The notes beneath the pieces were generated by a model. That model made no database searches, was not told where the DNA came from, and worked only from the letters and a program-made list of their open reading frames with translations. This document shows positions 1-64,000 of a stretch of DNA of 64,000 nucleotides, in pieces. Each line of letters begins with the position of its first letter. Positions within the stretch are counted from its first letter, which is position 1. The translations under genes were made by a program, and so were the position numbers. Where the stretch lies: positions 672,001 through 736,000 of the forward strand of contig JALDAJ010000001.1 of the NCBI GenBank assembly GCA_022729235.1, written 5' to 3'. Origin of the DNA: Candidatus Nanohalarchaeota archaeon. GTDB taxonomy: Archaea; Nanohalarchaeota; Nanosalinia; Nanosalinales; Nanosalinaceae.

Positions 1-435
1 GTACTTGCCGCTCATCTCTTCCCCAGAATTTTTTGCGTCTTTACTACTATCCTCCAGCTGTTCTTCCAGGCTCCGGATTCTTTCCTCCAGCTGCTGATCT
101 CTTTCTGAACTTTCTAAATCAACGCTTTCCCGGATGTCCTTGATCTGCCTGTACAGGTATTCCAGCTTCTCATGTACTTTTCCTTCCTGGTACTCCTCCT
201 TTATCTGCTCAACCATCTTGAGCCGTTTCTCAAGCTCTTCCTTGGTCATGTAGCTTAGAAGCTCTTCTATCTCCTGGACTTCGTCCTGGAGTGAAAGGGT
301 CTCCAGTTCAGCCATCAAGTCCTGGTCCTCCAGGTCTTGAACTCTCTCCTCGATTTCGAGTATGCTGTCTTCTATACCCTGTAACTCGTCTTCAAGCTTC
401 TCCTTACTGATATCCTCTGAGGAGTCTTCTGGCAT
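1..435 (-). CDS. Acidic coiled-coil protein, runs off the window edge (3' end missing)
   Basis: Manual translation from ATG at 435: MPEDSSEDISKEKLEDELQGIERDSILEIEERVQDLEDQ..., open to the edge, heptad-like Leu/Glu pattern. Confidence 0.7.
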   Translation of the reverse strand, partial: MPEDSSEDISKEKLEDELQGIEDSILEIEERVQDLEDQDLMAELETLSLQDEVQEIEELLSYMTKEELEKRLKMVEQIKEEYQEGKVHEKLEYLYRQIKDIRESVDLESSERDQQLEERIRSLEEQLEDSSKDAKNSGEEMSGKY

Positions 436-479
436 AAATAGAAAATATGATGGCTGGTATAAAAAGCAAGGGAGAAGAG

Positions 480-905
480 TTAGTTCTCTGTGGCTACCTG
501 GACTTCACCGCATTCGTCGGAAACTACCGAGATACTGTCCCATTCTTCTCCAGGGGTGAACTCTTCGTCGTCAACGTGTATCGTGTCGATTCCGTACTGG
601 CTGTCAATGTTCCCGTATCCCTGGGCAGGGTCTGCATCATCGTACTGCCATGTAGCTGTCAGGTCTCCTATGCCATCAGGACCAGCGCGTTGTTGTATAG
701 TAACGTTTTCTGCTTCCTCGCTGCCGTCCAGTATGTCTATGCGGTATTCGGCGCAGTCAGCCAGTCTCTCACCTTCGTCACCGGCGTCTCCCATAGCCTG
801 TTGCATAACTTCTGGCGCCCACTGTGCGAAAAGGGATGCGATAGCCATCGTGAACGCGATTAAAAGCACGGCAGCGATAAGAGGCGAGATACCTTTTCTC
901 CTCAT
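480..905 (-). CDS. Archaeal type IV pilin-like protein (class III signal peptide)
   Basis: N-terminus MRRKG/ISPLIAAVLLIAFTMAIA matches the archaellin/pilin prepilin cleavage motif. Confidence 0.9.
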   Translation of the reverse strand: MRRKGISPLIAAVLLIAFTMAIASLFAQWAPEVMQQAMGDAGDEGERLADCAEYRIDILDGSEEAENVTIQQRAGPDGIGDLTATWQYDDADPAQGYGNIDSQYGIDTIHVDDEEFTPGEEWDSISVVSDECGEVQVATEN

Positions 906-910
906 ACTCT

Positions 911-1474
911 TTATTTCAGTACCCTCTTATTTAAAACGTTTCCAAGGAGGAGAGGTTCCGTTCCTGCACCGGTCTCTTGAAACCAGTAAAGCCACAGTGC
1001 GAGGACTACAACTGTCAGTCCCCATCGCCAGAGTGTGCCATGTATAACCTCGAATGATACTATCCCAAGGTGGCTTAGGTAGATAGTGGTGAAGACTCTG
1101 ATAATGTTCGCGAGGAATATCGCCACGAGACCTGATATCATGAACCGGTAGTGTTTTCTCAGGGATGAAGAGGCGAACATGAGTCCTACAAATACGGCTT
1201 TTGACTTCCAGCCCAGGCAGTCCTGTATCATCCTGTAGACTCCGGTGTCCAGGAGGATGAGGATGCCTTCATGTACTGCTTCTACTCCTGCCAGGTTCAG
1301 TAGAAGAGTTATCATCGCTGCGAACCAGACCTGAAGGGAATAAGTGTCGGGATTCAGGTAGATAATCGCCTGGAAAACGATGCCTGCTATCAGGAGCTTT
1401 CCGAGGAATACGGATGTGGAGAAGAGTTTTCTCTGCCGTTTATTCATATCCTCGAGATCGATTTTGATTTCCAT
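911..1474 (-). CDS. Archaeosortase/exosortase family membrane protein
   Basis: Multiple TM helices with DCLGW (catalytic Cys), NIIR (Arg) and a downstream His. Confidence 0.8.
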   Translation of the reverse strand: MEIKIDLEDMNKRQRKLFSTSVFLGKLLIAGIVFQAIIYLNPDTYSLQVWFAAMITLLLNLAGVEAVHEGILILLDTGVYRMIQDCLGWKSKAVFVGLMFASSSLRKHYRFMISGLVAIFLANIIRVFTTIYLSHLGIVSFEVIHGTLWRWGLTVVVLALWLYWFQETGAGTEPLLLGNVLNKRVLK

Positions 1475-1475
1475 G

Positions 1476-1925
1476 TCAGACGCTCTGTTTTACAGCTTCT
1501 GGGTTACGGGAGAAATAGGTCTCGGCTACAGTATCAAGGTCTTCTTCACTTTCCTCCGTCAGTTTCTTGATCTTCCGGATGTTCCTGTGCAGGTTCTTGT
1601 ACGCGTGTCTGGCGGAGGCGACCGCGTCTTTCTCGTGAGAGTTGTTCCCTTCCCCAAGTTCTTTCTTTCTTCGTCGGTCCAGGTCTTCCTCTGGTATGAA
1701 CTTGGTCGCACCGAGAGAGGTCGCTACTTTTTCCACTGTTGACGGCATCTTTTCTGTATCACATGCTACAACCACTGGTTTTCCCTCGTCGATGAGAATC
1801 CTGATTATGTCCCGGGGTGGTAGTTCGCGTTCGCTCTTGAGTAGTTTGAGCTCTCCTTCAAGGTTGACCGCTGCAACGGCTGAAGTGTTGCCGGGGTCTA
1901 TCCCTACTATCAGTGGTTCAGGCAT
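1476..1925 (-). CDS. DUF460-like RNase H-fold protein
   Basis: LIVGIDPG...VAAVNL, VVVACD, HEKDA motifs. Confidence 0.8.
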   Translation of the reverse strand: MPEPLIVGIDPGNTSAVAAVNLEGELKLLKSERELPPRDIIRILIDEGKPVVVACDTEKMPSTVEKVATSLGATKFIPEEDLDRRRKKELGEGNNSHEKDAVASARHAYKNLHRNIRKIKKLTEESEEDLDTVAETYFSRNPEAVKQSV

Positions 1926-4065
1926 TGTAATCCTCCTCCACGAGTTCTCTTATGTTATCCGCGGTTTTCTGTCCTATCCCTTTCACGTCCATGAGTTCTG
2001 TTTTCGATGCTGTAAATACTTTCTCTATACTTCCGAACTCTTCGAGTAACCGTTCTGCTATCTTCGTGTTGACGTCGGGAAGCCCGGCGACCACGAACTC
2101 TTTCATCTCTTCCCGTTTTTTCGGTGCTCTCTCACCTCGTATCGCGAGCTCCCGGTCGTTTTCCTCCTGCTCTCTCTTCGCCAGCGATTTCAGTAGTTCG
2201 GCGGTCTCTTTCTCTGAGGAGCTCCAGAGCAGGGGTACCTGGTACTCGATGCTGATGGAGGATAGAGCTCCCCTTATCGCGTTCGGGTGGACGTTTCTGT
2301 GCCTGTAAAGGTCGTCTCCCTCGATTATCAGCACAGGGTTTTCAAACTGTTTGAGTTCTTCGAGCTGTTTGAACACGCGCTGGTCGAGTATCGAGTCCAC
2401 GAAGTCTTCCGCCGATTTTCTCTCTATAGCTGTTCTGTCCGAAACCAGGAAGTCTCCGACTTCCAGCCGTTTTTTCCTGACTGTGACCTCCATCTTCGAC
2501 AGCTTTTTCGCAACCGAGTTCTCGCGGTCGTCCGCGTAGATGATGAGTCCTTTGTCGCTATCGCTGAACCCGTCCAGCGTCTTCTGTTTCCCACGGTCGC
2601 GGGTCTCGTCCTTGAGTTCCTCCAGGACGCGCTGCATGTTCTTCTTTTTGTGGTGGGAGCTCCAGTAGTTACCCTCGTCGCGCGTGTCTTCCGCTATCAG
2701 GACGTATACCTCGCCTGATTCCTGTCTCCCTGTCCTTCCTGCTCGCTGTATGTCGCGTATGCCGGATGCGACAGGTTCGTAGAATATCACGTAGTCAACT
2801 GCCGGGATGTCGAGTCCCTCCTCTCCTATAGATGTGGAGACCAGGGCGTTGTATTTACCCTGGTCGAACGCTTCAAGCACCTCTATCTGTTTGTTCTGTG
2901 TCATCCCTTTCTCTCCCTGCTGTCCTATAAACATCACCGCGTTATGACCTTCGGTGTTAAGTTCCTCGGATATTTTTTCTGCGGAGGCACGGTACTCTGT
3001 AAACACCATCGCCTTCTCGTCTTCTTCCATCCCGGATAGTATGTCTCTGAGCGCGTCCAGCTTTGGGTGTTCCTCACCTTTCTTTTTCAGGTATTCTATC
3101 ATGCTCCTTGCGCCCTGCATGTCCTCGCTGTTTAGAGCTCGGGAGGCAGCCTTTGAATCATCGGTTTTCAGACCTTCTAGGTAGTCGTAGCACTGGGAGA
3201 CGCCCTGTGTTTCCAGTAACTCGATAGCCTGTGATATCTTCAACGCGGTCGCGACCCGTGAGATCGCCTGGTAGAGTTTGGGATCGTCCTCGGTTGACAG
3301 CTTGGAACTTATCTCGCCCCTCAGTTTCAGCAGGTCTTTCTTGTAGACATTGGAGGTGGAATTGATGACCCCCAGTGATTTCAGGTTTTTCAGCTGTTCT
3401 CGCCTGGCGTTTTCCATCTTCTTTTTTGCTTCCTCGAACCGGTTGTCGAGGGAGACGTGTTTCCAGTTTACCTGTCTGTCCTGGATGTAAGGTTTTACGT
3501 CAGGATCGTCTTCTGTCCGGACTTCAAAGTTATCTATCTCAAGGTTGTCCGCGACATCCATGATCTTCTCCTTGTCGCCGCCGGGTGACGCGGTCAGTGC
3601 GAGTTTTTGTGACCTGAATTTTTCGCTTATGAAGACGTAGCTGTAGTCGCCTGTCGCGCGGTGCGCCTCGTCGAATATGACGAGAGAGAACTCTTCCCGG
3701 GGGATTTCGTTGGCGATTAAATCGTTTTCCACTACCTGTGGTGTGGAGAAGAATACGCGTTTCTCGTCCCATAGCTCGTACCGTTTCTCAGGTCTTGTCT
3801 TTCCGGTTAGTACGGTCATCTCGCTGTTTTCAATCTCGAGGATGTCCTGGAACGTGTCGAGGTGCTGTTCCACGAGAGGTTTTGTTGGTGCGAGAAAGAG
3901 CAGTTTCCCGTCCTCAAGTTTCTGGGAGGCGACCATCGCGGCGATAACTGTTTTTCCCAACCCTGTTGGGAGGACTACGAGTGTGTTCGAGTTAACTGCT
4001 GATGCGGCTATTACTTCTTGATACGTACGGGACTCGAGTTTATCCTGTTTGAGCAGCTGGCTCAT
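1918..4065 (-). CDS. hef: Hef helicase/ERCC4 nuclease
   Basis: LPTGLGKT, DEAH, QRAGRTGR helicase motifs, ERKS ERCC4 motif, C-terminal HhH. Confidence 0.95.
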   Translation of the reverse strand: MSQLLKQDKLESRTYQEVIAASAVNSNTLVVLPTGLGKTVIAAMVASQKLEDGKLLFLAPTKPLVEQHLDTFQDILEIENSEMTVLTGKTRPEKRYELWDEKRVFFSTPQVVENDLIANEIPREEFSLVIFDEAHRATGDYSYVFISEKFRSQKLALTASPGGDKEKIMDVADNLEIDNFEVRTEDDPDVKPYIQDRQVNWKHVSLDNRFEEAKKKMENARREQLKNLKSLGVINSTSNVYKKDLLKLRGEISSKLSTEDDPKLYQAISRVATALKISQAIELLETQGVSQCYDYLEGLKTDDSKAASRALNSEDMQGARSMIEYLKKKGEEHPKLDALRDILSGMEEDEKAMVFTEYRASAEKISEELNTEGHNAVMFIGQQGEKGMTQNKQIEVLEAFDQGKYNALVSTSIGEEGLDIPAVDYVIFYEPVASGIRDIQRAGRTGRQESGEVYVLIAEDTRDEGNYWSSHHKKKNMQRVLEELKDETRDRGKQKTLDGFSDSDKGLIIYADDRENSVAKKLSKMEVTVRKKRLEVGDFLVSDRTAIERKSAEDFVDSILDQRVFKQLEELKQFENPVLIIEGDDLYRHRNVHPNAIRGALSSISIEYQVPLLWSSSEKETAELLKSLAKREQEENDRELAIRGERAPKKREEMKEFVVAGLPDVNTKIAERLLEEFGSIEKVFTASKTELMDVKGIGQKTADNIRELVEEDYNA

Positions 4066-4087
4066 GTTGGTTTAATTGTCCGCGAAT

Positions 4088-4218
4088 TTTGATAAAATGA
4101 CTATCTATTAGTCGTTTGATAAAACGATTATCAGTGATCGTTTGTTAAAACGGTTCTGTGTTCAATCGTTTGGTAAAGTGGTTATCGGTTAGTTTGGTAA
4201 AACGGTTTATTTTGGTAG
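4088..4218. repeat. Degenerate tandem array of 24-28-bp palindromic units
   Basis: Units start at 4088, 4115, 4141, 4169, 4193 with TTTG(A/T/G)TAAA; most contain AAACGAT...ATCGTTT-like inverted repeats. Confidence 0.75.
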
Positions 4219-4722
4219 CGAGAAGCTGTCCCTGGCTGGTGTTTCCATCATTCTTACGGCGCGGAACGCGATTATCGAGCCTATCACGAATAGACCAGAT
4301 GCCTTGAGAACAGTCTCGTTTACGGGCATATCTGTCTTGACTATTACTGCTGTTACGTATGCTAGGGGGTATATAACGTCGACGGAGGATATCCTGTATG
4401 CTACCTCTGGAGACCATTTGTGGTAGAAGTCCATGTAGCCCACGAAGACTCCCGAGATGATGAGAAGGTATGCGGCGTTTCTTTCGAGTACGGTGTCTAT
4501 CTGTCCTGTTATGAGGAGGTTAGTGCCTGTTGCTATCCAGAGTACAGCGTTTCCTACGGAGGTGTTCCACCCAAGTTTTTCGTTCTCGTGTTTCCCGAAG
4601 TAGAGTTCTATTATAAACCATCCGAGTACCAGTGGTAGAACCGTGGGAAGTATCTCGGGACTGTTTACGGGCGCAAGGGTTATCTCTTCCATCCTTGCAA
4701 TTATCTCCGGGTCCAGTTCCAT
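4207..4722 (-). CDS. Hypothetical membrane protein
   Basis: 171-aa ORF with about 5 hydrophobic segments, operonic with the ATPase. Confidence 0.8.
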   Translation of the reverse strand: MELDPEIIARMEEITLAPVNSPEILPTVLPLVLGWFIIELYFGKHENEKLGWNTSVGNAVLWIATGTNLLITGQIDTVLERNAAYLLIISGVFVGYMDFYHKWSPEVAYRISSVDVIYPLAYVTAVIVKTDMPVNETVLKASGLFVIGSIIAFRAVRMMETPARDSFSLPK

Positions 4723-4723
4723 A

Positions 4724-5983
4724 TTAATCCTCGAAGGCGTCAGGTGTTCCTCCTGCGTGCCACGATTTTCGAGGTCTTACCTGCAGCGGGTAGATGCGTT
4801 CCGAGTTGTCGTCAAGTATGAGTCCGGTTCCGACCCTGTCGGGTAGAGCGTCTATGTAGTGGTCGATATCGTGACGCATGTAGGTGTGCATGATGTTGCC
4901 CAGCGCGTCTATGTCCTGTTTCGCGGTTAATCTGTGGGAAAGTATGATGTCTGCCTGTGAAAGGGCGTCAGGGTGTAGCTTGTATGGTTGTTGTGTTGCT
5001 AGCGCAAGGGATACTCCGGGCTCTCTACCTATTTTGACCCATCTCAGTAGTGGATGGGATGCCGCGGTTTCTCCGTCCCTTGGTAGGAACTCGTGCGCCT
5101 CGTCTATCAGCATCCATACGATAGGCATCTCGTTTTCACTGAGACCTTCCATCTCATCGATTTCTTCTATCCTGCGGGCAGTCATTCTCTGTCTCAGTAC
5201 TTTTTTGGCGAGCAGTGCGACTACAAGCGACCTTATTGACCATCCTGACCCCATCTCTCCGAATACTGACACGTCAACGATAGAAAGTTCTTCCCGCTCG
5301 GTTAGTTTGTCCAGTGTTGATTTCTCGCCGAAAATTCCCCAGTCCTGTGCGTTCATAAACCTGTTTTCGAGCCTGTTTTTGACTTCTTCCGGGAAGTCGA
5401 ACCTGTCCATCAGGTTTAGTATGTCCTCGATTCTGTAGTTATCTCGTGATTCGTCTAGCTTTGATATCACACGCTCCAGTAGTATTCCTGCCTCGGAGTT
5501 CGCCTCCAGGTTGAACGCCATCGACCATTCCTGTGCGGATAGCTCCGAAGGGTCCAGTGTAAACGTGTCATCGTAAGGCATCTCCCGTTCCTCGAAGTTT
5601 CGGACTTTTCCTTCGGGTATGTAGACTTTTGCATCAAAAGCTTCGGGTGTTAGATCCCATTCCTCCAGAGCCCCTGCCGCCCTATCGTTTGGGCGTTTCA
5701 TCGACCAGTAGATGCCCATGGGGTCGATGAGAATAGTGGACAGGTTCTGCGATATATCTGTGTTCTGTATTTCCTCCGCTAGAACTCCCAGCGAATACGA
5801 TTTACCCGTACCCCTCTTCCCGAACACCCCCATAACGTGAGGTCTCGCGAGGTCGAAGTGTATAGAGTTCGCCTTGTGCGCCTCTTCTTTTTCACCTACC
5901 AGGTGCTTGCCAATTATTCCTGTCCCTTTGAGTCCGTGTTCTTCGCGGTCTTCATCATCGCGTCCGACAGAAATCTTGGGCAT
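4724..5983 (-). CDS. HerA/FtsK-like ATPase (DUF87)
   Basis: GKRGTGKS Walker A, IDPMG, IDEAH, GREPG..LATQQP. Confidence 0.9.
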   Translation of the reverse strand: MPKISVGRDDEDREEHGLKGTGIIGKHLVGEKEEAHKANSIHFDLARPHVMGVFGKRGTGKSYSLGVLAEEIQNTDISQNLSTILIDPMGIYWSMKRPNDRAAGALEEWDLTPEAFDAKVYIPEGKVRNFEEREMPYDDTFTLDPSELSAQEWSMAFNLEANSEAGILLERVISKLDESRDNYRIEDILNLMDRFDFPEEVKNRLENRFMNAQDWGIFGEKSTLDKLTEREELSIVDVSVFGEMGSGWSIRSLVVALLAKKVLRQRMTARRIEEIDEMEGLSENEMPIVWMLIDEAHEFLPRDGETAASHPLLRWVKIGREPGVSLALATQQPYKLHPDALSQADIILSHRLTAKQDIDALGNIMHTYMRHDIDHYIDALPDRVGTGLILDDNSERIYPLQVRPRKSWHAGGTPDAFED

Positions 5984-6016
5984 GTTTGCAAGTTCCTTCT
6001 ACGGGAATATAAAGTC

Positions 6017-6625
6017 TTAGAGCGTCAGGACGAGTCCTATAATTGCTATACTTATTGTGATCAGCCAGTATGCGCCGCTCCACCGGAGTACGTATGCGCC
6101 GTCAAGACATCCTGTCGGAATATTCTTGTAGTCGAACGGCATGAGCTGGAAGAATGTGAAAAGTATGAAAGCCTCCGCCATCATTACCCATCCAAGGGAG
6201 TAGGTTACAAGCCAGCCTGTGAAAAGCGCTACTAGTCCTCCGGCGACCATCCAGAACTGGCGTTTCATCCATATCGCATCGATGCTTCTACCCCAGTGCT
6301 CGTAACGCTTACCTGAAAAGCTGTTGGTAACAGGAAAGACAAGTATTATCGGTAACTGTGTGAGAAAAGCCATGATAGCGCCCAGAATGGTCAGTGCGGA
6401 ACCGTCTTTTGAGAGTTCAAGCTCCACGTAGGCATCCATCCATTCTGCAACTGTCCTCTGACCGAATTCCCTGGTGAGTATTACTAGACCTGCTGTAACA
6501 GTCCACATGGCGGCGGTCTGCACTGAGGAAACGCTGTTGTATGCGGCGAGCGCCGCACCTAGTACAAGCGTGGAGAGCAGGACGTACTTGATTTCTTCCT
6601 CTGACATGCTGTAGCTTGACGCCAT
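6017..6625 (-). CDS. Membrane protein, M50 peptidase-like (HExxH degenerate)
   Basis: Multi-TM; REFGQ in place of HExxH; LMPF...LDG motif. Start placed at ATG 6625 (6607 also possible). Confidence 0.55.
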   Translation of the reverse strand: MASSYSMSEEEIKYVLLSTLVLGAALAAYNSVSSVQTAAMWTVTAGLVILTREFGQRTVAEWMDAYVELELSKDGSALTILGAIMAFLTQLPIILVFPVTNSFSGKRYEHWGRSIDAIWMKRQFWMVAGGLVALFTGWLVTYSLGWVMMAEAFILFTFFQLMPFDYKNIPTGCLDGAYVLRWSGAYWLITISIAIIGLVLTL

Positions 6626-6659
6626 GTTGGAAGATTGAATGCGGATGTTAAAAAACCGA

Positions 6660-7139
6660 CTAGATGTCCATGTCCATTGCGATTTCAGCAACGGAGTAGC
6701 TCTCACTCGACCGCAGGATTTCTGGATGCTCACGTATTTCATCCAGGTGAAGTCCGGGTTCGCCGTTTTCAAATCTCTCTTTTACGATTTGCCAGGGTAC
6801 GGCGTACGCCTGCCGGGGGCGTCCTCTACCCCGTTTTATCTCCACCGCCAGAATACCTTTGCGCCCGGATTTATCCAGGAAATCGCTTATACGGTCAACC
6901 TGGTGGCCGTTATCGCTCTCGGAGAAGTGCTGGGAGAAGTAAAGCTTGTTAGTCGAGCTCTCCTTGACTGACTTGTTTTCGATAGCCAGGTAGAACATCT
7001 CGTGCTCCGAGTCCACGAGAACATCACACAACTGCGAACTGAACCGGTGCTGTTTCTTCCGGTGCGCGATACCGTTGATTTCCTCCTCATCGAAAAAGTT
7101 GTTGAACGCGTTGACAAGCTCCCGCTCGAACTCGGTCAT
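6660..7139 (-). CDS. PD-(D/E)xK nuclease-fold protein (Holliday-junction-resolvase-like)
   Basis: FERELV...CDVLV...AIENKS pattern. Confidence 0.6.
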   Translation of the reverse strand: MTEFERELVNAFNNFFDEEEINGIAHRKKQHRFSSQLCDVLVDSEHEMFYLAIENKSVKESSTNKLYFSQHFSESDNGHQVDRISDFLDKSGRKGILAVEIKRGRGRPRQAYAVPWQIVKERFENGEPGLHLDEIREHPEILRSSESYSVAEIAMDMDI

Positions 7140-7172
7140 AAGCAAAGATTACCTCAGAACGTTAAAAGTTCT

Positions 7173-7907
7173 TCAGTACTCTTCAAGTCCTCGCTGTACT
7201 CGCTCCCCGAGGACTTTTCCAGAGGTCAGGGCCAGCCCGACGGACCCGTTCGACACTATCTGCCCCTTAACGTGTTTTACCGGTGTGGGAAACCTGCCTG
7301 TCCTTGTAAGTTTTCTGCAGTTTATTTTGGGTGATACTTTCTGGGTCTCGACGTTGTACCCTAGTTCCTCTATTTTGCTCTCCAGCAACTGAGAATCCGT
7401 CTCCTTGATCTTGTGTTCCTTCCTTATCCTCTCGGTTATGCCTTTCCCGGACAGTTCTTTCTCCTTTTCCAGCGCATCTTCCGCTGTCAATCCACTGTGG
7501 ATCTCTGAGGTGTAGTCGGCTCCCTGTTCCAGCCATCGTTTCTCTAGTCTCGAGGTTCTCGCTACGCCTACTTTCACGTGATCTCCGCACTGCGCCAGGT
7601 ATACGCTGTAGTTCGCTTCTCCTTCCATGCCATCAGGTGCGCCGTTGCCGGTTCTCCAGCCGGTGTAGATATCTTTTCTCCGGCATTCCGGACACTGGTC
7701 GCCCGAGTCTATCTCCCGGAAATCTGTACAGGATTCCATTTTTCCTCTCTCCGAGTGATAACCCACGCATCTCCTCTCGTCCATGACCTCGTAGTCCAGC
7801 TCCAGTCCTGGTTCAAGCACTATATCTTTGTAACCGTCTTCTGTCGCCACCCTGAGGACAGGGGTCTCGTTTCTACCGCTCCAGACAACTTTGACTATCG
7901 ATTTCAT
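7173..7907 (-). CDS. DUF2797 domain protein
   Basis: RRCVG..C..QCPEC, VYLA..VKVGV..RWLEQGA. Confidence 0.85.
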   Translation of the reverse strand: MKSIVKVVWSGRNETPVLRVATEDGYKDIVLEPGLELDYEVMDERRCVGYHSERGKMESCTDFREIDSGDQCPECRRKDIYTGWRTGNGAPDGMEGEANYSVYLAQCGDHVKVGVARTSRLEKRWLEQGADYTSEIHSGLTAEDALEKEKELSGKGITERIRKEHKIKETDSQLLESKIEELGYNVETQKVSPKINCRKLTRTGRFPTPVKHVKGQIVSNGSVGLALTSGKVLGERVQRGLEEY

Positions 7908-7932
7908 CCTAGATCTCAGTAGTTGTTGAGAA

Positions 7933-8553
7933 TTAAGTCTCCTCGGTTTCAAGAAGCTCTTCCACCGATTTCTTGTGAGCGGCGCCGACGAACGCGACTA
8001 TCTCCGCGTCCGGCTCGTCCTCCTGTAACTGCTGCAGGTAATCAGCCATGACGCGGTCCCGTTCTTCTACGAGAACCTGGTAAAGCTCGGGATAACGCTC
8101 CCGTACCTCCTGCAGAAGCTCCTGTATCATCTCCTCGTCCGGTATCCTGGAGACATCGAACTTCGCTGCCCCGGGAATCAAAAGACCTACTACTGTCTCG
8201 GCGAACGCCTTTACTTTTTCCTTGCGTGATACTTGCTTGACTCTTTCAATGGTTATCCGGATATCCTGGTCGATCAAAGCTACTTCTCGGTCTTCCTGCA
8301 TCGATTTTTCGTAGGCGTAGAGCATCTCCTCTCCCGGCATAACACCGGTCTTTGACCCTATATAGTCCTGGAACTTCTTTACAATCTTCAGGAACACAGG
8401 TCCGCCGCCGTACTCTTCGCCAGTCACCAGCGAGTTCAATCTCAGCGGGTCGAGTTCTATAGCGACTATATCCGGGTCATGCTCCTCGATAGCACGGTCG
8501 ATAAGCTTGAGCGATTCCTCCGAGACGTGGGAGGTTCCGTAGATGTGTGGCAT
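7933..8553 (-). CDS. TraB/PrgY family protein
   Basis: GTSHVS, VAIELD, PGEEM, ERD, VGAAH. Confidence 0.9.
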   Translation of the reverse strand: MPHIYGTSHVSEESLKLIDRAIEEHDPDIVAIELDPLRLNSLVTGEEYGGGPVFLKIVKKFQDYIGSKTGVMPGEEMLYAYEKSMQEDREVALIDQDIRITIERVKQVSRKEKVKAFAETVVGLLIPGAAKFDVSRIPDEEMIQELLQEVRERYPELYQVLVEERDRVMADYLQQLQEDEPDAEIVAFVGAAHKKSVEELLETEET

Positions 8554-8729
8554 GGGTATCTATTCGTGCCAAGAGTTGTAAACCATCTGTTCGCACCGAC
8601 GACTATGTCTATGTAATACAAGACTTGCTATATGCTCGATAAATCTGGTATATGTAATACATAGTCTTTTTTCGTAATACGAAATAAGTTATTTAGGAGG
8701 TTATAGCCTGAAATGTATTACAAAAAACT

Positions 8730-8996
8730 AGTGGTTCCCGGGGGTGGACGCCTCTCCGCGACCGGTTTTCCCGGCACGACCTCGGGTCCGCCACCCTCCG
8801 AACATCCGCCACGACGCTTAGGGCTGCTCCCGCCAGGGTCTGACCCGGTTCACGCCACGACGCATCCCGGAGGACGGACCGTCGACAGCCGAAGTCCAGG
8901 AATCGTGCCACGGGGAGAACACCGCTCCCCGGTTTTCGGCTCCTGCATGGAGAGGATTTCAGGTTACAGGCGACCCCGAACCGCCCAGCCTACCAT
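8730..8996 (-). ncRNA. ffs: Archaeal SRP (7S) RNA
   Basis: 5' GGTAGGCTGGGCGGTTCGGGGTCGCCTGTAACC Alu-domain pattern; helix 8 GGGTCAGACCC-TGGC-GGGAGCAGCCC with the SRP54-binding CAG/AGCAG motif. Confidence 0.92.
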
Positions 8997-9106
8997 TCAG
9001 GAATTACTTCTGGAAATGTTAAAAGGAGAGGTGGTTAATTCGATTGTTAGGCAGGTTTCGAACAGAATAAACTGGTTTTTAAAGTGAATCTTTTCGAAAA
9101 TGATGT

Positions 9107-9775
9107 ATGGCTAGCCTAAAGTCGATGATCAGTCGGTTAGGAGTTTTCGTTGACAGGAAGAGAATCCAGTTGCACCTGAAGAAGACGGAGCAGGATTTGA
9201 GAAGTAAAGATGTTCAAGACCTGTCAGAGGAAGAAGTTGAGAATAGAAAAGAGAATATTGAAAGACTGAGGGAGTACCGTGAGGCAGGAGAGTTTCCAGT
9301 GAATCCTAAGTTTGCGACTCGAGAGCCATACTTTGTTGATGATTCGGGAACTCCTTGCGCTATGGCTTATCTGATCCAGGAGAGTGGTTACAGTTCCCTG
9401 GTTGAAGAGGTTGCAGAGCATAATAATCATGTTTACCTAGAAGAACTGTCTGGAGGACCGGTAGTTGACTGGATAGAGAGTTCCGGGCTGTCGAAGGAAG
9501 AGGCTGAGAGGATTCAGCCAAATTACGGCAGTTACTCACATGTCGCTGCTTTAGCAACAAATTGTGGATCGTTTTCCTGTTCTCTAGCCCTTGCGACTTT
9601 AAGTCTTGTAGGAGGTCTGGCTTTCCTGGGTCTTGAATGGTTAAGCTACAGGTATGCCCGGTCGTTCTATCCCGATAAGCCTTTGAAGAGTTCAGGTTCG
9701 TTTATCGGGTTCTCGATAATTAATGTGATGATAACAACTCTAGGGGTAATGGTGTTCTATGCTTTCCTTCCTTGA
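9107..9775 (+). CDS. Hypothetical protein with C-terminal TM helices
   Basis: FPVN...PYFVD..GTPCAMAYLI..SG conserved-looking core; 2 TM helices. Confidence 0.75.
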   Translation: MASLKSMISRLGVFVDRKRIQLHLKKTEQDLRSKDVQDLSEEEVENRKENIERLREYREAGEFPVNPKFATREPYFVDDSGTPCAMAYLIQESGYSSLVEEVAEHNNHVYLEELSGGPVVDWIESSGLSKEEAERIQPNYGSYSHVAALATNCGSFSCSLALATLSLVGGLAFLGLEWLSYRYARSFYPDKPLKSSGSFIGFSIINVMITTLGVMVFYAFLP

Positions 9776-10487
9776 AAACAAGTGGTCTAAGTTGAGCGGG
9801 CATGTAAGGTTTTCTGTAAAGCTATCGCTATGCTTAGGTATTCTGTTAGGTCTATTCTTGAGCATGATGGGGGATGCCACTAAGCTAGAAGGAGACATGC
9901 TCTCTTCAGTATTTCTTGTACTGTCCTTAACGTCGGTAGCTGCTTACGTAACCTGGCTGGCATTTCCTCTGTTCAGTGGTATCTACGAAATAGTTAGTTC
10001 AAGGAATATAGATTTGAAGACGGTACTTTCGTCCATTTTCGGGTTATCGATATCTGGTTTATCCGTTTACCTGTTTCTCGAAATAACTTCAACCGGTTTT
10101 GTAATGTATAGCTCCAGTCCAACTTTTGGTCAATACCTGTTTATCATGTATCCCAGTGTTCTAGGAGCTCTTGTCCTCTCGGTATACTATCTGGTTAGGC
10201 GAGATAGCGAACCATTAAGAATGAATATTCACCTCCTTCTCGGCGCTATAGTGGTTCTATCTGCTGTTTTCACCAGTTTTTCTACAGGTGATATCCTAGA
10301 TGATAGAGTGGATGTAGAGAGAAGAGGCGGAATGCTACTTCCAGAATCCGGATGTATGCTTGAAATTCAGCAAAAATGCATAAGGCAGGATACCATCGAG
10401 GATGTTCCTGAACGCTGTATGGAGGGAGAAGTCCTCGAAGAGGTAGAAGAGACATACGAAATAGAAAACGGCCAGATCACCTGCTGA
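9759..10487 (+). CDS. Hypothetical membrane protein with Cys-containing C-terminal domain
   Basis: About 5 TM segments; overlaps the upstream stop; 4 C-terminal Cys. Confidence 0.7.
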   Translation: MLSFLENKWSKLSGHVRFSVKLSLCLGILLGLFLSMMGDATKLEGDMLSSVFLVLSLTSVAAYVTWLAFPLFSGIYEIVSSRNIDLKTVLSSIFGLSISGLSVYLFLEITSTGFVMYSSSPTFGQYLFIMYPSVLGALVLSVYYLVRRDSEPLRMNIHLLLGAIVVLSAVFTSFSTGDILDDRVDVERRGGMLLPESGCMLEIQQKCIRQDTIEDVPERCMEGEVLEEVEETYEIENGQITC

Positions 10488-10504
10488 GTTGTGGTCAAAC
10501 CACT

Positions 10505-11128
10505 TCACTCCAGCACCCATCTGTCGAGTGCTCCGCCGGCGATGAAGGTGCCGGTGATGGCGAGGATGACGTGGGTGAGTTCGACTGTCTGTCCCGTGGA
10601 TGTGCTCCACGCCGCGACTGTGGCGATGAAGACGAAGAGGCTGATGCCGAATGAGATGGCGAGGTTCTTGCTGTCGGCGGAAATCGACTGTTTCAGGTCT
10701 TCTGTCTTGAGGTCTTTGAGTTCTTTCAGGTAGTTCTTGAGGTCGGTGACGCTGTACCTGAAGTAGGTGGGCCAGAACTGTCTCTCCGGCAGTAGCCCGA
10801 TGCTGACTATGTAGCCCGCGGATAGTAGGAAGAGTACTGCTATCGGTAGTGCGTTTGCGGTGTACGCAGGTCTTAAGGATAGCACCAGTATCCCTGCGAA
10901 GGCGAACCCGACGGTCATGGTCTCTGATATGTTTTCGGGTAGTCTGCCGTTGATTACCTGGGAGTACAGCAGTAGCCCGAAGATGGCGAACGCGACTGCG
11001 GTACCAAGTAAGTAGCCGTCGATGGCGCTGGGTCCGAAGGCTATCAGTAGTACGGTTATAAGAAACAGTAGTTCGAGGAACCGCGCCTTGAATTTCAGGT
11101 CTTTCTCCAGGCTGAGTCTTTTCTCCAT
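10505..11128 (-). CDS. Hypothetical membrane protein
   Basis: About 6 hydrophobic segments. Confidence 0.75.
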   Translation of the reverse strand: MEKRLSLEKDLKFKARFLELLFLITVLLIAFGPSAIDGYLLGTAVAFAIFGLLLYSQVINGRLPENISETMTVGFAFAGILVLSLRPAYTANALPIAVLFLLSAGYIVSIGLLPERQFWPTYFRYSVTDLKNYLKELKDLKTEDLKQSISADSKNLAISFGISLFVFIATVAAWSTSTGQTVELTHVILAITGTFIAGGALDRWVLE

Positions 11129-11168
11129 GTTGTAGGTTTTTGGGCTGCCGCTTTTTTAGCTACTCGGG

Positions 11169-11546
11169 TTATTCTTCAAGTAATTTCTCTGGATCTTCGT
11201 CTCCGGGTACTAGCTCCTCTGTTGCCTCAGTATTAGAAATCTCAGAAGAACGTTCGCCGGGGTCTGCTCCCTTATATCTCCCTGCTTTGTATCCTGCTGA
11301 TGCGGTTATTGCTGCGGTTAGGAGGGACACAGATCCTGTTTTTGCTACGTATTCTATAAGTTCGGTTTGTGTTGCTGTTTGTTTCTCAGCTGTGCCTGGT
11401 GTTGCACCTGCAACTAAAGTTCCTGCGAGAGTTGATGTTGAGCGAGGGGGTATCGATTCGAAATGAGTACTTTCTTCGAGGTACCCTAAGCAGTATCCGA
11501 GCGTGGCTCCGGCAGTTCCTGCGACTCCTGCTACCTCATATTCCAT
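11169..11546 (-). CDS. Hypothetical protein (ORFan-like)
   Basis: ATG start, TATA-like upstream element, acidic tail. Confidence 0.55.
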   Translation of the reverse strand: MEYEVAGVAGTAGATLGYCLGYLEESTHFESIPPRSTSTLAGTLVAGATPGTAEKQTATQTELIEYVAKTGSVSLLTAAITASAGYKAGRYKGADPGERSSEISNTEATEELVPGDEDPEKLLEE

Positions 11547-11604
11547 ATGTTATTACCTAGTAGCAAAACTTAAGTATTTTGGGTTGGGAGAATAACGATT
11601 GGGT

Positions 11605-12411
11605 TTATATCTCGAAAGTATCTCCTCTTTCAACGATATCAAACCCGCGTTCCTGCATCTCTTTCCTCTCCTCGCTGCCCTCTAGAAGTACGGGGTTGGT
11701 GTGGTTCATGTGGATGAAGTAGATATCCGTGTCCAAGTCCTCGAATTGAACCATGGCGTCCTGGATTGTGGGGTGAGGTACGTCTTCGTAACGACCGATT
11801 TCTTCTTTACTCCAGAACGTTCCGTCGACGATGGCGATGTCAGCATCCTCCATAAGTTCGATGATCTCGTCTGTCCACCGGTCTATATCAGCCAGGTAGA
11901 AAAGCTTCTTCTCATCTCCCTCGATTATGTACGCGGTTGTAGGATGGTTGAGGAGCGAGTGTTCAAAGTAGCGAGCCTTTATCTCGCCTCCTTGCAGTTC
12001 CATGCCGTTATTGTTCTCAAGATTATGTATTTCGATATTTCCTCTATCGACGAGGAACCTGTAAGGATCGTTCTGCATCAGGAATTTTTCCACACCGTCA
12101 TGACCGTAAACGTTCAGTCCTGTGGCGTCTGGTCCTTCCTGTCCGAAGTAAAGCAGACCTGTAACATGTCCCAGTTCACTGTGGGTTATGAAGACGCCAT
12201 CTATGTACTTTCCTCTGAGCTGGTAGCGGATATCTGGGGTGGCGTCGATGAGGTATCTTACAGTGTCATCATCGGAGTTCTCTTTGAGGAGGATAGAACC
12301 TACGTGCATCTGTCTGCCAGGATCGTTCCTGACCTCTTTGCACAGGTCACAGTCACATCCGAGATGGGGTACTCCCCCGTCCTGTGTGTTTCCAAGAACT
12401 TCTACTTTCAT
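11605..12411 (-). CDS. Metallo-beta-lactamase fold protein (PqqB/PhnP-like)
   Basis: LGNTQDGGVPHLGCDCDLC, IDATPD, THSELGH, DGTF, HMNHTN. Confidence 0.9.
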   Translation of the reverse strand: MKVEVLGNTQDGGVPHLGCDCDLCKEVRNDPGRQMHVGSILLKENSDDDTVRYLIDATPDIRYQLRGKYIDGVFITHSELGHVTGLLYFGQEGPDATGLNVYGHDGVEKFLMQNDPYRFLVDRGNIEIHNLENNNGMELQGGEIKARYFEHSLLNHPTTAYIIEGDEKKLFYLADIDRWTDEIIELMEDADIAIVDGTFWSKEEIGRYEDVPHPTIQDAMVQFEDLDTDIYFIHMNHTNPVLLEGSEERKEMQERGFDIVERGDTFEI

Positions 12412-12527
12412 GCTTTACCCTCCCCTTAATATGCGTGACATGACAGTTCTATCTAAGCTTTATAAAGGACTTCCTGCTGGTACAGGTATATATAACAAAT
12501 AAAAGCGTTGTCTATGTGCTCTAGTAC

Positions 12528-12605
12528 ATGAGTTGTAACTGTTCTAGAGAGGATGATGAGGACAAGAAAGGCTGTGGTTGTGGCGACGACTGCGGTTGTA
12601 ACTGA
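12528..12605 (+). CDS. Putative 25-aa metallothionein-like peptide
   Basis: MSCNCSREDDEDKKGCGCGDDCGCN*: 6 Cys in three CxC pairs; TATATATAA box at about 12487-12495. Confidence 0.65.
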   Translation: MSCNCSREDDEDKKGCGCGDDCGCN

Positions 12606-12650
12606 TTCAGTTTTTCAATCTTCGGTCTAAAACTTTCTTAGGCACCAGCT

Positions 12651-12721
12651 GCCGGGATGGCAGAGTAGTTATGCGTCCGCCTGCAGAGCGGACGACCTGG
12701 GTGCAAATCCCAGTCCCGGCT
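12651..12721 (+). tRNA. tRNA-Cys(GCA)
   Basis: GCCGGGA/TCCCGGC acceptor stem, TCCGC-CT-GCA-GA-GCGGA anticodon arm, U73 discriminator. Confidence 0.95.
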
Positions 12722-12772
12722 TTTTCCCCAGGAGAAGGACAGAAAAAGGCTGGTGAGTAATATACGTGTAAG

Positions 12773-13204
12773 ATGACGGAATACTTTGAGGACACCACCG
12801 ATGTCGCTGTCCTGGTCATAAGGAACCGGACGGATGACGGCGACTACTACCTTATCGCCCGGCACAGGGGAAACGATTTCTGGGAGTTCGTTGGTGGTAA
12901 AAGAAAGAAAGATGAAAGTATCGAACACGCAGTCTACAGGGAGCTTTCAGAGGAGATAGAAATTGACTGGGATTCCGATGAAGTCGATATTGTTAAGACA
13001 GGAGACTCGTTTGAGAGCCCTATAAATCCGGTTTATGAACTCTATCCTGTGCTTGTTGATATACCTGAGGAGGTCGCATGGGAGCTTGGAGACGAGGATT
13101 TGTCCTCCTCACATACCAGTCTGAAATGGATAAAAATCGAGGAACTAGAAAACTTTGAAACCTATGGAGAGAGGGAGGCGCTGGAGAGTCTTGGTGTCTT
13201 ATGA
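12773..13204 (+). CDS. NUDIX hydrolase
   Basis: WEFVGG....ES...AVYRELSEE Nudix box. Confidence 0.85.
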   Translation: MTEYFEDTTDVAVLVIRNRTDDGDYYLIARHRGNDFWEFVGGKRKKDESIEHAVYRELSEEIEIDWDSDEVDIVKTGDSFESPINPVYELYPVLVDIPEEVAWELGDEDLSSSHTSLKWIKIEELENFETYGEREALESLGVL

Positions 13205-13263
13205 GTGAATACGAGACCGTTGGTGATCATAAAGGTTTGAAGAAGCTGGGTTTGATTGAGTGA
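13201..13263 (+). pseudogene. Possible remnant of a NUDIX C-terminus
   Basis: MSEYETVGDHKGLKKLGLIE* resembles the ends of the flanking NUDIX proteins (FETYGEREALESLGVL; MKTLSSLKAAEKLGVV). Confidence 0.45.
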
Positions 13264-13305
13264 TATCCTGTTATCTTAACAATATTGGCTAAGCATTACG
13301 TGTAT

Positions 13306-14046
13306 ATGGGAGAGTCTGAGAACCTAATTGTCTGCGTGGCTAGATCAGTATCTGATGAAGAACATTACTTATTACAGAGTTCTGATGAGGGATGGGAATT
13401 TCCGGTAGGGCATATTGGTGCAGAGGAAGTGCCTGAGGAGGCTGCAATAAGAATGTTGGAGCAGGAATTTGGTCTAACTGGAGAGATAGAACGGGCTGGT
13501 GATTTGAAAGAGAATATTTATCCGGTTCTAGTTAACATTGACTTCAAGCAGGTAGAAAGATGGGAGGAGTCTGGCTACCGATGGTTTACGCCTCTTGAAA
13601 TGACCGATCTCGACATTCAGGACTCTTTTATGATTCTAGAGGAGCTAGATCTCGTGAACGGTGATGTGGTTACTGTGCTGGTTGAAGAAGGAGGAGCGTT
13701 CTTGATAATGAAGCGTTCAGAAGAGAAATCAAGTTCTGGTTACTGGAACTTCATAGGCGGTAGAATTGAAGAGGACGAAACCGTAGGAGACGCTGCATTG
13801 AGAGAAGCTAGTGAAGAAGCAGGTTTAACAGGAGCGGTTATAGAGATTGGTGAACCATATCTTAGTTCGGGCGAGCTAGGTTTCTGGAGAATACATCCTG
13901 TTCTAGTTGAGACAGAGGATAAAACTGTCGAGCTTAACTGGGAACATTCTGAACATAGGTGGATTAAACTAGAGGAAATAGAAGACATGAAAACACTTAG
14001 TTCACTTAAAGCAGCTGAAAAGCTAGGAGTGGTAGACTATGAGTGA
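13306..14046 (+). CDS. Tandem double-NUDIX protein
   Basis: Two Nudix boxes: WEFPVG..EEAAIRMLEQEFG (degenerate) and WNFIGG..AALREASEEAG. Confidence 0.85.
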   Translation: MGESENLIVCVARSVSDEEHYLLQSSDEGWEFPVGHIGAEEVPEEAAIRMLEQEFGLTGEIERAGDLKENIYPVLVNIDFKQVERWEESGYRWFTPLEMTDLDIQDSFMILEELDLVNGDVVTVLVEEGGAFLIMKRSEEKSSSGYWNFIGGRIEEDETVGDAALREASEEAGLTGAVIEIGEPYLSSGELGFWRIHPVLVETEDKTVELNWEHSEHRWIKLEEIEDMKTLSSLKAAEKLGVVDYE

Positions 14047-14467
14047 AGAAGAGTTTCCTGTTATTGTAGCTGCGTTGGTTACTAGCCAGAGAGATGTTCT
14101 GATTGGTAAGAAAGAGTCTGGAGAGAATCCTGTTTCAGAACAATGGCATTTGCCGGGAGGTCATTTAGAAGAAGATGAGGATCTGAGAGAAGCTGTTAAA
14201 AGAGAAATTAGCGAAGAGACGGATTTGGATGTTGAAATTCATCATATAGTAGATGTTTACAAAGGAGAAATAGGTGCGGTAAGAATAATTTTCCACTGTG
14301 AAGCAAGTGATCGAGATATAGATGCTGGAGACGATCTTGTTGACATTAAATGGGTTTCTCCAGAGAACTTAGAAGAAGAGCTTGGAGATTATGATTCGGA
14401 GATAGTATCTGAGAGAGACAATATCAGAAATTTTGTTGAGAAACTGCAGAAGATGCCGTCATTCTAG
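14039..14467 (+). CDS. NUDIX hydrolase
   Basis: WHLPGG...AVKREISEETD. Confidence 0.9.
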   Translation: MSEEEFPVIVAALVTSQRDVLIGKKESGENPVSEQWHLPGGHLEEDEDLREAVKREISEETDLDVEIHHIVDVYKGEIGAVRIIFHCEASDRDIDAGDDLVDIKWVSPENLEEELGDYDSEIVSERDNIRNFVEKLQKMPSF

Positions 14468-14723
14468 ATTTCTAGGCCGTACGATTTTTTTCTGCAGTAT
14501 CTTCTCTTCTGATTGGATTTTTGATCATATGATCAATATTCTAACCCTCTCATTGGGCTTTTCTGCTCCGACCTACATTTTTAATTGTTTAGGCGTTAGT
14601 TCAAAGTTATGATTATGAGCAGTGATCGTTTTTGTCCGTGTCACTGAATTGTTTCTGTTAGATTCACTGCTCTACCTGAAAAACCGTTTTAACTCTGCGC
14701 CCCGTTCTTCGTGATAGGGCTCC

Positions 14724-16208
14724 ATGGCACTGAAACTCTACAATACACTGACGCGGGAAAAAGAAGAGTTTGAACCGAAGGAAGAAGGAAAGGTCAAGTT
14801 CTACAGCTGTGGACAGACGATTTACGACGATCTGCACATCGGTAATGCGCGTCCCTATGTTTACTGGGACACACTGAGACGTTACCTTGAATGGAAGGGT
14901 TACACGGTCCGGCATGTCCAGAACATAACTGATGTCGGCCACCTGACCGACGACGGCGACCAGGGAGAGGATAAGGTGGAGAAACGCGCCTCCGAGCTGG
15001 GTGTGGAGCCGATGGAGCTGGTAGAGTCGCAGATTGAACGATATTTCGAGGATACAAAGGCGTTGAACATCGAAAGACAGGACATCGTCCCGCGCGCCAC
15101 CGGACATGTCAACGAGATGATAAACTATGTCCAGGAGATAATAGATAACGGCTACGCGTACGAACGCGACGGCAATATTTACTTCGACATGGATGCCTAC
15201 CTGGAAGACTACGAGTACGGTGAGATGGCGAAGAAGGATATCGAACAGTTAAAGGAGGAGGCGGAATCGAGAGTGGAGCCAGACGAGAAGAAAAAGAACC
15301 AGTACGACTTCGCTCTCTGGCTGAACGCGGAAGGCACGGGACATCTTATGAGGTGGGGTGCCACGTTCCAGGTCGACGGTGAAGCAGTTAAGGTCGAGGG
15401 CTATCCAGGCTGGCACCTCGAATGCTCGGTTATGAGTCAGAAATACCTGGGAGACGAGTTCGATATACACGCCGGCGGTAAGGACCATATCTTCCCGCAC
15501 CACCCGAATGAACGGGCTCAATCCTTCGCGGCGACGGGAGAAGGTCAGGCACGTTACTGGCTGCACAACGAGTTCATAACCATCGAGGGCGAGAAGATGT
15601 CCAAGTCCGAGGGCAACTTCTACACCGTCCGGGATTTACTTGACGAGGGCTACTCCGGCGACGCCATACGTCTTTATCTCGTCTCCTCTCACTACAGGAG
15701 CGAGACCGACTTCTCGAAGGAAGGATTGGAGAAGGCGGAGAAGGAGTTGAGGAAGATCCGGAAAGTAGTACAGAAGATAGGCTGGGATGAGGACTACAGG
15801 GGTAAGAATCAGTTCGGAGAACCTGGAGAAGATGAAGAAGGTTATGTTGAAGAGTTCGAGAAGCGGATAGACGATGATTTTAACACGGCTAAGGCCAAGC
15901 AGTTCTTGATGAAACTTGTCTCTGAAGCCAACGAGACCCTGGAAAAGAATCCGGAGGAGGGAGAAAGTCTGTACGCTGTAGGCTATGGAAACTTCCTGAT
16001 TGAGGCATTTGAGATACTAGGGATTGATGTCCGGCCAGAAGTGTCGGAGGGAGAGGCTGAGATGGCGGACACGCTTCTTGAGGTTCGTGAAGAGTACCGT
16101 GAACGTGGAGACTACGATGAGGCGGACCGTATCCGCGATGTCCTTGAGGAGAACGGTTTCGAGGTCGAGGACACGGAAGACGGTGCCCGCTGGTTCAAGG
16201 TGGGATGA
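14724..16208 (+). CDS. cysS: Cysteinyl-tRNA synthetase
   Basis: HIGN, PGWHLECS, DIHAGG, KMSKS. Confidence 0.97.
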   Translation: MALKLYNTLTREKEEFEPKEEGKVKFYSCGQTIYDDLHIGNARPYVYWDTLRRYLEWKGYTVRHVQNITDVGHLTDDGDQGEDKVEKRASELGVEPMELVESQIERYFEDTKALNIERQDIVPRATGHVNEMINYVQEIIDNGYAYERDGNIYFDMDAYLEDYEYGEMAKKDIEQLKEEAESRVEPDEKKKNQYDFALWLNAEGTGHLMRWGATFQVDGEAVKVEGYPGWHLECSVMSQKYLGDEFDIHAGGKDHIFPHHPNERAQSFAATGEGQARYWLHNEFITIEGEKMSKSEGNFYTVRDLLDEGYSGDAIRLYLVSSHYRSETDFSKEGLEKAEKELRKIRKVVQKIGWDEDYRGKNQFGEPGEDEEGYVEEFEKRIDDDFNTAKAKQFLMKLVSEANETLEKNPEEGESLYAVGYGNFLIEAFEILGIDVRPEVSEGEAEMADTLLEVREEYRERGDYDEADRIRDVLEENGFEVEDTEDGARWFKVG

Positions 16209-16579
16209 TGAAGATTTACGTCGGGCATCCGACCGATATCGATTTCAGGGAGGAGCTGTATGAACCCCTGAGAAAGAGTAAGCTGGGCGAAGAACACGAG
16301 CTGGTATTTCCCCATGAAGACTCTGATGAAGTATTTGACTCGAAAAGTTTCCTGCGTGACGAGTGCCATCTGTTTGTAGCGGAAGTGTCTGCTCCCTCGA
16401 CAGGCCTGGGTATAGAGCTGGGCTGGGCGGACGAATTTGGGGTTCCGATTGTCTGTGTACATAAAGAAGGTTCAGAGCCTTCAAGCTCCTTGAAAGCAGT
16501 GACCAGTGAATTCAGAGATTACAGTGATGTTGGAGATCTTATCGAATCGGTCAGGAGAGGTATCAAGGATGTCGGCTGA
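16205..16579 (+). CDS. Nucleoside 2-deoxyribosyltransferase-like protein
   Basis: KIYVGH, VAEVSAPSTGLGIELGWA. Confidence 0.75.
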   Translation: MMKIYVGHPTDIDFREELYEPLRKSKLGEEHELVFPHEDSDEVFDSKSFLRDECHLFVAEVSAPSTGLGIELGWADEFGVPIVCVHKEGSEPSSSLKAVTSEFRDYSDVGDLIESVRRGIKDVG

Positions 16580-16684
16580 AGAAACGAAGTCTCTAGTGGA
16601 GTATCTTAAGCAGAAAGCAGGATACAGTTACGATATGGTTCCTGAAGAACAGGTTTATAGAGAAAAATAATCTGTAGGGAAAAG

Positions 16685-17011
16685 TCAGTGCTTGTGGCTC
16701 TTGTGGACGTTCATTCCTCTTGAGGAGTCGAACTCATCGCCGCATTCAGGGCATTCGTGTAGTTCAACTTCTTCCTTGTCCTGTGCGTCGTCGTCTTCTG
16801 TTTCCGTCTCTTCCTGCTGTTCCTCGACACTTTCAGGTTCTTCCTTGACGCTTTTCTCAGTCTGCTCCAGCGTTCCTTCTTCCTCCATTTTCTTTCTCTT
16901 CTGCTGTTTCCGGTCAGGTTGCTCCTCGAAGATCTCCTTCGCCCGGTCGTCAGAAATTCCAAGCATTTCCTTCGCCTTTTGCTTCTGCTTCTCCGCCTTT
17001 TCTCTTACCAT
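16685..17011 (-). CDS. Charged protein with C-terminal C2H2 zinc finger
   Basis: CPECGDEFDSSRGMNVHKSHKH. Confidence 0.8.
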   Translation of the reverse strand: MVREKAEKQKQKAKEMLGISDDRAKEIFEEQPDRKQQKRKKMEEEGTLEQTEKSVKEEPESVEEQQEETETEDDDAQDKEEVELHECPECGDEFDSSRGMNVHKSHKH

Positions 17012-17051
17012 AGTTATCTATTACAAGCTTGGTAGGAATGTTTTAAACCGG

Positions 17052-18149
17052 TTAGGGTACAAGCTCCGTGAAGTTCTCCTTGAACTCCTCGTAGTACTCG
17101 GGTTTCATTGATGCGCCCGCCGCTTTCTGGTGTCCACCTGCCTCCGCGTTCTCCTCTTTGGCTTCTTCAGGCAGTGCCTGTTGCATGAGTTCGCCGAGGT
17201 CGACCCGTCCTGATTGGCATCTCGCAGAGATATTGATCTCGTCCTCGCTTCTCTGGATGACGAGGTGGATCCATTCCGGTGTCTTGGTGGATTTGTTGGT
17301 CGCGATTGAGCTGGTGATGTGGAAGTCGCTCTCCAGTTCGAAGAAGATTATCATCTTGTCCCTGTCGATTTCGCGGTCTTCCTCGTAGTCTTCCACCGCC
17401 ACGTTGAACTCGTCCTGCATCTCGAGGTAGACCTCGTACACCTTGCGGTAGGCTTCCTGCGCCTCCAGTTCCTTGAGGTCGTCTGACTCCATCAGCGCCT
17501 CGTACGCCAGCTTTGCGAAGTGCGCGGAGTCGCGGTACGGTTTGATGTTCAGGACTGAAGAGTAGCGCCCGTATTCGCAGTTTTTCGCGAGATTCTGTTG
17601 GTTGAGTTCTTCCGGAAGGTAGCGGTCGTATTTTTCGTTTAATTTTTCAAAGAGTTCCGGGCATGAGTCAACCCCGAAATCCTGTATGACGCCGAGACCT
17701 GCTATCCAGCGTGTCTCGTCTTCCAGTTCGTACTGTGTGGCGATGTCCAGGCAGACTTTGCTGCATGGTACATAGGTGTCTCTGTTACCAAGTCTTGGAT
17801 TCACGAAGGGGATGTCAGGTTCTCTATCAAATGTATGATGGTCGATTACGAGGACATCAAGCCCGAACTCACTGTCTAGTTCTTCCAGTTCGTCCGCGCC
17901 GAGGTTGAAGTCGAGTACTATCAGTTTGTCCGTGTCTTCCAGTATCTCGTGGTCTTTTTCTCCGAGGTGGTACGCCCGGGTGTGAGGTATGGTGATCTCG
18001 TCCGCGGGTTTTCCTCTCGTTTCCTCAAGTATCTTCGATATTATAACCGAACTTGATGTCCCATCCATATCCCAGTGGTGGATGATGGTGACTTTTTCTT
18101 CAGGTTTAATCTGGTCTAGAAATTCTGTTGCTGGTTCTAAGTTTGTCAT
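17052..18149 (-). CDS. DHH/DHHA1 phosphoesterase (RecJ-like)
   Basis: HHWDMDG, IDHH, AGGH..AAG. Confidence 0.9.
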   Translation of the reverse strand: MTNLEPATEFLDQIKPEEKVTIIHHWDMDGTSSSVIISKILEETRGKPADEITIPHTRAYHLGEKDHEILEDTDKLIVLDFNLGADELEELDSEFGLDVLVIDHHTFDREPDIPFVNPRLGNRDTYVPCSKVCLDIATQYELEDETRWIAGLGVIQDFGVDSCPELFEKLNEKYDRYLPEELNQQNLAKNCEYGRYSSVLNIKPYRDSAHFAKLAYEALMESDDLKELEAQEAYRKVYEVYLEMQDEFNVAVEDYEEDREIDRDKMIIFFELESDFHITSSIATNKSTKTPEWIHLVIQRSEDEINISARCQSGRVDLGELMQQALPEEAKEENAEAGGHQKAAGASMKPEYYEEFKENFTELVP

Positions 18150-18161
18150 TGATAGTCACCT

Positions 18162-21100
18162 CTATGCTGGGTTGGAGAAACTGAAACTTATTCTCCTACC
18201 CTCGAATTCTACTTCTCCCTTGTGTTCAAAGTGTTCGTCTGTGTAGCTTATCTCGTTGACGTTCACGCGCTGTCGTAATCTGTCCTCGAAGCTCTCTACT
18301 GCTTCAGCGTTCCCTGAAAGTGCAAGATCAACCTCGTCTTCTACTTCCAGTCCTGCTTCTTTTCGCTTCTGCTGGACTGCGCGGATAACCTCGTTTACAA
18401 ATGCTTCGTCTAACAGTTCCTCTGTTCTCTCTGTATCAATCCTGACAACTCCCCGGGAAAATTCTTCGCCAGACATCCCTTCAGGTACGTGGGTTCTGAC
18501 CTCAAACATCTCTTCTCCCAGTTCGTGTCCGGCTAGCTCTACTCCTCCTTCAATTTCTTCTGCGAGTTCCTGGTGGTTCGTATCTGCCAGGGCTTTCTCT
18601 ACTTTCTTCACATCGCCCCCGAGTTCTGGTCCTGCCTTCTGGTAGTCAAGCTTGACCTCGTAATCAAGTTCCATCTCTTCAAACTCTACCTTCTTCGCAT
18701 TCAGTCTATGCTCCATCACGTCCTGGAGTCTGCTGACTGCAGTCTCTACTCCTTCCTGACCGCTGATAGTGACCTTCCTTACTGGGTGTCTAAGGCTGAT
18801 ACCGTTTTCCTGCCTGAGTCTTGCGACCGCCTCTTCTAAATCCTGGTATATGGACATCGCTTCCTCAAGCTCTCCGTCTATTACCTCTTCATCTACCATA
18901 GGATAGTCTTCGAGGTGAATCGATTTTTCGCCGTTCCAGTGGTAGTCTGCGAAGTACGGTGTAAACGGTGCCAGCGTTTTCAGCAGCTGATCGGTTACGG
19001 TTCTGAGCGTCCATTCCGCGGCTTTTCTATCGTCTCCCTCGTATCCTGGTCTCAGCCGGTCGCGTATCATCTTGATGTAGCTCCGGGACAGGTCGTTAGC
19101 TGCGAATTCTTCGATATGATTCACCGCTCTGAATGCTGTGAACTCTGGTTCTGAAGAGTACTTCTTGACATTCTCTATCATCGTGTTAAGGCGTGACAGT
19201 ATCCATCTGTCCTCGAGTTCAAGCTCTTCAGGTCTCTCTACTTCTGAGGTGTAAGTGTCCTTGTAGCTGTAGGTGTTCCAGAGCAGGTTCATGAAGTCGA
19301 ATGATTCCTCTACCTCGTCCCACTCCCAGCTCCAGTCCTCGGAGACGTCTTTCGTCAGTATGTAGTACCGGAGCAGGTCTCGCCCGTATCTCTCTATGAC
19401 TTCTTCCGGCTCGACGATTATGCCTTTCGACTTGGACATCTCTTTTCCTTCGAGCTTGACTTTGCCGTGATAGATAACGTTGTTGAAAGGTCTTACATCG
19501 TGTGTCATGATGGATGTGATGAACTGGCTGTTCCACCACCCTCTTATCTGGTCGAACCCTTCTTCTTCAAGGTCTACAGGTCCTTCTTCCTCGAATGTGA
19601 AGTCGACCTCCGGGTGTTTCAGTGATGCCCATGGCGCAACCCCTGAATCAAACCATACGTCGAGTACGTCAGGTATACGGGTCATGTCTCCGTTGCATTC
19701 ATCGCATTCCAGTTTGACCTCGTCGATGTAAGGTCGGTGGAGGTCATCCAGGTCTTCTGGTAGTTCGTCTCGTGAACCGACGACCTCGGTGTTGTCGCAT
19801 CCTTCGCACTCCCAGATGGGTAGTGGGATTCCCCAGTAGCGCTGCCGGGATACAGGCCAGTCACCGAGCTGTTCCAACCATTCCCGGAACTTGTCGCCTG
19901 ACCAGTCAGGAACCCAGTTGACCTTTTCGTTTTCTTCTACCAGTTTATCGCGGAACTTGGTGGCTCCGAAGAACCACTGCGGTACCGCTAATTGTAGAAG
20001 CGGGGTGTCACATCTCCAGCACTTCGGATACTCGTGGTGTAAAGTTCCCTGGTGCAGGAGCGCGTCTTTCTCTTCTAGGTCTTTCATTATCTGGTCGTCC
20101 GCGTCCTTGACATGCATACCCTCGTACTTTCCAGCATCCTCAGTGTATTCTCCTTTCAGGTTGACAGGGTTGAGCAGCGGCAGGTCCTCTTCCTGCCCGA
20201 CTTCGTAGTCCTCGCTACCGTGTCCCGGTGCTGTGTGGACAAGACCTGTACCTTCTTCAAGTGTTACGTAACGCTCCGAGAGAACTACTTTACCTGTTAT
20301 ATCTTCCTGTTGAGTTACTTCTTCCTTTAGCGGGTTCTGGTACGTCTTTCCTTCAAGCCGGTCACCGCTAACTTTCTTCCCGATCTCGTAGTCTTCTACT
20401 CCAAACTTTGCCATCAGGTCGTCTACAAGTTCCGATGCTATCCAGACCTTCCTGTTGTTGAAGCTGACAAGCGCGTAGTCGAAGTCTGGGTTGACCATGA
20501 CTCCTGTATTTGATGGGATTGTCCACGGCGTCGTAGTATAGATCAGTAGTTCCTCATTCGAATCTTCAACCGGTAGAGCAACGTAAACAGTCGGATCGGT
20601 CAGCTTGGTGTACTCTACCTCGTTGTAGGCTACTGCTGTTTCACACCTTGAACATACATGGACGCTGTACGAGTCCTTGTAGAGGAAACCCTTTTCGTAA
20701 GCCTTCTTGAAGGTCTCCCACGCACCTTCGATATAGTAGTTGTGGAGAGTGAGGTAAGGGTTCTCCCAGTCCATCCAGACACCCATCTCCTTGAAGTCAT
20801 TGTTCATGTCCTCGATGTACTCTGTCGCGAAATCCTTGCATTCATGGATAAAGTTCTCCACGCCGAAGTCCTCGATGTCCTGCTTCTTGGTGAATCCTTC
20901 CTGTTCCTCCACCTTGTTCTCGATAGGAAGACCGTGGGTGTCGTATCCTGGCTGGGCGTGGACGTAGTAACCGTTCATACGGTGGAAACGGATGAAGTAG
21001 TCCTTGAGAATCTTACCCATCGCGGTTCCCATGTGCATGGAACCTGTCGGGTACGGAGGACCGTCAAGGAAGTAGAATATCTCTCCGTCCTCCTCGTTTT

Positions 21101-21185
21101 TCTCCAGTGCTTTCCGCCTTGTATCGTTTTCACTCCATACCTGTTTAACCCGTTTTTCTACCTTATCAGGATTGTATTCAGTCAT
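18162..21185 (-). CDS. ileS: Isoleucyl-tRNA synthetase
   Basis: DGPPYPTG..HMG, TTTPWT, GTGLVHTAPGHG, SRQRYWG, MSKSKG. Confidence 0.96.
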   Translation of the reverse strand: MTEYNPDKVEKRVKQVWSENDTRRKALEKNEEDGEIFYFLDGPPYPTGSMHMGTAMGKILKDYFIRFHRMNGYYVHAQPGYDTHGLPIENKVEEQEGFTKKQDIEDFGVENFIHECKDFATEYIEDMNNDFKEMGVWMDWENPYLTLHNYYIEGAWETFKKAYEKGFLYKDSYSVHVCSRCETAVAYNEVEYTKLTDPTVYVALPVEDSNEELLIYTTTPWTIPSNTGVMVNPDFDYALVSFNNRKVWIASELVDDLMAKFGVEDYEIGKKVSGDRLEGKTYQNPLKEEVTQQEDITGKVVLSERYVTLEEGTGLVHTAPGHGSEDYEVGQEEDLPLLNPVNLKGEYTEDAGKYEGMHVKDADDQIMKDLEEKDALLHQGTLHHEYPKCWRCDTPLLQLAVPQWFFGATKFRDKLVEENEKVNWVPDWSGDKFREWLEQLGDWPVSRQRYWGIPLPIWECEGCDNTEVVGSRDELPEDLDDLHRPYIDEVKLECDECNGDMTRIPDVLDVWFDSGVAPWASLKHPEVDFTFEEEGPVDLEEEGFDQIRGWWNSQFITSIMTHDVRPFNNVIYHGKVKLEGKEMSKSKGIIVEPEEVIERYGRDLLRYYILTKDVSEDWSWEWDEVEESFDFMNLLWNTYSYKDTYTSEVERPEELELEDRWILSRLNTMIENVKKYSSEPEFTAFRAVNHIEEFAANDLSRSYIKMIRDRLRPGYEGDDRKAAEWTLRTVTDQLLKTLAPFTPYFADYHWNGEKSIHLEDYPMVDEEVIDGELEEAMSIYQDLEEAVARLRQENGISLRHPVRKVTISGQEGVETAVSRLQDVMEHRLNAKKVEFEEMELDYEVKLDYQKAGPELGGDVKKVEKALADTNHQELAEEIEGGVELAGHELGEEMFEVRTHVPEGMSGEEFSRGVVRIDTERTEELLDEAFVNEVIRAVQQKRKEAGLEVEDEVDLALSGNAEAVESFEDRLRQRVNVNEISYTDEHFEHKGEVEFEGRRISFSFSNPA

Positions 21186-21231
21186 AATCTACAGAAAGCA
21201 ACTGAAAGTTAAAAGGATTGTCTTGACCTTT

Positions 21232-21564
21232 TCAGAGGTCGTATTCTTCTGGATCTTCCTCTGTGTTATGGTAGATCGGCTCATCAACAGACGCTATATC
21301 TTCATCTGTATCTCCTCTAAGATACAGGAGTGCTGTGCCGGCTAATGCTAACGGCGCTAGTACAAGAGCGCCAAAACCGGGACCATATTCTGGGTTGCCT
21401 GCTGCTTCCTGAGTGGCAGTGTTGTTGGCGAGCAGGTATGCCGCGTCTGCAACGGCGGCAGGATCATAGACGTCATCAGTTGCTTTCGGGATTGAATCAA
21501 TAGCACCTCCAAGACTGTCTCTGAGATTGTTCCAAGATGAGTCTGCGCCTTCTAAAGTTCCCAT
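21232..21564 (-). CDS. Small membrane protein with an internal PGF-CTERM-like segment
   Basis: GPGFGALVLAPLALAGTALLYLR followed by an acidic tail. Confidence 0.6.
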   Translation of the reverse strand: MGTLEGADSSWNNLRDSLGGAIDSIPKATDDVYDPAAVADAAYLLANNTATQEAAGNPEYGPGFGALVLAPLALAGTALLYLRGDTDEDIASVDEPIYHNTEEDPEEYDL

Positions 21565-21598
21565 AATGTTTATTTCTCTCAAAACTTTTTATCTCTGG

Positions 21599-22306
21599 TT
21601 ACCGCCACTCGAAGCTCTTGCCGTCCCAGTGACCTTCTCCTTCCAGCTCGTCTTCCGCATCTTCGTCTTCTGGCTCGGAGCTACTGTCTGCATCTGGAGA
21701 GGCTGACTCTGCTGGAGGCTCCGGTGAATTGCTTTCTTCTTCCCGGGTCTGCTTCTCTTTTTTATTCTGTTTCTGGGTGGCGCTCCTTGCGGCTTTGCTG
21801 ACCGCTGACTCTTCAAGGTGGCGCTTGCTCTCCTCGTGAGGTTCCCGCGTTTCCGCTTCAAAGTCAACGCTTACAGAGGACATCGACTCCTGTATATCTT
21901 CTAACTCTGGTTGAAGCTCCTCCCTCTGCGGGAAGATAGCCCCGGTTGGTGTCCCTGCGTTCTCCTCGTCCTCGAATCTCGGGAACACGATTATGTAGGC
22001 GTGCGGAAGCATCTGTCCGCCCGCTTCCTCGATGTTCACCGCGACTGATGCCCCGTCAGCTCCAAGCCCTTTCTTTGCTTTCTCGACAACCATCCTCGTC
22101 AGTTTCATCGCTTCCTGCCATTCACCCGGCGACAGTTCAAGGAGGTTCTCCTTGTGCTCCTTGGGTACAATCATGGTGTGACCTTTTGCTCGCGGGTTGA
22201 TCTCCAGCCAGGCGTAGAAATTCTCGGTTTCCCCGACCGTTAAGAGCTGGTCAGGGTTCTCGATTAGCTGGCAGAACGGGCACTGTCCTCCCTGTTGTGG
22301 TGGCAT
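21599..22306 (-). CDS. HIT family protein with acidic C-terminal extension
   Basis: CPFC, NP..KGHT..VPKEH, AGGQMLPHAY (degenerate HxHxH). Confidence 0.85.
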   Translation of the reverse strand: MPPQQGGQCPFCQLIENPDQLLTVGETENFYAWLEINPRAKGHTMIVPKEHKENLLELSPGEWQEAMKLTRMVVEKAKKGLGADGASVAVNIEEAGGQMLPHAYIIVFPRFEDEENAGTPTGAIFPQREELQPELEDIQESMSSVSVDFEAETREPHEESKRHLEESAVSKAARSATQKQNKKEKQTREEESNSPEPPAESASPDADSSSEPEDEDAEDELEGEGHWDGKSFEWR

Positions 22307-22446
22307 AACTGGAATTAGTCAGCGGTTTTTACATTCTTTTGTTCTGGGAGAGAACATCTGCTTCGAGAGTTACTTCTGGGAGTGACAAGAGGTTTATAAA
22401 GATAGCTGGCTATTTCAAGCATACACTTACACAGGTGCATTTGCCT

Positions 22447-22812
22447 ATGAACGATTTTGACGACCAGTTTGACGACGATTTCGACGAAGATTTTGAAAAC
22501 GAAGAAGAACTTGACGAAGGCTTTGACGACCAGGTCGGAGAAGACGAAGACTTCGATGAAGGAGCTGACGAGGAACCGGTTGAAGACGAGGGAGGTTACG
22601 AAGATGAAGATGATGAAGAGGATTTCGATAAGCCGGTCTCGGAAGGAGAAGTAGTTGAAGTAGAGATCGATGACCTCGGTAGCAAGGGCGACGGTATCGC
22701 CCGCGTAGAAGGCTTCGTTGTTTTCGTTCCAGGAGGAGAAGTAGGGGAGACCTACGAAGTGGAAGTTACCTCTGTCGGACGGAAGTTCGCCTTCGCGGAG
22801 ATTGTTGAGTAA
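22447..22812 (+). CDS. Single TRAM-domain RNA-binding protein with long acidic N-tail
   Basis: [32 protein letters not shown]. Confidence 0.92.
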
Positions 22813-22906
22813 ACTGTCTCCTGTCGCTACGAGACTTTTTACATTTTCTCTTTAACTTCTATTTCTATACCATGATCAGTGGAGTCTGTCAGGTACAGGT
22901 GTTAGA

Positions 22907-24055
22907 ATGAATCATGTGCTCGTAAGATACAGCAGTATAGGCACCAAGTCCAGACCGGTACAAAAGAGGATGCGCGCCGTCCTGAGGCAGCGGGTCCAGG
23001 ACAGGATGGAGTATGAAGACATCGACTACGAGAAGGTATCTACTGATCACGGCAGGATAATAGTGAAAACCTCCAGCGCTGAGGAGGCAGCCGAGAATGT
23101 GTCAGAGCTTCCGGGTGTGGCGTCAGCATCTCCAGCTCTTAAGACTGGGGCGGACATGGAGTCGATTAAGGTGGCGTCGGAGGAGTTTGAGTATGGTGAT
23201 ACGTTCGGCATTGACGCGAACAGGGCGGGGAAGCACGATTTCTCCAGCCAGGACGTAAAGGTCGAGCTTGGCTCATATGTGGAGGATTTCACTGGTGCTA
23301 CTGTAGATCTTGATAACCCTGACACACTCCTGGAGGCGGATATTCGGAATGACGATGCTTATCTTTTCACTGAGAGGGTAAAAGGTCCGGGAGGCTTGCC
23401 TGTCGGAAGCCAGGGATCGCTGGCTGCGTTGGTTAGTGGGGGCATAGATTCTCCAGTTGCCGCTTACCAGGTCATGAAGAAGGGTGCGGATATAGTCCCG
23501 ATTTACTTCTACAACAAACCTATAGCGGCAGAAGACCACTTATTGAGGTTCCATGCCTCACTTGAAAAACTGCGGCGTTTCAACCCTGGCAAGAACTGGG
23601 AGTACTATGTCATCGATATGGAGGAGGTCAACAAGGAACTGAGGGGTGTTGGAAAAGGCAGGATGCTGCTTCACCGTATCGTTATGTTCCGGGTCGCGGA
23701 AAAGATAGCGGAGAAAGAAGGCGTGAAAGGTATAGTTACGGGAGAGTCGCTGGGGCAGAAATCCTCCCAGACCGCGACCAACCTTGAGCTGACCTCTCAA
23801 GAGGTCGGAAAACCTATCTACCGACCGTTGCTGGGATTGGACAAGAATGAGATTGTTGCCCGGGCAAAGAAGCTAGGGACGTTCAAGGAGGCGACCATAG
23901 ACTCCGCCTGTAGCACTTTGGCTCCAGAGAAGCCCTCAACCCGTATGAATGGTGGTGTGTTGGGTGAGCTGAAGACAGAAGTGGATATAGAGGGATTAGT
24001 TGAGAAAGCGTTTGAAACCCGGGATAAGCATGTTCTTGGGAACCGAAAAGATTAA
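22907..24055 (+). CDS. thiI: tRNA 4-thiouridine synthase (THUMP + PP-loop)
   Basis: GPGGLPVG, SGGIDS, GESLGQKSSQT. Confidence 0.93.
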   Translation: MNHVLVRYSSIGTKSRPVQKRMRAVLRQRVQDRMEYEDIDYEKVSTDHGRIIVKTSSAEEAAENVSELPGVASASPALKTGADMESIKVASEEFEYGDTFGIDANRAGKHDFSSQDVKVELGSYVEDFTGATVDLDNPDTLLEADIRNDDAYLFTERVKGPGGLPVGSQGSLAALVSGGIDSPVAAYQVMKKGADIVPIYFYNKPIAAEDHLLRFHASLEKLRRFNPGKNWEYYVIDMEEVNKELRGVGKGRMLLHRIVMFRVAEKIAEKEGVKGIVTGESLGQKSSQTATNLELTSQEVGKPIYRPLLGLDKNEIVARAKKLGTFKEATIDSACSTLAPEKPSTRMNGGVLGELKTEVDIEGLVEKAFETRDKHVLGNRKD

Positions 24056-24081
24056 ATAGCCTGCGGAGTCCGTGAATCCAT

Positions 24082-24387
24082 ATGTCTATACAGGAGAGAC
24101 GTGAAGAAGCCGAGGCGGTACTTGACTCCGCTGAAATGCTGCTCGAGACTTACCCGGGTGCGGGTGAAAAGAAAAGAGAGCTGGAGAGAAAAGTCAATGA
24201 ACTGGAACGAGAGCTCCAGGACCCTGATTCCGAGCAATCGCTCAAGAAATTGATTGATGATATAAGAGGTCTGATGGATGACATGAAGGATGAACCTGTT
24301 GACGAGTCCATGGACGAGCCAATGATGGGTCCTGAGGACAATATGGGTCCGGGTCCGGGCATGGAAGACGACGTACCCCCTTTCTAA
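24082..24387 (+). CDS. Hypothetical protein
   Basis: Acidic helical ORF with ATG start. Confidence 0.65.
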   Translation: MSIQERREEAEAVLDSAEMLLETYPGAGEKKRELERKVNELERELQDPDSEQSLKKLIDDIRGLMDDMKDEPVDESMDEPMMGPEDNMGPGPGMEDDVPPF

Positions 24388-24420
24388 CTCTTCTTAAGTC
24401 TGCGGTAAGAATCAAGGGTT

Positions 24421-24825
24421 ATGGATAACAGGGAGCTAGTGGAACAGTCCGTGATGAATAACCTTGGTGTAAGCTTCACCGAACTGAAGGAGATTACCGG
24501 TCTGGTCAACGGAGTGGTTCAGTATCACATCCGCCGTTCTGACAGGATTGAGAAGAAAAGAGGGGTTATACTGGAGAAAGGAGCGTGCAGCGGGTGTGGT
24601 TTAAGAGATATCTGTACGCGAAAATGCCTGATCGGCGAGTTGAGGGATTTAAGGAAACGTAGGATTCTTGAGATGAAGCATGAAGGCTTCAGCCAGAAAG
24701 AAATAGCCTCCGATCTGGGTATCGATGAGTCAACGGTGAGCTATCACGTGAACAGGATGAGAGACATGGACTTGCTGGAAGGCGAAACCCTGGTTGAAGA
24801 GGTCAGGGAGCATATCAGGGTTTGA
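24421..24825 (+). CDS. Winged-HTH transcription regulator with Cys cluster
   Basis: Two HTH segments (GVVQYH; SQKEIASDLGIDESTVSYH) separated by CSGC...C...C. Confidence 0.8.
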   Translation: MDNRELVEQSVMNNLGVSFTELKEITGLVNGVVQYHIRRSDRIEKKRGVILEKGACSGCGLRDICTRKCLIGELRDLRKRRILEMKHEGFSQKEIASDLGIDESTVSYHVNRMRDMDLLEGETLVEEVREHIRV

Positions 24826-24882
24826 AACCTTTACTACAAGCTTTTTATCCCGACTCAAGAAATCTTTGCACGGGAAGGGGAA

Positions 24883-25872
24883 ATGAAGGTAGCTTGGTTT
24901 GACACGGAGGACTGGGAGCGAGATTACCTGGAGAAAAAGGATCTGGAGTTCGAGATAGATTTTTTCGAACAACCCTTGACACCGGAAACCGCCGAAAAAG
25001 CGGAAGGATACGATATAGTCTCGGTTTTCGTCTCTTCTGAAGTCAGTGGAGAAGTCATAGACAGGCTGGACTGCAACCTCGTGGCGTGCCGTTCGACCGG
25101 TTATGACCACGTTGCGACCGGGAAGGCGGCTGAAAAGGGTATACCTGTGAGTAATGTTCCGGATTATGGAGGTACCACTGTCGCGGAGCATACTTTCGGT
25201 CTTATACTCGCGCTTTCCCGCAGAATTTACGATGCTATCCGGAGAGTGGAGGAAGAAAATTTCAGCCACCAGGGGCTCCAGGGCTTCGACCTGAAGGGTA
25301 AGAAGTTAGGAGTCGTTGGAACCGGGACGATAGGAAAGAATGTGATAAGAATCGCGAACGGATTCGACATGCACGTCATCGCGTACGATCCACAGCCAGA
25401 CAGGCACGCAGAGCACGAACTCGGCTTCATGTACGTCGACCTTGATGACTTACTGGAGCAGGCACATATAGTTACGCTGCACTGCCCGTTAACTGATGCC
25501 ACGGAGAATATGTTGTCGGAAAAGGAGTTCGAGAAGATGGAGGATACACTCCTCGTCAACACCGCGAGAGGAGAACTCATCGACCAGGAAGCCCTTATAG
25601 AGGCGCTGGAAGAGGACTGGGTGAAAGCAGCGGGATTAGACGTACTGGCGGAGGAATGTTTCATCGAGGACGATATCAAGTACCTCGGAGAGCTGGAGGA
25701 GAAATGTGATCCAAGGATTATTCTACAGGATCACATCCTCATGAAGCGAGATGATGTTCTGGTAACACCTCACAACGCCTTCAACTCGCGAGAAGCGCTG
25801 GAACGCATCGAGGACACGACCATAGAAAACATCCGCTCACACAGCAACGTCGTCAACTCTCCGTGGAGCTAA
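24883..25872 (+). CDS. D-2-hydroxyacid (D-lactate) dehydrogenase
   Basis: RSTGYDH, GTGTIG, LHCPLT, NTARG, GLDV, TPHNAF. Confidence 0.92.
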   Translation: MKVAWFDTEDWERDYLEKKDLEFEIDFFEQPLTPETAEKAEGYDIVSVFVSSEVSGEVIDRLDCNLVACRSTGYDHVATGKAAEKGIPVSNVPDYGGTTVAEHTFGLILALSRRIYDAIRRVEEENFSHQGLQGFDLKGKKLGVVGTGTIGKNVIRIANGFDMHVIAYDPQPDRHAEHELGFMYVDLDDLLEQAHIVTLHCPLTDATENMLSEKEFEKMEDTLLVNTARGELIDQEALIEALEEDWVKAAGLDVLAEECFIEDDIKYLGELEEKCDPRIILQDHILMKRDDVLVTPHNAFNSREALERIEDTTIENIRSHSNVVNSPWS

Positions 25873-26398
25873 ATCTCCACACAAGCACGAGTATAGCTAT
25901 CATCGCTGTCAGCGCCATCATCGGGATGGAGATGTAGCCGAAGTAGAACGTGTAGGTTGTCTCACAGGACACGGACAGTACCGAGCACCCGGCGTCCTGG
26001 AACTGGTCGAGTCTCTGTATCATGTAATGGTAAGCCGCTATAGGGATTCCTATCATCGCCAGCGGCATCACGTAATCAGACACATCGTCCTTTCTAAGCA
26101 CTATCGCAACGCCTAGAAGGACTACCATCGGGTAAATCAGTATGCGCTGGTACCAGCACATGAGGCAGGGCTCCCAGCCAAGTATTTGCGACATGTAGAG
26201 GCTTCCAGAGGTCGCAACCGTTGCCACAAGAAACGCGGTCTCCCGGTACCACTGATACAGGAGTTCTTCCGCCTGTTCAAGATACCTGTTAGACAGGTCG
26301 AAACCGGCTTTACGTCCTATGAAAACTGCGAGTCCGATCAACAGCAGGAGCTGGACCAGCAGGGTCGCGTAGGAAAGACCGGCTATAACAGCACTCAT
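25853..26398 (-). CDS. Disulfide bond formation protein DsbB/BdbC
   Basis: PCLMCWYQR plus a second Cys pair, TM helices. Confidence 0.92.
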   Translation of the reverse strand: MSAVIAGLSYATLLVQLLLLIGLAVFIGRKAGFDLSNRYLEQAEELLYQWYRETAFLVATVATSGSLYMSQILGWEPCLMCWYQRILIYPMVVLLGVAIVLRKDDVSDYVMPLAMIGIPIAAYHYMIQRLDQFQDAGCSVLSVSCETTYTFYFGYISIPMMALTAMIAILVLVWRFSSTES

Positions 26399-26445
26399 GT
26401 ACTTCTTTTCAACTGCGGGATTCAAAACCGTTCTGGTAGAAACGT

Positions 26446-26796
26446 TCAATCGACGCGGAGCAGGTGCGCGTTACAGTTGCAGTCACTGCATCCGAAGTCC
26501 TCTACTGGTTCACCTACTTTCGAGACCGTATCCGCCAGCATGCACTCGAAACTCGAATTCTCAGGGACTACAAGGTAATCAACGGCTTCCGCAACGGAGG
26601 AAAAGTAGTCGATGTGCCAGTGCGTGTTCTCCACCTCGGAAAAGTGTCGCTCGATACGTTTCTCGACAGAGTTCATCGCCGAGCCCGCATAGATGTAGAT
26701 TCCAGGTTCGAACTCTATCTCTCCCAGCGCACCTATCTCTATACTTTTCTTTTCCTCCAGTCTGAAGAACACGAGGTAGACTGCTTTCACACTCAC
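26446..26796 (-). CDS. DUF123 / Uri (GIY-YIG) superfamily protein
   Basis: GIYIYAGSA, RIERH, HWHIDY, FGCSDCNCNAHL. Confidence 0.88.
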   Translation of the reverse strand: MSVKAVYLVFFRLEEKKSIEIGALGEIEFEPGIYIYAGSAMNSVEKRIERHFSEVENTHWHIDYFSSVAEAVDYLVVPENSSFECMLADTVSKVGEPVEDFGCSDCNCNAHLLRVD

Positions 26797-26842
26797 AACT
26801 TGACCAAAAGCTTATCTAAAGCTGACTGTATAAATCCATGAT

Positions 26843-27676
26843 ATGGTCGAATGTGATTACTGTGGAGACGAGTTCGATGACGAACTTGATCTCCACCTCC
26901 ACTGGGGAGAAGAACACGAGGACGAGATAAACTCCCACGAAAAAGACAAGGTCAAGAAGGCGCGTAGAAAGAAGGAAGAGCAGGAAGAAGCCCGGATGAA
27001 GGATAGGAAGAAATACGCGGGCTACGCGCTGACAGGTGTTCTAGCAGTTGTGTTCCTTGCATTTGTAGGACCCCAGGTTGTCCAGATGATAGGTGCTGGT
27101 GACGATGTGGAGATGGAAGAGCTTGAGGCAGAACTTGACCTCGAGGAAAGACCTGTACTTGGAGATAGAGATGCGGACGTAACTGTAATCGAATTCGGAG
27201 ACTACCTGTGTCCCGCCTGCCGAAGCTTCGAACACCGTACTAAAGAACCGCTTAAGAACACAGGTTACTTCCAGGAGGGTAGTGGAGTCAGCTTCTACTA
27301 CGTACATCTACCAGTAGTTGACCCGACAGGTTCTACAAACGCAGCGGCAGCAGCGGAATGCGTCGCGGAGCAGGACCAGGAACAGTACTGGGACTACCAC
27401 GGCGCGCTGTTCCAGAACCAGCAAAATATCAACTACAACACGCAGGGACTGGTTAACCTTGCAGAGCAGTCAACAGAAGGACTGGACTACGAACAGCTTG
27501 AAGCCTGCATCAGCAACGGCGACACGCGCGAAAGAGTAAGTGACGACCAGAGCTTCGCCCACAACAACGGGTTCAGGAGCACACCAACAGTACTCGTGAA
27601 CGGACAGGTAGTACACGACAGGAGCTACGACAACATGGTACAGCTCATAGAAGGAGAGCTTGACCAAGCAGAGTAG
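26843..27676 (+). CDS. DsbA-like thioredoxin with N-terminal zinc finger and membrane anchor
   Basis: CDYC..H...H; TM; EFGDYLCPAC; STPT. Confidence 0.9.
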   Translation: MVECDYCGDEFDDELDLHLHWGEEHEDEINSHEKDKVKKARRKKEEQEEARMKDRKKYAGYALTGVLAVVFLAFVGPQVVQMIGAGDDVEMEELEAELDLEERPVLGDRDADVTVIEFGDYLCPACRSFEHRTKEPLKNTGYFQEGSGVSFYYVHLPVVDPTGSTNAAAAAECVAEQDQEQYWDYHGALFQNQQNINYNTQGLVNLAEQSTEGLDYEQLEACISNGDTRERVSDDQSFAHNNGFRSTPTVLVNGQVVHDRSYDNMVQLIEGELDQAE

Positions 27677-27696
27677 GTCTCAATGACCTCTCTAAC

Positions 27697-27960
27697 TCAC
27701 CTATCTACAAACCTGTAGAACCGGCTAGTTTCACCAGCATCATTTTTCTCCTGGTAACGCATAGCTAATCCCCGTTCCTCGAACCTCTCAAAGAACTCAC
27801 TCCACGAGATACGCTCCAGGTCCTCATCAGGATCGTCCTCGAAATCAAAATGCAGAACTGTGCGCGCCACACCCTTGAAGACGGCAGGTCTACCACCTCT
27901 CTCCTCAGCCCACTCACGGATTTTCTCGTGTTCAGCGGTTTTCAAGGCTTTCTTTGGCAT
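27697..27960 (-). CDS. Conserved small hypothetical protein
   Basis: HEKIREWAEERGGRPA...ISWSEFFERFEE motif. Confidence 0.75.
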   Translation of the reverse strand: MPKKALKTAEHEKIREWAEERGGRPAVFKGVARTVLHFDFEDDPDEDLERISWSEFFERFEERGLAMRYQEKNDAGETSRFYRFVDR

Positions 27961-28056
27961 GGGAACAAAAACATGGAGCTCTCAGCCAGTTTAAACAAAT
28001 CCTCACTCGACCACACCAGAAAACCCGGAACAGAATGTTCGCCGGCGCTGACATCT

Positions 28057-28419
28057 CTAGCCTGTCTCGTCTGGAGAGAGTCCGACGTTTTCGGTCTTAC
28101 AGTACCCGTCTTCCAGTTGAAGTCCGTAATTTTCGCAGTTATACTGTGCCATACAGTAGTTAGCTCCTGTGACTGTTGAACCGAGGTTTATCAGAGAATT
28201 CCTTAGATTCCAGATTCCTGTAAACCGTTCGTTAAGCGCCACCATCGTCCCGCCCATCGCGCAGCTGCAACCAGGTGTGTCAACCAGTTCACACTCGGTA
28301 ACATCATCTGCTGATTGCATGAAGCTCATCATAACCGACGGCGCCAACAAAACTGCTATCAATCCAAGAAGACAAGAAGCCAGTATGATTCCGCCATACT
28401 TCAGGTATCTGTTACGCAC
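28057..28419 (-). CDS. Small membrane-anchored Cys-rich exported protein
   Basis: Start placed at GTG 28419; hydrophobic anchor then CEL..GCSC.MGG...C...C...C. Confidence 0.6.
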   Translation of the reverse strand: MRNRYLKYGGIILASCLLGLIAVLLAPSVMMSFMQSADDVTECELVDTPGCSCAMGGTMVALNERFTGIWNLRNSLINLGSTVTGANYCMAQYNCENYGLQLEDGYCKTENVGLSPDETG

Positions 28420-28464
28420 AGGAACTTTTAGCTTCAGATTGTTAATTAAAGTAGTGGCGGTTAG

Positions 28465-28578
28465 ATGCTGGCGCTGGGTTCGAAACTGCGAGGCAGTTTC
28501 TGTACCATAAGAAAATCTATGATTTTCGAGGATTTGAACCCGAAGCTCGCCGTATCGGGAGCTTCTCTCATCAAATCC
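28465..28578. repeat. Split duplicate of the tRNA-Ser 3' end with three inserted hairpins
   Basis: ATGCTGGCGCTGGG (28465) and GGATTTGAACCC (28530) copy tRNA positions 28595-28618; hairpins at 28481, 28510, 28541. Confidence 0.8.
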
Positions 28579-28595
28579 GCAGTTTAGGCGTGAAA

Positions 28596-28684
28596 CGCCG
28601 GCGCTGGGATTTGAACCCAGGAGGGCCGTCACAGCCCAGCAGATCTCGAATCTGCCGCGTTCAACCAGACTCCGCCACGCCGGC
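28596..28684 (-). tRNA. tRNA-Ser(CGA)
   Basis: GCCGGCG acceptor, GCAGA-TT-CGA-GA-TCTGC, long variable arm, G73. Confidence 0.95.
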
Positions 28685-28800
28685 AGAAACTTCTGGAAGT
28701 TTCATCACCAGAAACTGCGTTCCGACTTCGCCTCCAGCAGCTTTCAGAATTAGGAGCTGTCGTGAAGCTTTTATTTAGTTGAGTTCCCGTTATCTGGTTT

Positions 28801-29463
28801 ATGGAGTACGGTTCTGTAGTTTTTGATATGGACGGAGTGATCCTTGACTCTATGAGGGACCATTCCTGGGTTTATGCTGCCGTTGAAAGGGTGGTGCAGG
28901 AAAAAGGTGTTGAAAGAGAGCTTGATAGAGGTGAAAAGGCGGCGATACTTGGGGAGCAGGGTTTTGACCGTTGTGTTCAGTCTTGTGAGAAAATCGGTCT
29001 TGATCCTGGTGATGTCTGGACAGAGATTTGCCGCGCCACGACCCGTGTAAGAAAGGAGAGGATAGAAAGCGGGGAGATGACGCTTGTGGACGGTGCTGGA
29101 GAGATGATTAAAAAGATACACGCCCAGGAGAGGAAGATGGCGCTGGTGAGTAACGCGCCGGATGAAGCTGTCAGGTTCGTTGTGCGACATTTTGAACTGG
29201 AGCGTTTTTTCGACTTCTATATAGGGTTAAGAGACTTCGAAGACCTTGCCTCGAAGAAGCCTGCGCCGGACCACCTTGAGGTCGCGAAGGCAGAGCTCGG
29301 GAGAAACCCGTACCTGTACGTCGGGGATGCTGAGTCAGATGTTATAGCAGCTCACAGGGCGGATATGGACGCGGCGTGGCTGCATCCTTCTAAGGAGTCT
29401 GACGTGAAGGCGGATTACGAACTTAAAGCACTGAACGCGCTGGAAAACGTGATTGATACGTGA
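28801..29463 (+). CDS. HAD-superfamily phosphatase
   Basis: FDMDGV, VSNA, KPAP, VGD..SD. Confidence 0.92.
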   Translation: MEYGSVVFDMDGVILDSMRDHSWVYAAVERVVQEKGVERELDRGEKAAILGEQGFDRCVQSCEKIGLDPGDVWTEICRATTRVRKERIESGEMTLVDGAGEMIKKIHAQERKMALVSNAPDEAVRFVVRHFELERFFDFYIGLRDFEDLASKKPAPDHLEVAKAELGRNPYLYVGDAESDVIAAHRADMDAAWLHPSKESDVKADYELKALNALENVIDT

Positions 29464-30113
29464 GCTACGACGGCGTGATTTTCGACTTTGACGGCGTCCT
29501 TCTAAACTCTGGAGAGGATGGCTTTAAATGGGCAGGGAAGGCGAGAGAAGAGAAATCCCGTGAATTAGGCTACGACTACAGTTGTACAGCAGGATACATT
29601 TTTGCCTCTAGTTCATTCGAGGAGATGAAGAAAAAAGTGGAGCAGAGCCCGATGAGCTGGCAAGAGTTCATGGAGGTTGAAAAAGCTGCGGCACAAAGAA
29701 AGCTGGAACTTGTGAAGAGAGGACAGATGGAGCTTTTTCCTTCCGCCAGAGATGTTCTGGAAAATATAGGGGTTCCGAAGGCGGTTGTAAGCAACGCTTA
29801 CGGGGACATAGTTGACGGTATAGTGAGACAGTTCGGGATAGACGAGCACCTCGTGTACTGGACTGCGCCGAGACTGGATGATATCAAGAGATACCACAGC
29901 CTGGCGAAACCAGAGACAGACATGCTTGACCGCGCGATGAAAGAGATTGGTTCCCGTGACGTGATAATGGTCGGGGATAAGAAGTTTGATGTTCAGGCGG
30001 CGAAAAACGCGGGTATAGAATCTATTCTGGTCAACAGTTACGGCGAAGATATCGATGCGGATCCTACTTATAGGGTTGAAAGCCTGGAAGAAGTACTCCG
30101 GATAGTCGGTTGA
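29460..30113 (+). CDS. HAD-superfamily phosphatase (tandem paralog)
   Basis: FDFDGV, VSNA, KPE, VGD..FD. Confidence 0.92.
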   Translation: MSYDGVIFDFDGVLLNSGEDGFKWAGKAREEKSRELGYDYSCTAGYIFASSSFEEMKKKVEQSPMSWQEFMEVEKAAAQRKLELVKRGQMELFPSARDVLENIGVPKAVVSNAYGDIVDGIVRQFGIDEHLVYWTAPRLDDIKRYHSLAKPETDMLDRAMKEIGSRDVIMVGDKKFDVQAAKNAGIESILVNSYGEDIDADPTYRVESLEEVLRIVG

Positions 30114-30148
30114 CAGCGTTAAAAATTTTCGCCGACGTTTTTCAGATT

Positions 30149-31114
30149 ATGACAGACGAAATCTGTTCAAAGTGTGATGCGGACGCGGTGATTCACCGCG
30201 AATATGAGGGCCGCTCGCTCTGCAAGAAGCACTTTTCTATAGATGTGAACAAGCAGGTCAAGAAGACTATAAGAGAAGGAGACCTGGTCGAGTCAGGTGA
30301 CACGATAGCGGTCGGTCTCTCCGGTGGGAAAGACTCCGCGGTTCTGCTTGAACAGCTGGTAAAGGTCTTCGGTGAGCGACCGGATATCGAAATCGTTGGT
30401 GTGTCCGTCCACGAAGGGATCGATGAGTACCGCGACGAGTCGATAACAGCTGCGCAGGAACTGTGTGATGAACTCGGTGTGGCGCTTCACGTCGGGCGCT
30501 ACAGTGATTACTACGATCTCAAGATGGACGATGTCGCGGACGCGGGAGAGCGTGGGAACTGCACCTACTGCGGTATCTTCCGCCGCGACCTGTTGAACAA
30601 GTTAGCACGCGAAGTGGATGCGGACAAGATAGCTATCGGTCACAACCTGGATGATGAGGCGCAGGCTATAATGATGAATTATATCAAGGGAGACACGAGG
30701 AGGCTGGCGCGCGTAGGTTCGAGAACGGACCAGGTGTCGCACGACAAGTTCGTGCCGCGTATCAAGCCTCTTCTTGACGTCAGGGAGAAAGAAATCGCGC
30801 TTTACTCCCGGCTCCATGACTTGGGTGTCATCGACCGCTGCCCGCATGTTCAGGAGGGGACTCTGCGTCCCATGGTGAAGTCGTTCCTCAACAAGCTGGA
30901 GAGCCAGATGCCGGGTATAAAGCATTCCATCGTTTCCCAGGGTCACGACCTCTCCTCGCTCGTTGAAGAGAATTTTGAGTTCGAGGATTCGGAAATCAAG
31001 GAATGCGAGAGATGCGGTGAGCCGTGCTCCGGCGGTCTCTGTAGGAAGTGCCAGTTGCTTGATGATATAAAGAAGGCGGCGGACGAGAGCGAAGAACACG
31101 ACTTCGAGAAATAA
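30149..31114 (+). CDS. tRNA 2-thiolation protein TtuA/Ncs6
   Basis: N- and C-terminal zinc fingers, SGGKDS, CTYCG, GHNLDD. Confidence 0.92.
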   Translation: MTDEICSKCDADAVIHREYEGRSLCKKHFSIDVNKQVKKTIREGDLVESGDTIAVGLSGGKDSAVLLEQLVKVFGERPDIEIVGVSVHEGIDEYRDESITAAQELCDELGVALHVGRYSDYYDLKMDDVADAGERGNCTYCGIFRRDLLNKLAREVDADKIAIGHNLDDEAQAIMMNYIKGDTRRLARVGSRTDQVSHDKFVPRIKPLLDVREKEIALYSRLHDLGVIDRCPHVQEGTLRPMVKSFLNKLESQMPGIKHSIVSQGHDLSSLVEENFEFEDSEIKECERCGEPCSGGLCRKCQLLDDIKKAADESEEHDFEK

Positions 31115-31170
31115 ACCGGGGCGACGGATGTTTTTTCATTATAAAAGAATTGACGGACCGTTGAATCCGG

Positions 31171-31683
31171 TTGACTATGGATAGAAAGTTGATTCAGGTG
31201 ACCCTTGCTTTCGTGGTCATCGCTGGAACAGTTTCCGCCCAGTCCCAGGATGCCGCTGAAAACGCTGTTCACAAGGTCGGGATAGTATCGGACCACGGTC
31301 CGCAGGTATTCCAATGTGAGCCCGGCAGTATTCCGGAGACTTCGCTCCTGGATAAGATGGAGAGCGAGGTAAAGAAGTTCTTTGATGTCGAAGAACAGGA
31401 GGAACCCGACCGCTGTAAGTACTGGTCACGTGAGTACGCTGTCCCTCAAGATGAGAACACGACTGAGTACAGGATAGGGGTCGTGAAGTACGAGAACAGG
31501 AGTGAAGAAGCACTTCTGGTCGCTGAGAGAGATGGTAGCGGAGTGTCCTACGCGGATGTCCTTGCTGACGGTGAGAGTGTGGGAGCTACTGGTGCTGACG
31601 GTATGTTCGAGCTTGATCTAGTGAATGTTTCCCGGGTAGAGGTCAAGACGTCCGACGGGAAGCTGGGGCTGGAAACTAGGTAG
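31171..31683 (+). CDS. Secreted hypothetical protein (paralog A)
   Basis: Signal peptide; aligns with 31824-32318. Confidence 0.75.
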   Translation: MTMDRKLIQVTLAFVVIAGTVSAQSQDAAENAVHKVGIVSDHGPQVFQCEPGSIPETSLLDKMESEVKKFFDVEEQEEPDRCKYWSREYAVPQDENTTEYRIGVVKYENRSEEALLVAERDGSGVSYADVLADGESVGATGADGMFELDLVNVSRVEVKTSDGKLGLETR

Positions 31684-31823
31684 CGGAGAACTCTCCCTCC
31701 AACCTTCATTTCTTTTTTCTGTATATTCTATTTAAGGTGTTGTAACTCTTAGGACAGGATATAATCGCCTCTCCGAATAAAAGGGTTTTAATAAGGATTC
31801 TAAATACTGGGCTAAGGTGTTAT

Positions 31824-32318
31824 TTGATGAGGCAAAAGTCCGTCGCCCTAGTCGCTGGTTTGATAGTAGCCTTTACTTTCCACGCCACTGCGGCGCCGGC
31901 AGATGACTCCGGGGAGGTGGTGGAGCCGGAGGTCTTTGAATGCGATTCTGATGATGTGCCTGATACCTCTATAACCGAGAAGTTCCGGAATGACGTGCTG
32001 AGCTTACTGGACCCTGAAGGTTACGACGAGAGATATCCTGATGAGTGCAAGTCGTGGGCTGAAGAGTACAGGGTCGGGAGCGGTGAAAGCAACAGCAAGT
32101 ACGCCGTGGAAGTTATGAAGTACGCCGGCGATGAGTGGGACGCGGTTATCATGGTGGAGAGAAACGGTGGCGGCGTCCGGTACGCAAACGTCGAGCTGGA
32201 CGGTGAAAGTATAGGAGCCACGGATTCACAGGGAATGCTTAAGACAGAACTGCCGGAAGATTTCAGCATCACAGTCAATACTTCTGACGGAGAATTCACG
32301 CTGGAAGGTACCAGGTAG
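31824..32318 (+). CDS. Secreted hypothetical protein (paralog B)
   Basis: Signal peptide; shares PxVFxC...PDxCKxW..EY and DGESxGAT...TSDG with paralog A. Confidence 0.75.
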   Translation: MMRQKSVALVAGLIVAFTFHATAAPADDSGEVVEPEVFECDSDDVPDTSITEKFRNDVLSLLDPEGYDERYPDECKSWAEEYRVGSGESNSKYAVEVMKYAGDEWDAVIMVERNGGGVRYANVELDGESIGATDSQGMLKTELPEDFSITVNTSDGEFTLEGTR

Positions 32319-32377
32319 AGTCTTATACCGGTTTAACCGGGGTCAATAAAAGCGTGGATTTAATACATAGTAATATA

Positions 32378-33340
32378 ATGAAAGCTATCGTTTTAGCCGG
32401 TGGACACGCCACACGACTCTGGCCCGTGACGAAGGACCGGGCGAAACCTCTCCTACCTCTAGGCGACAGACCTATAATAGATTTCATCGTGGAGGAGCTG
32501 GAGGAAGAGGTTGACGACATAATCGTATCTACTAACGAAAAATTTGCCTCCGACTTCGAGAAGTATATCGAAGACTTCGAACGTGAAGCCCGGGTGGTAG
32601 TCGAGAACCAGGGCTCCGAGGAGGAGAAGCCCGGGACAATCGGCGCGATAATCCAGCTGATAGAGAAAGAAGGTATCGACGAGGATCTGCTGATTGTCAA
32701 CGGTGACAACTACCTCGGGTTCAGTTTTTCAGAACTCCTTGAGTTCTGCCGACACAAGGAGGCGCCGGTGAACGTGGTATATGATCTTGAACGTCTTGAA
32801 ATGGCTTCATCCTTCGGGGTTGTTGACGTTAACGGTGACAGGATAGTTGACTTCGAGGAGAAGCCGGAGGAGCCTCCTTCGACCCTGATATCTACAGGTG
32901 TTTACTTCTTCCCGTCGCACCGTGTATCGATGTTCAAACAGTACGAGGAGCACTTCAAGGATTCCGAGGTTCCTGCGGATGAGTATCTCGACGAGCCCGG
33001 AAGACTGCTGGAGTGGGGTAAGGACCAGGCAGAGATATTCGCGTTCTCGTTTGACGGGGACTGGTTCGATGTCGGTACGCCCGAGGGTTACCTTGAGGCG
33101 CTTGACGCGGTGATGGACGGGAATATTGTCCATGGCGAGACAGACGGGTGTGATATCGGTGAGAATGTTTTGGTCCTGCAGAATGCGGAGCTTGAGAATG
33201 TTGTGATAGAGAACAGTATCGTTTTCCCTGAGACCAGGATCAAGGATTCCGAGGTCAGGAACTCGCTAGTCGACAGCCACTCCGAAGTGGTTGACGCGGA
33301 TATAAACGATGCTATCCTCGGGAAGCATACCTCGATGTAG
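32378..33340 (+). CDS. Sugar-phosphate nucleotidyltransferase
   Basis: KAIVLAGGHATRLWP...KPLLP, EEKP, WFDVGT. Confidence 0.92.
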   Translation: MKAIVLAGGHATRLWPVTKDRAKPLLPLGDRPIIDFIVEELEEEVDDIIVSTNEKFASDFEKYIEDFEREARVVVENQGSEEEKPGTIGAIIQLIEKEGIDEDLLIVNGDNYLGFSFSELLEFCRHKEAPVNVVYDLERLEMASSFGVVDVNGDRIVDFEEKPEEPPSTLISTGVYFFPSHRVSMFKQYEEHFKDSEVPADEYLDEPGRLLEWGKDQAEIFAFSFDGDWFDVGTPEGYLEALDAVMDGNIVHGETDGCDIGENVLVLQNAELENVVIENSIVFPETRIKDSEVRNSLVDSHSEVVDADINDAILGKHTSM

Positions 33341-33542
33341 GTTCAGTGTGATATGGGTCGGGAGACACGTATCCTGTGATTGACTGGTAGACTTGCTGAG
33401 CGGAGTTGTAAACACGTTTTACAGCGTTATTCTCTCCGTATAAGACTTCTGAACAGCAACCTGTAGATGACTCCTCGCTATCAGGGACGGCTGCGTCAAG
33501 TCCTTCCTCCTGGAAGCGTTCAAGGTAGTTTTTCAGTGACAT
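33312..33542 (-). CDS. Small hypothetical protein
   Basis: ATG ORF following the upstream gene; overlaps the convergent gene. Confidence 0.4.
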   Translation of the reverse strand: MSLKNYLERFQEEGLDAAVPDSEESSTGCCSEVLYGENNAVKRVYNSAQQVYQSITGYVSPDPYHTEPTSRYASRG

Positions 33543-33568
33543 ACACTTTTTCTGGAACTGAACCTTTA

Positions 33569-34285
33569 TCAGAACTGTTTTACTGCGGTGTTATACTGCA
33601 TAGAATTTTCAGCAGTACCGAGATACCCGTCTATCTCTCCCCAGCTTTCTTCGAAGTCAGTAAGGTATCTGTCCTGGAACTGTTGGTAATTGAAGCCGGT
33701 ATCTAGGTATCCCGTCTGGCTGAGTTCCTGCGCCCCGTAGCTGAATTCTCTGCCGCTGGTGTAGGCATCCATGACTTCCTGTTCCATCTTCTCTATATCC
33801 TCCATCAGCTCCGTTTCCGGGTCGATACCTTTCTGCTTCAGCTCCCGTTCCCGCCTTTCTTTTTCATGAGGGTAGGAGCTCGGTAGGTCCTGCGGTAGTA
33901 TCTTGTCGATTATCAGCTCTACCTCGCCCTCCATGTCGCTAACTGTCCGACCGCTCATCTCCTTCACGAACTCTTCGGAGACACCGAACCTCTGTCTCAG
34001 CCAGTCGGAGAGTGTGTTGTTGAACTGCTTGACGTGCAGGAGCTCGTGTAGGACGGTCCTTCTCTTCTCTACTTCAGGTATTCGGGAAAAGCGGTGCCGG
34101 TTGAAGACCAGTTCCGTCCTTGCCCCGTTGAACCGGGTCTGTGCGAGAATATCTTGTGGCAGGTAATCTATCTCAATGCGGTCTATCTCCGATCCTGCTT
34201 CCAGCCCGAACTCTTCCGACACGCGGTTTACTCTGTCCTGTACGCCCGCGGTGGGGTTCTTTGAGTCGGCGGTTACTCCTATCAT
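33569..34285 (-). CDS. HExxH zincin-like protein
   Basis: TVLHELLH followed by MEGEVE. Confidence 0.65.
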   Translation of the reverse strand: MIGVTADSKNPTAGVQDRVNRVSEEFGLEAGSEIDRIEIDYLPQDILAQTRFNGARTELVFNRHRFSRIPEVEKRRTVLHELLHVKQFNNTLSDWLRQRFGVSEEFVKEMSGRTVSDMEGEVELIIDKILPQDLPSSYPHEKERRERELKQKGIDPETELMEDIEKMEQEVMDAYTSGREFSYGAQELSQTGYLDTGFNYQQFQDRYLTDFEESWGEIDGYLGTAENSMQYNTAVKQF

Positions 34286-34290
34286 CGGGA

Positions 34291-35151
34291 CTAGACAGCT
34301 GTGTTTTCTATATTTTCCAGTCTTTTGTCAAGTGATGGGTGTGTTGAGAAGAACCTTGTCATCTTGTCGCCGGAGAACGGGTTCTCTATGAAAAGGTTGG
34401 AACCGGTCTCCTGGACCTGTGATGCCTTGTACTGGGAATTCTTGTTGGCGGAGCTTATCTTCCTGAGTGCGTCCTGGAGCCCGTTTTTCTGTCCGTGAAT
34501 CCTGACTGCGTGCGAGTCGGCGCGGAACTCCATGCTCCTGGAGATTGCGAACCTGATGACCATGGCGATTATAGGTACGAGGATGAAGAACGCAAGTGAT
34601 GCGACGGCTTCACCTCTCCTCCGGTCGCCCGAAAACATGGCGCCCCAGAAAGCCAATCTTGCGAGCACCGCTACCGCTCCTGCGATTGTAGCGACCGACG
34701 CATTGATGAGTGTGTCGCGGTTCTTGATGTGCGCGAGCTCGTGTGCAACTACGCCCGCGATTTCGTCTCTGTCGAGATGCTGCATCAGTCCTTCTGTCAG
34801 GCAGACCACACCTTTCTCGGGCGACCTGCCTGTTGCGAATGCGTTCGGTACCTGCATGTCGTTCTTATAGAGCCGGGGTTTCGGTATGTCCGCGTTCTCC
34901 GCCAGCTCCTCAAGCATTTCGTGATACTCAGGGTAGTCCTCCTCCGACATCTCTTCTGCGCCGTACATTTTCAGGACGATGCGGTCGGAGAACCAGTAGC
35001 TCCCAAAGTTCATCAGTCCTGCGAAGAGCAGCGCGATAACCATTCCAGCTTCTCCTCCTAGAGTGTATCCTGCGCCTAGAAAGACGGCTGTAAGTACTGT
35101 TAGAAGCCCGAATACTTTGAAGTTAGCTTTTACACCCTGTGCTGTTACCAT
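34291..35151 (-). CDS. htpX: Zinc metalloprotease HtpX (M48)
   Basis: PNAFATGR, HELAH, EFRAD, STHP. Confidence 0.95.
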   Translation of the reverse strand: MVTAQGVKANFKVFGLLTVLTAVFLGAGYTLGGEAGMVIALLFAGLMNFGSYWFSDRIVLKMYGAEEMSEEDYPEYHEMLEELAENADIPKPRLYKNDMQVPNAFATGRSPEKGVVCLTEGLMQHLDRDEIAGVVAHELAHIKNRDTLINASVATIAGAVAVLARLAFWGAMFSGDRRRGEAVASLAFFILVPIIAMVIRFAISRSMEFRADSHAVRIHGQKNGLQDALRKISSANKNSQYKASQVQETGSNLFIENPFSGDKMTRFFSTHPSLDKRLENIENTAV

Positions 35152-35174
35152 GGTTTATCATTAACTTACGTGGT

Positions 35175-35669
35175 TCAAGTATTAAATTCGCTTTCAATGG
35201 TGTCGATTACAGGTTTCATATCCCTGTCAAACCTCCAGTTTTCCTGGGTTATCCTGTCAATCGGCAGGAATTCTGGTTCTCCTTCTGTGGAGCCTGATTT
35301 TTCTCCTCCAACAATTTCTGCCTTAAATAATGCTACAGAGCCCCGGCCTTCTTGTCTTATGCTTCCGAGGTACTCTTCTATTTCGACTTCAAAACCGGTT
35401 TCTTCCCCGGTCTCCCTGGCAGCTGTCTCCTCCAGTTTTTCACCGGGTTCGGGTGTACCTCCCGGGAGCATGTAGAAGTCGTTTTTCCTGACTACAAGTA
35501 GTTCGTTGTCTTTAACTACCAGGGTGCTGGCGCCTGTGAATGGGTAAAATATCCTTGCTACAAGTTTTTCCATTAACTCCTGTGGTTTCCCTCTTTCCAG
35601 GAATCGGAACCAGTCTCTGCATCTTATCCACAGCTTGAGAGGCATAAAGAAACCGTGGTTTCTATCCAT
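35175..35669 (-). CDS. NUDIX hydrolase (start uncertain)
   Basis: LPGG...GE..EETAARETGEETG. Confidence 0.88.
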   Translation of the reverse strand: MDRNHGFFMPLKLWIRCRDWFRFLERGKPQELMEKLVARIFYPFTGASTLVVKDNELLVVRKNDFYMLPGGTPEPGEKLEETAARETGEETGFEVEIEEYLGSIRQEGRGSVALFKAEIVGGEKSGSTEGEPEFLPIDRITQENWRFDRDMKPVIDTIESEFNT

Positions 35670-35713
35670 TTCAATGTTTCAGAGGGTGGAAAAAAGAAGG
35701 GCTTATATGAGAT

Positions 35714-36466
35714 TTACTGCAGTGGGAACTGCTCTTCTTCGTCTTCCATCTCGTTCTCTTCTTCCATCTCTGGTTCTTCTTCATCGAGGTACTGGTGTTC
35801 TCCCTGTTCTATCCTGTCCTGGAGTTCATCGTAGCTGTAGCATTCCTCCTGTGGTTCCAGATCGACAAGGAAGTACTCACATGCCACTAACGTGTCCTGG
35901 TCAAGCTGTTCTATGCTGTCAGCTCCGACAGACATGGTTATCTGCCCGTCGTCCAGTACAAGTGCCATGTAGTTTCCTTCGTCATCGCTGGCGTAGAAGA
36001 AGTCAGGATTCTCCTGCTGTTGCTCTTCATCAGGTTGCTGTTGGGGTTCCTGCTGCTCCTGCATCGGTTCCTGGTTCTCCTCGTTCATCTCATTGTTCTC
36101 CATCTCGTCTCCCGGGATTTCTTCGGGTAGCTCAGGTTCTCCAGGAGGTTCTGCTAGTGCCATGTCCTGGCATTCTGAGCTCGTTATCACTCTCTCATCT
36201 CCGAGACCCCACCATTCGGACTCTACTTCGACGAACTGCTGGCAGATCTGTGCTGTTTCATCGTCAAGCTCTGCGAAGCTTTCTACGGTGCCGTAGATGT
36301 ACGTCGCGTCCTCACCGAAGAGGACGACATACATGTCTCCTTCATCGTCAAACCCGTAGATAGAGTTCAGGTTTCCGTCTGCCTGCTGTGCTGCGACTGC
36401 TCCGGACATTCCTATAGCTACTAGAGCTGCAAGTACTGTGAGTAGTGCTTTGTTCATGTTTGCCAC
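35714..36466 (-). CDS. Secreted very acidic protein with an internal duplicated domain
   Basis: Signal peptide; YGFDDEGDMY..ELDDET..IC repeated as YASDDEGNYM..QLDQDT..AC. Confidence 0.75.
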   Translation of the reverse strand: MANMNKALLTVLAALVAIGMSGAVAAQQADGNLNSIYGFDDEGDMYVVLFGEDATYIYGTVESFAELDDETAQICQQFVEVESEWWGLGDERVITSSECQDMALAEPPGEPELPEEIPGDEMENNEMNEENQEPMQEQQEPQQQPDEEQQQENPDFFYASDDEGNYMALVLDDGQITMSVGADSIEQLDQDTLVACEYFLVDLEPQEECYSYDELQDRIEQGEHQYLDEEEPEMEEENEMEDEEEQFPLQ

Positions 36467-36573
36467 CTGTGAAGAGAACCCCGCTTAAATAAAATATGGG
36501 TTATTGCAGTCTAACACAGTTGATTTGAGGCAATGATGGGTTTAGAACAGTGTAAAAGGAAAAGTAAAAGTAG

Positions 36574-36688
36574 TCTGGCAGCGTCCCGAGCCTTCCGCCG
36601 GTAAGGCAGTACTACTCGGATCGCTTGGGGACTTTACTTCCGTGTTCGGAATGGGTACGGGTGTTGCCCCCCCGCTATGGCCGCCAGT
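36574..36688 (-). rRNA. rrf: 5S rRNA (stand-alone)
   Basis: CTGGCGGCCATAGC...CACCCGTACCCATTCCGAACACGGAAGTAAAG...AGTAGTACT...GCTGCCAG. Confidence 0.95.
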
Positions 36689-36712
36689 ATTCCAAGTCAT
36701 CGGGTCAAATTC

Positions 36713-36719
36713 TTTTAAA
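36713..36719 (-). promoter_or_regulatory. TATA box of the 5S rRNA gene
   Basis: TTTAAAA about 25 nt upstream of the 5S 5' end. Confidence 0.55.
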
Positions 36720-36861
36720 CCCTACTTTGCTCCAGACTTAACTGCGCAGGTTCTTGACTGTTCTACTGCATCAGCTCTTCCTCGCTGTGTGCAAAAGAGG
36801 TATCCTGCTGTATTGATTACGGAGAAGGAAGAGTGATGAGTTATTTATTCGGCTGTTATAC

Positions 36862-37125
36862 ATGCTAGTTATGGCTCGCGGCAGAAGTAATTCGTTCATC
36901 GGCAAGATAGAGAAATCGACTGTCGTTGACGCGGCGACGATAGGCGTCCTTGTGTTCAATGCCTACGTGATATACGGGTCGCTGGGTCACAGAGTTGATT
37001 TAACTGATTTTGCGGCGAGCACCGAGGTGCTTGCTATCCAGCTCACAGGAGCGGCTGTTGTTCTCTATGCGCTGGAGTTCATGTACGACCGGGTTAAAGG
37101 CAGGAACAGTAGTCCTCTAGGCTAG
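36862..37125 (+). CDS. Small membrane protein
   Basis: Two TM segments. Confidence 0.6.
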   Translation: MLVMARGRSNSFIGKIEKSTVVDAATIGVLVFNAYVIYGSLGHRVDLTDFAASTEVLAIQLTGAAVVLYALEFMYDRVKGRNSSPLG

Positions 37126-37554
37126 TATTTTTGCGAGTTCCTTTCCACGTCCTTTCGGCACTCTTGACGAAACCGTACCGTTCCTGTAGAAACCGCAACC
37201 GATGATGTGGTCCTGGAACTTCAGTGCGACGTAACCCTCTTCACTCATCTGGCGTTCAACCATGTCTTCACGTCTCAGAAGCATGACAAGTTCGTCTCTA
37301 TCAAGTTCAACCGTGTTTTTACCTATATCATCGCCAAGGAGCTGGAGCGCGTAGGTGGTCGGCTTCATGCCTATATCCATGATACGGATGAATCTGATGC
37401 CGTGGGTCTCGACTTCCAGTCCAGTCTCCGCGTCACTGGAGACGAGCCAGAGGTCGCCTGATTTCTCCCGGAGTTCGTAGTCTTCTAGCTCTTCTCTGTT
37501 GATCCCGAACCTGTTCTCCAGGTATCTCCAGCCGTCACTTGCGGAACTTTGCAA
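37117..37554 (-). CDS. RsmF/NOP2 C-terminal (pre-PUA/PUA-like) protein
   Basis: YLENRFG, GIRF, KPTTYALQ, GYVAL..IIGCG; operonic with the methyltransferase. Confidence 0.8.
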   Translation of the reverse strand: MQSSASDGWRYLENRFGINREELEDYELREKSGDLWLVSSDAETGLEVETHGIRFIRIMDIGMKPTTYALQLLGDDIGKNTVELDRDELVMLLRREDMVERQMSEEGYVALKFQDHIIGCGFYRNGTVSSRVPKGRGKELAKILA

Positions 37555-38410
37555 CGTATATCACCCCGGAGTCCAGGTGGTGGGGGTAAACCCTGACGGT
37601 TTTGTTCATCTCTTCACTATATGATCTATCTTCGAATCTTTCTACGCCCCTGGTGTGTGGCGCCTCTGTATCTATTCTTTCCAGCTCTAGATCTGTATTC
37701 TCAAGGATGTGTTCCACCACTCCCTCGTTCTCCTCGGGCGCGATTGTGCAGGTAGAGTAGACCAGTGTGCCCTCCTCTTTCAGTAGTCTAGCTCCTTTCT
37801 CAACCAGCTGTTTCTGTAGCTCCGCCAGCCCCTCGATTTCGTCCTCTGGAGCAGGGTCGAAGTCTCTCCTGCATTGGTCGCCCTCTCCACTACACGGTGC
37901 ATCGACGAGTATGCGGTCGTAATTCTCGTCCTCCGGCAGCTGTCGCCCGTCGTAGTTGGTCACTGTTATACTTGCTGATCCGGTTCTGTAAACGTTGGCG
38001 TGAAGACTCTGAAGCCTCTTACCCGAGGAGTCGTTCGCGATAACACTTCCGCAGTTCTCGATTTCCGATGCAATCTGGGTTGCTTTTCCGCCCGGCGCCG
38101 CTGCCATATCAAGTATATTCTCATCTTTCTGTGGATTCATGATTTTTACGGGTAGCGCCGCGGACTCTTCCTGGACGTAGTACTCGCCGAGCCAGTGAAG
38201 CATCGACTTCCCTGGTAGGTCTGTCCCGGGGAGCCTGTAGACGTCAGGGTTCCAACTGGACTGTTCAACAGAGTCGAACTCTCGTCTCAGCCTTTCTTCA
38301 AAATCGTCGCCTGCCTTGATACAGTTCCTCCTGACGGTCTTGACCGCAGTTCTTCCGCACGCTTCCCGGAATGCTTCCCAGTCATCGATTATCGGTTTGT
38401 AGCGGTGCAT
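37535..38410 (-). CDS. RsmB/NOP2 RNA m5C methyltransferase
   Basis: DMAAAPGGK, ILVDAPCSG, YSTCT..PEENE. Confidence 0.95.
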   Translation of the reverse strand: MHRYKPIIDDWEAFREACGRTAVKTVRRNCIKAGDDFEERLRREFDSVEQSSWNPDVYRLPGTDLPGKSMLHWLGEYYVQEESAALPVKIMNPQKDENILDMAAAPGGKATQIASEIENCGSVIANDSSGKRLQSLHANVYRTGSASITVTNYDGRQLPEDENYDRILVDAPCSGEGDQCRRDFDPAPEDEIEGLAELQKQLVEKGARLLKEEGTLVYSTCTIAPEENEGVVEHILENTDLELERIDTEAPHTRGVERFEDRSYSEEMNKTVRVYPHHLDSGVIYVAKFRK

Positions 38411-38441
38411 AATTCGGGATAAAGGAGGAGAGTTTTATGTT

Positions 38442-39008
38442 TCAAAGATCGCCCAGTGTCTGCTGACCTGTTTCTTCTCTCCCGAACGCATTTCTCAGGT
38501 CTTCCTCGAGCATCGGCTCCTTGGAGCGGTCGTAGAGGGCTGCTGCCGGGTGAAAAGTCGGCATTATCTTCTGTCCTTCACGCGTGAATATCCTGCCGTG
38601 TAGAGAGGTTATCCCTTTCTTGGTGTCAAGAAGCTCGCGTGAGGCGAAGTTACCGAGCGTGATTATCAGTTCTGGGTCGACGTTTTCGATTTCTTTCTCC
38701 AGTAGAGGGTTCCAGGCGCTGATTTCATTCTTTTTTGGGTCGCGGTTGTCGGGCGGTCTTATCTTGACGAGGTTCGTGATGTAGAGTTCTTCTCTTTCCA
38801 TATCCATCTTATGCAGGATTTCGTCCAGTTTCTTTCCGGCGCGACCGACAAAGGGTTCGCCTTCCTCGACCTCGTTTGCCCCGGGAGCTTCGCCTACCAG
38901 CATGTAATCCGCGTCTTCAGAACCTACCGCGGGCACGAACCTTTCCTCGTCAAAGTGTTCTGAATCGAGCTGTGAGAAGAATTCCTGGTAACGCTCTCGG
39001 AAGTTCAT
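38442..39008 (-). CDS. Uracil-DNA glycosylase, family 4
   Basis: VGEAPG, PFVGRAG, RPPDNRDP, HPAA. Confidence 0.93.
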   Translation of the reverse strand: MNFRERYQEFFSQLDSEHFDEERFVPAVGSEDADYMLVGEAPGANEVEEGEPFVGRAGKKLDEILHKMDMEREELYITNLVKIRPPDNRDPKKNEISAWNPLLEKEIENVDPELIITLGNFASRELLDTKKGITSLHGRIFTREGQKIMPTFHPAAALYDRSKEPMLEEDLRNAFGREETGQQTLGDL

Positions 39009-39060
39009 GGGCGGGGTTTGAGACCTGAGTTTTTTAGGTTGTACTGTCAACAGGTTATCT

Positions 39061-39243
39061 ATGGATTTATCGGAGCTTGATAGAGAACAGAGACTGACAC
39101 TTGTTGGAGTCGTAGCTGTGATACTGGGTATCGTGGCGGTACCGCCTTTGATGCAGCACTTCTACGATGTGAGCGCCATACGTGTTGCATTCGTTGTAAT
39201 AGTTATCTATGCCGCGTTCAGCTGGTACCTGAAGAGTCGTTGA
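39061..39243 (+). CDS. Small membrane protein
   Basis: 60 aa, two TM segments. Confidence 0.6.
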   Translation: MDLSELDREQRLTLVGVVAVILGIVAVPPLMQHFYDVSAIRVAFVVIVIYAAFSWYLKSR

Positions 39244-39328
39244 ATGGAATAAGATGGTTTTGGTGTGAAAAAATCTCTGTTCCGAATAAGTGCACTTAAA
39301 CACTCGCAGTTACTCGAATCTGTGGTCT

Positions 39329-40087
39329 ATGAAACCGAGATACATACTTTTGGCTGTATTTTTGATGCTTGTAATAGGTGCTGTACTCGCTATTTCACAT
39401 ACCCAGGATGAGGGACAGGAAGAAACCTCGCAGGTCCGTGTTGTTCACATGTCGCCGGGTTTACAGGACGTAAGTGTCTTCATAGATGGTGAACGCAAGG
39501 CAGACGGTGTAGGCTTCGGGCAGGCTTCGGTTTACCAGGAGGTTGATACTGGTGACAGAGAGATTCAGGTAGCGCCGGCAGGGGCAGGTGTTGACCAGGA
39601 GTTAGCCGCCACCCGTTTCACTTTTGAGGAGGGAGAGTCCTATACCGTGGTCGTCACCGATAGAGGGTTCTCCCCTGGTGTAGAAGTTATCCAGGATGAT
39701 CCTCAACCGCAGCCCGGTCAGTCCCAGTTCAGGGTGGCGCAGTTCTCGCCTGACTTGCTTGAAGTGGATGTGGTTATTGAGGACGGTCCTTTGAGAAGAA
39801 TAGATGGTATACCTTACAGGTCATCTAGCGGTTACCAGTCGATTGAGCCAGGAAGTTACAGTCTGAGAGTTGAGGATGCGCCGGGTAGAGAGGTCTTTAC
39901 AGGGGATGTATCGCTGGAAGAGGATGCTACTTACACACTGTTCGTTGCGGGCGCGAGAGGTGCACCGCAGGGTTTACAGGTGGTGCCTGTAATCGATTCC
40001 CCGGAACCTGTAGAGCCAGAACCTGATAATGATGTACATGTAGATGATAGAGAATTTCTGATTGAATGCAGAATCGTGGAGCAGTGA
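39329..40087 (+). CDS. DUF4397 domain exported protein
   Basis: Two VRVVHxSP-type repeats. Confidence 0.85.
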   Translation: MKPRYILLAVFLMLVIGAVLAISHTQDEGQEETSQVRVVHMSPGLQDVSVFIDGERKADGVGFGQASVYQEVDTGDREIQVAPAGAGVDQELAATRFTFEEGESYTVVVTDRGFSPGVEVIQDDPQPQPGQSQFRVAQFSPDLLEVDVVIEDGPLRRIDGIPYRSSSGYQSIEPGSYSLRVEDAPGREVFTGDVSLEEDATYTLFVAGARGAPQGLQVVPVIDSPEPVEPEPDNDVHVDDREFLIECRIVEQ

Positions 40088-40090
40088 CAG

Positions 40091-42334
40091 TCAGAGCTCG
40101 ATTTTTCTTAGCCTGTTAGAGTTCGTGACCACCGAGATACTTGAAGTAGCCATAGCTATCTCCGCGATTACAGGGTGGAGAAGTCCTGCGAACGCAACTG
40201 GTATCGCCAGGACGTTGTAGACGAACGCCCAGAACAGGTTCTCCTTTATCTTCGTGAAAATTGCGTCTGAAAGTTTGAACGCCTTCACGACAGCGGTCAG
40301 GTCGCCCTTTACAAGCGTCACATCAGCGGTTTCAATCGCGATGTCTGTCCCGGTCCCGATAGCGATGCCGACATTCGCCTGCTTGAGAGCGGGCGCATCG
40401 TTTATCCCGTCGCCGACCATCGCCACGTTCCTGCCCTCGCCCTGTAACTCCCTGACTTTCTCGATCTTGTCCTCGGGAAGCACTTCCGCCATCACGTTCT
40501 CGATACCTACTCTATCTGCTATCGCCTCCGCGGTCTTCTCGTTGTCCCCGGTTATCATCCAGACCTCGAAGCCCTCATCACTGAGGTATTCAACTGCCTC
40601 AGCAGAGTCTTCTTTCAACGTGTCCGCGACAGCGATGACTCCGAGAACGTTTTCCTCGTCAGCGACAAACATCGCGGTCTTGCCCTCCGCTTCCAGTTCC
40701 TCCGCGATTTCCCCAAATGCGGACTCGGTTCCGAACTTGTCCATCAGCTTCCTGTTCCCGATGAGGTACGTTTCGCCGCCGATGTCTGCCTTCACGCCTT
40801 TCCCGGTAAAGCTCTCGAACTCCGAAATCTCTCTGAGTTCTAGTTCTTTTTCTTCCGCTCTCTCGACTATCGCCTGCCCGAGCGGGTGCTCACTTCCTTT
40901 CTCCACGGACGCGGCGATTTCCAGGAGTTTTTCTTTCTCCATATCGGTCTCGATGTCGGTGACCTCGGGCTCGCCATGGGTTATAGTCCCGGTTTTGTCG
41001 AGTATGACTGCGTCGAGTTTTCTCATGGTCTGGATGGCTTCACCGTCTCTGAATATGACTCCGTTCTCCGCCGCCTTACCGGTACCCACCATCAACGCCG
41101 TTGGAGTCGCCAGCCCGAGGGCGCATGGGCACGCGATTACGAGCACTGCTACGAGCACGAAAATCGCCTGCGTTAAAGGATCCGCGGCGGGACTTACCCA
41201 GGGGAGCCACCCGCCGATATTCACCGCGAGCTGTGAGAAGAACTCGGGGAAAAAGTACCAGAGAGTGGCTGCAGTAAATGCTGTAAGTATAACTACCGGG
41301 ACGAAGTAGGAGGTCACGCGGTCGGCGAACGCCTGGATAGGGACCTTGGTTCCCTGAGCCTCCTCTACGAGGTCGACGACCTGCGAGAAGAAGGTGTCCT
41401 CCCCGACTTTTGTTGCCTCCATCTTGATGCGCCCGGTCTGGTTGACGGTCGACCCTATCACCTCGTCACCTTCCTGTTTCGACACGGGCTCGCTTTCACC
41501 TGTCGCCATCGACTCGTCCACGCTGGACTCGCCCTCTACTATCTCGCCGTCAACAGGGATTTTCTCGCCGGGTTTCACGACCAGGGTGTCGCCAACTTCT
41601 ACTTTTTCGACAGGCACCTCTTTTTCTTCCCCATCGACTATTTTCCGGGCGGTCTCCGCCTGTACGGACATCAGTTTCTCTATTGCCTCTGACGCCCGAC
41701 CTTTTGCCTTATTTTCAACGTATTTTCCGGTCAGGTGGAACGCCATTATCATCGCGCCTATCGCGGCGTAGTTCTGCAACGGCATGAAGAACACGAGCAC
41801 GCCTGTAATAAACGCGACGGATGTACCCATGGTTATCAGGGTGTCCATGTTCGCGTTGAGGTGTCTTGCAGCATTTATCGATGCTCTGTGAACAGGTTTT
41901 CCGAGCCAGAAAACGACGGGTATCGATGCGAGAAGCATCAGGAGGTCCATCTGCGTGTGCGTCATACCGATGTCAATAAGGTCCCACATCGCTACAATCA
42001 TGAAGACTGCGAGCGGGACCGTGATTATCCATGCATAGAGCATCCGGCTGTAGCTGTAGTCGGTCTCAACTGCCGAGTGACTGCTGTGTTCATGACTTTC
42101 GTGTCCTTCCTCTTCCCTGACGCTGTAGCCGGCGCTCTCAACTGCTTCAACCAAATCGCTGTACCCTGTTTCTTCAGAATGTTCTATATGCGCCTTCCCG
42201 CTTGCGTAGTTGACACTGACTTCTTCCACGCCTTCAACGCTGGAAAGGCTTTTCTCGATGCTGGATACGCAGGACGCGCAGTGCATCCCTTCTATGTTGA
42301 GTTTGGTTTTCTCAGTCGCTTCAGAGTCTTTCAT
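40091..42334 (-). CDS. copA: Copper-translocating P1B-type ATPase
   Basis: GMHCASC HMA domain, [26 protein letters not shown]. Confidence 0.95.
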
Positions 42335-42795
42335 CGTGTCGTGAACTCGCCTTTGACATTTCCCTCAGATATCTTGAAAAACTGCCATTCTTCGGACTTT
42401 GATCCCGGCATACCTGGGCTGCCAGAAGGCATCCCTGGGAGCACTACTGCGTCCGCGTCAGGTTCTTCTTCAACGACCTCGTTGAACACGTCAACTGGGA
42501 CGTGACCCTTGATTACGTAATCATCCATTTCTGTCAGATGACAGGACCAGTAGTTCTCGGGTATCCCGTGCCTCTTGTAGATTTGCTGGAGTTCATGATT
42601 ACTGTGTTCGACTACTTTGATATCGGCTCCTGCTCTCTCAAGATGCTGAACGTGCCCGGTACAACAGTTGCAGTTAGGTGACAGATGAACTGTAGCTTCG
42701 TCGAACTCTGCGTCCTCTGCCGAGCCGCTTGATGCGATGAGTATGCCCGCGACCAGCAGTACTCCGAGCGCTACAATGCCGTGTTTCCAGTTCAT
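42331..42795 (-). CDS. DUF411 metal-binding exported protein
   Basis: [24 protein letters not shown]. Confidence 0.9.
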
Positions 42796-42850
42796 AATAT
42801 GTCTTATTGTGATACACTGTTTTTATATCATATGCTGATACATCTTCTGT

Positions 42851-43255
42851 ATGTCGGAGCAAAAGGAACTGGATGTCTCAAACACTATCCGGCTCTACAC
42901 TTTACTACTTCTAGAAACTGAGCCTAAGCACGGCTATCGGATAATCAAGGACCTGAAAAAGATCACTGGCAAGGAGCCGACCACTTCGCATATCTACCCG
43001 TTTCTACAGGATCTGGCGGAGGAAGGGTATGTTGACACCAGGAAGGAGGGTAGAAAAAAGATTTATCGGCTGACTGATGACGGTGAAGACTTTGTGCAGG
43101 AGCAGATAGATTCTTTCGCGACAATCCTTGACGCGGCTCTCCAGGACAGGATCGAGGAGTGCGCGCACTGCGACTGCAAGATTTACGACGGTGGCTACGA
43201 GGAGAACGGGAATGTCTACTGCTGTAGTCACTGTGCTGAGGCGGACCAGGGATAG
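42851..43255 (+). CDS. PadR-family regulator with C-terminal Cys-rich metal-binding tail
   Basis: HGY, IYP.L, RKKIYRLT; CAHCDC...YCCSHC. Confidence 0.88.
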   Translation: MSEQKELDVSNTIRLYTLLLLETEPKHGYRIIKDLKKITGKEPTTSHIYPFLQDLAEEGYVDTRKEGRKKIYRLTDDGEDFVQEQIDSFATILDAALQDRIEECAHCDCKIYDGGYEENGNVYCCSHCAEADQG

Positions 43256-43302
43256 CCTGTTCTACAGGGGAGGATTTAATTCTGCAACGGTATGTTAGAG
43301 GC

Positions 43303-43563
43303 ATGCCTGATGAGACAGTTTTCAAGATGGAGGAGCGCATGGAGCCTTTCGAGATAGCCGAGTACCTCCGGGAGATAGCGGACAGGCTCGAGAGAGAAGA
43401 ACCTATAGACCTGAGCTCGGGGGCGCAGTCTGTGAACCTGGAGACGTCGGGGGAAACAGTTTTCGAAGTGGAAGTCGAGAGAGACCGTGAAGACAGCGAG
43501 GAGAAGCTGGAACTGGAGATTGAGTGGAAACGGCGAGAGAGCTCGGGGCTGGAGATAGGTTGA
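43303..43563 (+). CDS. Amphi-Trp domain protein
   Basis: EIAEYLREIADRL...LELEIEW. Confidence 0.88.
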   Translation: MPDETVFKMEERMEPFEIAEYLREIADRLEREEPIDLSSGAQSVNLETSGETVFEVEVERDREDSEEKLELEIEWKRRESSGLEIG

Positions 43564-43611
43564 ACCTGTTTCTACAGCTCTAGAAAAAAGAAAAACAAAA
43601 TCTGTTCCTAT

Positions 43612-43923
43612 CTAGTTCTGCTGTTGTTCTTCCTCCATTTCATCGTCTTCTGTTTCTTCATCTTCCATCTCTTCCATCATCTCTTCCATTCTGTCCATCA
43701 TTTCCTCCATCTCCTGCATCATCTCTTCCATCATCTGCTGGTGTTCTTGCATGTGTTCTTGATGTTCCTGCATCTGTTGATGCATCTGCTGTCTCTGCTG
43801 GTCTTCAGGCATCTCTTCTTCGTCTTCTTCCATCTCTCCGTTGTGCATCATCGCTGTCGCGGAAGAGGCTAGACCGATAGCCAGGATAGCGATAAGCGCT
43901 GTCGAGAATAGTTTTTTGTTCAT
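43612..43923 (-). CDS. Secreted Met/His/Glu-rich small protein (possible metal binder)
   Basis: Signal peptide; QMHQQMQEHQEHMQEHQQMMEEMM. Confidence 0.7.
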   Translation of the reverse strand: MNKKLFSTALIAILAIGLASSATAMMHNGEMEEDEEEMPEDQQRQQMHQQMQEHQEHMQEHQQMMEEMMQEMEEMMDRMEEMMEEMEDEETEDDEMEEEQQQN

Positions 43924-44070
43924 CTTGGTCACCCGTGATGTGGCTGTCTGCCGCATTAAATAGGCATTACTGTGGTACAGTGTTACTGTCAAAGTCGGAA
44001 AATCTAGAAATTTATTTGGAAACTCGGAACGTTTTCTGGGCATATCAAATCTGTGGAGAGGAAACTTCGT

Positions 44071-44144
44071 TCCCGACCCCCCGATTTGAACGGGGGACAA
44101 GTCGCTCTACAGGCGACCGCTCTGCCAGACTGAGCTAGGTCGGG
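44071..44144 (-). tRNA. tRNA-Tyr(GTA)
   Basis: C1-G72 CCCGACC acceptor, GTCGC-CT-GTA-GA-GCGAC. Confidence 0.95.
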
Positions 44145-44220
44145 AAATGGCTTTCAGGCGTGATCGACCGGTCAGACCAGAAACCTGTATGGTTTCGACC
44201 TGAGCTAGGTCGGGAAATGG
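44130..44220. repeat. 21-bp direct repeat of the tRNA-Tyr 5' end flanking a hairpin
   Basis: CTGAGCTAGGTCGGGAAATGG at 44130-44150 and 44200-44220. Confidence 0.9.
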
Positions 44221-44253
44221 TTTCCGACAATGTCAAGGTAGAAGGTCAAGTTT

Positions 44254-45615
44254 TTAAGTGTCGCGCGGGTTGAAGCCGACTTCGACCTCACTGCTCTCTT
44301 TTGGTTCTCTTTCCTCGGATTTCAGCTCTGCTTCTGGCAGTGTCACGTCACCTTCCACCTCGAACAGAGGGTTGATTGTGTACTCGAACACTCTCTGGTC
44401 GCCAGGTTCAAGTTCTTCTATATCCCAGGTGAGTCTTGTCCCGTTCGGGGTTTTCCGGATCACGGGGCGTGCCATGGCGAACTTGTCGTTTACAGAGGCG
44501 ATGTCAGGTACGAAGTCGGTGAGTTCTACGTTTTTCAGTGTCTCGTTTGACCTGTTCTCTACCTCTATATGGATTTTGACGCCGTCCTCTGTTTCTCGCC
44601 CTGTTTTCACTAGTTTCACAGGATTTCTTAACCTCTTCAGGAGAACCAGTCCTCCGAGCAGGGCTGCCAGGATTGTCAGCGGTATCCAGTACTGGATGGT
44701 GTAGCTTACCGAATCGCTGCTTCCAGGTTCAAGTTCGAGGTTCCATGTGTATACGTAAGAGTCTTCGTGTATCTCGGTCTGGTCAGGTTCCTGGTCAAAA
44801 CTTGTTATCGGTGATAGGTATCTTGGCAGGGTTTCCTGGAGTTCTACAGGATTCTCAGTGTTTCCCTGGTTTTCCGCTCCGATTGTTTTAAAGTAGAAAA
44901 GTATCCTATTGTCAACGTCGACGGTTCTTTCGATTTTCTCAAGTCGCTCTACTTCAACGCGGTGTCCTGTGACCTCCCCCTGTGTTTCTCCACGTTCGAT
45001 GTAGAATGTTACGTCTTGATCTCCTGGAGGGGTGTTTTCAGGTATTTCCAGGGAAAGAGTCATCATGACCTGTGAACTTGGATCCAGTGGTAGCCCGGAT
45101 TTATTGACCTGGTGGCCCCCTAACTCTGCTCTGATGGAGTAGTCTTCAACTGTTTCTCGTGCTGTGTTTGCTAATTCTATCGTGTACTCTGCTTCTTCAC
45201 CGGGTTCGTAGCTTGCCTTGTTGCTGGATAAACGGGTTATCGAAATATCGTATGGGCTTTTAACTGCGAACTGTGATTCCAGTTTTTGTGTCTGATCTCC
45301 TGCGTTTATGAAGACGTTGAACATGTAGTTCTGCTGCAGTATATCATCAGGAGGTGTCACCTGTATTTCGAGCGTCTTTGTTTCTCCAGGGTCCAGAAAA
45401 GTATTGGATTTTTCAACATTGAACCACTGTGAGTGAGGATTGACGCTTGTTGAGAAGAGTTCTCTCTCGCCGAGAGTGTTTTCGACTGTTAGCTCGAATT
45501 GACCGGGGTTATCGGTGCTTGCGGTCCTGTCAATGGTTTCTATCGAGGCGGAGAAGGCTGCTGCCGTTCCTGCCAGCAGGATCAAGAAGGCTGCTGTGAC
45601 GGCACTTTTACGCAT
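44254..45615 (-). CDS. Cell-surface Ig-like repeat protein (CARDB/DUF11-like) with internal TM
   Basis: Signal peptide, repeated V.N.G / L.PGE motifs, TM near residue 310. Confidence 0.75.
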   Translation of the reverse strand: MRKSAVTAAFLILLAGTAAAFSASIETIDRTASTDNPGQFELTVENTLGERELFSTSVNPHSQWFNVEKSNTFLDPGETKTLEIQVTPPDDILQQNYMFNVFINAGDQTQKLESQFAVKSPYDISITRLSSNKASYEPGEEAEYTIELANTARETVEDYSIRAELGGHQVNKSGLPLDPSSQVMMTLSLEIPENTPPGDQDVTFYIERGETQGEVTGHRVEVERLEKIERTVDVDNRILFYFKTIGAENQGNTENPVELQETLPRYLSPITSFDQEPDQTEIHEDSYVYTWNLELEPGSSDSVSYTIQYWIPLTILAALLGGLVLLKRLRNPVKLVKTGRETEDGVKIHIEVENRSNETLKNVELTDFVPDIASVNDKFAMARPVIRKTPNGTRLTWDIEELEPGDQRVFEYTINPLFEVEGDVTLPEAELKSEEREPKESSEVEVGFNPRDT

Positions 45616-45697
45616 GGTGTAGCTTTGTCCTCTGAATATTTAAAACCGCGATACCCATGGATAGACCTTTTTAAACAGCAGAGCACCGATTTCTTTT

Positions 45698-46759
45698 ATG
45701 GAGGAAGATGTTCTAGTACTCGGGGCAGGATTCGCAGGGATAAACACTTCTCTAAGACTTTCGAGAAAAGGATTCGAGGTTACTCTGGTGGATATGAATA
45801 GTTCCCACGAGTTCACGCCGGGTATAATAGACCTGTTCGGGGATAGGATTACAGAGAAAAGTCTAAGTCTTGATATGGAAGAGTTCCTGGACGGGACAGG
45901 CATACAGTTTGAGCAGGAGCTTGTCGAAGGTATAAACCCTGATAAAGAAGTTGTTCATACAGGTAGCGGGGATTATCACTATGATTATCTCGTAGTTGCG
46001 CTAGGTGGAGACGTAAAGACAAACGGCGTCGACATCTCGGAGGCGGTAACCGTATACAGTATTGAAGATGCAAAGAGGATACGTGAGCAGATCGGAGATG
46101 TGGACGAGGTTTTGGTGGTAGGGGCAGGCTACACAGGTATAGAAGCTGCCACAGAACTCCGGTTACAGGGTCTGGGTGTCACTGTTGTAGATAAGTCTAC
46201 TCGCCCTATGCCGTGCTCGACTGAGGAGGTCTCGCATACTGTCCTTGACTACATGAACGAGAAGGGGATAAAATTCAGGGGAGGTAAGAAAGTAGTTGAT
46301 GTCACGGAGAACGGGGTTGAGACAGAAGAAGATGAGATAAACGCGGATATGGTGGTCTGGGCAGGAGGCATCAGGTCCTCGAAAGTGGTGAGAGATTCAT
46401 TTGACACTGATAGCGGTCTGCCGGTGAATGCCGGGCTTTCATCAGAAGAGTACTCGAACGTCTTCGCCGCGGGAGACTGTGCTGATACGGATGCCCTGAA
46501 CACGGCGCAGAATGCCGAGAAACAGGGTAGGCTTATAGCCGAGAACATGCTGAAGAGAGAGGATGAAAGCCTGGAGGGTTATGAGCCTGGAAAGGAGCTT
46601 CTCGTGGTTTCTATGGGTGACACAGGGATGCTGGTACACGGCGATCGTGTTTTCAAGAACAGGTCTTTCCGGTTCCTGAAGAAGTTGATACGGAGGATGT
46701 ATTTCCTGAGACTGAGCTATGAGAAGATGAGAATCAGGGTTTCTCGCATCTTCGGATAG
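45698..46759 (+). CDS. FAD-dependent oxidoreductase (type II NADH dehydrogenase-like)
   Basis: GAGFAG, GAGYTGIE, VWAGG, AGDC. Confidence 0.88.
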   Translation: MEEDVLVLGAGFAGINTSLRLSRKGFEVTLVDMNSSHEFTPGIIDLFGDRITEKSLSLDMEEFLDGTGIQFEQELVEGINPDKEVVHTGSGDYHYDYLVVALGGDVKTNGVDISEAVTVYSIEDAKRIREQIGDVDEVLVVGAGYTGIEAATELRLQGLGVTVVDKSTRPMPCSTEEVSHTVLDYMNEKGIKFRGGKKVVDVTENGVETEEDEINADMVVWAGGIRSSKVVRDSFDTDSGLPVNAGLSSEEYSNVFAAGDCADTDALNTAQNAEKQGRLIAENMLKREDESLEGYEPGKELLVVSMGDTGMLVHGDRVFKNRSFRFLKKLIRRMYFLRLSYEKMRIRVSRIFG

Positions 46760-46881
46760 TTGTAATACATAATTCTGTATAAAGCGTTATTAGGCATTTT
46801 TGTAATGCGATGGTATTACAATTGCTGGTTTTTGGGCGGAGGATATAGGTTCTCAAATTAATAAGCGAGCTGTGAGATTTT

Positions 46882-47706
46882 GTGTTTATGCAGATCGTAA
46901 ATGAGGAAGATGTTTCCGGCGAGAGGTGGCTGGGGTTTGAATGGTCTGACTGGTCTCTGCTCAAGCCACGCACAAAGAAGATTTCGCAGGTCCCTGAGAC
47001 ACCAGGTTTTTTCCGTATAAAGAAAGTAGGCGGTCGGGGACTGGATTATGTTGGACAGACTGGGCGAAATCTCAAGGAGCGTCTTATCCACCTTGCCAAC
47101 CAGGTGAATGCTGATAAGAGACCGGACGACTCGAAGTCGTCTGCGAAGCATCTATGGGAGTTAAAGGATTTTGGTGGTGGCAGGTTCGAGTTCTCTTATA
47201 TCAACCCGAATATCGCGCGTTCAGAGATTGATAGGCTGGGTCTGGAGAACGTTATGTTCGCGATGCATGTCCGGTACAGGGGTAAGAGTCCTACCGTAAA
47301 TCTTGACCGCAAACTGAATACGCGGGAGAGTGAGTCGGTCCTGGATAGGCTGGAATGGGGTATGGGGGAGATGACTTCCCGGGACTGGATGGGTCTGGAC
47401 TGGACGGAGCCCCGGAGGATGAAGGATCGGATGGAAATCGACTGCTCTCACGTAGTCTACCGCATCTGGTTCCCGGATTTTACACCGCCCCTGGCCTACA
47501 TCGGTAAGAGTACGAACGTCGCCAACCGCCTGATAAAACATGAGAAAAAGTTTGGTTCGAGCGCTCTCTTTTCAGTAGCTCCTATCAAATCCAATCTGAA
47601 GGATGTTGAGGCTTCACTGATAGCGAACCACTACATAACTACCAATACTTTGCCCAAGGGACAGGATGGTAGAAGAAACAAGTTCAGGTGGAGACACAAC
47701 AAATAA
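46882..47706 (+). CDS. Tandem GIY-YIG nuclease-domain protein
   Basis: PGFFRI...YVGQT..LKERL and VVYRI...YIGKS..NRL. Confidence 0.8.
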   Translation: MFMQIVNEEDVSGERWLGFEWSDWSLLKPRTKKISQVPETPGFFRIKKVGGRGLDYVGQTGRNLKERLIHLANQVNADKRPDDSKSSAKHLWELKDFGGGRFEFSYINPNIARSEIDRLGLENVMFAMHVRYRGKSPTVNLDRKLNTRESESVLDRLEWGMGEMTSRDWMGLDWTEPRRMKDRMEIDCSHVVYRIWFPDFTPPLAYIGKSTNVANRLIKHEKKFGSSALFSVAPIKSNLKDVEASLIANHYITTNTLPKGQDGRRNKFRWRHNK

Positions 47707-47879
47707 ACGCTTTATAATCGTCCATTTTGTGTTTGGAGATATTAAAATATTTTTATCCGGGTTTGATGACTTATCCTATATTTTATCCTTATTTTGACCT
47801 TATTATAGAGTTTTAAGCTCTCTAGGCGTTGTTTAAAAGACCCTAAGTTTAAATAACGAATTTTACGCGTTTCTATAAT

Positions 47880-48302
47880 ATGGTGAAACATGCGTCCAAG
47901 ACGACGATTCTAACGTTTCTCATAACCTCTTTGATTCTAATACCTTCTGTAAGCGCCCAGGAGGAAGATAGCGGTCCCGAGATAGAGATGGTGGAGCCCT
48001 GGCCCTCAGATGTAGGGCACAACGACTACCTGTACACTGATGCTCGTATAGAAAGTACAGGGGATGAAGTTGATGCCTGGTACGAAGTAAAAGATGAGGC
48101 TGGTAACTTAGAGGGAGAAAGAGAGATTGTGGACACAGTGGGTGACGGGTACTACGTCAGCCCCAGGGCGATACAGGTTGAAGGCGGTGAGACTTATGAT
48201 GTTGAAGTTACTGCCTGTGAAGCCGGTGGAGAGTGCAGCTCGAAACAGGTTACGGTCATGACGGAGTGCATGATAGACTTACTCGGGGACTGCATGTACT
48301 GA
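47880..48302 (+). CDS. Secreted hypothetical protein
   Basis: Signal peptide, beta-rich, 4 Cys. Confidence 0.7.
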   Translation: MVKHASKTTILTFLITSLILIPSVSAQEEDSGPEIEMVEPWPSDVGHNDYLYTDARIESTGDEVDAWYEVKDEAGNLEGEREIVDTVGDGYYVSPRAIQVEGGETYDVEVTACEAGGECSSKQVTVMTECMIDLLGDCMY

Positions 48303-48386
48303 TACCCTCTATTTTTCTCTATTTTTATCTAAGATATTTCGCTGTGAAGCCAAGGCATATACAGCAGGATGTCAAGTAATCATATT

Positions 48387-48497
48387 ATGTCCGAGCTACT
48401 GCAGTTTTTACCCACTAGCAAAGGGGAAGGAGTCCTGTTCTTCGCATTTCTCTACCTGGTTTACATGGCAGGAAAGAAGATAAGAGACAGGTTCTAG
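48387..48497 (+). CDS. Putative 36-aa single-TM peptide
   Basis: MSELLQFLPTSKGEGVLFFAFLYLVYMAGKKIRDRF*. Confidence 0.4.
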   Translation: MSELLQFLPTSKGEGVLFFAFLYLVYMAGKKIRDRF

Positions 48498-48508
48498 GAC
48501 CATGATTA

Positions 48509-49135
48509 TCAAGTCTCACGCTCCGGCTTCCCGTCTTCATCATCTTCTTCTCCAAAGCCCGCACTGAACGTCCTCTTCAGTATTTTCTCCCGCGGTTCAT
48601 CGGGTTCGAAGAACTTCTCGTCTTCCACCTCTATTACGTGACCTGACGCGACATTAGGCGAGGTCGGTAGGAAGAGGACTTCACGACCGTCCTCCGCGGT
48701 GTTGCCTGTCCTGTACGCGGTAAGTCTTGTACCATCAAAGTCCAGTTTCACAGGGTCTGTCAACCTGTCACTGCCGTGGAAGAGAGTGTCTGAAGCTGCT
48801 TTCGTGAGGCTGTAAACCCTGCCCAGCAACGGAACCCTGTCCATCGACCGGTCCAGCGCCTTCTCCGCCCTCAAACCCGGCGAGGTACCGGTCAGAAAGC
48901 CCGTTAAAGCCACCAGCAGAGCTCCCCCGAAAAGGAATACCGCGAGCTGTAAAGCTCTGTTAACAGGGTCGTACGCGGTGACTTCAAGGAGAGCCATCCC
49001 CGGTATCGCCTCTATACGCTGCACCAGCCAGAATATGACGTAGAGCGTTACCAGGATCGGCGCCAGAACGACAGCTCCGCGGGTAACGAAACGCCTGTCT
49101 AACCAGCCTCCGTTTCCAGAGTCGCCTTCAGCCAT
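48509..49135 (-). CDS. DUF502 membrane protein
   Basis: FVTRG...P...T, RVPLLGRVY, FLPTSPN..SG. Confidence 0.85.
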   Translation of the reverse strand: MAEGDSGNGGWLDRRFVTRGAVVLAPILVTLYVIFWLVQRIEAIPGMALLEVTAYDPVNRALQLAVFLFGGALLVALTGFLTGTSPGLRAEKALDRSMDRVPLLGRVYSLTKAASDTLFHGSDRLTDPVKLDFDGTRLTAYRTGNTAEDGREVLFLPTSPNVASGHVIEVEDEKFFEPDEPREKILKRTFSAGFGEEDDEDGKPERET

Positions 49136-49239
49136 ATGTGCTTCTATAGCTGAAAAACAGTGAGTATTACGGTGGCGAAGCATAACTGTCCGTGACTATC
49201 AACCAAACTCTACTAAATGATTGCGGAGAAAACGGTGTT

Positions 49240-49329
49240 ATGGTAGAATTCGAGACACGCATATTCGAAAGGAATATGCTTCGATTGAATTCTATCGAAC
49301 AACGTGATAAAAATGGTAGAATTCGAGAC
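49240..49329. repeat. 17-bp direct repeat of a gene start flanking hairpins
   Basis: ATGGTAGAATTCGAGAC at 49240-49256 and 49313-49329. Confidence 0.9.
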
Positions 49330-49588
49330 TATTGAGAAGGAAAGACAGGACTACGGAAACTTCCCTGGAGAAAAATTCATCGAGGTGTCCCGGAACAAAG
49401 CTATACAGGATGACGGCACTGAAAACTCGTTCATACAGATCTCCACCGGGTATTACGATGAGGTGGGAGACGCCGGGTACAAGAAAAGGTTCACCGTACC
49501 GACCGACGAAAAAGCAGTCGAACACATAGTGGAAAAACTACCGGAAATCTTCGAAAAAGAACAGGAAGCACGGGAAGAAGCAGAATAG
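49313..49588 (+). CDS. Conserved small archaeal protein (possibly PC4/Pur-like nucleic-acid binder)
   Basis: MVEFETI...FIEVSR...FIQIS.GY...FTVP; the fold assignment is inference. Confidence 0.65.
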   Translation: MVEFETIEKERQDYGNFPGEKFIEVSRNKAIQDDGTENSFIQISTGYYDEVGDAGYKKRFTVPTDEKAVEHIVEKLPEIFEKEQEAREEAE

Positions 49589-49784
49589 GGCTTGAAGACA
49601 GGAAAAATAGGCTCATAAAGAGCCGGGATCAACAAGTCCCGGAACTCCTAGAAAGCTTCAGAGAAGCTTTCCTGAGCAGGGTCTCGGATACATCTCACAA
49701 ATGCATCGACGACCTTACCATAAACAACCGACTACAACCTTAAATAACAAGCCAGGGACTAGGTCCGTACACAGATAATAGGCT

Positions 49785-49952
49785 AGCCCCCGGTGGGATT
49801 TGAACCCACGGCTTATCCCTAGCTTGCTTCGCGCTTTTTATCCGGCATCCTGTTGGAAGCCGGACTCGAAACTCTGCGAGTTTCTGCGCCTCGCAACTTG
49901 TGAGTTGCTCGGTTACAAGGGGATCGCTCTAGCCAGACTGAGCCACGGAGGC
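49785..49952 (-). tRNA. tRNA-Thr(TGT) with 93-nt intron (49821-49913) at 37/38
   Basis: GCCTCCG acceptor; ATCCC-CT-TGT-A[intron]A-GGGAT; CTTG/CAAG BHB central helix. Confidence 0.9.
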
Positions 49953-50186
49953 GTCGATGTCTGATAGAGAATCTGGTTCTGTTAACAGTTAAATACTTGG
50001 TTGGCTGCTATGTCTCATAGAATTATTGCTCAGTCTTCTCTTTCCTTTTCTACAAGGTCTTTTATCTTCATGAGGAGGTAGAAGATGAGGAGGTATCTCC
50101 AGTATTTCCTAAGTGTTCTCCTTACGCCCATGCCGGTTAAAGAACCGTCACAGTTTATCAGGACTGCTTCATTCCTGTGAAGAGAT

Positions 50187-50483
50187 TTATTCTGTCACGT
50201 CGCTTGGATCGGGCGCCCTGTTCTTGACCTCTTTCTTCGCTGCATCCTTGATTCTTTTGATATTGCTGCTTCTTTCGCATTCCGGGCATTCGATCCACCA
50301 TGGCCGAGAACCTAGTTCTTCGCTTCTTTCGAATTCGTGTCCGCAGAACGGGCAGGTCATCTGGTAGTGGAATGTCTCGTTGTCGTATGAGAACATCTTG
50401 ATCTGCCCTGTTTCCTCGCCGTCATCGTTTTCCAGTTTGCGGTTGGTAACGTACTCGGCTTTATCGTAGTCGATCTCTTTCAT
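50187..50483 (-). CDS. Zinc-ribbon protein
   Basis: CPFC...CPEC. Confidence 0.8.
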   Translation of the reverse strand: MKEIDYDKAEYVTNRKLENDDGEETGQIKMFSYDNETFHYQMTCPFCGHEFERSEELGSRPWWIECPECERSSNIKRIKDAAKKEVKNRAPDPSDVTE

Positions 50484-50528
50484 CTTTCTATCAATACCTT
50501 GACAACTGTAAGTTTTAAGTTTTTGATT

Positions 50529-51008
50529 TCAGCCCACCATTTTACGGTATACGGGTTCTACGTCTTCCTCATCCAGGTCTATCTCTGTCTTTTCAAGTCC
50601 TTCCGCATCAAACAGGGCTTTCCCTATCTCCAGAAAGTCTTTTGGTTCATCGAACTTGAGATGCTTGATGTCCGGGTTGTACCGTTTCAGATTCCTGTAA
50701 TCCCATTCTCGTTCCGTGTTCAGGATGCGCAGGTCGTACCCCATGACTGTTGCGAGAAACGCCCGAGCCGCGTCCTCCTTCGATTCAATCCGCGCGTAAG
50801 CCTGCTCGTCCACAGGGCTTCCGTTCAACCCCTCTCGTTCTTCTCCATTGACTTTGTAGATCTCCACCCCAGGAGTTCTGCCCAGGATTTCGGGGTCGTC
50901 TGTCTCCACCACGAGTTTTCCCGAGTCTTCCCGGATATCCTCGACTTTCTTTTCAAGGTTCTCTTTGAGTTTCTCGATTTTCTCTGTAGGCGTAACCTCG
51001 ATTTCCAT
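50529..51008 (-). CDS. Hypothetical protein
   Basis: Acidic ORF with typical composition. Confidence 0.7.
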   Translation of the reverse strand: MEIEVTPTEKIEKLKENLEKKVEDIREDSGKLVVETDDPEILGRTPGVEIYKVNGEEREGLNGSPVDEQAYARIESKEDAARAFLATVMGYDLRILNTEREWDYRNLKRYNPDIKHLKFDEPKDFLEIGKALFDAEGLEKTEIDLDEEDVEPVYRKMVG

Positions 51009-51062
51009 ATGATTTGTTACTTGCAAGGAAAGCTTTTATGTAACGGCTCTAAACGCGTTAAC

Positions 51063-51473
51063 ATGAAGCTGTTCGACAGGATATCCGAGGACGGGGAGGA
51101 GGTAGAAATTGAATCCTCTGCGGCGATAGAGGAAAGCAGTAGTTCACAGGAGGAAAGTCGTTTGAGGAGAGAGGTCGAGGACGAAGTCGTGGACGGGTCA
51201 GGTTCTACCGGTACAGGTTCTTCCAGCTCTTCAGACTCCAGTTTGCCGGGTGTGAGTTACGGTGATTCAGGTTCTTCAAGCAGTTCGTCTTCCCGTTCTA
51301 CTAAGTCTAGCTCCTCATCAACTTCCAGCTCGCTTCCAGGGATGTCGAGCGGAGGCTCAACTACGTCTTCCCACAGTATTGACCTGGAGGATGTACATGA
51401 ACAGAATAAGGAGATAATAGAACTACTTAAAGACATAAAGTCCGAGGTAGGTGGTAACGATAAGCTACTTTGA
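51063..51473 (+). CDS. Ser-rich low-complexity protein
   Basis: Start at ATG 51063; Ser tracts; C-terminal EQNKEIIELL helix. Confidence 0.7.
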   Translation: MKLFDRISEDGEEVEIESSAAIEESSSSQEESRLRREVEDEVVDGSGSTGTGSSSSSDSSLPGVSYGDSGSSSSSSSRSTKSSSSSTSSSLPGMSSGGSTTSSHSIDLEDVHEQNKEIIELLKDIKSEVGGNDKLL

Positions 51474-52005
51474 TAACGTGAAGGATTCTGTGAAGGACAA
51501 GGATTCACGAGACAAGGCCAACTTCGAGACCCTGAGGAAGGCGGCTGAAGAATCATCGGAGAGCCCTGAAAACAAGGAAGGTGATGATACCGGTATAGAA
51601 GTCCTGGAGGAAGGGCTTTCCAAGGAAGCGCCTGGGAAAACGCAGAAGGAGAAAAAGCGGGAGCAGAGGAATCAGCAGGGTGATGGGGAGGAAGATGTCA
51701 ACGATTCCGGGAACCTGTTACCTTCCAGCTCAAGCGGTAGCTCTTCCACGGCTTCGAAAACAGGTAGTTCAGAAGCGGGTTCGATGTCCGGTTCCGGTGG
51801 TTCTTCCAGCTCAGGCATCGGTTCTTCAGGCAGTTCTCCTGGAGGTTCTGCAGTCGACCAGATGTCCGGTAACAAGCCGGGTAAAAGTTCTGGAACCAGC
51901 AATGACTCTTCTAGTGAGAACAGTTCCTCTCTAGAGGAGAAGCTTGACACCATCATCGAGCAGAACGAAAGGATGATAAGGATACTTGAGAGCTTCGGGA
52001 GCTAG
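51451..52005 (+). CDS. Ser/Gly-rich low-complexity protein
   Basis: Ser/Gly tracts; C-terminal EQNERMIRIL helix. Confidence 0.7.
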   Translation: MVTISYFDNVKDSVKDKDSRDKANFETLRKAAEESSESPENKEGDDTGIEVLEEGLSKEAPGKTQKEKKREQRNQQGDGEEDVNDSGNLLPSSSSGSSSTASKTGSSEAGSMSGSGGSSSSGIGSSGSSPGGSAVDQMSGNKPGKSSGTSNDSSSENSSSLEEKLDTIIEQNERMIRILESFGS

Positions 52006-52015
52006 CCTAAGTTTT

Positions 52016-52291
52016 CTAGACTACCTTGACAGGTATCTTTCTGCGTCCTTCGTCGGTGCTCTCCATTTCTTCGAGTAAGCTGATTTCAAGTTCGAGCTGT
52101 TTCCGTGTGTTGGATTCGAAGAACTCCATCTCCAGCTGGTTGTCCTTGTTTGGTTCGATTTCGACTTCTTCTCTTCCTTTAAAGGAGAGTCCTACCTCGC
52201 CTTCTCTTATCTTTTCTGCAAAGTTTTCAAGGAAGTTAGCAAGTTCTTCATTGTTGAATTCGAAGTCGAGTTCTACTTCTTCGGTTGACAT
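52016..52291 (-). CDS. Amphi-Trp-like domain protein
   Basis: ELANFLENFAEKI..G...LELEI. Confidence 0.7.
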   Translation of the reverse strand: MSTEEVELDFEFNNEELANFLENFAEKIREGEVGLSFKGREEVEIEPNKDNQLEMEFFESNTRKQLELEISLLEEMESTDEGRRKIPVKVV

Positions 52292-52333
52292 ATATTGAAT
52301 CTTCTCGTGGGAACTGTTTTATTTTTTAAGGTC

Positions 52334-52612
52334 TTATTCTCCGTCTTCACCGGTTTTCTGTTCCAGCTTCCTTGCGAGGAAGTGGTCTTTCTCTTCGAGT
52401 TCTCTTATCGACTCGATTGCGAACAGGTAACCTGTACCTATCATCACCAGTCCGAGAACTGCGGGAGCCAGGTCAATCAGACCTACTAGCGGTAGTATGT
52501 TGGATATAACGAGTAGTACTCCCAGCGTGAACAGGGCGAAAGATACTGCTATCTCCTGGTTTATGCTCATCTTTTTGAGTCCGAATCGGTCTTTTTCTGT
52601 CATTCGAATCAC
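52334..52612 (-). CDS. Small membrane protein in the oap operon
   Basis: Two TM segments, directly downstream of oapC. Confidence 0.7.
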   Translation of the reverse strand: MIRMTEKDRFGLKKMSINQEIAVSFALFTLGVLLVISNILPLVGLIDLAPAVLGLVMIGTGYLFAIESIRELEEKDHFLARKLEQKTGEDGE

Positions 52613-52620
52613 CGAGAGCG

Positions 52621-53004
52621 TTATTCTAGCTCCTCTAGGTCGAGATTAGCATCTTCCGGGTTGAATGCGGAAGGTAGCTGTATGTAGTAGTTTCCTTCTT
52701 CCCTCCTTATAACTAATGGTATTTCTTTGAGTAGGCGGGAGATGTTTATCTGGTATACGCCTTCTTCCTTGATGCTTATCGAGTCAAGGTCGAACTCGAA
52801 CTTGATATTGGCTCTTTCTTCTACTCCTTCCTTCGCCATCTCCCTGATTTCGGAAGTGACCTCTTCTTTTTCTTCCTGCGACATCTCTTCTGTCTCCCCA
52901 TCTTTCTCGTACATAAAGAGCGAGGAGCCGCAGTCGCAGCCGCTTATCAGTTCATCGCTCCCGTCATCATACATCTCTCCGCAGTTCATACATCTATGGG
53001 GCAT
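52621..53004 (-). CDS. oapC: OapC zinc-ribbon protein (DUF2072)
   Basis: MPHRCMNCG...SGCDCGS..F; ESI/DSI...G.Y.I. Confidence 0.88.
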   Translation of the reverse strand: MPHRCMNCGEMYDDGSDELISGCDCGSSLFMYEKDGETEEMSQEEKEEVTSEIREMAKEGVEERANIKFEFDLDSISIKEEGVYQINISRLLKEIPLVIRREEGNYYIQLPSAFNPEDANLDLEELE

Positions 53005-53008
53005 GATT

Positions 53009-53392
53009 TCACTCCTCCATCTTTGCCAGGAATGAAACGGTATCTGGTTCTTCCTTGATTTTTTCCATGACGCGGGAGTTGCCTACTATCGTTAATCCCT
53101 GTCGGTACTGCTCGTTGAGAACTCTCTTGTAGAGGATGCTTTTTGCCTTTTCAATCCTGGAATCGCCTCCATCGAACCCCATGAATTCCACGCCCGGGAA
53201 ATCCTCGTCTGCCTTTTCTACAGAGTTCTCGATAAGTTTTCGTTTTTCTTCCGGAGTCCATCCTTCTTCGAGTACCAGCACGGAGTTGTCTTTAACCTTC
53301 TCAAGAACAAATTCCAGCTTGTCTGTGAAGGCTTTCTCGTCTGAAAGCCTCTCCTTCGAGAGAAATTCTATTGTGACCCCGTCATCTGTCAT
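53009..53392 (-). CDS. oapB: OapB (DUF2073)
   Basis: VLVLEEGWTPEE, FPGVE, LTIVG. Confidence 0.88.
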   Translation of the reverse strand: MTDDGVTIEFLSKERLSDEKAFTDKLEFVLEKVKDNSVLVLEEGWTPEEKRKLIENSVEKADEDFPGVEFMGFDGGDSRIEKAKSILYKRVLNEQYRQGLTIVGNSRVMEKIKEEPDTVSFLAKMEE

Positions 53393-54019
53393 CTAACTCA
53401 ACCTTTCGACTATTTCCTCATAAAGTTTGTCAATATTATTGCCTTCTTTCGCAGATATCTCTATTACAGGGTGCTGCGGGAAAGCATCGCGCACTCTTTG
53501 TGCATCTGCTTCTTCGAGGTCTATCTTGTTCGCTACCACCAGTATAGGTATGTCCTTTGCCTCCAGGTTACCGATAATTGTGACGTTAACCTGGGTGTAC
53601 GGATCCTCTGTAGCATCAAAAATCACCAGGCACGCGTCCACGTTGTCAAGGTACTTTATCGCCTCAACGATTCCTTTCGTTGCCTCTTTGGCGCGACCCT
53701 TCGCATCGTCCTCCTCTATACCGTGTTCAGTGAAATCCTTGAAGTCTACATTCGTTGAAATACCAGGCATGTCAAGCAGGTTCATCTCCACCGATTGACC
53801 ATCTGCCTCTATCTCGACTTTTTCTTTTTTCTCTACGATACGGGTCTCGTGAGGTACCTCGGAAACATTACTCATCTCTTCCCCGGTTATATCAAGAGAT
53901 ATCTGGTTCGCGAGAGTAGACTTTCCGGCGTTAGGAGGGCCATATATGCCTATAGAGAGGTCATCTTTTTCCGAATCACTGAAGAGACTGTTGAGAAGTT
54001 CCCTGAGCCTTTTGATCAT
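53393..54019 (-). CDS. oapA: Era-like GTPase OapA
   Basis: GIYGPPNAGKSTLAN, PHETR, DMPG, ANKID. Confidence 0.92.
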   Translation of the reverse strand: MIKRLRELLNSLFSDSEKDDLSIGIYGPPNAGKSTLANQISLDITGEEMSNVSEVPHETRIVEKKEKVEIEADGQSVEMNLLDMPGISTNVDFKDFTEHGIEEDDAKGRAKEATKGIVEAIKYLDNVDACLVIFDATEDPYTQVNVTIIGNLEAKDIPILVVANKIDLEEADAQRVRDAFPQHPVIEISAKEGNNIDKLYEEIVERLS

Positions 54020-54118
54020 TTTGACACCAGCTAATGGTAAATCAGGTCTTTAAGTATAAAAACTATTTCCTCTCTTTCACCCGGGAATAATAAAGAAATG
54101 ACACCTAAAAATGGCAAC

Positions 54119-54556
54119 ATGAAGACTGAAAAAGGCGTGATAATTGTCGCGTACAAGCGGAAGAACGCTCCCCGCTACGTTGTCCTTAAGAGGAAGAAGA
54201 ACTGGGAAGGCTGGGAAACTCCTAAAGGACACCTGGAGGATGAGGGCTACGAGGAAACGGTTAAGGAGGAGATGCAGGAGGAGGCAGGCATCTCTGGGGA
54301 CGAGATACTCGCTATAGAGGATATGGAGGAGACAGTCTTGTGGGAGTACAGTCAGGATGGTGAAGATTTCCGGAAAGAGTACCGTGCATTTCTAGTAGAA
54401 GTAGATGAGGGCGCACATGTTGATGTGTCGAGAAATCCCTGCGATGAGCACGAACACGGCTACTTCTTCAGTTTCCGTGACGCCAGCGAGATGGTGACTC
54501 ATGATAACAACCGCGAGCTACTGGAGAAGGCTCATGAGATGGTAACTGGAGAGTGA
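54119..54556 (+). CDS. NUDIX hydrolase (Ap4A hydrolase-like)
   Basis: WETPKGHLE...EEMQEEAGI. Confidence 0.85.
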   Translation: MKTEKGVIIVAYKRKNAPRYVVLKRKKNWEGWETPKGHLEDEGYEETVKEEMQEEAGISGDEILAIEDMEETVLWEYSQDGEDFRKEYRAFLVEVDEGAHVDVSRNPCDEHEHGYFFSFRDASEMVTHDNNRELLEKAHEMVTGE

Positions 54557-54594
54557 GCTGAACCGATTTAAACATGGCGTGTATTCTAACAGGT

Positions 54595-54846
54595 ATGACA
54601 CAGCCAGACGAGATGCTGGAAATTTACCAGTTTGAAGGATGTCCTTACTGCTCAAAAGTCAGACAGAAGATGACCGAACTAGGTCTCGACTTCATCGCGA
54701 AGAGTGTTGATCCTCACGGTGACAGGCAGCGTGTAAAAGAGGTCAGTGATCAGACAGGTGTCCCTGTCCTCGTAGACCCGAACACCGATACAGTCATGCC
54801 AGAGAGCGACGACATCGTGGAGTATCTGGAAAAACAGTACGAATAA
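54595..54846 (+). CDS. Glutaredoxin/GST-N-like protein
   Basis: GCPYCSKV, VPVLVD, ESDDIVEYL. Confidence 0.9.
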   Translation: MTQPDEMLEIYQFEGCPYCSKVRQKMTELGLDFIAKSVDPHGDRQRVKEVSDQTGVPVLVDPNTDTVMPESDDIVEYLEKQYE

Positions 54847-54877
54847 CTTTTAATTTCTTATTCCGCAGTAGCAACGT

Positions 54878-55324
54878 ATGCCTGATAGTAGACTCTTGAA
54901 AGAACTCGATATCTCTCCGGCTGAACTGGCTGAGATGACAGAAAGCGAATATCGGAACACTCTTCTTAGACATGATTATCCTTTAACCGAGCCTGTAATA
55001 GTATCTGTTGAGGACTCTATAGCAAGGGAAAGAGAGAAGCTTGAAAGTTTTTGTGCGCCGTATTCAGGTGCGGAAAAATGGCTTTGGATAGGTGAAGAGA
55101 TACTTCCTCGCTGGGCAGAAGTTCTCTCCGAACTCGATGAAAGAGTAAATTACGCGGATTCAAGTGGACTAGAGACAGAATACAAAGGAGTATTGTCCCC
55201 GCGGCTCAAGAAGGCTACAGGACTGATGAAGCGTCTGGAGGCAAATCCGGTAGACTATGATATATCGGAGTTTGTGGATAGACTCCGTGGAATGGAAAAC
55301 ACATATGAAAGGAAATTAAAGTAG
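54878..55324 (+). CDS. Hypothetical protein
   Basis: 148-aa ATG ORF. Confidence 0.6.
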   Translation: MPDSRLLKELDISPAELAEMTESEYRNTLLRHDYPLTEPVIVSVEDSIAREREKLESFCAPYSGAEKWLWIGEEILPRWAEVLSELDERVNYADSSGLETEYKGVLSPRLKKATGLMKRLEANPVDYDISEFVDRLRGMENTYERKLK

Positions 55325-55351
55325 TTCTGTCTCTACTGAAGGACTTGGAAA

Positions 55352-55487
55352 TGGACCGGCCCAGATTTGAACTGGGGATCTCCACCTGTCTGAATTCCTC
55401 CGCATAGCGGAGATTTCAGATAATAGAAGCTGGTTAAGGCTTCGAGTCTATCAGGGTGGTGCTATAACCAAGCTAAGCCACCGGTCC
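55352..55487 (-). tRNA. tRNA-Ile(GAT) with 61-nt intron (55388-55448) at 37/38
   Basis: GGACCGG acceptor; CCACC-CT-GAT-A[intron]A-GGTGG; CTGA/TCAG BHB helix. Confidence 0.9.
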
Positions 55488-55582
55488 GTGCTAGCTAGTA
55501 ATAGTTGAATGCTTGGAAAGTATTTTTAATGCATTGGCAGAGAGTCCGTGATTTTTATTTGAGGATTTAAAATACTGTTTCT

Positions 55583-56053
55583 GTGGGACTTGAAGAATTA
55601 GAAGAAGATATCAGGCAACTTGAGCAGGATCTTGAAAGTCTTGTTCCCCAGAAGAAGGCAGCTTCGGCTAAACTGTTTCTAGATCAGTTCATGCCTCTCG
55701 CTATACTGATGCTAACTTTGATGATTGCCTTCCATATTTTCATCCCAGTAAGCGATAGCATGGCTGTCGCTGTCAGCTACATGAACGTGGCTATCCTGTT
55801 CTTCTTCAGCGCCCGGTTCACGCTTGCTTTCATGCTGGCGGATTCGCATAAAGGATTCCTCCGTGAACACTGGTTTGACGCGCTGCTTGTTCTACCAGCT
55901 TTTGCATTAGTCAAGGATATACGTCTGCTGCTTGCCCTAGAGTCCAGGACAGAGGAACGCGCTGTTATAGGCACTATTTTCGCGAGGAATACGACGGTTG
56001 CCAGCCAGTTAACCAAGATAATTACCTGGATCAGAAGAATTCTCAGGTTCTAA
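55583..56053 (+). CDS. Membrane protein (ion-channel S1-S4-like)
   Basis: TM helices, FLREHWFDALLVLP. Confidence 0.6.
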   Translation: MGLEELEEDIRQLEQDLESLVPQKKAASAKLFLDQFMPLAILMLTLMIAFHIFIPVSDSMAVAVSYMNVAILFFFSARFTLAFMLADSHKGFLREHWFDALLVLPAFALVKDIRLLLALESRTEERAVIGTIFARNTTVASQLTKIITWIRRILRF

Positions 56054-56056
56054 AAA

Positions 56057-56240
56057 CATATCTCTGATATGGGTCCAACGGGATTTGAGACGAAAACAAG
56101 TTTTCTTAGTCAAATCACGTTTAACCAGCACGAAGTGATGGGCCCAACGGGATTTGAATTCGAAGAAGCAAGTTCTTCTGCAATCAAATCCCGGGAGAAA
56201 GCATATCTTTGATATGGGCCCAACGGGATTTGAACCCGCG
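56057..56240. repeat. Tandem copies of the tRNA-Lys 3' end separated by unique hairpins
   Basis: ATGGG(T/C)CCAACGGGATTTGA at 56069, 56138 and 56214. Confidence 0.92.
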
Positions 56241-56349
56241 ACGCCCGGCTTTCTTTGAAGCTTGGCTGACGCCTTGCTTCTAGGTCCTCGTCCCTTGCGG
56301 GACTTGAGGCTTAAAAGGCCGGTGCTCTGCCAGACTGAGCTATGGGCCC
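56215..56349 (-). tRNA. tRNA-Lys(TTT) with 61-nt intron (56251-56311) at 37/38
   Basis: GGGCCCA acceptor; CCGGC-CT-TTT-A[intron]A-GCCGG; CTTT/AAAG BHB helix. Confidence 0.9.
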
Positions 56350-56402
56350 ATGCGTATGGGTAATTGTTGTAGAATACCTGAGGTTTTTATACTGTCCGCC
56401 GA

Positions 56403-56618
56403 TTACACGGTTTCCTGTTCGAAGTCGCCGTACTGGATGTTCTGTATCGCGTGGTACGGGATGAACATGTGTTCGGACTGCACTTCCTGTACAAGTTCTT
56501 CTTCGTTGAATATCCAGGGGTTTTCGATTTCCACTCCGTTATCTACTCTATCTACCTGGTCTTCGTCTTCCAGGAGGAAGTCTCCGGCATCTGTTAGAAC
56601 TATGGCTGAGAATTTCAT
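56403..56618 (-). CDS. Small hypothetical protein
   Basis: 71 aa, operonic with rpl37e; FIPY.AIQNI. Confidence 0.65.
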   Translation of the reverse strand: MKFSAIVLTDAGDFLLEDEDQVDRVDNGVEIENPWIFNEEELVQEVQSEHMFIPYHAIQNIQYGDFEQETV

Positions 56619-56627
56619 GTCGGATAT

Positions 56628-56780
56628 TTACGGCGATGCTTCGTCGAAGTCCTCACGTTTGGAGGTCTTCCCGAATCCGCAGGATGCGCACACTTTCTTT
56701 GTGAGGTGGTATGCTTTCTTTCCGCAGCGTCTGCATTTGCCGTGGGTTTTCTTGTTTCCGACTCCAAGTTCTGATGCCAT
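56628..56780 (-). CDS. rpl37e: 50S ribosomal protein L37e
   Basis: Manual translation [42 protein letters not shown]; canonical position after Sm. Confidence 0.95.
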
Positions 56781-56799
56781 TGTTAGTCACCTGTGAGGT

Positions 56800-57033
56800 T
56801 TATTCCGGGCTGACCACGATGACATTGTCTCCACGTACAAGCAGCTTACCGTAGTCTGTTCTGCCGTCATCGTTGTTCCTTGAGGCGTTTTCAAGCCACA
56901 TGTTGAGGTGGAGGTCGAAAGCTCTGAGTTTTCCTGTAACTGTTGAACCGTCCTTGAGTTCTGCTATTACTTGGTCGCCTTTCGCCCTGTCTAGGACGTC
57001 TAGTGGTCTTGTACCGTCATCGTTGTTTCCCAT
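56800..57033 (-). CDS. Sm/Lsm protein
   Basis: RPLDVL, GKLRAFDLHLN, VRGDNV. Confidence 0.95.
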   Translation of the reverse strand: MGNNDDGTRPLDVLDRAKGDQVIAELKDGSTVTGKLRAFDLHLNMWLENASRNNDDGRTDYGKLLVRGDNVIVVSPE

Positions 57034-57150
57034 AGAAAATACACCTGTATCCTCGGTTTCCGGAACAACTTATATAAACCTACTGAGAGTCCTCGAGAGA
57101 GGAGGGTGGGCGAGCGACTTTTTATAAAGTTTAGAGGTGATTCACGGTTT

Positions 57151-57528
57151 ATGGCAATCTGGCACAGACGCTCATACATGAAGAAGACTGGTGGAAGTAC
57201 TAGACCTTATAGAAAGTCTCGTAAATACGATCTCGGGTCTGAGTTCTCGGAACCTGAGGTAGGCGAGAAACGTGTAGAGCAGAGACGTGTCCGTGGTGGA
57301 AACCAGAAGAATGTTGTCAGGCGTTCGGAGACTGTGAATCTTGCTGTTGATGGAGAAGTAGAGCAGGTTGAAATCGAGTCTGTGGAAGACAATCCTGCGA
57401 ACCCGAACTATGTGAGACGTTCGCTTTTGACTAAAGGAACGATAGTTGAGACAGAGGAAGGTCGCGCAGAAATTACTTCTAGACCGGGTCAGGACGGAGT
57501 TGTAAATGCGAGACTGACTGACGAATAG
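57151..57528 (+). CDS. rps8e: 30S ribosomal protein S8e
   Basis: KKTGG, RVRGGN, NPANPNYVRR, TSRPGQDGVVNA. Confidence 0.96.
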   Translation: MAIWHRRSYMKKTGGSTRPYRKSRKYDLGSEFSEPEVGEKRVEQRRVRGGNQKNVVRRSETVNLAVDGEVEQVEIESVEDNPANPNYVRRSLLTKGTIVETEEGRAEITSRPGQDGVVNARLTDE

Positions 57529-57681
57529 CCTGTGTTTATATCTTGTCTCGCATTTAGTCAAACGCAAAGCTCGTTGAATAAGGGCTTCTTAGTCAACTGT
57601 GTTGGAATACTGGTTGCTCGAACGGTATCTCGTGAGCCATACAGATTTATACAGTAAATAATAAAGAGAGAGGATAGGTTA

Positions 57682-57804
57682 CTAGCCCTTCACCATTTCA
57701 CGTACCCGGTGGAAGGGTCTGGCTAGTGTGGAAATCACTGAACTCTGTTCGAAGTTGACCGGAATCTGTCGGCCGGCCTCATCCGCAAAATCCGTTGCCA
57801 TCAT
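57682..57804 (-). CDS. Putative 40-aa peptide
   Basis: MMATDFADEAGRQIPVNFEQSSVISTLARPFHRVREMVKG*, preceded by SD-like GGGAGGTGG. Confidence 0.4.
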   Translation of the reverse strand: MMATDFADEAGRQIPVNFEQSSVISTLARPFHRVREMVKG

Positions 57805-57828
57805 GCTGTTTTCCACCTCCCAACCCTT

Positions 57829-58065
57829 TTATACCATTCCCTTTGAGGCGTTTATCCGCCGAATAATAGCGTTAGCAACGCTGTCGACCTCTTTTTCCGC
57901 TATCCTTAGTTCTTCCAGAGCTTCTCGTTCCTTTTTAGGCAGGTAATAGAGGTTGTTCTCGTACTTTGCGAGTTTCATCAACCAGTTATTCGCGATGCGT
58001 GGTTTATAAAGAAACGAATAGTTCTCCGTTAGTTCCGCTATTCCGGTAGAGTGTATTTCCGCCAC
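57829..58065 (-). CDS. Small hypothetical protein downstream of cdc6
   Basis: Overlaps the cdc6 end; start uncertain. Confidence 0.4.
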   Translation of the reverse strand: MAEIHSTGIAELTENYSFLYKPRIANNWLMKLAKYENNLYYLPKKEREALEELRIAEKEVDSVANAIIRRINASKGMV

Positions 58066-59051
58066 CGTCCTTCTCCCTCGGTCTCTATCAGCCTGTAGTG
58101 GTCCATCTTGTTGAGATATTTCCGTAAGGTTCTTTCCACCTTAGGGTCATCAATTTCTTCACTATAGCGTTCGTATAACTCGCCGGGCTGTATCTCACCC
58201 TCATCCTGGATGATGTCGTAAAGAGCTTTCTGGTGCCGGTTGAGCATGTCCAGTGACTTTGACTTGTTCTGTTTCTCCGCCTTGGGTAGTGACTTCTCGA
58301 CTATTCCCTCGGTGATTTCCTCTTTATCACCTGACTCGGCGTCTTCCGCTGCTATCCGTAGAGAGTTGATCGCCACCCTTGCGTCTCCATCCGCCCGGTT
58401 TGCTATCCGGTGAAGAAGTGAGGTGTCGATAACACCATCGTATAACCCCCAGTCCCGCCGATCTTTCAAGATATCAACCAGTTCCTCAGTCGAGTAGGAG
58501 GGAAAGTGTACCTCTCTCGTACCTTCAAGCGAGGAGCGTATTCTATCATCTACATCGTACAGCGCGGTCTCTTTGTTCGCTATCATTATCAGCGCCACAT
58601 TCTCACGTGCGAAGTCGTAGAGAATCCTTTCCTGCTCTATCTGGTCGACCTCGTCCAGGACGACAACCGTCTTTCTCTTAATCGCTTTTTCCCTGAACTT
58701 ATCCACGAGTTCATCGGTAGGGGTGCCGGTCCTGTGTATCAGGTTGACACCGAGGTCCTGCAGCAGGTTGTAGTAGACCTTGAAACGGGAAGGATATCTC
58801 CAGCAGTTGACACTCCCCATCACGACCTCGGAGGAATGTTTCTGCATCTCGTCTATCACGTACTCTGCCATGGTCGTCTTCCCGGTCCCGGGCGGTCCGT
58901 AGAGAAGCATGTTTCTCGGAGAATCGTTCTCAAGTAGCGGCTCTAGGTTCCTCTTGATCTCATGTATCTGGTTATCTCTGTGCACCATCCTCTTCGGGAT
59001 GAATCCTTCCCGGAGTACTCTTGCGTCCTCTATAACCGATCGCCGTCTCAC
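58038..59051 (-). CDS. cdc6: Cdc6/Orc1 replication initiator family protein
   Basis: FIPK..HRD, GPPGTGKT, VNCW, VLDEVD, F..Y..EEL, GDAR, winged-helix C-terminus. Confidence 0.92.
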   Translation of the reverse strand: MRRRSVIEDARVLREGFIPKRMVHRDNQIHEIKRNLEPLLENDSPRNMLLYGPPGTGKTTMAEYVIDEMQKHSSEVVMGSVNCWRYPSRFKVYYNLLQDLGVNLIHRTGTPTDELVDKFREKAIKRKTVVVLDEVDQIEQERILYDFARENVALIMIANKETALYDVDDRIRSSLEGTREVHFPSYSTEELVDILKDRRDWGLYDGVIDTSLLHRIANRADGDARVAINSLRIAAEDAESGDKEEITEGIVEKSLPKAEKQNKSKSLDMLNRHQKALYDIIQDEGEIQPGELYERYSEEIDDPKVERTLRKYLNKMDHYRLIETEGEGRWRKYTLPE

Positions 59052-59225
59052 GGAAACACTATTCTTCCGCTAGTTTAAAAGAAGAATTATGGCGGCGTTC
59101 CGGTAGTTCCGCGACTGGTTACCGCACGAACAGATGTTCGTGCTTTGAGCAGGTCAACTATTACGAGTAGACTGCGACGCTCGGTCGACACGCAATATAA
59201 GACTCCGGCGGGTGCCAAAGAGAGA

Positions 59226-60311
59226 TTAAACATGCCGCAGGTTGAGCTCAAGAATGTCCTCGTCCATAAGTTCGTGGTCGGTTCCGACCTTCTGCTCGGG
59301 GAACTTGGAGCTGTCTCCTGTGACTTTGGCAGCCTTGAACCTGTCTCTCATGTCGCCCGGTAGCTCGTCAAGAGCGTCCCCGACTGTATCACCTTCTCTC
59401 AGTATCAAGGGCTCGTCTCTGTCCGGGTCTTCTCCTTTCTTCTTCATGTAGATGCGGATAAGGCTAAGTCCTTCGAACATCAGGTCCTTGAGTTCGTCGA
59501 GGTTTTCCCCTGTCTCTGCGGATATCAAGAGGTCATGCTCTTCCTTAAACTCTTTTCGTATCCCTGCATCTATCTGGTCGATTTTGTTGACCGCGCTTAT
59601 CATCGGTACGTACTTCCTGTTGTCCATTAGCCCGTCGATAAACCTGTCCAGACCGACTTTTTCTCTGATAACTGCGTTCGCGTTCACGTATCCGCGCTGG
59701 TGCATTATGTCTCGTATTGTCTCCTCGTTGATGTCAAGGTCGACAGTTGACGAGATATTGATTCCGCCCTTTCCTTTCTTCTCGATTTTCATGTCGGGGG
59801 AGGACTTATTCAGTCTGATATCTGCGTTGTAGAGCTCCTGTGTGATTTCTTCGTAGCGCATTTCTTCCGGGTCGAGCAGTATCAGTACGAGGTCGGCGTT
59901 TCTCACGACAGATAATACCTGTGTGCCGTCACCTTTCCCTTCTGCTGCACCTCCTATCAGTCCTGGCACGTCAAGTATCTGGATGTTCGCGCCCTTGTGC
60001 TTCATCATGCCGGGCTCAACGTCGAGCGTCGTAAACTCGTATTCTCCAGTCTCTGACTCTGCGTTCGTCAAGGCGTTTAGAAGAGTGGACTTTCCTACGC
60101 TTGGAAATCCTACGAGAGCGACTGTCGCATCTCCTCTCTTCTTGACCGCGTAACCTGAGGTGTCTCCGGTACCTTTCTGCTTCTGCTGTTTCTCCTCCTT
60201 CAGCTCCGCGATTCTAGCCTTTAATCTGCCGCGTTCAGTCTCCGTGGACTTGTTGACTGGTGTCTCATGGAGTTTCTCTTCCAGTTCCTGTATGCGGTCG
60301 TCTATTCCCAT
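59226..60311 (-). CDS. DRG/Rbg OBG-family GTPase with TGS domain
   Basis: GFPSVGKST, YEFTT, DVPG, NKID. Confidence 0.95.
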   Translation of the reverse strand: MGIDDRIQELEEKLHETPVNKSTETERGRLKARIAELKEEKQQKQKGTGDTSGYAVKKRGDATVALVGFPSVGKSTLLNALTNAESETGEYEFTTLDVEPGMMKHKGANIQILDVPGLIGGAAEGKGDGTQVLSVVRNADLVLILLDPEEMRYEEITQELYNADIRLNKSSPDMKIEKKGKGGINISSTVDLDINEETIRDIMHQRGYVNANAVIREKVGLDRFIDGLMDNRKYVPMISAVNKIDQIDAGIRKEFKEEHDLLISAETGENLDELKDLMFEGLSLIRIYMKKKGEDPDRDEPLILREGDTVGDALDELPGDMRDRFKAAKVTGDSSKFPEQKVGTDHELMDEDILELNLRHV

Positions 60312-60373
60312 CTTTGGATAGAAAAAGCTCTAGGGAAAGTTAAAATAGTTCAGTTTGAGAGAATGCTTTTCCT

Positions 60374-60670
60374 CTACTCGACCATCTCTATGTTACCGTC
60401 CCGGCCGATGTTGAGCTGGATGTCGTCAGCCCATTCCCTGACGTATGCTCCTGTGATCTCGACTTCTGCTCCTTCTTCAATCGCGTCGATTTCTTCCTCC
60501 CAGAGCGTGAGGTCGATTTCTCCAGTGTCGTCTTCAAAGACGCATGTAACGATTTTTTTCTGCCCGTACTGTGTCGAGACAGCACGTGGAGTTGGGAGCT
60601 CCTTGATTGTTCCTGTGATTTCAACGCCGTCGTCTTCAGGACCTAGTTCCTCAACAGTCTTCTCAGTCAT
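60374..60670 (-). CDS. Single OB-fold ssDNA-binding protein (SSB/RPA)
   Basis: DDTGEIDLTLW, ITGAYVREW. Confidence 0.88.
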   Translation of the reverse strand: MTEKTVEELGPEDDGVEITGTIKELPTPRAVSTQYGQKKIVTCVFEDDTGEIDLTLWEEEIDAIEEGAEVEITGAYVREWADDIQLNIGRDGNIEMVE

Positions 60671-60793
60671 GTGTAACCACTGGGTCAGAATAGCCTTACC
60701 ACTTTTAAAAGACTTCCGTTTTTCGAGGGCGAGATAGTGGTTTTGTCTCCAGTTTCCGTGGCTGTTAAAACTCTCAGAGACTTATTCTAGAAC

Positions 60794-61669
60794 ATGAAAC
60801 TACCCTGGAACAACCAGGAAAAACAGGAGAAGATAGAAGAACTGGAGGAAAGTATTGAAGAGCTGGAGGAGGAACGCGACAGGTACGAGAAGCGTTTCGA
60901 GGCGGAGAAGGAGCGCCGATCCGGGCTTGCGAGGAAGAAGCAGGAGGCGGAGGAAGAACTTAACCGTTTGAAGGATAAGGTAGAGAGTTTGAAGGATGCT
61001 AACGGTGAGGAAGAGGATAAAAGAGCTGGTAGGGACATAGCCCGGCTCAGTTTCAGGGAAGGATACCGTCTTCTGGAGAAACTGGATTCTGTCAAGTCTT
61101 CCAGGAGAGACATGGTAACCGTTTTCTCGCCGGGAGAGATCAGCGAGGTCGAGGATCTGAAAGGGTTGAAGAACACGTTGAACCTGGAGCAGGTACAGAG
61201 ACTCCAGGCCACCAGTTCCTTCGTTGCTTTCATGGACCCGGATATGTCTGACCTGGTGCTGAAAACCCTGCCATTCTTAGATGCGAAGTGGACCCTCTCG
61301 GACGGTTTCGAGGTAGAGCCTCTACTGGATTTCATAGACTCTGAAAAAACATGGGTGCTGGTCTCCGCAGGTGAGACAGAGATATACAGGGAACAGTCAG
61401 GGGAGTATGAGGAAGTCGACAGGGTTAAATCCCGCGTTGATCGACAGCACGGGAAAGGCGGTTTCTCACAGGACCGTTTCGAGCGGAAGCGCGAAGGGCA
61501 GATAAAACAACACCTGGGAGAGGTTGAAGAAGCACTGGCGGGTATGGAAAAGGTCTATCTCCTGGGTGACAGAAAACTATGTAAGGAGTTACCGGGCGAG
61601 TATCTTGGTGGGTTCGACCCCAATTCATCGCCACCGGAAGTATTTTACAGTTTCCAAAGGGTCAGGTAA
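60794..61669 (+). CDS. Vms1/aVLRF1-type peptidyl-tRNA release factor
   Basis: N-terminal coiled coil; HGKGGFSQDRFERKR. Confidence 0.88.
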   Translation: MKLPWNNQEKQEKIEELEESIEELEEERDRYEKRFEAEKERRSGLARKKQEAEEELNRLKDKVESLKDANGEEEDKRAGRDIARLSFREGYRLLEKLDSVKSSRRDMVTVFSPGEISEVEDLKGLKNTLNLEQVQRLQATSSFVAFMDPDMSDLVLKTLPFLDAKWTLSDGFEVEPLLDFIDSEKTWVLVSAGETEIYREQSGEYEEVDRVKSRVDRQHGKGGFSQDRFERKREGQIKQHLGEVEEALAGMEKVYLLGDRKLCKELPGEYLGGFDPNSSPPEVFYSFQRVR

Positions 61670-61672
61670 ACC

Positions 61673-62320
61673 ATGGACGACAAGCAGAAGATAAGGGAGA
61701 TGTATGAATGGCTTCTTGACAGGTACGGTGAGCCGGGAGAGCCGTTTGAGATAAACGGTGTCGACTACGTTATAGAAACGATTCTCTCACAGAACACGAA
61801 CGATGTGAACCGGGATAAGGCTTACAGGAACCTCGTGGATAAATACGGTCACGACTACGAGGCTATAGAGAACGCCGATATCAACGAGTTAATTGATACG
61901 ATCCGTATCGCGGGTCTAGGTCCGACAAAGGCTGAAAGGATACAGGGTGCGCTAGAGATTATCCGTGAAGATACGGGTGGCGAGTACAGCATCGAGTTCT
62001 TAGAGGATAAGAGTGTTGAAGATGCAAAGGCGTGGTTGACTGATATACCTGGTATCGGTCCGAAGACAGCCTCGGTGATACTCTGCTTCCATTTCCGGAT
62101 GCCGACCTTCCCTGTCGACACGCATGTCCATCGCCTGTGTAAAAGGTACGGTCTGGTCCCGGAAAACGCTTCGCGGAAAAAGACGCATGAGATTATGGAA
62201 GAAAAGGTTCCTGATGACATCAAGTATCCGTTCCACCGGCTGCTTATCGAGCACGGACGGGCAGAATGTACTGCTAGAAAGGATAACTGTGAATGTGAGT
62301 TATGTGAACGGTACGGTTAA
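61673..62320 (+). CDS. nth: Endonuclease III / HhH-GPD glycosylase
   Basis: ILSQNT, PGIGPKTA, VDTH. Confidence 0.9.
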   Translation: MDDKQKIREMYEWLLDRYGEPGEPFEINGVDYVIETILSQNTNDVNRDKAYRNLVDKYGHDYEAIENADINELIDTIRIAGLGPTKAERIQGALEIIREDTGGEYSIEFLEDKSVEDAKAWLTDIPGIGPKTASVILCFHFRMPTFPVDTHVHRLCKRYGLVPENASRKKTHEIMEEKVPDDIKYPFHRLLIEHGRAECTARKDNCECELCERYG

Positions 62321-62364
62321 GGCCTCCGCCATGAATTTAAGTTTTGCAAATCTATTGTAGGCAT

Positions 62365-62661
62365 ATGGTAGATTGGCCTGGTAAAGACGAACTAGTTGAG
62401 ACTATGTCCGATATCCCGAGAGCAGCATCGGAAAACGTTGAATACTACAAAGAAAACATAGACTCTCTTCAAGAAAATTATCCCGGAGAGTGGATAGCCA
62501 TCATCGACGGTGGAGATGGGGTAGAGGTTCTTGAAGGCGCGGCTGATACAGATATATCTGTAGATCAAGTAAGTTCAGAGATAGAAGCTGTAAGGGAAGA
62601 ATACGGACAAGAAGCTTACTTCGGATTTGTTCCTGACCCGGAGACCATATACATTCTTTAG
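62365..62661 (+). CDS. DUF5678-like small protein
   Basis: ENYPGEWIAIIDG. Confidence 0.65.
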   Translation: MVDWPGKDELVETMSDIPRAASENVEYYKENIDSLQENYPGEWIAIIDGGDGVEVLEGAADTDISVDQVSSEIEAVREEYGQEAYFGFVPDPETIYIL

Positions 62662-62689
62662 TAAAAGAAAAATATTGGCGGGAGCGAAA

Positions 62690-62923
62690 TCACTCCTCGT
62701 TGTCTTCTAGTTCGTCTGTCAGGTCTTCAGCTGCTCCTTGTGCTGCCTGTTGCTGTTGCTGCATCTCTTCTACGATTTCTTGCGCCTTCTCGTTGATTGT
62801 GTCCTGGTCAATCATGTCTTCTTCTTCGAGTACGGCTAGAAGAGCGTGTACCGTCAGTTCCAGGTTGCCGAGTTTCTGCTGGAACATCTGCATGACCTGC
62901 TGAGAATTCATCTGGTCGTTCAT
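62690..62923 (-). CDS. Small hypothetical protein
   Basis: SD-like AGGTG upstream; Gln-rich. Confidence 0.7.
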   Translation of the reverse strand: MNDQMNSQQVMQMFQQKLGNLELTVHALLAVLEEEDMIDQDTINEKAQEIVEEMQQQQQAAQGAAEDLTDELEDNEE

Positions 62924-63020
62924 TGTGTAAACACCTTGAAAGAGTGCAACAGGTGTTTAACCTGCCACCTCTACACCTGTCCAAGGGTATGGGCAGTAAC
63001 TCTTTTAAGGGGGCTGGATT

Positions 63021-63632
63021 TTATTCTTCCGGATCAGGGTTTACATCGGGTTCGAGGATGTTGTTTGTGAAGATTTTCAGGTGTTCCTCTGCGTCCTGGA
63101 GGAAGTTTTCCAGTATACGTGATGATTCGTCGATGTTGTCTGTAACGTCCCCGGATACTATTCCAACCAGGTCGGTGGATTTGTATAGCGGATCAGTCAT
63201 GTCTTTTCCACGGAGGGATAGGTCGGGCGGGGCTGAGTCTACGAGCAGTATATTGACTTCAGGGTGTTCTCTGCGGTATATGTCCTGGAACTCGCTTATG
63301 TAGTCGTTGACGTATACCTGGTCAAGTATTTTTTCTTGTTTAGATTTGGAGAAGAGACCTCCGGGAGGAATGTTTTCTGCACATATAGTTTCGCGGGCGA
63401 TGGCTGTTCCGGGAATAGTTGCAGGCGCCAGGGCAAGGGCGGTTTCGTTAGTCATTATAGGGAGGTTAAGATTGTAGAAGTAACCCTTGCTACAGGGTAT
63501 CTCATGTACCTCCGGACTGTAGTCTTCCAGGTGGGCTCCTGTCTGTTCTGCGACGGTTACATCATATTTTTGACCCTTGTCGTACTCGAGAAAGTAAAAT
63601 CTTTTCCGGTCAGATAATCCTACATCTACCAC
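63021..63632 (-). CDS. Hypothetical protein
   Basis: 203-aa acidic ORF. Confidence 0.55.
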   Translation of the reverse strand: MVDVGLSDRKRFYFLEYDKGQKYDVTVAEQTGAHLEDYSPEVHEIPCSKGYFYNLNLPIMTNETALALAPATIPGTAIARETICAENIPPGGLFSKSKQEKILDQVYVNDYISEFQDIYRREHPEVNILLVDSAPPDLSLRGKDMTDPLYKSTDLVGIVSGDVTDNIDESSRILENFLQDAEEHLKIFTNNILEPDVNPDPEE

Positions 63633-63793
63633 TGAAATCCCCTCTTGAGAGTTGGAGGGTCGAGTGCATATCAGCTTATTTTCAGAACAACAGGTGTATT
63701 TGAGCGATTACAAGTCTTTAAATGGATTAGAAAGCGGGAACACTGTTTCTAGAATCCTGCACTCGCTATAGTAGACTCAAGAGATTTTTCTGC

Positions 63794-64000
63794 CTAGCCT
63801 TCCAGTGGCGTCCGGGCGCCACATGCCTGGCACTTCATAATCTCCACGCCTTTCTCCTTGACTATTTCGGTATCAGGGCGTTCACATTTCGGACAGAAAA
63901 CGTACTCATCCGCGTACTGCTGGACTTTCGCCTGTACGCTCCCGCGCCGGAATTCGCCGTTCAGCACCAGGTCTCCGCCGTCAACATGTCCTGCTGTACC
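63794..64000 (-). CDS. Translation initiation factor aIF2-beta, C-terminal part
   Basis: Manual translation GTAGHVDGGDLVLNGEF...YVFCPKCERPDT...KCQACGA. Confidence 0.93.
   Translation of the reverse strand, partial: GTAGHVDGGDLVLNGEFRRGSVQAKVQQYADEYVFCPKCERPDTEIVKEKGVEIMKCQACGARTPLEG

Follow-up and report, generated by a model that had tools for sequence, protein, structure and literature searches.

Hairpins and their gene context

The window analysed here is a 64,000-nucleotide stretch of contig JALDAJ010000001.1 from a Candidatus Nanohalarchaeota archaeon. An earlier note had described 15 hairpins in it; all of these fold as listed there, 12 with a CG-stem-loop-stem-CT closure and three as near-variants, and its claim that they lie outside protein-coding sequence holds for every one (gene overlap 0.00 for 15/15, with a codon-usage gene caller). 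The hairpins and associated features discussed below are as follows.

28470–28594, minus: tRNA-Ser 3' pseudo-part, read in the sequence and located downstream of the genuine tRNA-Ser(CGA)
28481–28501, plus: family hairpin CGAAACTGC-GAG-GCAGTTTCT, one arm of a doublet, folded
28510–28528, minus: family hairpin CGAAAATC-ATA-GATTTTCT, second arm of the doublet, matching the 19-nt core pattern
28541–28566, plus: hairpin GAAGCTC...GAGCTTC of the tRNA-Ser 3' module; stem identical in six genera, loop variable
28595–28685, minus: tRNA-Ser(CGA)
28685–28704, strand undefined: near-variant hairpin AGAAACTTC..GAAGTTTCA, abutting the tRNA-Ser 5' end
44069–44145, minus: tRNA-Tyr(GUA)
44130–44220, minus: 21-nt direct repeat (44130–44150 and 44200–44220) bracketing hairpin 44179–44197
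49240–49329, plus: 17-nt direct repeat, the start of an ORF (49240–49256 and 49313–49329)
49650–49672, strand undefined: near-variant hairpin between an ORF end and tRNA-Thr
49785–49952, minus: tRNA-Thr(UGU), with a 93–95-nt intron at the canonical position
55352–55487, minus: tRNA-Ile(GAU), with a 61–62-nt intron
56070–56214, minus: two tandem insertion modules after tRNA-Lys
56215–56349, minus: tRNA-Lys(UUU), with a 62-nt intron holding hairpins 56256–56281 and 56289–56304
59123–59144, plus: hairpin CGCACGAAC-AGAT-GTTCGTGCT, of the CGCA sub-type; the 174-nt spacer that holds it separates two minus-strand genes

The T-loop of the pseudo tRNA-Ser 3' part (28470–28594) is split by the convergent hairpin doublet. 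The same module without the doublet also follows tRNA-Ser in genomes G009, G005, G018, G012 and G004, G003 has a hairpin doublet at the same place, and the module is absent in the congener G001. At least six genera conserve the module, with covariation of its second tRNA end and its first; this combination looks like function or gene conversion. At tRNA-Tyr, the 21-nt repeat covers the leader plus tRNA positions 1–15 (genome coordinates 716130 and 716200), and neither duplication nor hairpin is present upstream of tRNA-Tyr in G001. Between the two copies of the 17-nt repeat at 49240 lie hairpin 49258–49280, of a CGCA...TGCT sub-type, and a partial copy of that repeat in inverted orientation. 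Each of the two modules after tRNA-Lys consists of a spacer, the sequence GATTTGA (the complement of the T-loop), a family hairpin (56091–56106 and 56161–56179) and a fresh copy of the last 19–21 nt of the tRNA, with a 21-nt repeat at 56138 and 56214; a homologous insert is found after tRNA-Trp elsewhere.

ARAGORN and Infernal confirm tRNA genes with 62–95-nt introns at canonical positions. The tRNA-Thr intron contains hairpins 49867–49885 and 49892–49909, both AG..CG in the RNA sense, and hairpin 56289–56304 of tRNA-Lys is the CCTC-G...C-TT-GAGG intron module common to five other tRNAs. Hairpin 55425–55444 in the tRNA-Ile intron, which has a stem of 5 bp and a loop of 8 nt, is weak and probably due to chance; the intron itself is unrelated to that of G001.

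Bulge-helix-bulge motifs have two 3-nt bulges on opposite strands, with a 4-bp helix between them, at exon-intron borders. It is highly improbable that the hairpins are parts of such motifs, of non-canonical introns or of split tRNAs, recognised by the tRNA splicing endonuclease. A 3-nt bulge (GCA) does often precede the hairpin, with a 2–3-bp outer helix CTC/GAG, the genome has one tRNA_int_endo gene and only 35 tRNAs were detected. The canonical motifs, however, use other bases next to the anticodon stem (by eye, CUUG/CAAG in tRNA-Thr and CUUU/AAAG in tRNA-Lys), and the hairpins, also judged by eye, have stems of 6–10 bp that adjoin one 3-nt bulge at most and lack a second. We could draw no such motif for any T-loop insert or flank module, most copies lie in mRNA spacers, and the endonuclease frame is 198 aa long with one catalytic domain, which we take to be the strict homotetramer type.

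A sequence-defined palindromic family

A scan of the whole 1.03-Mb genome for perfect stems of at least 6 bp with loops of 3–8 nt gave 1477 hairpins, among which the top two of 48 closure classes are CG..CT (75) and its reverse complement AG..CG (64), the third class numbering 42. Within the 106 kb of fully non-coding segments, this closure or its reverse complement is found on 75 of the 352 perfect hairpins, where 30 dinucleotide-preserving shuffles lead one to expect 4.0 ± 2.4 of 145 ± 12; 51 of these 75 have the stem base GAA...TTC (0.7 ± 0.8 in shuffles). GAA...TTC is also the commonest stem base, found in 66/386 non-coding hairpins and flanked by C..T or A..G in 53 of them. The closure singled out in the earlier note is thus enriched over both other closures and shuffled sequence. 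Stems are A/T-rich, GAA codons are frequent in the genome and a mild closure excess is seen within called coding sequence as well (73/1130, with a crude mask), all of which could suggest a chance or composition effect. The probability of such an effect is nevertheless negligible: it is refuted by the shuffles, none of which exceeded 11 against the 75 observed, and by a reversed control pattern that had no match in any of 70 genomes of the phylum set, 46 of which contain the motif itself.

The hairpin unit is a sequence-defined palindrome, (T)C-GAA(A/G)(A/C)(T/C)-loop-...TTC-T(G), of ∼17–25 bp with a loop of 3 to 5 nt. Its first four to five stem pairs are conserved as GAA(A/G)(A/C), its loops are biased to RRA, and the pattern CGAARAYCNNNGRTYTTCT, which specifies 16 positions, has 17 exact matches in the genome. 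A conserved sequence core is therefore found in place of the structure-defined family with differing stems that had been proposed, and the 'CG...CT closure' corresponds to bases flanking the palindromic unit that are conserved but not complementary, the flank profile of the family being (T)C...T(G). Perfect stems number 66, compared with ∼20 that have one mismatch; the stems are perfect Watson-Crick helices, and the mismatches have no G.U bias on the sense strand. A common arrangement is the convergent doublet of 50–60 bp with ends TCGAAA...TTTCGA, seen six times compared with one divergent pair, in which the C and T of one hairpin oppose the G and A of its partner.

As a separate and unexpected observation, the 19-mer is also multi-copy in unrelated bacteria and methanogens.

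Filled and empty sites and flanking duplications

Comparison of orthologous loci, which the earlier note had suggested, shows spacers to be filled or empty even between congeners. The S17-L14 spacer is filled in 2/30 related genomes, L14-L24 in 5/30 and L11-L1 in 6/30, and congeners with empty spacers include G001, G046, G048, G007 and G053. Filled spacers recur at the same loci in several genera, which calls either for hot spots of insertion or for numerous precise losses; no within-population insertion was observed.

Between unrelated loci, copies have 19–37 identical bases in common. The PheS-PheT spacer and the tRNA-Lys flank (the first hairpin, 56091–56106, with its flanks) are identical over 20/20 nt, the tRNA-Lys and tRNA-Trp flanks match over 31 nt at 93.5%, the tRNA-Gly and tRNA-Cys flanks over 28 nt at 96%, and the regions upstream of L14 and RpoB' over 37 nt at 89%. 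An element of ∼80 nt is common to the tRNA-Ile intron of G001 and the region upstream of tRNA-Pro in the present genome.

Direct repeats of at least 11 nt flank 11/60 family clusters, compared with 5/222 clusters of other hairpins and 2/300 random non-coding sites (p = 3e-5 and 7e-8, respectively). The target duplications claimed earlier are therefore real for this subset. Duplication lengths run from ∼3 to at least 21 nt, those of doublets being by eye ∼3 nt (TGA, TCC) and those of other modules 11–21 nt, a range that matches no single transposase.

Could the tRNA-linked duplications be att scars left by integrase-mediated integration into tRNA genes, with the hairpins as unrelated passengers? 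A 461-aa tyrosine recombinase, one of two in the genome, adjoins tRNA-Thr, the intact tRNA-Pro gene has a 55-nt partial copy 830 nt away, G005 and G004 have tandem arrays of tRNA 3' ends, and archaeal tRNA-gene integration with scattered tRNA fragments is described in PMC3293823. We consider this improbable all the same. The material between tRNA-linked repeats is only 60–90 nt long and always ends in a family hairpin adjoining the second copy, and the same architecture occurs at protein-gene starts, with an 18-nt repeat at L14-L24 and the 17-nt repeat at 49240/49313. Integration would also leave the intron and operon copies unexplained. The recombinase homologue is only weakly linked to the motif (25/46 motif-positive compared with 7/24 other genomes, p = 0.08), and it is absent in 21/46 motif-positive genomes.

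Placement and orientation in transcribed DNA

The proposed tie to tRNAs holds in part: 37/139 closure hairpins lie inside one of the 35 detected tRNAs or no more than 300 nt away, a zone that makes up 2.5% of the genome. It is not tRNA-specific: another 41 of the 139 lie in other intergenic DNA, and ribosomal-protein operon junctions are as typical a site. Family sites comprise canonical tRNA introns, tRNA flanks with duplicated tRNA ends, and ribosomal-protein operon junctions, the genes flanking filled operon spacers being L14, L24, L1, L11, NusG, RpoB' and PheS/T.

That either orientation occurs had been taken to point to DNA-level recognition, an argument we find weak, since orientation is uniform in introns and position-dependent in operon spacers. 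Within tRNA introns it is the same in 11/11, although several of these introns are homologous and the cases are not independent. In operon spacers, CG..CT lies 2–25 nt after the upstream stop and AG..CG 1–19 nt before the downstream start. In the hairpin nearest the start, GGTGAT is part of the 3' arm, and TTTCGA and the start codon come next. In 13/21 spacers, compared with 28/197 controls (p = 4e-6), a mini-ORF begins at the old start codon, extends across the hairpins and terminates on the new start; these coupled mini-ORFs have 17–45 codons, with stop/start overlaps GTGA, ATGA or TAATG.

Position-specific orientation, the placement of GGTGAT ahead of TTTCGA and the start codon, mini-ORF coupling and uniform intron orientation are features to be expected of functional RNA elements, as are the RRA loop bias, the phylum-wide conservation of the core and the tRNA-Ser module conserved in six genera. 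Such elements would be binding or processing sites for a conserved protein, with which they would stabilise cistron ends, mask the Shine-Dalgarno sequence and govern translational coupling, and they would have a further role in pre-tRNA maturation. This reading seems to us unlikely. Congeners differ at the same housekeeping junctions, with 24–28 of 30 genomes lacking the hairpins, both loop orientations occur in single transcripts, the stems have no G.U pairs, and the flanking duplications and inverted target copies have no RNA-level rationale. At the gathering score, Rfam 15 matches only tRNA, 5S and SRP RNA in the window, with nothing on the hairpins there or at 14 foreign loci.

Search for a mobilising enzyme

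The present genome has no match to PF01797 (Y1_Tnp), RVT_1, Cas1, DDE_Tnp_4, DDE_3 or rve. TnpB and DDE_Tnp_1 give nothing over cut-off in it; the latter is represented by a single C-terminal fragment, which has no end matching the repeats. A DDE-transposon MITE would be expected to have terminal inverted repeats, a target duplication of constant length and a parent IS sharing its ends. The HUH/RAYT analogy drawn earlier breaks down on co-occurrence, Y1_Tnp being found in 4/70 genomes of the phylum set compared with 46/70 for the motif; among foreign genomes bearing the 19-mer it occurs in 5/14, compared with 6/14 unrelated controls. An IS200/IS605-derived MITE of the PATE kind is not supported on these counts, together with the absence of TnpA/TnpB from the present genome and the presence of TnpB over cut-off in only 14/70. 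An integron would combine a tyrosine recombinase of the integron type with an attI-cassette array and R''/R' core sites; the genome has two tyrosine recombinases, and by eye there is no cassette array and there are no RYYYAAC/GTTRRRY cores.

Relation to known repeats

The REP, BIME and REPIN sequences of bacteria are 20–40-bp palindromes with an asymmetric unpaired end, present in many copies per genome, intergenic within operons, often in inverted pairs with a short spacer, and variable between strains (PMC3733652; see also PMC3116915 and PMC3337134). The archaeal repeat has the same hallmark of a multi-copy, intergenic, asymmetrically tagged palindrome in inverted doublets. Its tag, however, is neither GTAG nor CGTC but C...T enclosing a GAA...TTC stem base, its host is an archaeal phylum, its units are A/T-rich, and its insertions are flanked by duplications and include a Shine-Dalgarno sequence and a start codon. 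RAYT, a Y1 HUH transposase typically flanked by REPs, has no gene in the present genome, and on this ground and that of the tag a RAYT-mobilised REP/REPIN is not supported. The CGTC-tagged REPs, a palindromic repeat superfamily, 'apparently lack a dedicated transposase' according to their describers (PMC3733652). The archaeal repeat differs from these in sequence and host range.

Rickettsia palindromic elements (RPEs) and Neisseria Correia elements are selfish palindromic inserts of 100–150 bp, RPEs lying in frame inside genes. The archaeal units likewise survive in transcribed or translated places with reading frames or expression kept intact, but they are ∼20–60 bp long, sit at gene junctions and create separate coupled mini-ORFs. 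IS200/IS605 ends and integron attC sites are strand-asymmetric hairpins recognised as folded single strands, with no target duplication, whereas the present repeat has duplications and neither a Y1 transposase nor, by eye, an integron context. In Thermoproteales, whole introns with their splicing motifs have reportedly been inserted by intron transposition, and homologous intron segments in different tRNAs are seen here too. Disruption of archaeal tRNA genes, with tRNA fragments duplicated beside the inserted DNA, is described in PMC3293823 for a 1.8-kb recombinase-bearing element. Both phenomena differ from the present one, in which a 20-nt hairpin is the unit and mRNA spacers are colonised as well.

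A proposed selfish repeat tolerated at gene boundaries

The earlier view of a single dispersed, non-autonomous family is supported, and the family behaves as inserted DNA, as seen from its filled and empty sites, shared copies, direct repeats at a subset of clusters and perfect stems with no G.U excess. On balance we lean towards the interpretation that the hairpins are copies of a REP/MITE-like selfish palindromic DNA repeat, whose gain and loss would take place at the DNA level across this archaeal phylum. Against it speak the failure of the searches above to find a mobilising enzyme, the weak link of the recombinase homologue to the motif, the recurrence of filled spacers in several genera, the conserved tRNA-Ser module, the uniform intron orientation, the spread of duplication lengths and the lack of any insertion observed within a population. 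New copies would arise by insertion. Tentatively, a trans-acting enzyme encoded elsewhere may recognise the folded hairpin; a more doubtful suggestion is that another unit is copied through hairpin-provoked template switching or break repair, a route that would explain the variable duplications and the inverted target copies.

Under the selfish-repeat interpretation, copies would persist only at harmless sites, namely canonical tRNA introns, tRNA leaders, trailers and pseudo-tRNA ends, and operon junctions. Those in tRNA introns would be tolerated because the splicing endonuclease removes the introns. Insertion at an operon junction would retain the old Shine-Dalgarno (ribosome-binding) sequence and start codon, and since the mini-ORF opened by the old start stops on the new start codon, translational coupling would survive.

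Definition of the hairpin family

The 15 stretches that the earlier note listed as hairpins with a CG...CT closure, or as near-variants of it, all fold as described, and they lie outside coding sequence as claimed, with 0/15 overlapping a gene from a codon-usage caller. A scan of the single-contig genome (G000; 1,027,595 bases, of which the window is 672001-736000) for perfect stems of at least 6 bp with loops of 3–8 nt gives 1477 hairpins. Among their 48 closure classes, CG..CT (75 hairpins) and its reverse complement AG..CG (64) rank first and second, the third class having 42. In fully non-coding segments the closure is found on 75 of 352 hairpins, compared with 4.0 ± 2.4 of 145 ± 12 (maximum 11) in thirty dinucleotide shuffles; a cruder ORF mask gives 66 of 347, with 13 for the runner-up class. 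The CG..CT closure is real and far beyond chance.

A definition by structure only, with arbitrary stems, does not survive this analysis, as the stems share a sequence core. The commonest stem start is GAA (101 of the 1477 hairpins overall, 66 of 386 in non-coding DNA), and C..T or A..G flanks are present on 53 of the 66 non-coding GAA-stem hairpins. The flank and stem profile of the family is (T)C-GAA(A/G)(A/C)(T/C)...TTC-T(G), and a second sub-type has the stem GCA...TGC, for example at window positions 49258, 49892 and 59123. G000 has 17 exact matches to CGAARAYCNNNGRTYTTCT, and the pattern occurs in 46 of the 70 genomes of the order, here the whole phylum set; the reversed control has 0 matches across all 70. 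Loops in the CGAARAYCNNNGRTYTTCT orientation are mostly AGA, GGA, AAA or GAA.

Neighbouring hairpins of opposite orientation form six convergent pairs and one divergent pair. The convergent doublet comprises a CG..CT unit and, within 3–10 nt, an AG..CG unit; it measures 50–60 bp and has the ends TCGAAA...TTTCGA. The odd 'mismatch' in the closure is explained by this arrangement, since each unit's C and T complement the G and A of its partner.

Genomic positions and orientation

The window contains seven tRNA matches, three of them with introns at the canonical position (62, 62 and 95 nt), and two other stable RNA genes:

Window 8729-8998: archaeal SRP RNA
Window 36573-36688: lone 5S rRNA gene

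In the whole genome ARAGORN finds 35 tRNAs, 20 of them with introns of 30–203 nt, compared with 30 found by Infernal; given these counts, some isoacceptors may have been missed or may be absent.

The focus on tRNAs in the earlier note is not supported by the positions of the 139 closure-class hairpins. Thirteen are inside tRNA genes, every one in an intron or at the acceptor end, and a further 24 have a tRNA no more than 300 nt away. Intergenic DNA elsewhere accounts for 41, and 61 are in sequence that the first mask treated as coding; most of the strict-core 'coding' cases fall at the very 5' end of ORFs that were called too long. The non-tRNA sites are chiefly junctions in housekeeping operons, namely S17-L14, L14-L24, NusG-L11, L11-L1, upstream of RpoB' and PheS-PheT.

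Read in the RNA sense, the intron copies are AG..CG in 11 of 11 cases, although several of these introns are homologous and hence non-independent. Co-directional spacers contain 32 AG..CG and 21 CG..CT units. Relative to transcription, CG..CT units lie close to the upstream stop (2–25 nt) and AG..CG units close to the downstream start (1–19 nt), the start-proximal unit often having GGTGAT in its 3' arm, followed by TTTCGA and GTG or ATG.

Shared copies and flanking duplications

Self-comparison of the non-coding DNA shows that the PheS-PheT spacer is identical to the flank of the window tRNA-Lys at 20 of 20 bases, that the tRNA-Lys and tRNA-Trp flanks match over 31 nt at 93.5%, and that the regions upstream of L14 and RpoB' match over 37 nt at 89%. 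The inserts following tRNA-Gly and tRNA-Cys have 28 nt in common (96%), and an element of ∼80 nt is present both in the tRNA-Ile intron of the congener G001 and upstream of tRNA-Pro(GGG) in G000. The same self-comparison matches the introns of tRNA-Cys and tRNA-Thr(GGU) over 61 nt at 93%, and those of tRNA-Met and tRNA-Ala over 65 nt at 85%. These matches indicate that tRNA genes exchange intron segments.

Six tRNAs (Lys, Leu, three Arg and Thr) also have in common a homologous intron module, ggtCCTCG-TTCTCC..GGAGAA-CTTGAGG, placed directly after the anticodon:

Window 56289-56304; genome 235860, 268425, 298108, 411962 and 820597: six-tRNA shared intron module

Exact direct repeats of at least 11 nt surround 11 of 60 family clusters, compared with 5 of 222 clusters of other hairpins and 2 of 300 random non-coding sites. 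The duplicated piece varies with the site. It is the last 16–21 nt of the tRNA for Gly, Cys, Lys, Trp and Pro, the first 13–21 nt for Gln and Tyr, the stop, Shine-Dalgarno and start region of the gene at L14-L24, and the first 17 nt of an ORF at window positions 49240 and 49313. After tRNAs a recurrent module is seen, in which the tRNA end is followed by a spacer, a 7–9-nt complement of the T-loop, 3–7 nt, an AG..CG hairpin, 0–3 nt and finally the repeated tRNA end. Doublets in pseudo-tRNA T-loops and at ATGA junctions, inspected by eye, appear to have duplications of ∼3 nt only (TCC, TGA).

Further repeats involve tRNA genes. The intact tRNA-Pro(UGG) gene is followed, 830 nt downstream, by a partial copy that spans the D arm through to the 3' end and has a T-loop containing a hairpin doublet:

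Genome 158700-158810 versus 159627-159699: partial copy and intact gene of tRNA-Pro(UGG)

Downstream of tRNA-Gly(UCC) (genome 822713-822860), a family hairpin precedes each of two fragments that match the 3' end of the second tRNA-Gly gene, tRNA-Gly(GCC); it seems from this resemblance that the tRNA-Gly end travelled with the insert or was exchanged between the two tRNA-Gly genes. Two tRNA-Ser genes of G000, other than the one beside window 28470-28594, have a 147-nt flank in common at 97%.

Filled and empty orthologous sites

The comparison between relatives proposed in the earlier note does reveal filled and empty sites, even among congeners. For L14 and for L11, the gene and its flanks were each surveyed in 30 genomes from the taxonomic family. 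A hairpin of the repeat family occupies the S17-L14 spacer in 2 of 30 genomes, the L14-L24 spacer in 5 of 30 (arrays of 1, 2, 2, 4 and 4 units) and the L11-L1 spacer in 6 of 30; in the unfilled genomes all three are compact junctions of 0–15 nt. Both L14 junctions are filled in G000 and empty in its congener G001. Among other sets of congeners, L11-L1 is filled in G047 and G048 and empty in G007, and filled in G052 and empty in G053; S17-L14 is filled in G055 and empty in G052 and G053; and L14-L24 is filled in G009 and empty in G046. In the window, a 21-nt duplication and a hairpin lie upstream of tRNA-Tyr, and G001 is without both. The tRNA-Ile introns of G000 and G001 are unrelated in sequence and length.

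As the congeners are ∼70–75% identical in coding DNA, these differences are not very recent. No filled and empty alleles within a population were seen in the contigs of three DNA runs from one study (X1–X3, of which X1 may be the source). Three joints at tRNA-Lys in these contigs, with pieces of less than 95% identity and short sides, are read as the tRNA-Lys genes of other organisms.

Probable DNA-level origin and possible RNA-level roles

Among the non-coding GAA hairpins, 66 have perfect Watson-Crick stems and ∼20 have one mismatch. Sense-strand mismatches of the G.U type number three, not above the others in a small sample (10 directed of 20 imperfect hairpins), and single transcripts hold both loop orientations. 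Taken with the flanking duplications and with the sites that are filled in some genomes and empty in others, these data lead us to favour a DNA-level origin for the family hairpins. Some copies may have acquired RNA-level roles later, and the best candidate is a conserved module that follows tRNA-Ser, consisting of GGGATTTGA, 4–5 nt, a hairpin GAAGCTCC..GCGAGCTTC, GGGTTCAAATCC and a second tRNA 3' end:

Window 28470-28594; loci L003, L004, L006, L008 and L010: tRNA-Ser 3' module

This module is found in at least six genera with an invariant stem, and across genomes the second tRNA-Ser end changes in step with the first; a third copy of the end is present in G005 and G004.

Several known RNA structures were considered by eye. 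Tandem G.A pairs in register with the stem, as in a kink-turn, are absent, as is helix II of a hammerhead core. UGAUGA-like words occur, but no D' or D box stands at the distance that a C/D-box sRNA requires. The 4-bp central helix of a bulge-helix-bulge could not be drawn for the T-loop inserts and flank modules, and no matching 5' halves were seen for split or permuted tRNA halves.

Putative translational coupling at operon junctions

Inspection by eye of nine filled operon junctions shows that the old start codon is kept upstream in 9/9, and that a mini-ORF from this start crosses the hairpins and ends at a TGA or TAA stop that overlaps or abuts the new start (9/9). Among co-directional spacers of at most 135 nt that carry hairpins, an automatic test detects such a coupled mini-ORF in 13 of 21, compared with 28 of 197 hairpin-free spacers of 45–135 nt (p = 4e-6). 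The eight spacers that fail the test mostly contain weak hairpins that do not have the GAA core. We read the mini-ORF pattern as a survivorship filter, in which a stable-hairpin insert between coupled genes would be tolerated only if ribosomes could still reach the downstream start.

Search for a mobilising enzyme

The analogy with HUH enzymes, put forward in the earlier note, is not borne out: Y1_Tnp is found in 4 of 70 genomes compared with 46 of 70 for the motif, and G000 is itself without Y1_Tnp. Nor does G000 have a match to RVT_1, Cas_Cas1, DDE_Tnp_4, DDE_3 or rve, and no intact transposase of the tested families was detected in it. TnpB, above cut-off in 14 of 70 genomes, gives only a sub-threshold match in G000. 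The sole transposase trace is a C-terminal DDE_Tnp_1 fragment of 44 positions (genome 31204-31332), for which no link to the family hairpins was found. It lies in an AT-rich 1.3-kb non-coding stretch (genome 31000-32360), where the last 75 residues of a DDE transposase of IS4/IS5-like type are encoded.

G000 has one tRNA splicing endonuclease gene and two tyrosine recombinase genes, one of them beside a tRNA, a location that suggests an integrated element:

Genome 862445-863827 (locus L222:1442-2827), minus strand: 461-aa tyrosine recombinase adjoining tRNA-Thr(GGU)

Of the 70 related genomes, 32 have homologues of this recombinase, as many as nine copies in G054 and G055. These 32 comprise 25 of the 46 genomes with the motif and 7 of the 24 without it (p = 0.08, uncorrected for kinship or completeness). 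Co-occurrence testing covered nine Pfam families and one protein, and for these no candidate mobiliser emerged from G000 and the 70 genomes. Template switching or break repair provoked by the hairpin itself is weighed almost as highly as a trans-acting enzyme, because the duplications vary in length, inverted target copies occur, the shared unit is tiny and transposases are lacking.

Distribution of the 19-mer beyond the phylum

Unrelated bacteria and archaea also carry multiple copies of the exact 19-mer CGAAAATC-RRA-GATTTTCT (loci L082-L161; foreign genomes G070-G083). An exact scan with CGAAAATCRRAGATTTTCT across 185,579 species, each represented by a single genome, gives at least 119 stretches, where by our own arithmetic ∼17 are expected by chance for the whole collection. 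Among the matches listed, the archaea are nanohaloarchaeal MAGs, Woesearchaeota, Methanofollis, Methanosarcinales and Poseidoniales, and the bacterial MAGs are Bacillota, Lachnospiraceae, other Clostridia, Gastranaerophilales/Melainabacteria, Lentimicrobiaceae, other Bacteroidota and Synergistetes. The two-hairpin cassette upstream of start codons is also present in Candidatus Nanohaloarchaea or Nanohalobium records (L120, L123, L139).

Whole-genome counts of HGAAAATCNNNGATTTTCD in 8 of the 14 foreign genomes are 124, 73, 61, 56, 34, 24, 23 and 13, compared with 0–1 for the reversed control. The highest belongs to a Bacillota MAG, in which the hairpin is present in 52 of 53 copies of a ∼300-nt repeat and an empty site is undefinable; the Methanofollis MAG has 24, with C..T flanks on 24 of 24 listed. 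The 19-mer is usually the tip of a longer hairpin specific to each lineage, and the neighbours of the foreign copies are ordinary, unrelated genes. No Rfam match was found on the hairpins of 14 foreign loci. Y1_Tnp occurs in 5 of the 14 foreign genomes compared with 6 of 14 unrelated controls. Viral contigs have just nine stretches with the 19-mer and so give no hint of a viral vehicle. No paper carrying the sequence was found among those searched with six spellings of the 17-mer. In a Poseidoniales MAG (L144:1150-1400), three tandem copies of ∼64 nt with the hairpin lie just past the stop codon of a gene, the later copies decaying.

These data could be taken to define C-GAAAATC-NNN-GATTTTC-T as a cross-domain superfamily of ∼19-nt asymmetric mini-hairpins that spreads without an element-encoded transposase and builds coupling cassettes in compact genomes, a reading that we consider rather unlikely. 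Spread of such a superfamily might depend on a host enzyme that is widely conserved and acts on hairpins or cruciforms once they are extruded, or on template switching provoked by the hairpin, and the coupling cassettes would serve translation.

Relation to known repeats and biological significance

The central idea of the earlier note, that these are dispersed non-autonomous hairpin elements, is supported. In its working the G000 family is like the REP, BIME and REPIN repeats, but it does not belong with the RAYT-mobilised REPs, as both RAYT and the GTAG tag are absent, nor with the IS200/IS605 derivatives. It also resembles elements of Rickettsia and Neisseria, reportedly small palindromic inserts that persist through harmlessness. 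Among the papers listed by a literature search on repeats, none mentions nanohaloarchaea. To the known repeats the family adds features for which our searches gave no earlier description, namely an archaeal DPANN host, tRNA-intron colonisation, long duplications of tRNA ends and self-supplied coupling cassettes.

If our reading is right, archaeal genomes of the symbiont type, only ∼1 Mb in size, still carry active or recently active miniature palindromic inserts, which make tRNA introns longer, give rise to second copies of tRNA ends and reshape ribosomal-protein operon junctions. In the operons they would illustrate how inserted DNA can be rendered harmless when it brings along a Shine-Dalgarno sequence and a start codon, together with a stop codon that overlaps. 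Should the identical 19-mer of unrelated bacteria and methanogens prove to be a single family, it would suggest an undescribed mobilising activity or horizontal vehicle. The family offers a testable case both for the movement of REP-like repeats without a dedicated enzyme and for the growth and segment exchange of archaeal tRNA introns.

Follow-up and report, generated by a model that had tools for sequence, protein, structure and literature searches.

Introns of three tRNA genes in a Candidatus Nanohalarchaeota genome as putative hairpin cassettes of a lineage-wide pool

Introduction

Three tRNA genes of a Candidatus Nanohalarchaeota archaeon, a tiny inhabitant of salt lakes, carry introns rich in hairpins, and similar hairpins lie beside other tRNA genes. 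This raises the question of what these introns are and how they came to be where they are. We analyzed a 64,000-nt stretch of contig JALDAJ010000001.1 (positions 672,001 to 736,000; hereafter the window, with coordinates counted from its first letter) together with the remaining genome and those of relatives; genomes are referred to by G numbers. An initial annotation had proposed that the introns harbor, or were created by, a family of hairpin elements. The reading we favor, with a probability of roughly 55%, is that the Thr, Ile and Lys introns are spliced, non-guide BHB introns built as cassettes, which turn over at the DNA level and belong to a pool shared throughout the lineage. Cassettes that recur, and that appear and disappear from gene to gene and from species to species, offer a concrete setting for studying tRNA intron gain.

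tRNA genes and intron positions

The Rfam model RF00005 (threshold 29 bits) detected tRNA-Thr(UGU), tRNA-Ile(GAU) and tRNA-Lys(UUU) on the minus strand with 48.2, 51.5 and 55.4 bits, respectively. ARAGORN called none of them in default mode; its intron mode gave introns of 93 nt (Thr) and 61 nt (Ile) and mis-set the Lys intron at 40 nt. Since 95, 62 and 62 nt remained unaligned after the anticodon in the Rfam matches, the introns measure 93, 61 and 61 nt, the lengths initially annotated:

49785..49952, minus strand: tRNA-Thr(UGU), exon 1 49952-49914, intron 49913-49821 (93 nt), exon 2 49820-49785
55352..55487, minus strand: tRNA-Ile(GAU), exon 1 55487-55449, intron 55448-55388 (61 nt), exon 2 55387-55352
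56215..56349, minus strand: tRNA-Lys(UUU), exon 1 56349-56312, intron 56311-56251 (61 nt), exon 2 56250-56215

All three introns are located at position 37/38, and the intron-free products of 75, 75 and 74 nt fold into cloverleaves. The introns contain no reading frame and are non-coding. In the explanation we prefer, these are three functional tRNA genes, each split at the canonical site by a non-coding BHB intron. Across the genome the intron mode of ARAGORN reported introns of 30-203 nt in 20 of the 35 tRNA genes, all of them at 37/38.

The genome stems from a metagenome assembly, which could suggest an assembly artefact, pseudogenes or chance. However, a single 51-kb contig of the source run spans the whole stretch concerned with 0 differences, the exons form perfect cloverleaves, intron-bearing orthologs occur in many genomes, and the motif statistics given below lie far above those of shuffled sequences. 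These observations refute such a reading, the probability of which is close to nil.

Splice sites and processing enzymes

At the 3' end of each intron four nucleotides are complementary to positions 32-35 of the tRNA (CUUG/CAAG in Thr, CUGA/UCAG in Ile, CUUU/AAAG in Lys). Two further intron nucleotides and N38 follow this helix and are able to form a 3-nt bulge. A 4-bp helix with 3-nt bulges is thus possible at each intron end, in agreement with the BHB-like junctions first described. The BHB fold comes close to the minimum free energy in Thr (-43.6 versus -45.5 kcal/mol), in Ile it faces competition from an internal hairpin (-23.4 versus -27.5 kcal/mol), and in Lys its helix is weak and absent from the computed fold. 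Since a multi-hairpin junction takes the place of a simple outer helix, “BHB-like” is the correct term.

The genome encodes RtcB and a single EndA of 181 aa. An insert in this EndA can be aligned with the alpha subunit of N. equitans, whereas the M. kandleri enzyme lacks it. Splicing probably takes place: the single-unit endonuclease would excise the intron and the RtcB ligase would join the exons. At the ends of the intron, roughly 10 host-specific nucleotides would pair with the anticodon loop and expose both splice sites, while the cassette between them would consist of self-folding stem-loops. Because the cassette folds on itself, folding of the tRNA would remain undisturbed and a helical platform beyond the 5' bulge would be supplied.

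Search for guide RNA signals

Long introns at this position could serve as box C/D or H/ACA guide RNAs, as in the euryarchaeal tRNA-Trp intron. No C box (TGATGA, at most one mismatch) was found in the Thr, Ile or Lys intron, and the D-type motif CTGA occurs a single time among them, in Ile, so that the lack of a C/D box pair noted before was confirmed. Rfam at E<=1 returned only tRNA and no other small-RNA family over positions 49500-56600, and the internal loops of the predicted folds are below the size of a pseudouridylation pocket. By eye, C/D-like boxes can be discerned in the Trp and Met introns of the same genome, and the tRNA-Lys introns of G011 and other families show GAUGA and CUGA as well as a segment with complementarity to the anticodon loop. 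For the three introns studied here a guide function is largely refuted and very improbable.

Hairpin families at tRNA loci

According to the initial annotation the three introns are made of the same elements. Instead we found three different families, which share only a generic A-GAA…UUC-G hairpin, inverted in the Ile intron:

49862..49913, minus strand: two-hairpin module in the 5' part of the Thr intron, including the hairpin A-GAAACUC…GAGUUUC-G at 49867-49886
55425..55444, plus strand (opposite to the tRNA): GAA-type hairpin in the Ile intron, census match 727425-727444 on the plus strand in contig numbering
56257..56309, minus strand: Family A cassette of the Lys intron, bulged stem P1 CCUC-AA-GUCCC…GGGAC-GAGG and hairpin P2 A-GAAGC…GCUUC-A (alignments A1 and A2, consensus fold, pair counts)

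The G005 ortholog of the Ile intron reads TCGAAACC…GGTTTCTG at the equivalent place. A hairpin with the closing bases A-GAAR…YUUC-G recurs as the basic unit; in the Lys family a bulged stem, CCUC-AA-stem-GAGG, lies ahead of it.

The motif GAAACT-N3-9-AGTTTC occurs three times in the window versus 0.08 expected (0 of 100 shuffles reach 3): in the Thr intron (49868-49884), 3' of tRNA-Ser (28482-28500) and directly 5' of tRNA-Ser (28686-28703). The reported match of the Thr hairpin to the element downstream of tRNA-Ser therefore holds, whereas the hairpin upstream of tRNA-Tyr is only a variant, GAAACC…GGTTTC. In a census of the whole genome we counted 182 hairpins versus 39-73 in each of 10 shuffles. 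They are strongly enriched at tRNA loci: tRNA genes (4.25 kb) contain 8 and tRNA flanks (10.2 kb) 19, where shuffles give about 1, compared with 39 hairpins in the other intergenic DNA (108 kb) and 116 in ORFs (905 kb). A real hairpin family tied to tRNA loci, as first supposed, is thus borne out. At tRNA-Ser and tRNA-Val a hairpin directly adjoins the mature 5' end, and seven pairs form doublets in one fixed mutual orientation. Away from tRNA loci the strand and gene-end classes (13, 9, 8, 8) show no preference.

Intron polymorphism among relatives

Among 15 genomes tRNA-Thr(UGU) is intron-less in four and otherwise carries introns of 14, 15, ~25, 69, 77, 84, 93, 126, ~135, 143 or 426 nt with unrelated content. 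For tRNA-Lys and tRNA-Ile an intron is present, absent or of a differing type, and close genera possess the corresponding tRNA without an intron. The Ile intron is homologous in G005 and partly in G011. The type and architecture of the Lys intron are common to seven genera, so this type is not recent. A comparison of presence and length, as had been recommended, thus revealed pronounced variation; the three introns are neither invariant nor marked by guide signals.

Reuse of cassettes and possible selection on their structure

The Thr module is homologous to an element 3' of tRNA-Gly(GCC) in the host genome (G000 41335-41389; 82% over 55 nt, E 3e-6), which upholds the link drawn earlier between this intron and an element of tRNA flanks. 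It also shows 77% identity to the 5' exon and intron of tRNA-Lys(UUU) in another genus (G008). Within the host genome the Cys and Thr(GGU) introns agree by 92% over 64 nt and the Met and Asn introns by 79% over 96 nt, matches occur among the seven Family A introns, and the Ser(GGA) intron matches an insert within RNase P RNA. A related RNase P RNA cassette is present in G000, G012 and G011 and absent in 6 of 10 genera; G009 was scored neither way.

The covariance model R1, which scores tRNA-Lys(UUU) with 72 bits at 56243-56324, finds seven copies in the host genome, every one a tRNA intron, and 0-10 per genome in relatives. Within the host's family 20 of 24 genomes are positive, in two other families 7/7 and 3/7, and in the remaining two families 0/2; the nearly complete genomes G016, G018 and G019 contain no copies. 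Relatives included, 54 aligned Family A copies are distributed over 15 anticodon classes. For 46 of these copies the nearest neighbor belongs to a different tRNA (41 times in another genome, 5 times within one genome); for the other 8 it belongs to the same tRNA, which is no excess over label shuffles (mean 4.9; 286 of 2000 reach 8), a scatter that may come from short constrained sequences and not from transfer. In the stems 94.9% of cells are paired versus 76.6% when shuffled and 41-59% with slid partners, and both sides changed in 220 cells versus 59, i.e. the changes are compensatory; alignment A2 was fitted to the model and favors structure.

These data are consistent with a lineage-wide pool of DNA insertions that tRNA genes would acquire, lose, exchange and copy from one another, with kindred cassettes also housed in RNase P RNA, tRNA leaders and tRNA trailers. 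Cassettes would survive at sites from which RNA processing removes them or at which it tolerates them, making introns safe havens. Movement probably occurs at the DNA level, and the cassettes may well have no cellular function. On the last point the stem bases CCUC/GAGG and GAA/UUC, nearly invariant over genera and hosts while upper stems and loops co-vary, and the Lys type kept in seven genera fit RNA-level selection better than neutral junk.

The cassettes could accordingly be functional RNA modules, P1 and P2 of which bind a protein or act as stable circular RNAs after excision, and which spread by selection and not by selfish mobility; processing chaperones, endonuclease positioning elements or regulators are possible roles. 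The hairpins abutting tRNA-Ser and tRNA-Val would suit such a role, as would the finding that every one of the 54 intron copies, like the inserts in RNase P RNA, is in sense orientation, although R1 contains the anticodon stem and biases this count for the intron part. The euryarchaeal tRNA-Trp guide intron, as presented in the cited part of PMC4090602, is a precedent for a functional intron. Copy numbers down to zero in nearly complete genomes, the intron-less counterparts of the same tRNAs in close genera, the missing orientation preference elsewhere, the inverted hairpin in the Ile intron and the lack of any Rfam family match speak against it, and we consider this explanation possible but rather unlikely.

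Endonuclease genes at tRNA loci of relatives

A candidate driver that does not appear in the initial annotation is found in relatives: a gene for a homing-type endonuclease that lies within tRNA-Thr(UGU) or next to it. In G016 the 426-nt intron of this gene encodes a 133-aa protein of Pfam family PF11645 (E 6.6e-42), a PD-(D/E)XK homing-type endonuclease that also matches PDB 2ost (entry title “Putative endonuclease”). We take this entry to be I-Ssp6803I. The G016 intron cannot be a group I ribozyme, since all but 24 nt of it are reading frame and its closing helix is of the canonical BHB type. Five PF11645 genes were found in 41 genomes, and each lies either within tRNA-Thr(UGU) or tRNA-Asn(GUU) or 48-129 nt upstream of one of these; in G021, G019, G006 and G015 the gene lies at this upstream distance from a tRNA gene with a 14-109-nt intron. 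A wider scan placed a tRNA gene 15-440 nt away at 21 of 23 related loci.

This arrangement makes endonuclease-driven repair, with the insert shielding anticodon-loop DNA, a likely force of turnover at tRNA-Thr(UGU); the enzyme would presumably cut the intron-less gene. None of the 41 genomes searched has an endonuclease gene at tRNA-Ile or tRNA-Lys. In the host genome we found no PF11645 gene, Y1 transposase, Cas1 or reverse transcriptase, hence there is no nameable mover there. The suggested connection between intron gain or growth and hairpin elements is partly supported by the concentration at tRNA loci and by the polymorphism, whereas the lack of a transposase-like enzyme among the genes found and the age of the Lys type weigh against it.

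Partial tRNA copies in flanking regions

Besides hairpins, the flanks of tRNA genes contain partial tRNA copies:

28482..28703, minus strand: tRNA-Ser(CGA) locus, gene 28595-28685, GAA-type hairpins 5' (28686-28703) and 3' (28482-28500, 28510-28528, 28541-28566), decayed copy of T-arm and 3' end interrupted by two hairpins
44069..44221, minus strand: tRNA-Tyr(GUA) locus, gene 44069-44145, hairpin 5' at 44178-44197, exact copy of the leader and first 15-16 nt at 44200-44215 and adjoining bases
56060..56214, minus strand: tRNA-Lys trailer, two spacer elements, each containing a hairpin and followed by a tRNA 3'-end copy (T-loop to N73; 56138-56158 and 56069-56088), inverted T-loop copy ahead of the hairpin at 56161-56180

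The older Lys spacer is also present in G007, G001 and G004; the newer one resembles the spacer 3' of tRNA-Trp (79%, BLAST). Copies are polar: 3' ends, beginning in the T-loop, lie downstream of 11 of 35 tRNAs and upstream of none, 5' ends upstream of 4 and downstream of none (random windows: 0.055 and 0.005, respectively).

Such polarity would be expected if introns and flanking hairpins were relics of integrative elements: a virus or plasmid would have recombined with a tRNA gene, its attachment site would have brought a tRNA piece, at times with an intron, and subsequent deletions would have reduced the element to a short spacer flanked by direct tRNA repeats. The cited part of PMC3293823 puts forward the same model for Caldiarchaeum, and a tyrosine recombinase gene lies ~700 nt 3' of tRNA-Thr(GGU), the tRNA whose intron shares 92% identity with that of Cys. 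However, the spacers measure only ~40-110 nt and contain no element genes, and no integrase is found near the three tRNA genes studied. Near-identical spacers accompany different tRNAs (Lys/Trp; Gly/Cys), each with its own tRNA-specific repeat, which one attachment site could not supply. Inverted copies between direct ones (9/35 versus 0.69 expected) suggest fold-back or template-switch repair equally well, and the RNase P RNA cassettes remain unexplained. We therefore regard an origin from integrative elements as improbable and retain the cassette pool as the preferred reading.

Comparison with known systems

A bacterial tRNA-fMet group I intron encodes I-Ssp6803I. Similarly, the anticodon-loop intron of G016 encodes an endonuclease of the same Pfam family, and sister genera of G016 have intron-less alleles, as for homing introns; in contrast, the G016 intron is not group I, and our three introns lack a reading frame in a genome devoid of the endonuclease gene. 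In “collaborative homing” of cyanophage a free-standing homing endonuclease lies beside an intron that interrupts its target. The gene arrangement in G021, G019, G006 and G015 is alike, but the introns of relatives are protein-spliced BHB introns, and both the cleavage specificity and a protective effect of the intron are putative.

With REP/REPIN or MITE palindromes the hairpins share small size, conserved closing bases, a mostly intergenic location, frequent doublets and many diverged copies. They differ in their concentration at tRNA loci and inside stable RNA genes, no Y1 (RAYT) transposase was found, and neither terminal inverted repeats nor clear target duplications mark the cassettes. 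The euryarchaeal tRNA-Trp box C/D guide intron is likewise long, structured and located at 37/38, but differs by its C/D box pair. Archaeal rRNA BHB introns are described as mobile with LAGLIDADG homing endonucleases in the cited part of PMC6125680.

Families of BHB introns transposed among the tRNA genes of Thermoproteales (Fujishima et al. 2010, as cited in PMC4090602 and bioRxiv 10.64898/2026.10.13.758758) resemble our introns in that different tRNAs of one genome contain similar introns, here including the 92% pair, and that gain is deduced from close relatives. As described there, Thermoproteales introns occupy many positions, whereas those called by ARAGORN in our genome are confined to 37/38. 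Our introns reside in a genome of 1 Mb whose splicing endonuclease is of the single-unit type, and what they share are short hairpin cassettes found outside introns as well: in RNase P RNA, in leaders and trailers, and as intergenic doublets.

Three tRNA genes with introns at the canonical position

In its default mode ARAGORN reported three intron-less tRNAs alone in the window, and the Rfam tRNA model reported six tRNAs. Three genes called by the Rfam model show a large insertion 3’ of the anticodon:

Window 49785-49952, minus strand, tRNA-Thr(UGU)
Window 55352-55487, minus strand, tRNA-Ile(GAU)
Window 56215-56349, minus strand, tRNA-Lys(UUU)

In the Rfam alignments 95 (Thr), 62 (Ile) and 62 nt (Lys) remained unaligned, which gives introns of 93, 61 and 61 nt at position 37/38. 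For intron detection we combined Rfam with the anticodon-loop intron mode of ARAGORN. The latter returned the same lengths for the Thr and Ile introns and wrongly set the Lys intron at 40 nt; in all three genes Rfam and ARAGORN located the insertion between tRNA positions 37 and 38. After intron removal the exons form cloverleaves of 75 (Thr), 75 (Ile) and 74 nt (Lys). The intron lengths and position given in the initial annotation are thus confirmed by Rfam, by the cloverleaves and, for Thr and Ile, by ARAGORN. Comparison with three DNA metagenome runs recovered the source contig, which matches this stretch with 0 differences. In these runs short contigs of other organisms join the tRNA-Lys exons with other or shorter inserts, a signal too weak for use.

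The BHB-like (bulge-helix-bulge) junctions described earlier hold in part. In all three introns positions 32-35 are complemented by 4 nt near the 3’ intron end, and 3-nt bulges are possible at both splice sites, with a hairpin junction beyond the 5’ bulge instead of a plain outer helix. For Thr the BHB fold lies near the minimum free energy. For Ile it lies 4 kcal/mol above a competing fold with a more stable rival hairpin, and for Lys the helix is weak and does not form in the predicted fold.

The genome encodes one splicing endonuclease (181-aa ORF, PF01974 at 96 bits). Among enzymes with solved structures it is most closely related to that of M. jannaschii and to the N. equitans alpha subunit; with the latter it has a short insert in common that is absent from the M. 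kandleri enzyme. In a 2018 study (PMC5829648), such a loop in single-unit DPANN enzymes was linked to more disrupted tRNA genes; the insert found here is presumably this loop. An RtcB ligase is encoded as well (PF01139 at 465 bits; G000:C1:586267-588984 on the genome’s contig, 966-aa open frame). The two Pfam-matched parts of this frame lie about 430 aa apart, a gap of intein size.

We then considered guide functions. No C box (TGATGA with up to 1 mismatch) occurs in the three introns and CTGA occurs once, in Ile. At E ≤ 1 Rfam gave nothing credible except tRNA, both in the region of the finding and at 20 tRNA loci. The box C/D guide intron (RUGAUGA/CUGA K-turn) thus fails for the three introns, and the statement that they have no C/D box pair is upheld. 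A K-turn reading of the GA-flanked hairpin was ruled out because conservation in the alignment is limited to the A that precedes the stem and the G that follows it, and an H/ACA reading because the internal loops are too small. Elsewhere in the genome, the introns of tRNA-Trp (G000:C1:921928-922103) and tRNA-Met (G000:C1:92052-92328) show by eye C/D-like boxes (GAUGAGG, CUGA, CGAUGAUUA) together with a GAA-type hairpin.

Intron content differs between relatives at the same site

The initial annotation had proposed a check for polymorphism of intron presence and length, and this check returned marked variation. tRNA-Thr(UGU) was compared across 15 genomes, with the anticodon read from the sequence where ARAGORN mislabels it (G001, G014, G022).

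Table. Intron of tRNA-Thr(UGU) in this genome and its relatives (G-numbers)
G006, G011, G017, G018: none
G021: 14 nt
G019: 15 nt
G022: about 25 nt
G005: 69 nt, Family A cassette
G001: 77 nt
G002: 84 nt
This genome: 93 nt
G015: 126 nt
G014: about 135 nt
G009: 143 nt
G016: 426 nt

The content of these introns varies by genome, and the terminal few nucleotides that pair with the anticodon loop are constant. The tRNA-Lys(UUU) intron belongs to the Family A type (see below) in seven genera and is missing from G007 and G013; in G008 it measures 98 nt and is homologous to the Thr intron of this genome. Longer introns (76-258 nt) with GAUGA and CUGA motifs are found in G011 (locus L017) and in other families (loci L025, L026, L028, L029). 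In these five loci a stretch complementary to the anticodon loop can be seen by eye; such an arrangement would be compatible with an intron that guides wobble-base ribose methylation, given the usual spacing rule. For tRNA-Ile(GAU) a homologous intron is present in G005 and partly in G011, six genomes have other types, and G009 and G013 have none. G002 and G006 give contiguous exon matches, as judged from BLAST coordinates only.

Introns are reused between tRNAs of different identity

The genome is a single contig of 1.03 Mb with 48.5% G+C. Across it ARAGORN finds introns of 30-203 nt in 20 of 35 tRNA genes; a gene labeled tRNA-Ala(AGC) (G000:C1:285340-285525) is in fact tRNA-Asn(GUU) with a 112-nt intron. 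A 57-nt intron is also present in a tRNA-Ile whose anticodon, UAU, is rare in archaea (G000:C1:992897-993029). Other stable RNAs detected in the window are the archaeal SRP RNA (8729-8998, minus strand, 113.5 bits) and 5S rRNA (36573-36688, minus strand, 75.9 bits).

All 20 introns were compared by BLAST to their own genome. The Cys and Thr(GGU) introns are 92% identical over 64 nt, and the 203-nt Met intron has about 96 nt in common with the Asn intron (79% over 96 nt). Seven introns of one family match each other. The Thr(UGU) intron matches, at 82% over 55 nt (E 3e-6), an element located 35 nt downstream of tRNA-Gly(GCC), and it matches the tRNA-Lys intron of G008 at 77%. The Ser(GGA) intron matches a stretch inside the RNase P RNA gene, and the Cys intron a free-standing copy directly past an ORF stop codon (G000:C1:761756-761830, 72% over 75 nt). 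The intron type common to tRNA-Cys and tRNA-Thr(GGU) is also seen in Thr, Ile and Lys(CUU) introns of several relatives. For the Ile and Lys introns BLAST gave no match elsewhere in this genome. Similar introns in tRNAs of differing identity, the mark of a transposed family of the Thermoproteales kind, are found for the Lys intron, as a member of Family A, and for the Thr intron; the Ile intron has orthologs only.

Family A comprises seven introns in this genome, hosted by Lys(UUU), Gln(UUG), Leu(UAA), Arg(UCU), Arg(GCG), Arg(UCG) and Thr(CGU). They follow a common plan: 2-5 nt are followed by P1, a bulged stem (CCUC-AA-stem-loop-stem-GAGG), by P2, a hairpin closed by A-GAAR…YUUC-G, and by a host-specific 3’ end. 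A covariance model built from 13 copies was searched against this genome and 40 relatives. Here it matched precisely the seven Family A introns, and in the relatives it found 0-10 copies each. Of the 24 genomes in the same family of organisms, 20 have Family A copies. Two other families have them in 7 of 7 and 3 of 7 genomes, and the remaining two families in 0 of 2.

The 54 model-aligned copies represent 15 anticodon classes, and their BHB helix is 90% paired. Stem cells are paired in 94.9% of cases, compared with 76.6% after shuffling and 41-59% when partners are slid, and 220 cells changed on both sides (59 in the shuffled set). The stems are kept by compensatory change, in an alignment that was fitted to the model and is hence biased toward structure. 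For 41 of the 54 copies the nearest relative sits in a different tRNA of another genome; for 8 it sits in the same tRNA, which does not exceed the count from label shuffles. Family A intron sequence therefore follows neither the host tRNA nor the genome. This scatter can mean movement, or else strong constraint on a short sequence. The main rival to our preferred reading (see Discussion) is that the cassettes, as we call these self-folding stem-loop units, carry a function at the RNA level, which is favored by the invariant stem bases.

A related cassette in RNase P RNA

The RNase P RNA gene (484 nt; G000:C1:267625-268108, outside the window, positions 1432-1915 of locus L061) scores 79.8 bits, slightly below the Rfam threshold of 84 bits. 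It contains an insert of 51 nt with two hairpins, located between the conserved ACAGAA and the 3’ strand of the RNase P helix P2, which matches the Ser(GGA) intron significantly (E 1.6e-4). A sequence-only HMM recovers all seven Family A introns and scores the insert weakly (E 0.14 genome-wide); we therefore term it a related cassette. In an alignment of RNase P RNA from 10 genera the insert is present in G000, G012 and G011, absent in G002, G003, G005, G006, G008 and G013, and unclear in G009. The G011 gene has an additional cassette at a different site. Since no BHB is evident in RNase P RNA, we read the cassettes there as tolerated expansions.

The hairpin family and the flanks of tRNA genes

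The hairpin pointed out in the initial annotation is genuine: GAAACT-N3-9-AGTTTC occurs three times in the window, against 0.08 expected. The proposed tie between introns and a hairpin family is real as well. A-GAA…TTC-G hairpins were counted across the genome.

Table. A-GAA…TTC-G hairpins in the whole genome compared with 10 shuffles
Whole genome (1.03 Mb): 182; shuffle mean about 54 (range 39-73)
tRNA genes (4.25 kb): 8; shuffle mean 0
Within 150 nt of tRNA genes (10.2 kb): 19; shuffle mean 1.0
Other intergenic DNA (108 kb): 39; shuffle mean 6.8
ORFs (905 kb): 116; shuffle mean 46.4

Away from tRNA loci the hairpins are biased neither toward gene ends nor toward one strand, and a reading as terminators or UTR elements was ruled out on these grounds. 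They frequently form doublets there, with one fixed mutual orientation (7 pairs). At tRNA flanks they are located between the gene and a partial copy of its own end.

Table. Partial tRNA copies at the flanks of the 35 tRNA genes
Exact copy of the last 12-21 nt (T-loop to N73, without CCA): downstream of 11, upstream of 0; random windows 0.055
Exact copy of the leader and first 13-16 nt: upstream of 4, downstream of 0; random windows 0.005
Inverted copy of the 3’ end (at least 8 nt) between direct copies: 9; random windows 0.69

The tRNA-Lys trailer contains two units of hairpin and 3’-end copy in tandem. The older unit is common to G007, G001 and G004, and the newer unit is similar to a spacer that lies downstream of tRNA-Trp. 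It is possible that the direct-inverted-direct triplets stem from attachment-site relics or from fold-back repair. Direct repeats of tRNA parts, as in such relics, were found; the spacers between them contain no genes, and an integrase gene lies near tRNA-Thr(GGU) only. This is one of two tyrosine recombinase genes in the genome (about 700 nt downstream, G000:C1:862694-863212, 472-aa open frame), and no distant repeat of the tRNA-Thr(GGU) end was found. Palindromes derived from REP/RAYT or IS200/IS605 find no support, as the Y1 transposase (PF01797) had no match in this genome and the control search was positive in 6 genomes. Casposon-type insertion at tRNA 3’ ends likewise failed on the absence of a Cas1-family integrase (PF01867) from this genome; Cas1 is present in 3 of 41 relatives. 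A search for reverse transcriptase in this genome returned none.

Several flanks have further features. A hairpin with a UGAUGA-like motif before it abuts the mature 5’ end of tRNA-Ser(CGA) (window 28686-28703) and of tRNA-Val(GAC) (G000:C1:91891-91950), and over 60 nt the leader of the latter has 80% identity with the 3’ part of the tRNA-Met intron. The tRNA-Pro(UGG) gene is followed, after about 800 nt, by a copy of its sequence from the anticodon arm to the 3’ end (G000:C1:158746-158836), with a two-hairpin doublet inserted into the T-arm of the copy.

A putative homing endonuclease in or beside tRNA genes of relatives

In G016 the 426-nt intron of tRNA-Thr(UGU) is made up of a reading frame for 133 aa, 24 additional nt and a 7-bp closing helix adjoining a canonical BHB. 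The encoded protein belongs to Pfam PF11645 (PD-(D/E)XK endonuclease, E 6.6e-42) and also matches PDB 2ost, which we take to be the tRNA-intron homing endonuclease I-Ssp6803I. Of the 41 genomes searched, five have a PF11645 gene, each located inside a tRNA gene or 48-129 nt upstream of one on the same strand:

In or beside tRNA-Thr(UGU): G016 (locus L129), G021 (L128), G019 (L132; pseudogene with two stops)
Beside tRNA-Asn(GUU): G006 (L130), G015 (L131)

Only in G016 is the gene inside the intron; the tRNAs adjoining the other genes have introns of 14, 15, 109 and 31 nt. None was found at tRNA-Ile or tRNA-Lys in the 41 genomes, and none in this genome, within introns or elsewhere. In a wider scan with one genome per species, the endonuclease gene lies within 15-440 nt of a tRNA gene in 21 of 23 related loci (L133-L155), including bacteria and haloarchaea, the tRNA being Thr(UGU), Asn(GUU), Asp(GUC) or Pro(UGG). 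Haloarchaeal loci often adjoin tandem tRNA-Asp copies. Partial tRNA copies near the PF11645 genes were not found. Given this linkage, the enzyme family likely targets tRNA genes. Such targeting could both drive inserts into the anticodon loop of tRNA-Thr(UGU) and favor them by selection, and leaves the hairpin cassettes unaccounted for.

Discussion

The best-supported reading is that the introns are safe havens for the cassettes, as the initial annotation had suggested, and we give it a probability of roughly 0.55. Beyond it we propose, tentatively and as an unlikely extension, a mobility system of two layers for protein-spliced tRNA introns. In the first, PD-(D/E)XK homing endonucleases would cleave the anticodon-loop DNA of intron-less tRNA genes and drive in, or select for, any insert at this position. 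In the second, small self-folding hairpin cassettes would colonize the resulting mini-introns and also settle other tolerated sites of stable RNA genes, e.g. RNase P RNA. The three introns of the window would then be products left without an endonuclease at the end of the cycle.

How protein-spliced archaeal tRNA introns arrive in genes is called “the central open problem” in the accessible part of a 2026 preprint (10.64898/2026.10.13.758758), and a 2014 review (PMC4090602), in the passages available, terms the mechanism of intron transposition unknown. If true, the two-layer system would be the first concrete route for the gain of BHB tRNA introns. One family of organisms offers cassettes that recur in tRNAs of many identities, related cassettes inserted into RNase P RNA, one site in empty, mini, cassette-filled and endonuclease-filled states, and polar tRNA-end duplications adjoining the same hairpins. 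This combination permits tests of intron gain at the DNA level and of introns shielding tRNA genes from targeting enzymes.

Full-text searches, whose reach ends short of subscription journals and supplements, brought up no prior description of tRNA introns of this kind in Nanohaloarchaea. Nor did they, as judged from listings, abstract openings and passages of PMC6125680, bring up an account of I-Ssp6803I in archaea or of a homing endonuclease in a BHB tRNA intron. A prior description may exist, and some of the introns may already figure in the tRNA tables of earlier surveys of DPANN archaea. Protein-spliced tRNA introns, intron families common to several tRNAs and homing endonucleases in archaeal introns are already known; new, as far as our searches reach, are the architecture of the cassettes, their spread into RNase P RNA and tRNA flanks, and the endonuclease-bearing tRNA intron in relatives.

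Follow-up and report, generated by a model that had tools for sequence, protein, structure and literature searches.

Cargo-less 65-90 bp units at the 3' ends of archaeal tRNA genes: candidate cassettes matched to their target tRNA

Duplications of tRNA 3' ends are usually taken as the scars of large islands. Short inverted-pair hairpins that are dispersed in non-coding DNA and patchy in occurrence are known as REP, BIME, and REPIN elements with their RAYT proteins, and the units described here are alike in these respects. They also resemble the tRNA-targeting elements Bb423phi2 and 689b-1, Bifidobacterium tRNA-Met prophages which, in the available part of their description (PMC6109161), duplicate the 3' end of a tRNA and restore the gene, are about 18 kb long, and carry their own integrase. 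Integron attC sites, as the accessible sections of PMC2727003 present them, are imperfect palindromes with an outer stem, an unpaired spacer, an inner stem, and a variable terminal loop; they fold as single strands with a strand bias, and in their arrays neighbouring units join at the outer stem. Our units share each of these features. A last likeness is to the Haloquadratum SMRs and the 52-bp PATEs made of terminal sequences only, very short, palindromic, enzyme-less mobile DNA of halophilic archaea (accessible portion of PMC3119063). At the locus analyzed here, a tRNA 3' duplication was combined with a folded site, fixed and matched to its target, and with zero cargo, and this combination was present in two archaeal groups.

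The array behind tRNA-Lys and its local history

The window (the whole stretch analyzed, 64,000 nucleotides, positions 672001-736000) lies in a host genome (G000) that is a single 1.03-Mb contig with an acidic proteome. An initial annotation had described a mini-array of tRNA-Lys 3' ends, and its reading of the letters was reproduced. The 20-mer ATGGG(T/C)CCAACGGGATTTGA occurred at 56069, 56138, and 56214 with spacings of 69 and 76 bp, the hairpins CGAAAAC-AA-GTTTTCT and CGAAGAA-GCAAG-TTCTTCT (b2 and b1 in Table 1) were each followed by TCAAATC, and CATATCT(C/T)TGAT stood ahead of copies 1 and 3. The copy at 56214, held to be the real tRNA end, was indeed the 3' end of the minus-strand tRNA-Lys(UUU). 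The chance of such a 20-mer with at most one mismatch inside 150 bp was about 1e-8, and the array stretch had a much stronger RNA fold than its shuffles (z -3.6 and -4.6). The proposed pairing of TCAAATC with GATTTGA was present, but TCAAATC turned out to terminate an antisense arm of 17-20 nt that had been missed. Also overlooked were CATATC-NNN-GATATG and CAC-GAA-GTG, which are triloop hairpins in their own right. Starting at T55 on the tRNA strand, a unit consisted of the tail (positions 55-73), a triloop hairpin (a), an arm ending in GATTTGA, and a second hairpin (b), followed by the next tail. The term "repeat-spacer" was misleading, as the spacers were palindromes of one family and G000 held no Cas1; a CRISPR array and a casposon were rejected on the same grounds.

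Table 1. Positions of the tRNA gene, the units, and their parts in the window
Feature	Position	Strand	Remarks
tRNA-Lys(UUU), host target	56215..56349	-	Rfam RF00005; ARAGORN with introns; T55-A73 = 56233-56215
61-nt tRNA-Lys intron	56251..56311	-	at 37/38; several relatives without the intron
Unit 1, 76 bp from T55	56158..56233	-	tRNA tail, hairpin a1, antisense arm, hairpin b1
Hairpin a1	56202..56216	-	CATATC-AAA-GATATG; includes C72 and A73
Antisense arm 1	56184..56203	-	end = GGGATTTGA; tRNA positions 55-64 paired, 0 mismatches
Hairpin b1	56161..56179	-	AGAAGAA-CTTGC-TTCTTCG; of the genome-wide AGAA..TTCG family
Unit 2, 69 bp from T55	56089..56157	-	tail copy 2 (56157-56139), hairpin a2, antisense arm, hairpin b2
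Hairpin a2	56129..56137	+	CAC-GAA-GTG; C-GNA-G mini-hairpin
Antisense arm 2	56110..56128	-	pairs 55-61, 62 mismatched, pairs 63-66, bubble 67-70, pairs near 71-73
Hairpin b2	56091..56106	-	AGAAAAC-TT-GTTTTCG
Distal copy	56069..56088	-	tRNA positions 55-73(+1), single change G69A; by analogy with the G050 unit copied between loci, probably the original chromosomal end
Hairpin a3	56052..56071	-	CATATC-AGA-GATATG, then T run; putative third-unit remnant or terminator
156-aa membrane protein	55583..56053	+	end abuts the array; outside the units; family searches without any match

A 51-kb short-read contig covered 55200-56900 with 0 differences; as it probably came from the source sample, it was not an independent sample. 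Short-read assemblies do break on short repeats at unit loci, but this separate assembly agreed with the window base for base, and it is extremely improbable that the array is an assembly artefact or the decayed remains of a single local tandem duplication. The two window units were 56% alike (median over all unit pairs, 57%), and each was closer to a unit elsewhere. Unit 1 had its closest relative in the Trp unit of G000 (79%), and unit 2 had an 83% counterpart behind the tRNA-Lys of another genus (G007). The pair therefore did not arise by a single tandem duplication. The orthologous Lys locus had a unit in 5 of 18 relatives and none in the other 13, one of which ended 21 bp past the gene. 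Together with the dissimilarity of the units, these empty loci supported the iterative integration at the tRNA 3' end that had been proposed from the window. Among the short-read contigs, which drop rare variants, there was no joint inside the array, no circle junction, and no empty allele. The Lys-Ile gap (window 55488-56214; loci L002-L017) was a variable slot. In two relatives it was as short as 30 and 51 bp; nine others had 620-1337 bp there, and different genes.

Distribution and movement of the units

When tRNA 3' flanks were surveyed for the same architecture, as the initial annotation had suggested, the build was found behind tRNA genes of many kinds and not behind tRNA-Lys alone. Positions 64-73 were copied nearby at 11 of the 29 tRNA genes scored in G000 (6 of the 35 ARAGORN genes fell outside the scoring, and the Asp case was without an antisense arm). 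Close relatives of unit 1 lay behind both tRNA-Trp and tRNA-Phe of G000, and the hairpin a1 sequence was also found 3' of other tRNA types in this genome and its relatives. Within the phylum the pattern matched 38 of 70 genomes, representing 24 of 32 genera (reversed-pattern control, 0). An evenly drawn sample of the haloarchaeal class, whose centre genome was picked because it carried the pattern, gave 22 matching genomes among 151 (control, 0). Parsing of the phylum sites yielded 107 units, of which 5 poor parses were removed before all counts and 102 were kept; their length was 65-90 bp with a median of 76. Minimal units were shorter, with just 1-7 nt separating A73 and GATTTGA. A scan of all species returned at least 116 matches. 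Among the matches listed, 92 lay behind a called tRNA, 79 of these having a distal copy at least 16/19 identical, and the hosts were many Halobacteriales with single Methanosarcinales, Micrarchaeota, Woesearchaeota, and bacterial cases. At one haloarchaeal locus (L551) the tail was copied four times in succession. Units with an inverted T-loop, some in tandem, were also seen behind bacterial tRNA-Asp and tRNA-Pro genes (L286, L338, L356, L296, L335, L325, and L269) of Acidimicrobiia, Alpha- and Gammaproteobacteria, and Treponema. The literature search, which covered few subscription journals, found no title or abstract opening for this architecture.

The presence of units was patchy, both within genera and between orthologous loci. 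The nearest neighbour of a unit belonged to the same 3'-end class for 48 of 103 units and to another class for 55, with about 6.5% of pairs expected to be the same; classes were defined by the 3' sequence itself because ARAGORN names were partly wrong for intron-bearing genes. Units were therefore both inherited with their locus and moved between tRNA types. One such movement was visible in genome G050, in which an Arg-type unit of 88 bp, carrying positions 63-73 of the Arg tail, lay behind tRNA-Arg(UCG) and also inside the tRNA-Pro(CGG) array, where it was followed by a Pro tail; the Pro array of the sister genome G012 was without the Arg-type unit. The only stretch common to donor and recipient was 13 bp of the T-arm. 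The unit thus travels with its own tail, the donor is retained, and the junction falls in 51-63. We quote the junction as 55-63 given the start of the window copies. This is a single event, and the contigs break in the repeated unit, so that loci were paired by synteny with G012. A junction 3' of position 70, considered for L102 and L075, was dropped after G050, both loci also fitting a distal copy that is the older end. L102 itself is a tRNA-Phe(GAA) whose acceptor stem is Ile-like on either strand and whose distal copy has the usual Phe end.

Identical or nearly identical units occurred at two different tRNA genes in G005, G015, G003, G067, G039, and G040. Gene conversion could also explain the paired isoacceptor units of these six genomes, and it belongs to the main alternative to mobile cassettes, an alternative that we consider rather unlikely. 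This alternative is enzyme-free: the hairpins of the genome-wide family would stall replication, with the units copied and the arm perfected by template switching at microhomology or by conversion of one tRNA tail to another. It is favoured by isoacceptor genes with a common unit, which often share upstream variable-arm sequence as well, and a two-ended switch on 13 bp could give the G050 product. Quasi-palindrome correction, moreover, is a known process, and no recombinase tracked the units. What argues against it is an unchanging layout (inverted T-loop, short spacer, inner stem, T-loop) that was maintained across both archaeal groups, whose inner sequences are unrelated, and the orientation of hairpin b, which was constant.

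Hairpin b belonged to a wider family of about 60 sites in G000, located in tRNA introns, on both tRNA flanks, and at gene junctions. Most of these sites were without a long direct repeat, which again favours copying between tRNA tails with no enzyme. One exact form occurred in 44 of 70 genomes (control, 0), mostly those that carry units. Direct repeats of 12-21 bp after hairpin b were found solely at tRNA ends, one of them the 5' end of tRNA-Tyr, and two gene junctions had direct repeats of 10-11 bp. For tRNA-Tyr (21 bp), tRNA-Leu(GAG), and tRNA-Ser(UGA), a second copy of the 5' end stood on the opposite strand, separated from the first by hairpin b (window 44069-44200; G000 931192 and 590884). 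At G000 gene junctions such as 583059, 487884, 605428, and 61414, hairpin b gave a ribosome-binding-like GGTG right before the start codon. A doublet of two hairpins, an insert of another kind, sat inside the T-loop of the distal copy at G000 Ser(GGA), Ser(UGA), Ser(CGA), and the Pro(UGG) distal site, and at L423 and L426; copies therefore serve as fresh targets. At tRNA-Pro(GGG) (about 555600) and tRNA-Pro(UGG) (about 159600) of G000, two-gene modules lay between tRNA 3'-end copies at +853, +897, and +3105; judged by eye, we take these modules to resemble RelE-type and nucleotidyltransferase-HEPN toxin-antitoxin pairs.

Target matching, folding, and the search for an enzyme

The antisense arm was compared with its own tRNA and with other tRNAs. 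At positions 63-66 it formed 2.81 of 4 Watson-Crick pairs with its own tRNA and 2.09±0.07 with others (n=102), and the maximum of 2000 permutations was 2.33; as the units are related and not independent, the permutation figures overstate the significance. The effect was seen over many different 63-66 words, and haloarchaeal units (n=32) gave 2.69 versus 2.10±0.13. At 71-73 the values were 1.27 of 3 pairs versus 0.86, and at 67-70 they were 0.75 of 4 versus 0.85, not above chance. In the Trp unit the arm paired T64, a base left unpaired by the 5' T-stem strand of the tRNA itself, and the arm is therefore not a copy of that strand. The arm sequence follows that of the tRNA behind which it lies. 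The bubble at 67-70 was never filled, whereas correction alone would tend to fill it, which further weakens an origin by template switching without an enzyme.

Folded as closed circles, the units formed dumbbells. For the window units 0 to 1 of 200 shuffles folded equally well, and 94 of 102 units had z below -2; the antisense strand had the lower circle energy in 65 units and the sense strand in 33. Hairpin-a loops were triloops in 37 of 49 cases. GNA or ANA was present on one strand in 34 of 37 hairpin-a triloops and 24 of 32 hairpin-b triloops, versus 65 of 246 in the shuffled genome, and C-G closure was present in 27 of 32 hairpin-b triloops versus 55 of 246. In nanohaloarchaea the strand with GNA was the tRNA-antisense one in 33 cases and the sense one in 5. 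Of 33 haloarchaeal units, 20 had GA-NN-GNA-NN-GA on the sense strand, each of the four bases occurring in the middle, and 0 had it on the opposite strand, so that the strand bias was opposite between the two groups. Loops of d(GNA) closed by C:G are unusually stable in DNA, according to the accessible text of PMC3201870. The loops of the units are mostly DNA-type triloops, and the fold looks like one of DNA.

The initial annotation had also proposed a host RNA device, in which RNase Z or the CCA-adding enzyme could make small RNAs from tRNA-like 3' minihelices; in a variant of this reading, the trailer would steer pre-tRNA folding and termination. The units do lie on the transcribed strand of the tRNA, the distal copy equalled the tRNA end exactly in 69 of 99 units, and a T run followed the last hairpin. 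In the minimum-energy fold of the pre-tRNA, the acceptor 5' strand paired with copy 2 and not with its own tail, a modelled pairing that may affect pre-tRNA processing. The structure, however, did not bear out a minihelix: in all folds the T-loop was buried in the arm duplex, an acceptor 5' strand was lacking, and the triloops were of the DNA type. The patchy presence of units, and an Arg tail in a Pro array with no obvious RNA purpose, also count against such a device, which we consider quite unlikely.

Profile searches of G000 found no Y1 transposase, RVT_1 reverse transcriptase, Cas1, or IntI; for IntI (TIGR02249), both G000 recombinases scored far under the cut-off. A Y2 search of G000 had no match, and its control also matched nowhere. 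Two families, PF00589 and PF01797, were profiled over the phylum genomes and neither tracked the units: G015, a one-contig genome, had units and 0 PF00589 matches, G017 had 5 matches and 0 units, and Y1 transposase occurred in 4 of 70 genomes. A broken tyrosine recombinase gene was seen directly 3' of a three-unit tRNA-Lys(CUU) array (L423).

The site motifs GTTC and TTGAT resemble IS91 and IS605 sites. An HUH nuclease of the IS91, IS200, or RAYT kind, nicking the T-loop GTTC beside a subterminal hairpin, might be the mover of the same units. Such a mover would fit the signature of single-strand folding, the GT ahead of 92 of 102 distal copies, and the T after GATTTG(A) in 59 of 102 units. It is nevertheless very unlikely, given the rarity of Y1 transposase and its absence from G000, the lack of a Y2 match there (with the reservation about the control), and the window, where the copies were without GTTC.

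None of 16 extra sites and none of 4 haloarchaeal loci contained a cargo-bearing archaeal form, and viral, phage, and plasmid sets contained no cargo-bearing version of the units. One of these sets gave 122 matches, 10 with an inner stem and none unit-like, and in another the matches were limited to 37-bp tRNA ends. A viral analogue with cargo was present, however: an inverted tRNA-Met 3' half of about 26 bp adjoined the att core in 71 of 116 viral loci, including L135, L138, L153, L175, L176, and L183, which are Bifidobacterium-type tRNA-Met phages with short integrases. Four integrases beside inverted-copy att sites belonged to PF00589 and were 275-297 aa long. At L183 short integrases flanked the att site on both sides. 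The viral loci match the Bifidobacterium tRNA-Met prophages described in PMC6109161, the available text of which does not mention the inverted tRNA 3' half beside the core that we saw on the related viral contigs.

Taking these results together, we consider it evenly balanced that the units are a family of cargo-less 65-90 bp cassettes, likely moving as folded single-stranded circles and likely inserted by T-loop recombination. The best supported part of this reading is that cargo-less cassettes enter at the T-loop with their own tail. A unit closed to a circle is predicted to form a dumbbell, mostly more stable on the strand opposite the tRNA. The circle would supply its own tRNA tail, so that the gene would stay whole and the old tail would be displaced downstream, and repeated entry would build mixed arrays. 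The arm would likely be re-matched to a new tRNA through template switching or selection for the fold. Least certain are the antisense arm and hairpin b as a possible attC-type folded site, and the catalyst, which might be a tyrosine recombinase acting in trans, encoded by a virus or integrative element with sites in T-loops. We infer the single-stranded circle and the tyrosine recombinase from the dumbbell fold, the attC-like geometry (as available in PMC2727003), and the tRNA-Met phage analogue (as available in PMC6109161). Counting against the cassettes are the failure of the searches above to find an enzyme, a circle junction, or a cargo-bearing archaeal form, the attC triplet that is not kept, the strand bias that is reversed in haloarchaea, and the minimal units, which pair 55-62 only, short for a recombinase arm. 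A broader proposal, possible but doubtful, is an undescribed archaeal single-strand recombination in which the T-loop receives dumbbell circles of 65-90 nt, the smallest integrative elements, with the arm re-tuned for each tRNA; it would also explain the hairpins in tRNA introns and gene junctions and the inverted T-arms at some phage att sites.

Significance and comparison with known systems

If folded single-stranded circles do recombine at T-loops, integron-like chemistry would reach a universal chromosomal site. The units would then be a very small retargetable insertion device, and would offer a concrete route for extra sequence in archaeal tRNA genes. If the units are instead copied with no enzyme, they would be a clear natural case of microhomology copying among tRNA genes. 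The carriers include cultured haloarchaea, among them strains of Halorubrum, Natrinema, Halobaculum, Halomicrobium, and Halorutilus, and the mechanism is therefore testable.

Several known classes were set aside. GGATTTGA and TCAAATCC could be read as the ends of a MITE, but the G050 unit took positions 63-73 into a foreign array. A bulge-helix-bulge, a K-turn, box C/D, and a primer-binding site were rejected by eye, the bulges and boxes standing in no conserved register. In contrast to REP elements with RAYT, Y1 transposase is absent from G000 and restricted to 4 of 70 genomes, the arm of the unit is built from its target, and the target is duplicated. The SMRs and PATEs are without target duplication and, in the accessible portion of PMC3119063, are not described at tRNA ends. 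Whereas Bb423phi2 and 689b-1 bring their own integrase, the units are gene-free, occur at many tRNA types per genome, and have neither a gene of their own nor a linked integrase that tracks them; beyond the tRNA, they have no sequence link to these elements as given in the available part of PMC6109161.

Relative to attC, the commonest unit spacers were 5 nt ahead of the inner GAA and 4 nt past the inner TTC. Unlike attC, the outer stem of the unit is the tRNA T-loop with its complement, the GTT/AAC R-box is not kept (AAC ends 11 of 102 arms, and the window's own copies are without G53-T54, the GT seen ahead of most distal copies), and the inner stem appears mostly to be without extrahelical bases. 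Unlike in an integron, IntI is missing from G000 and there are no genes, the sole passenger being the tRNA tail. The units work like empty integron cassettes at a tRNA att site, and are members of neither family.
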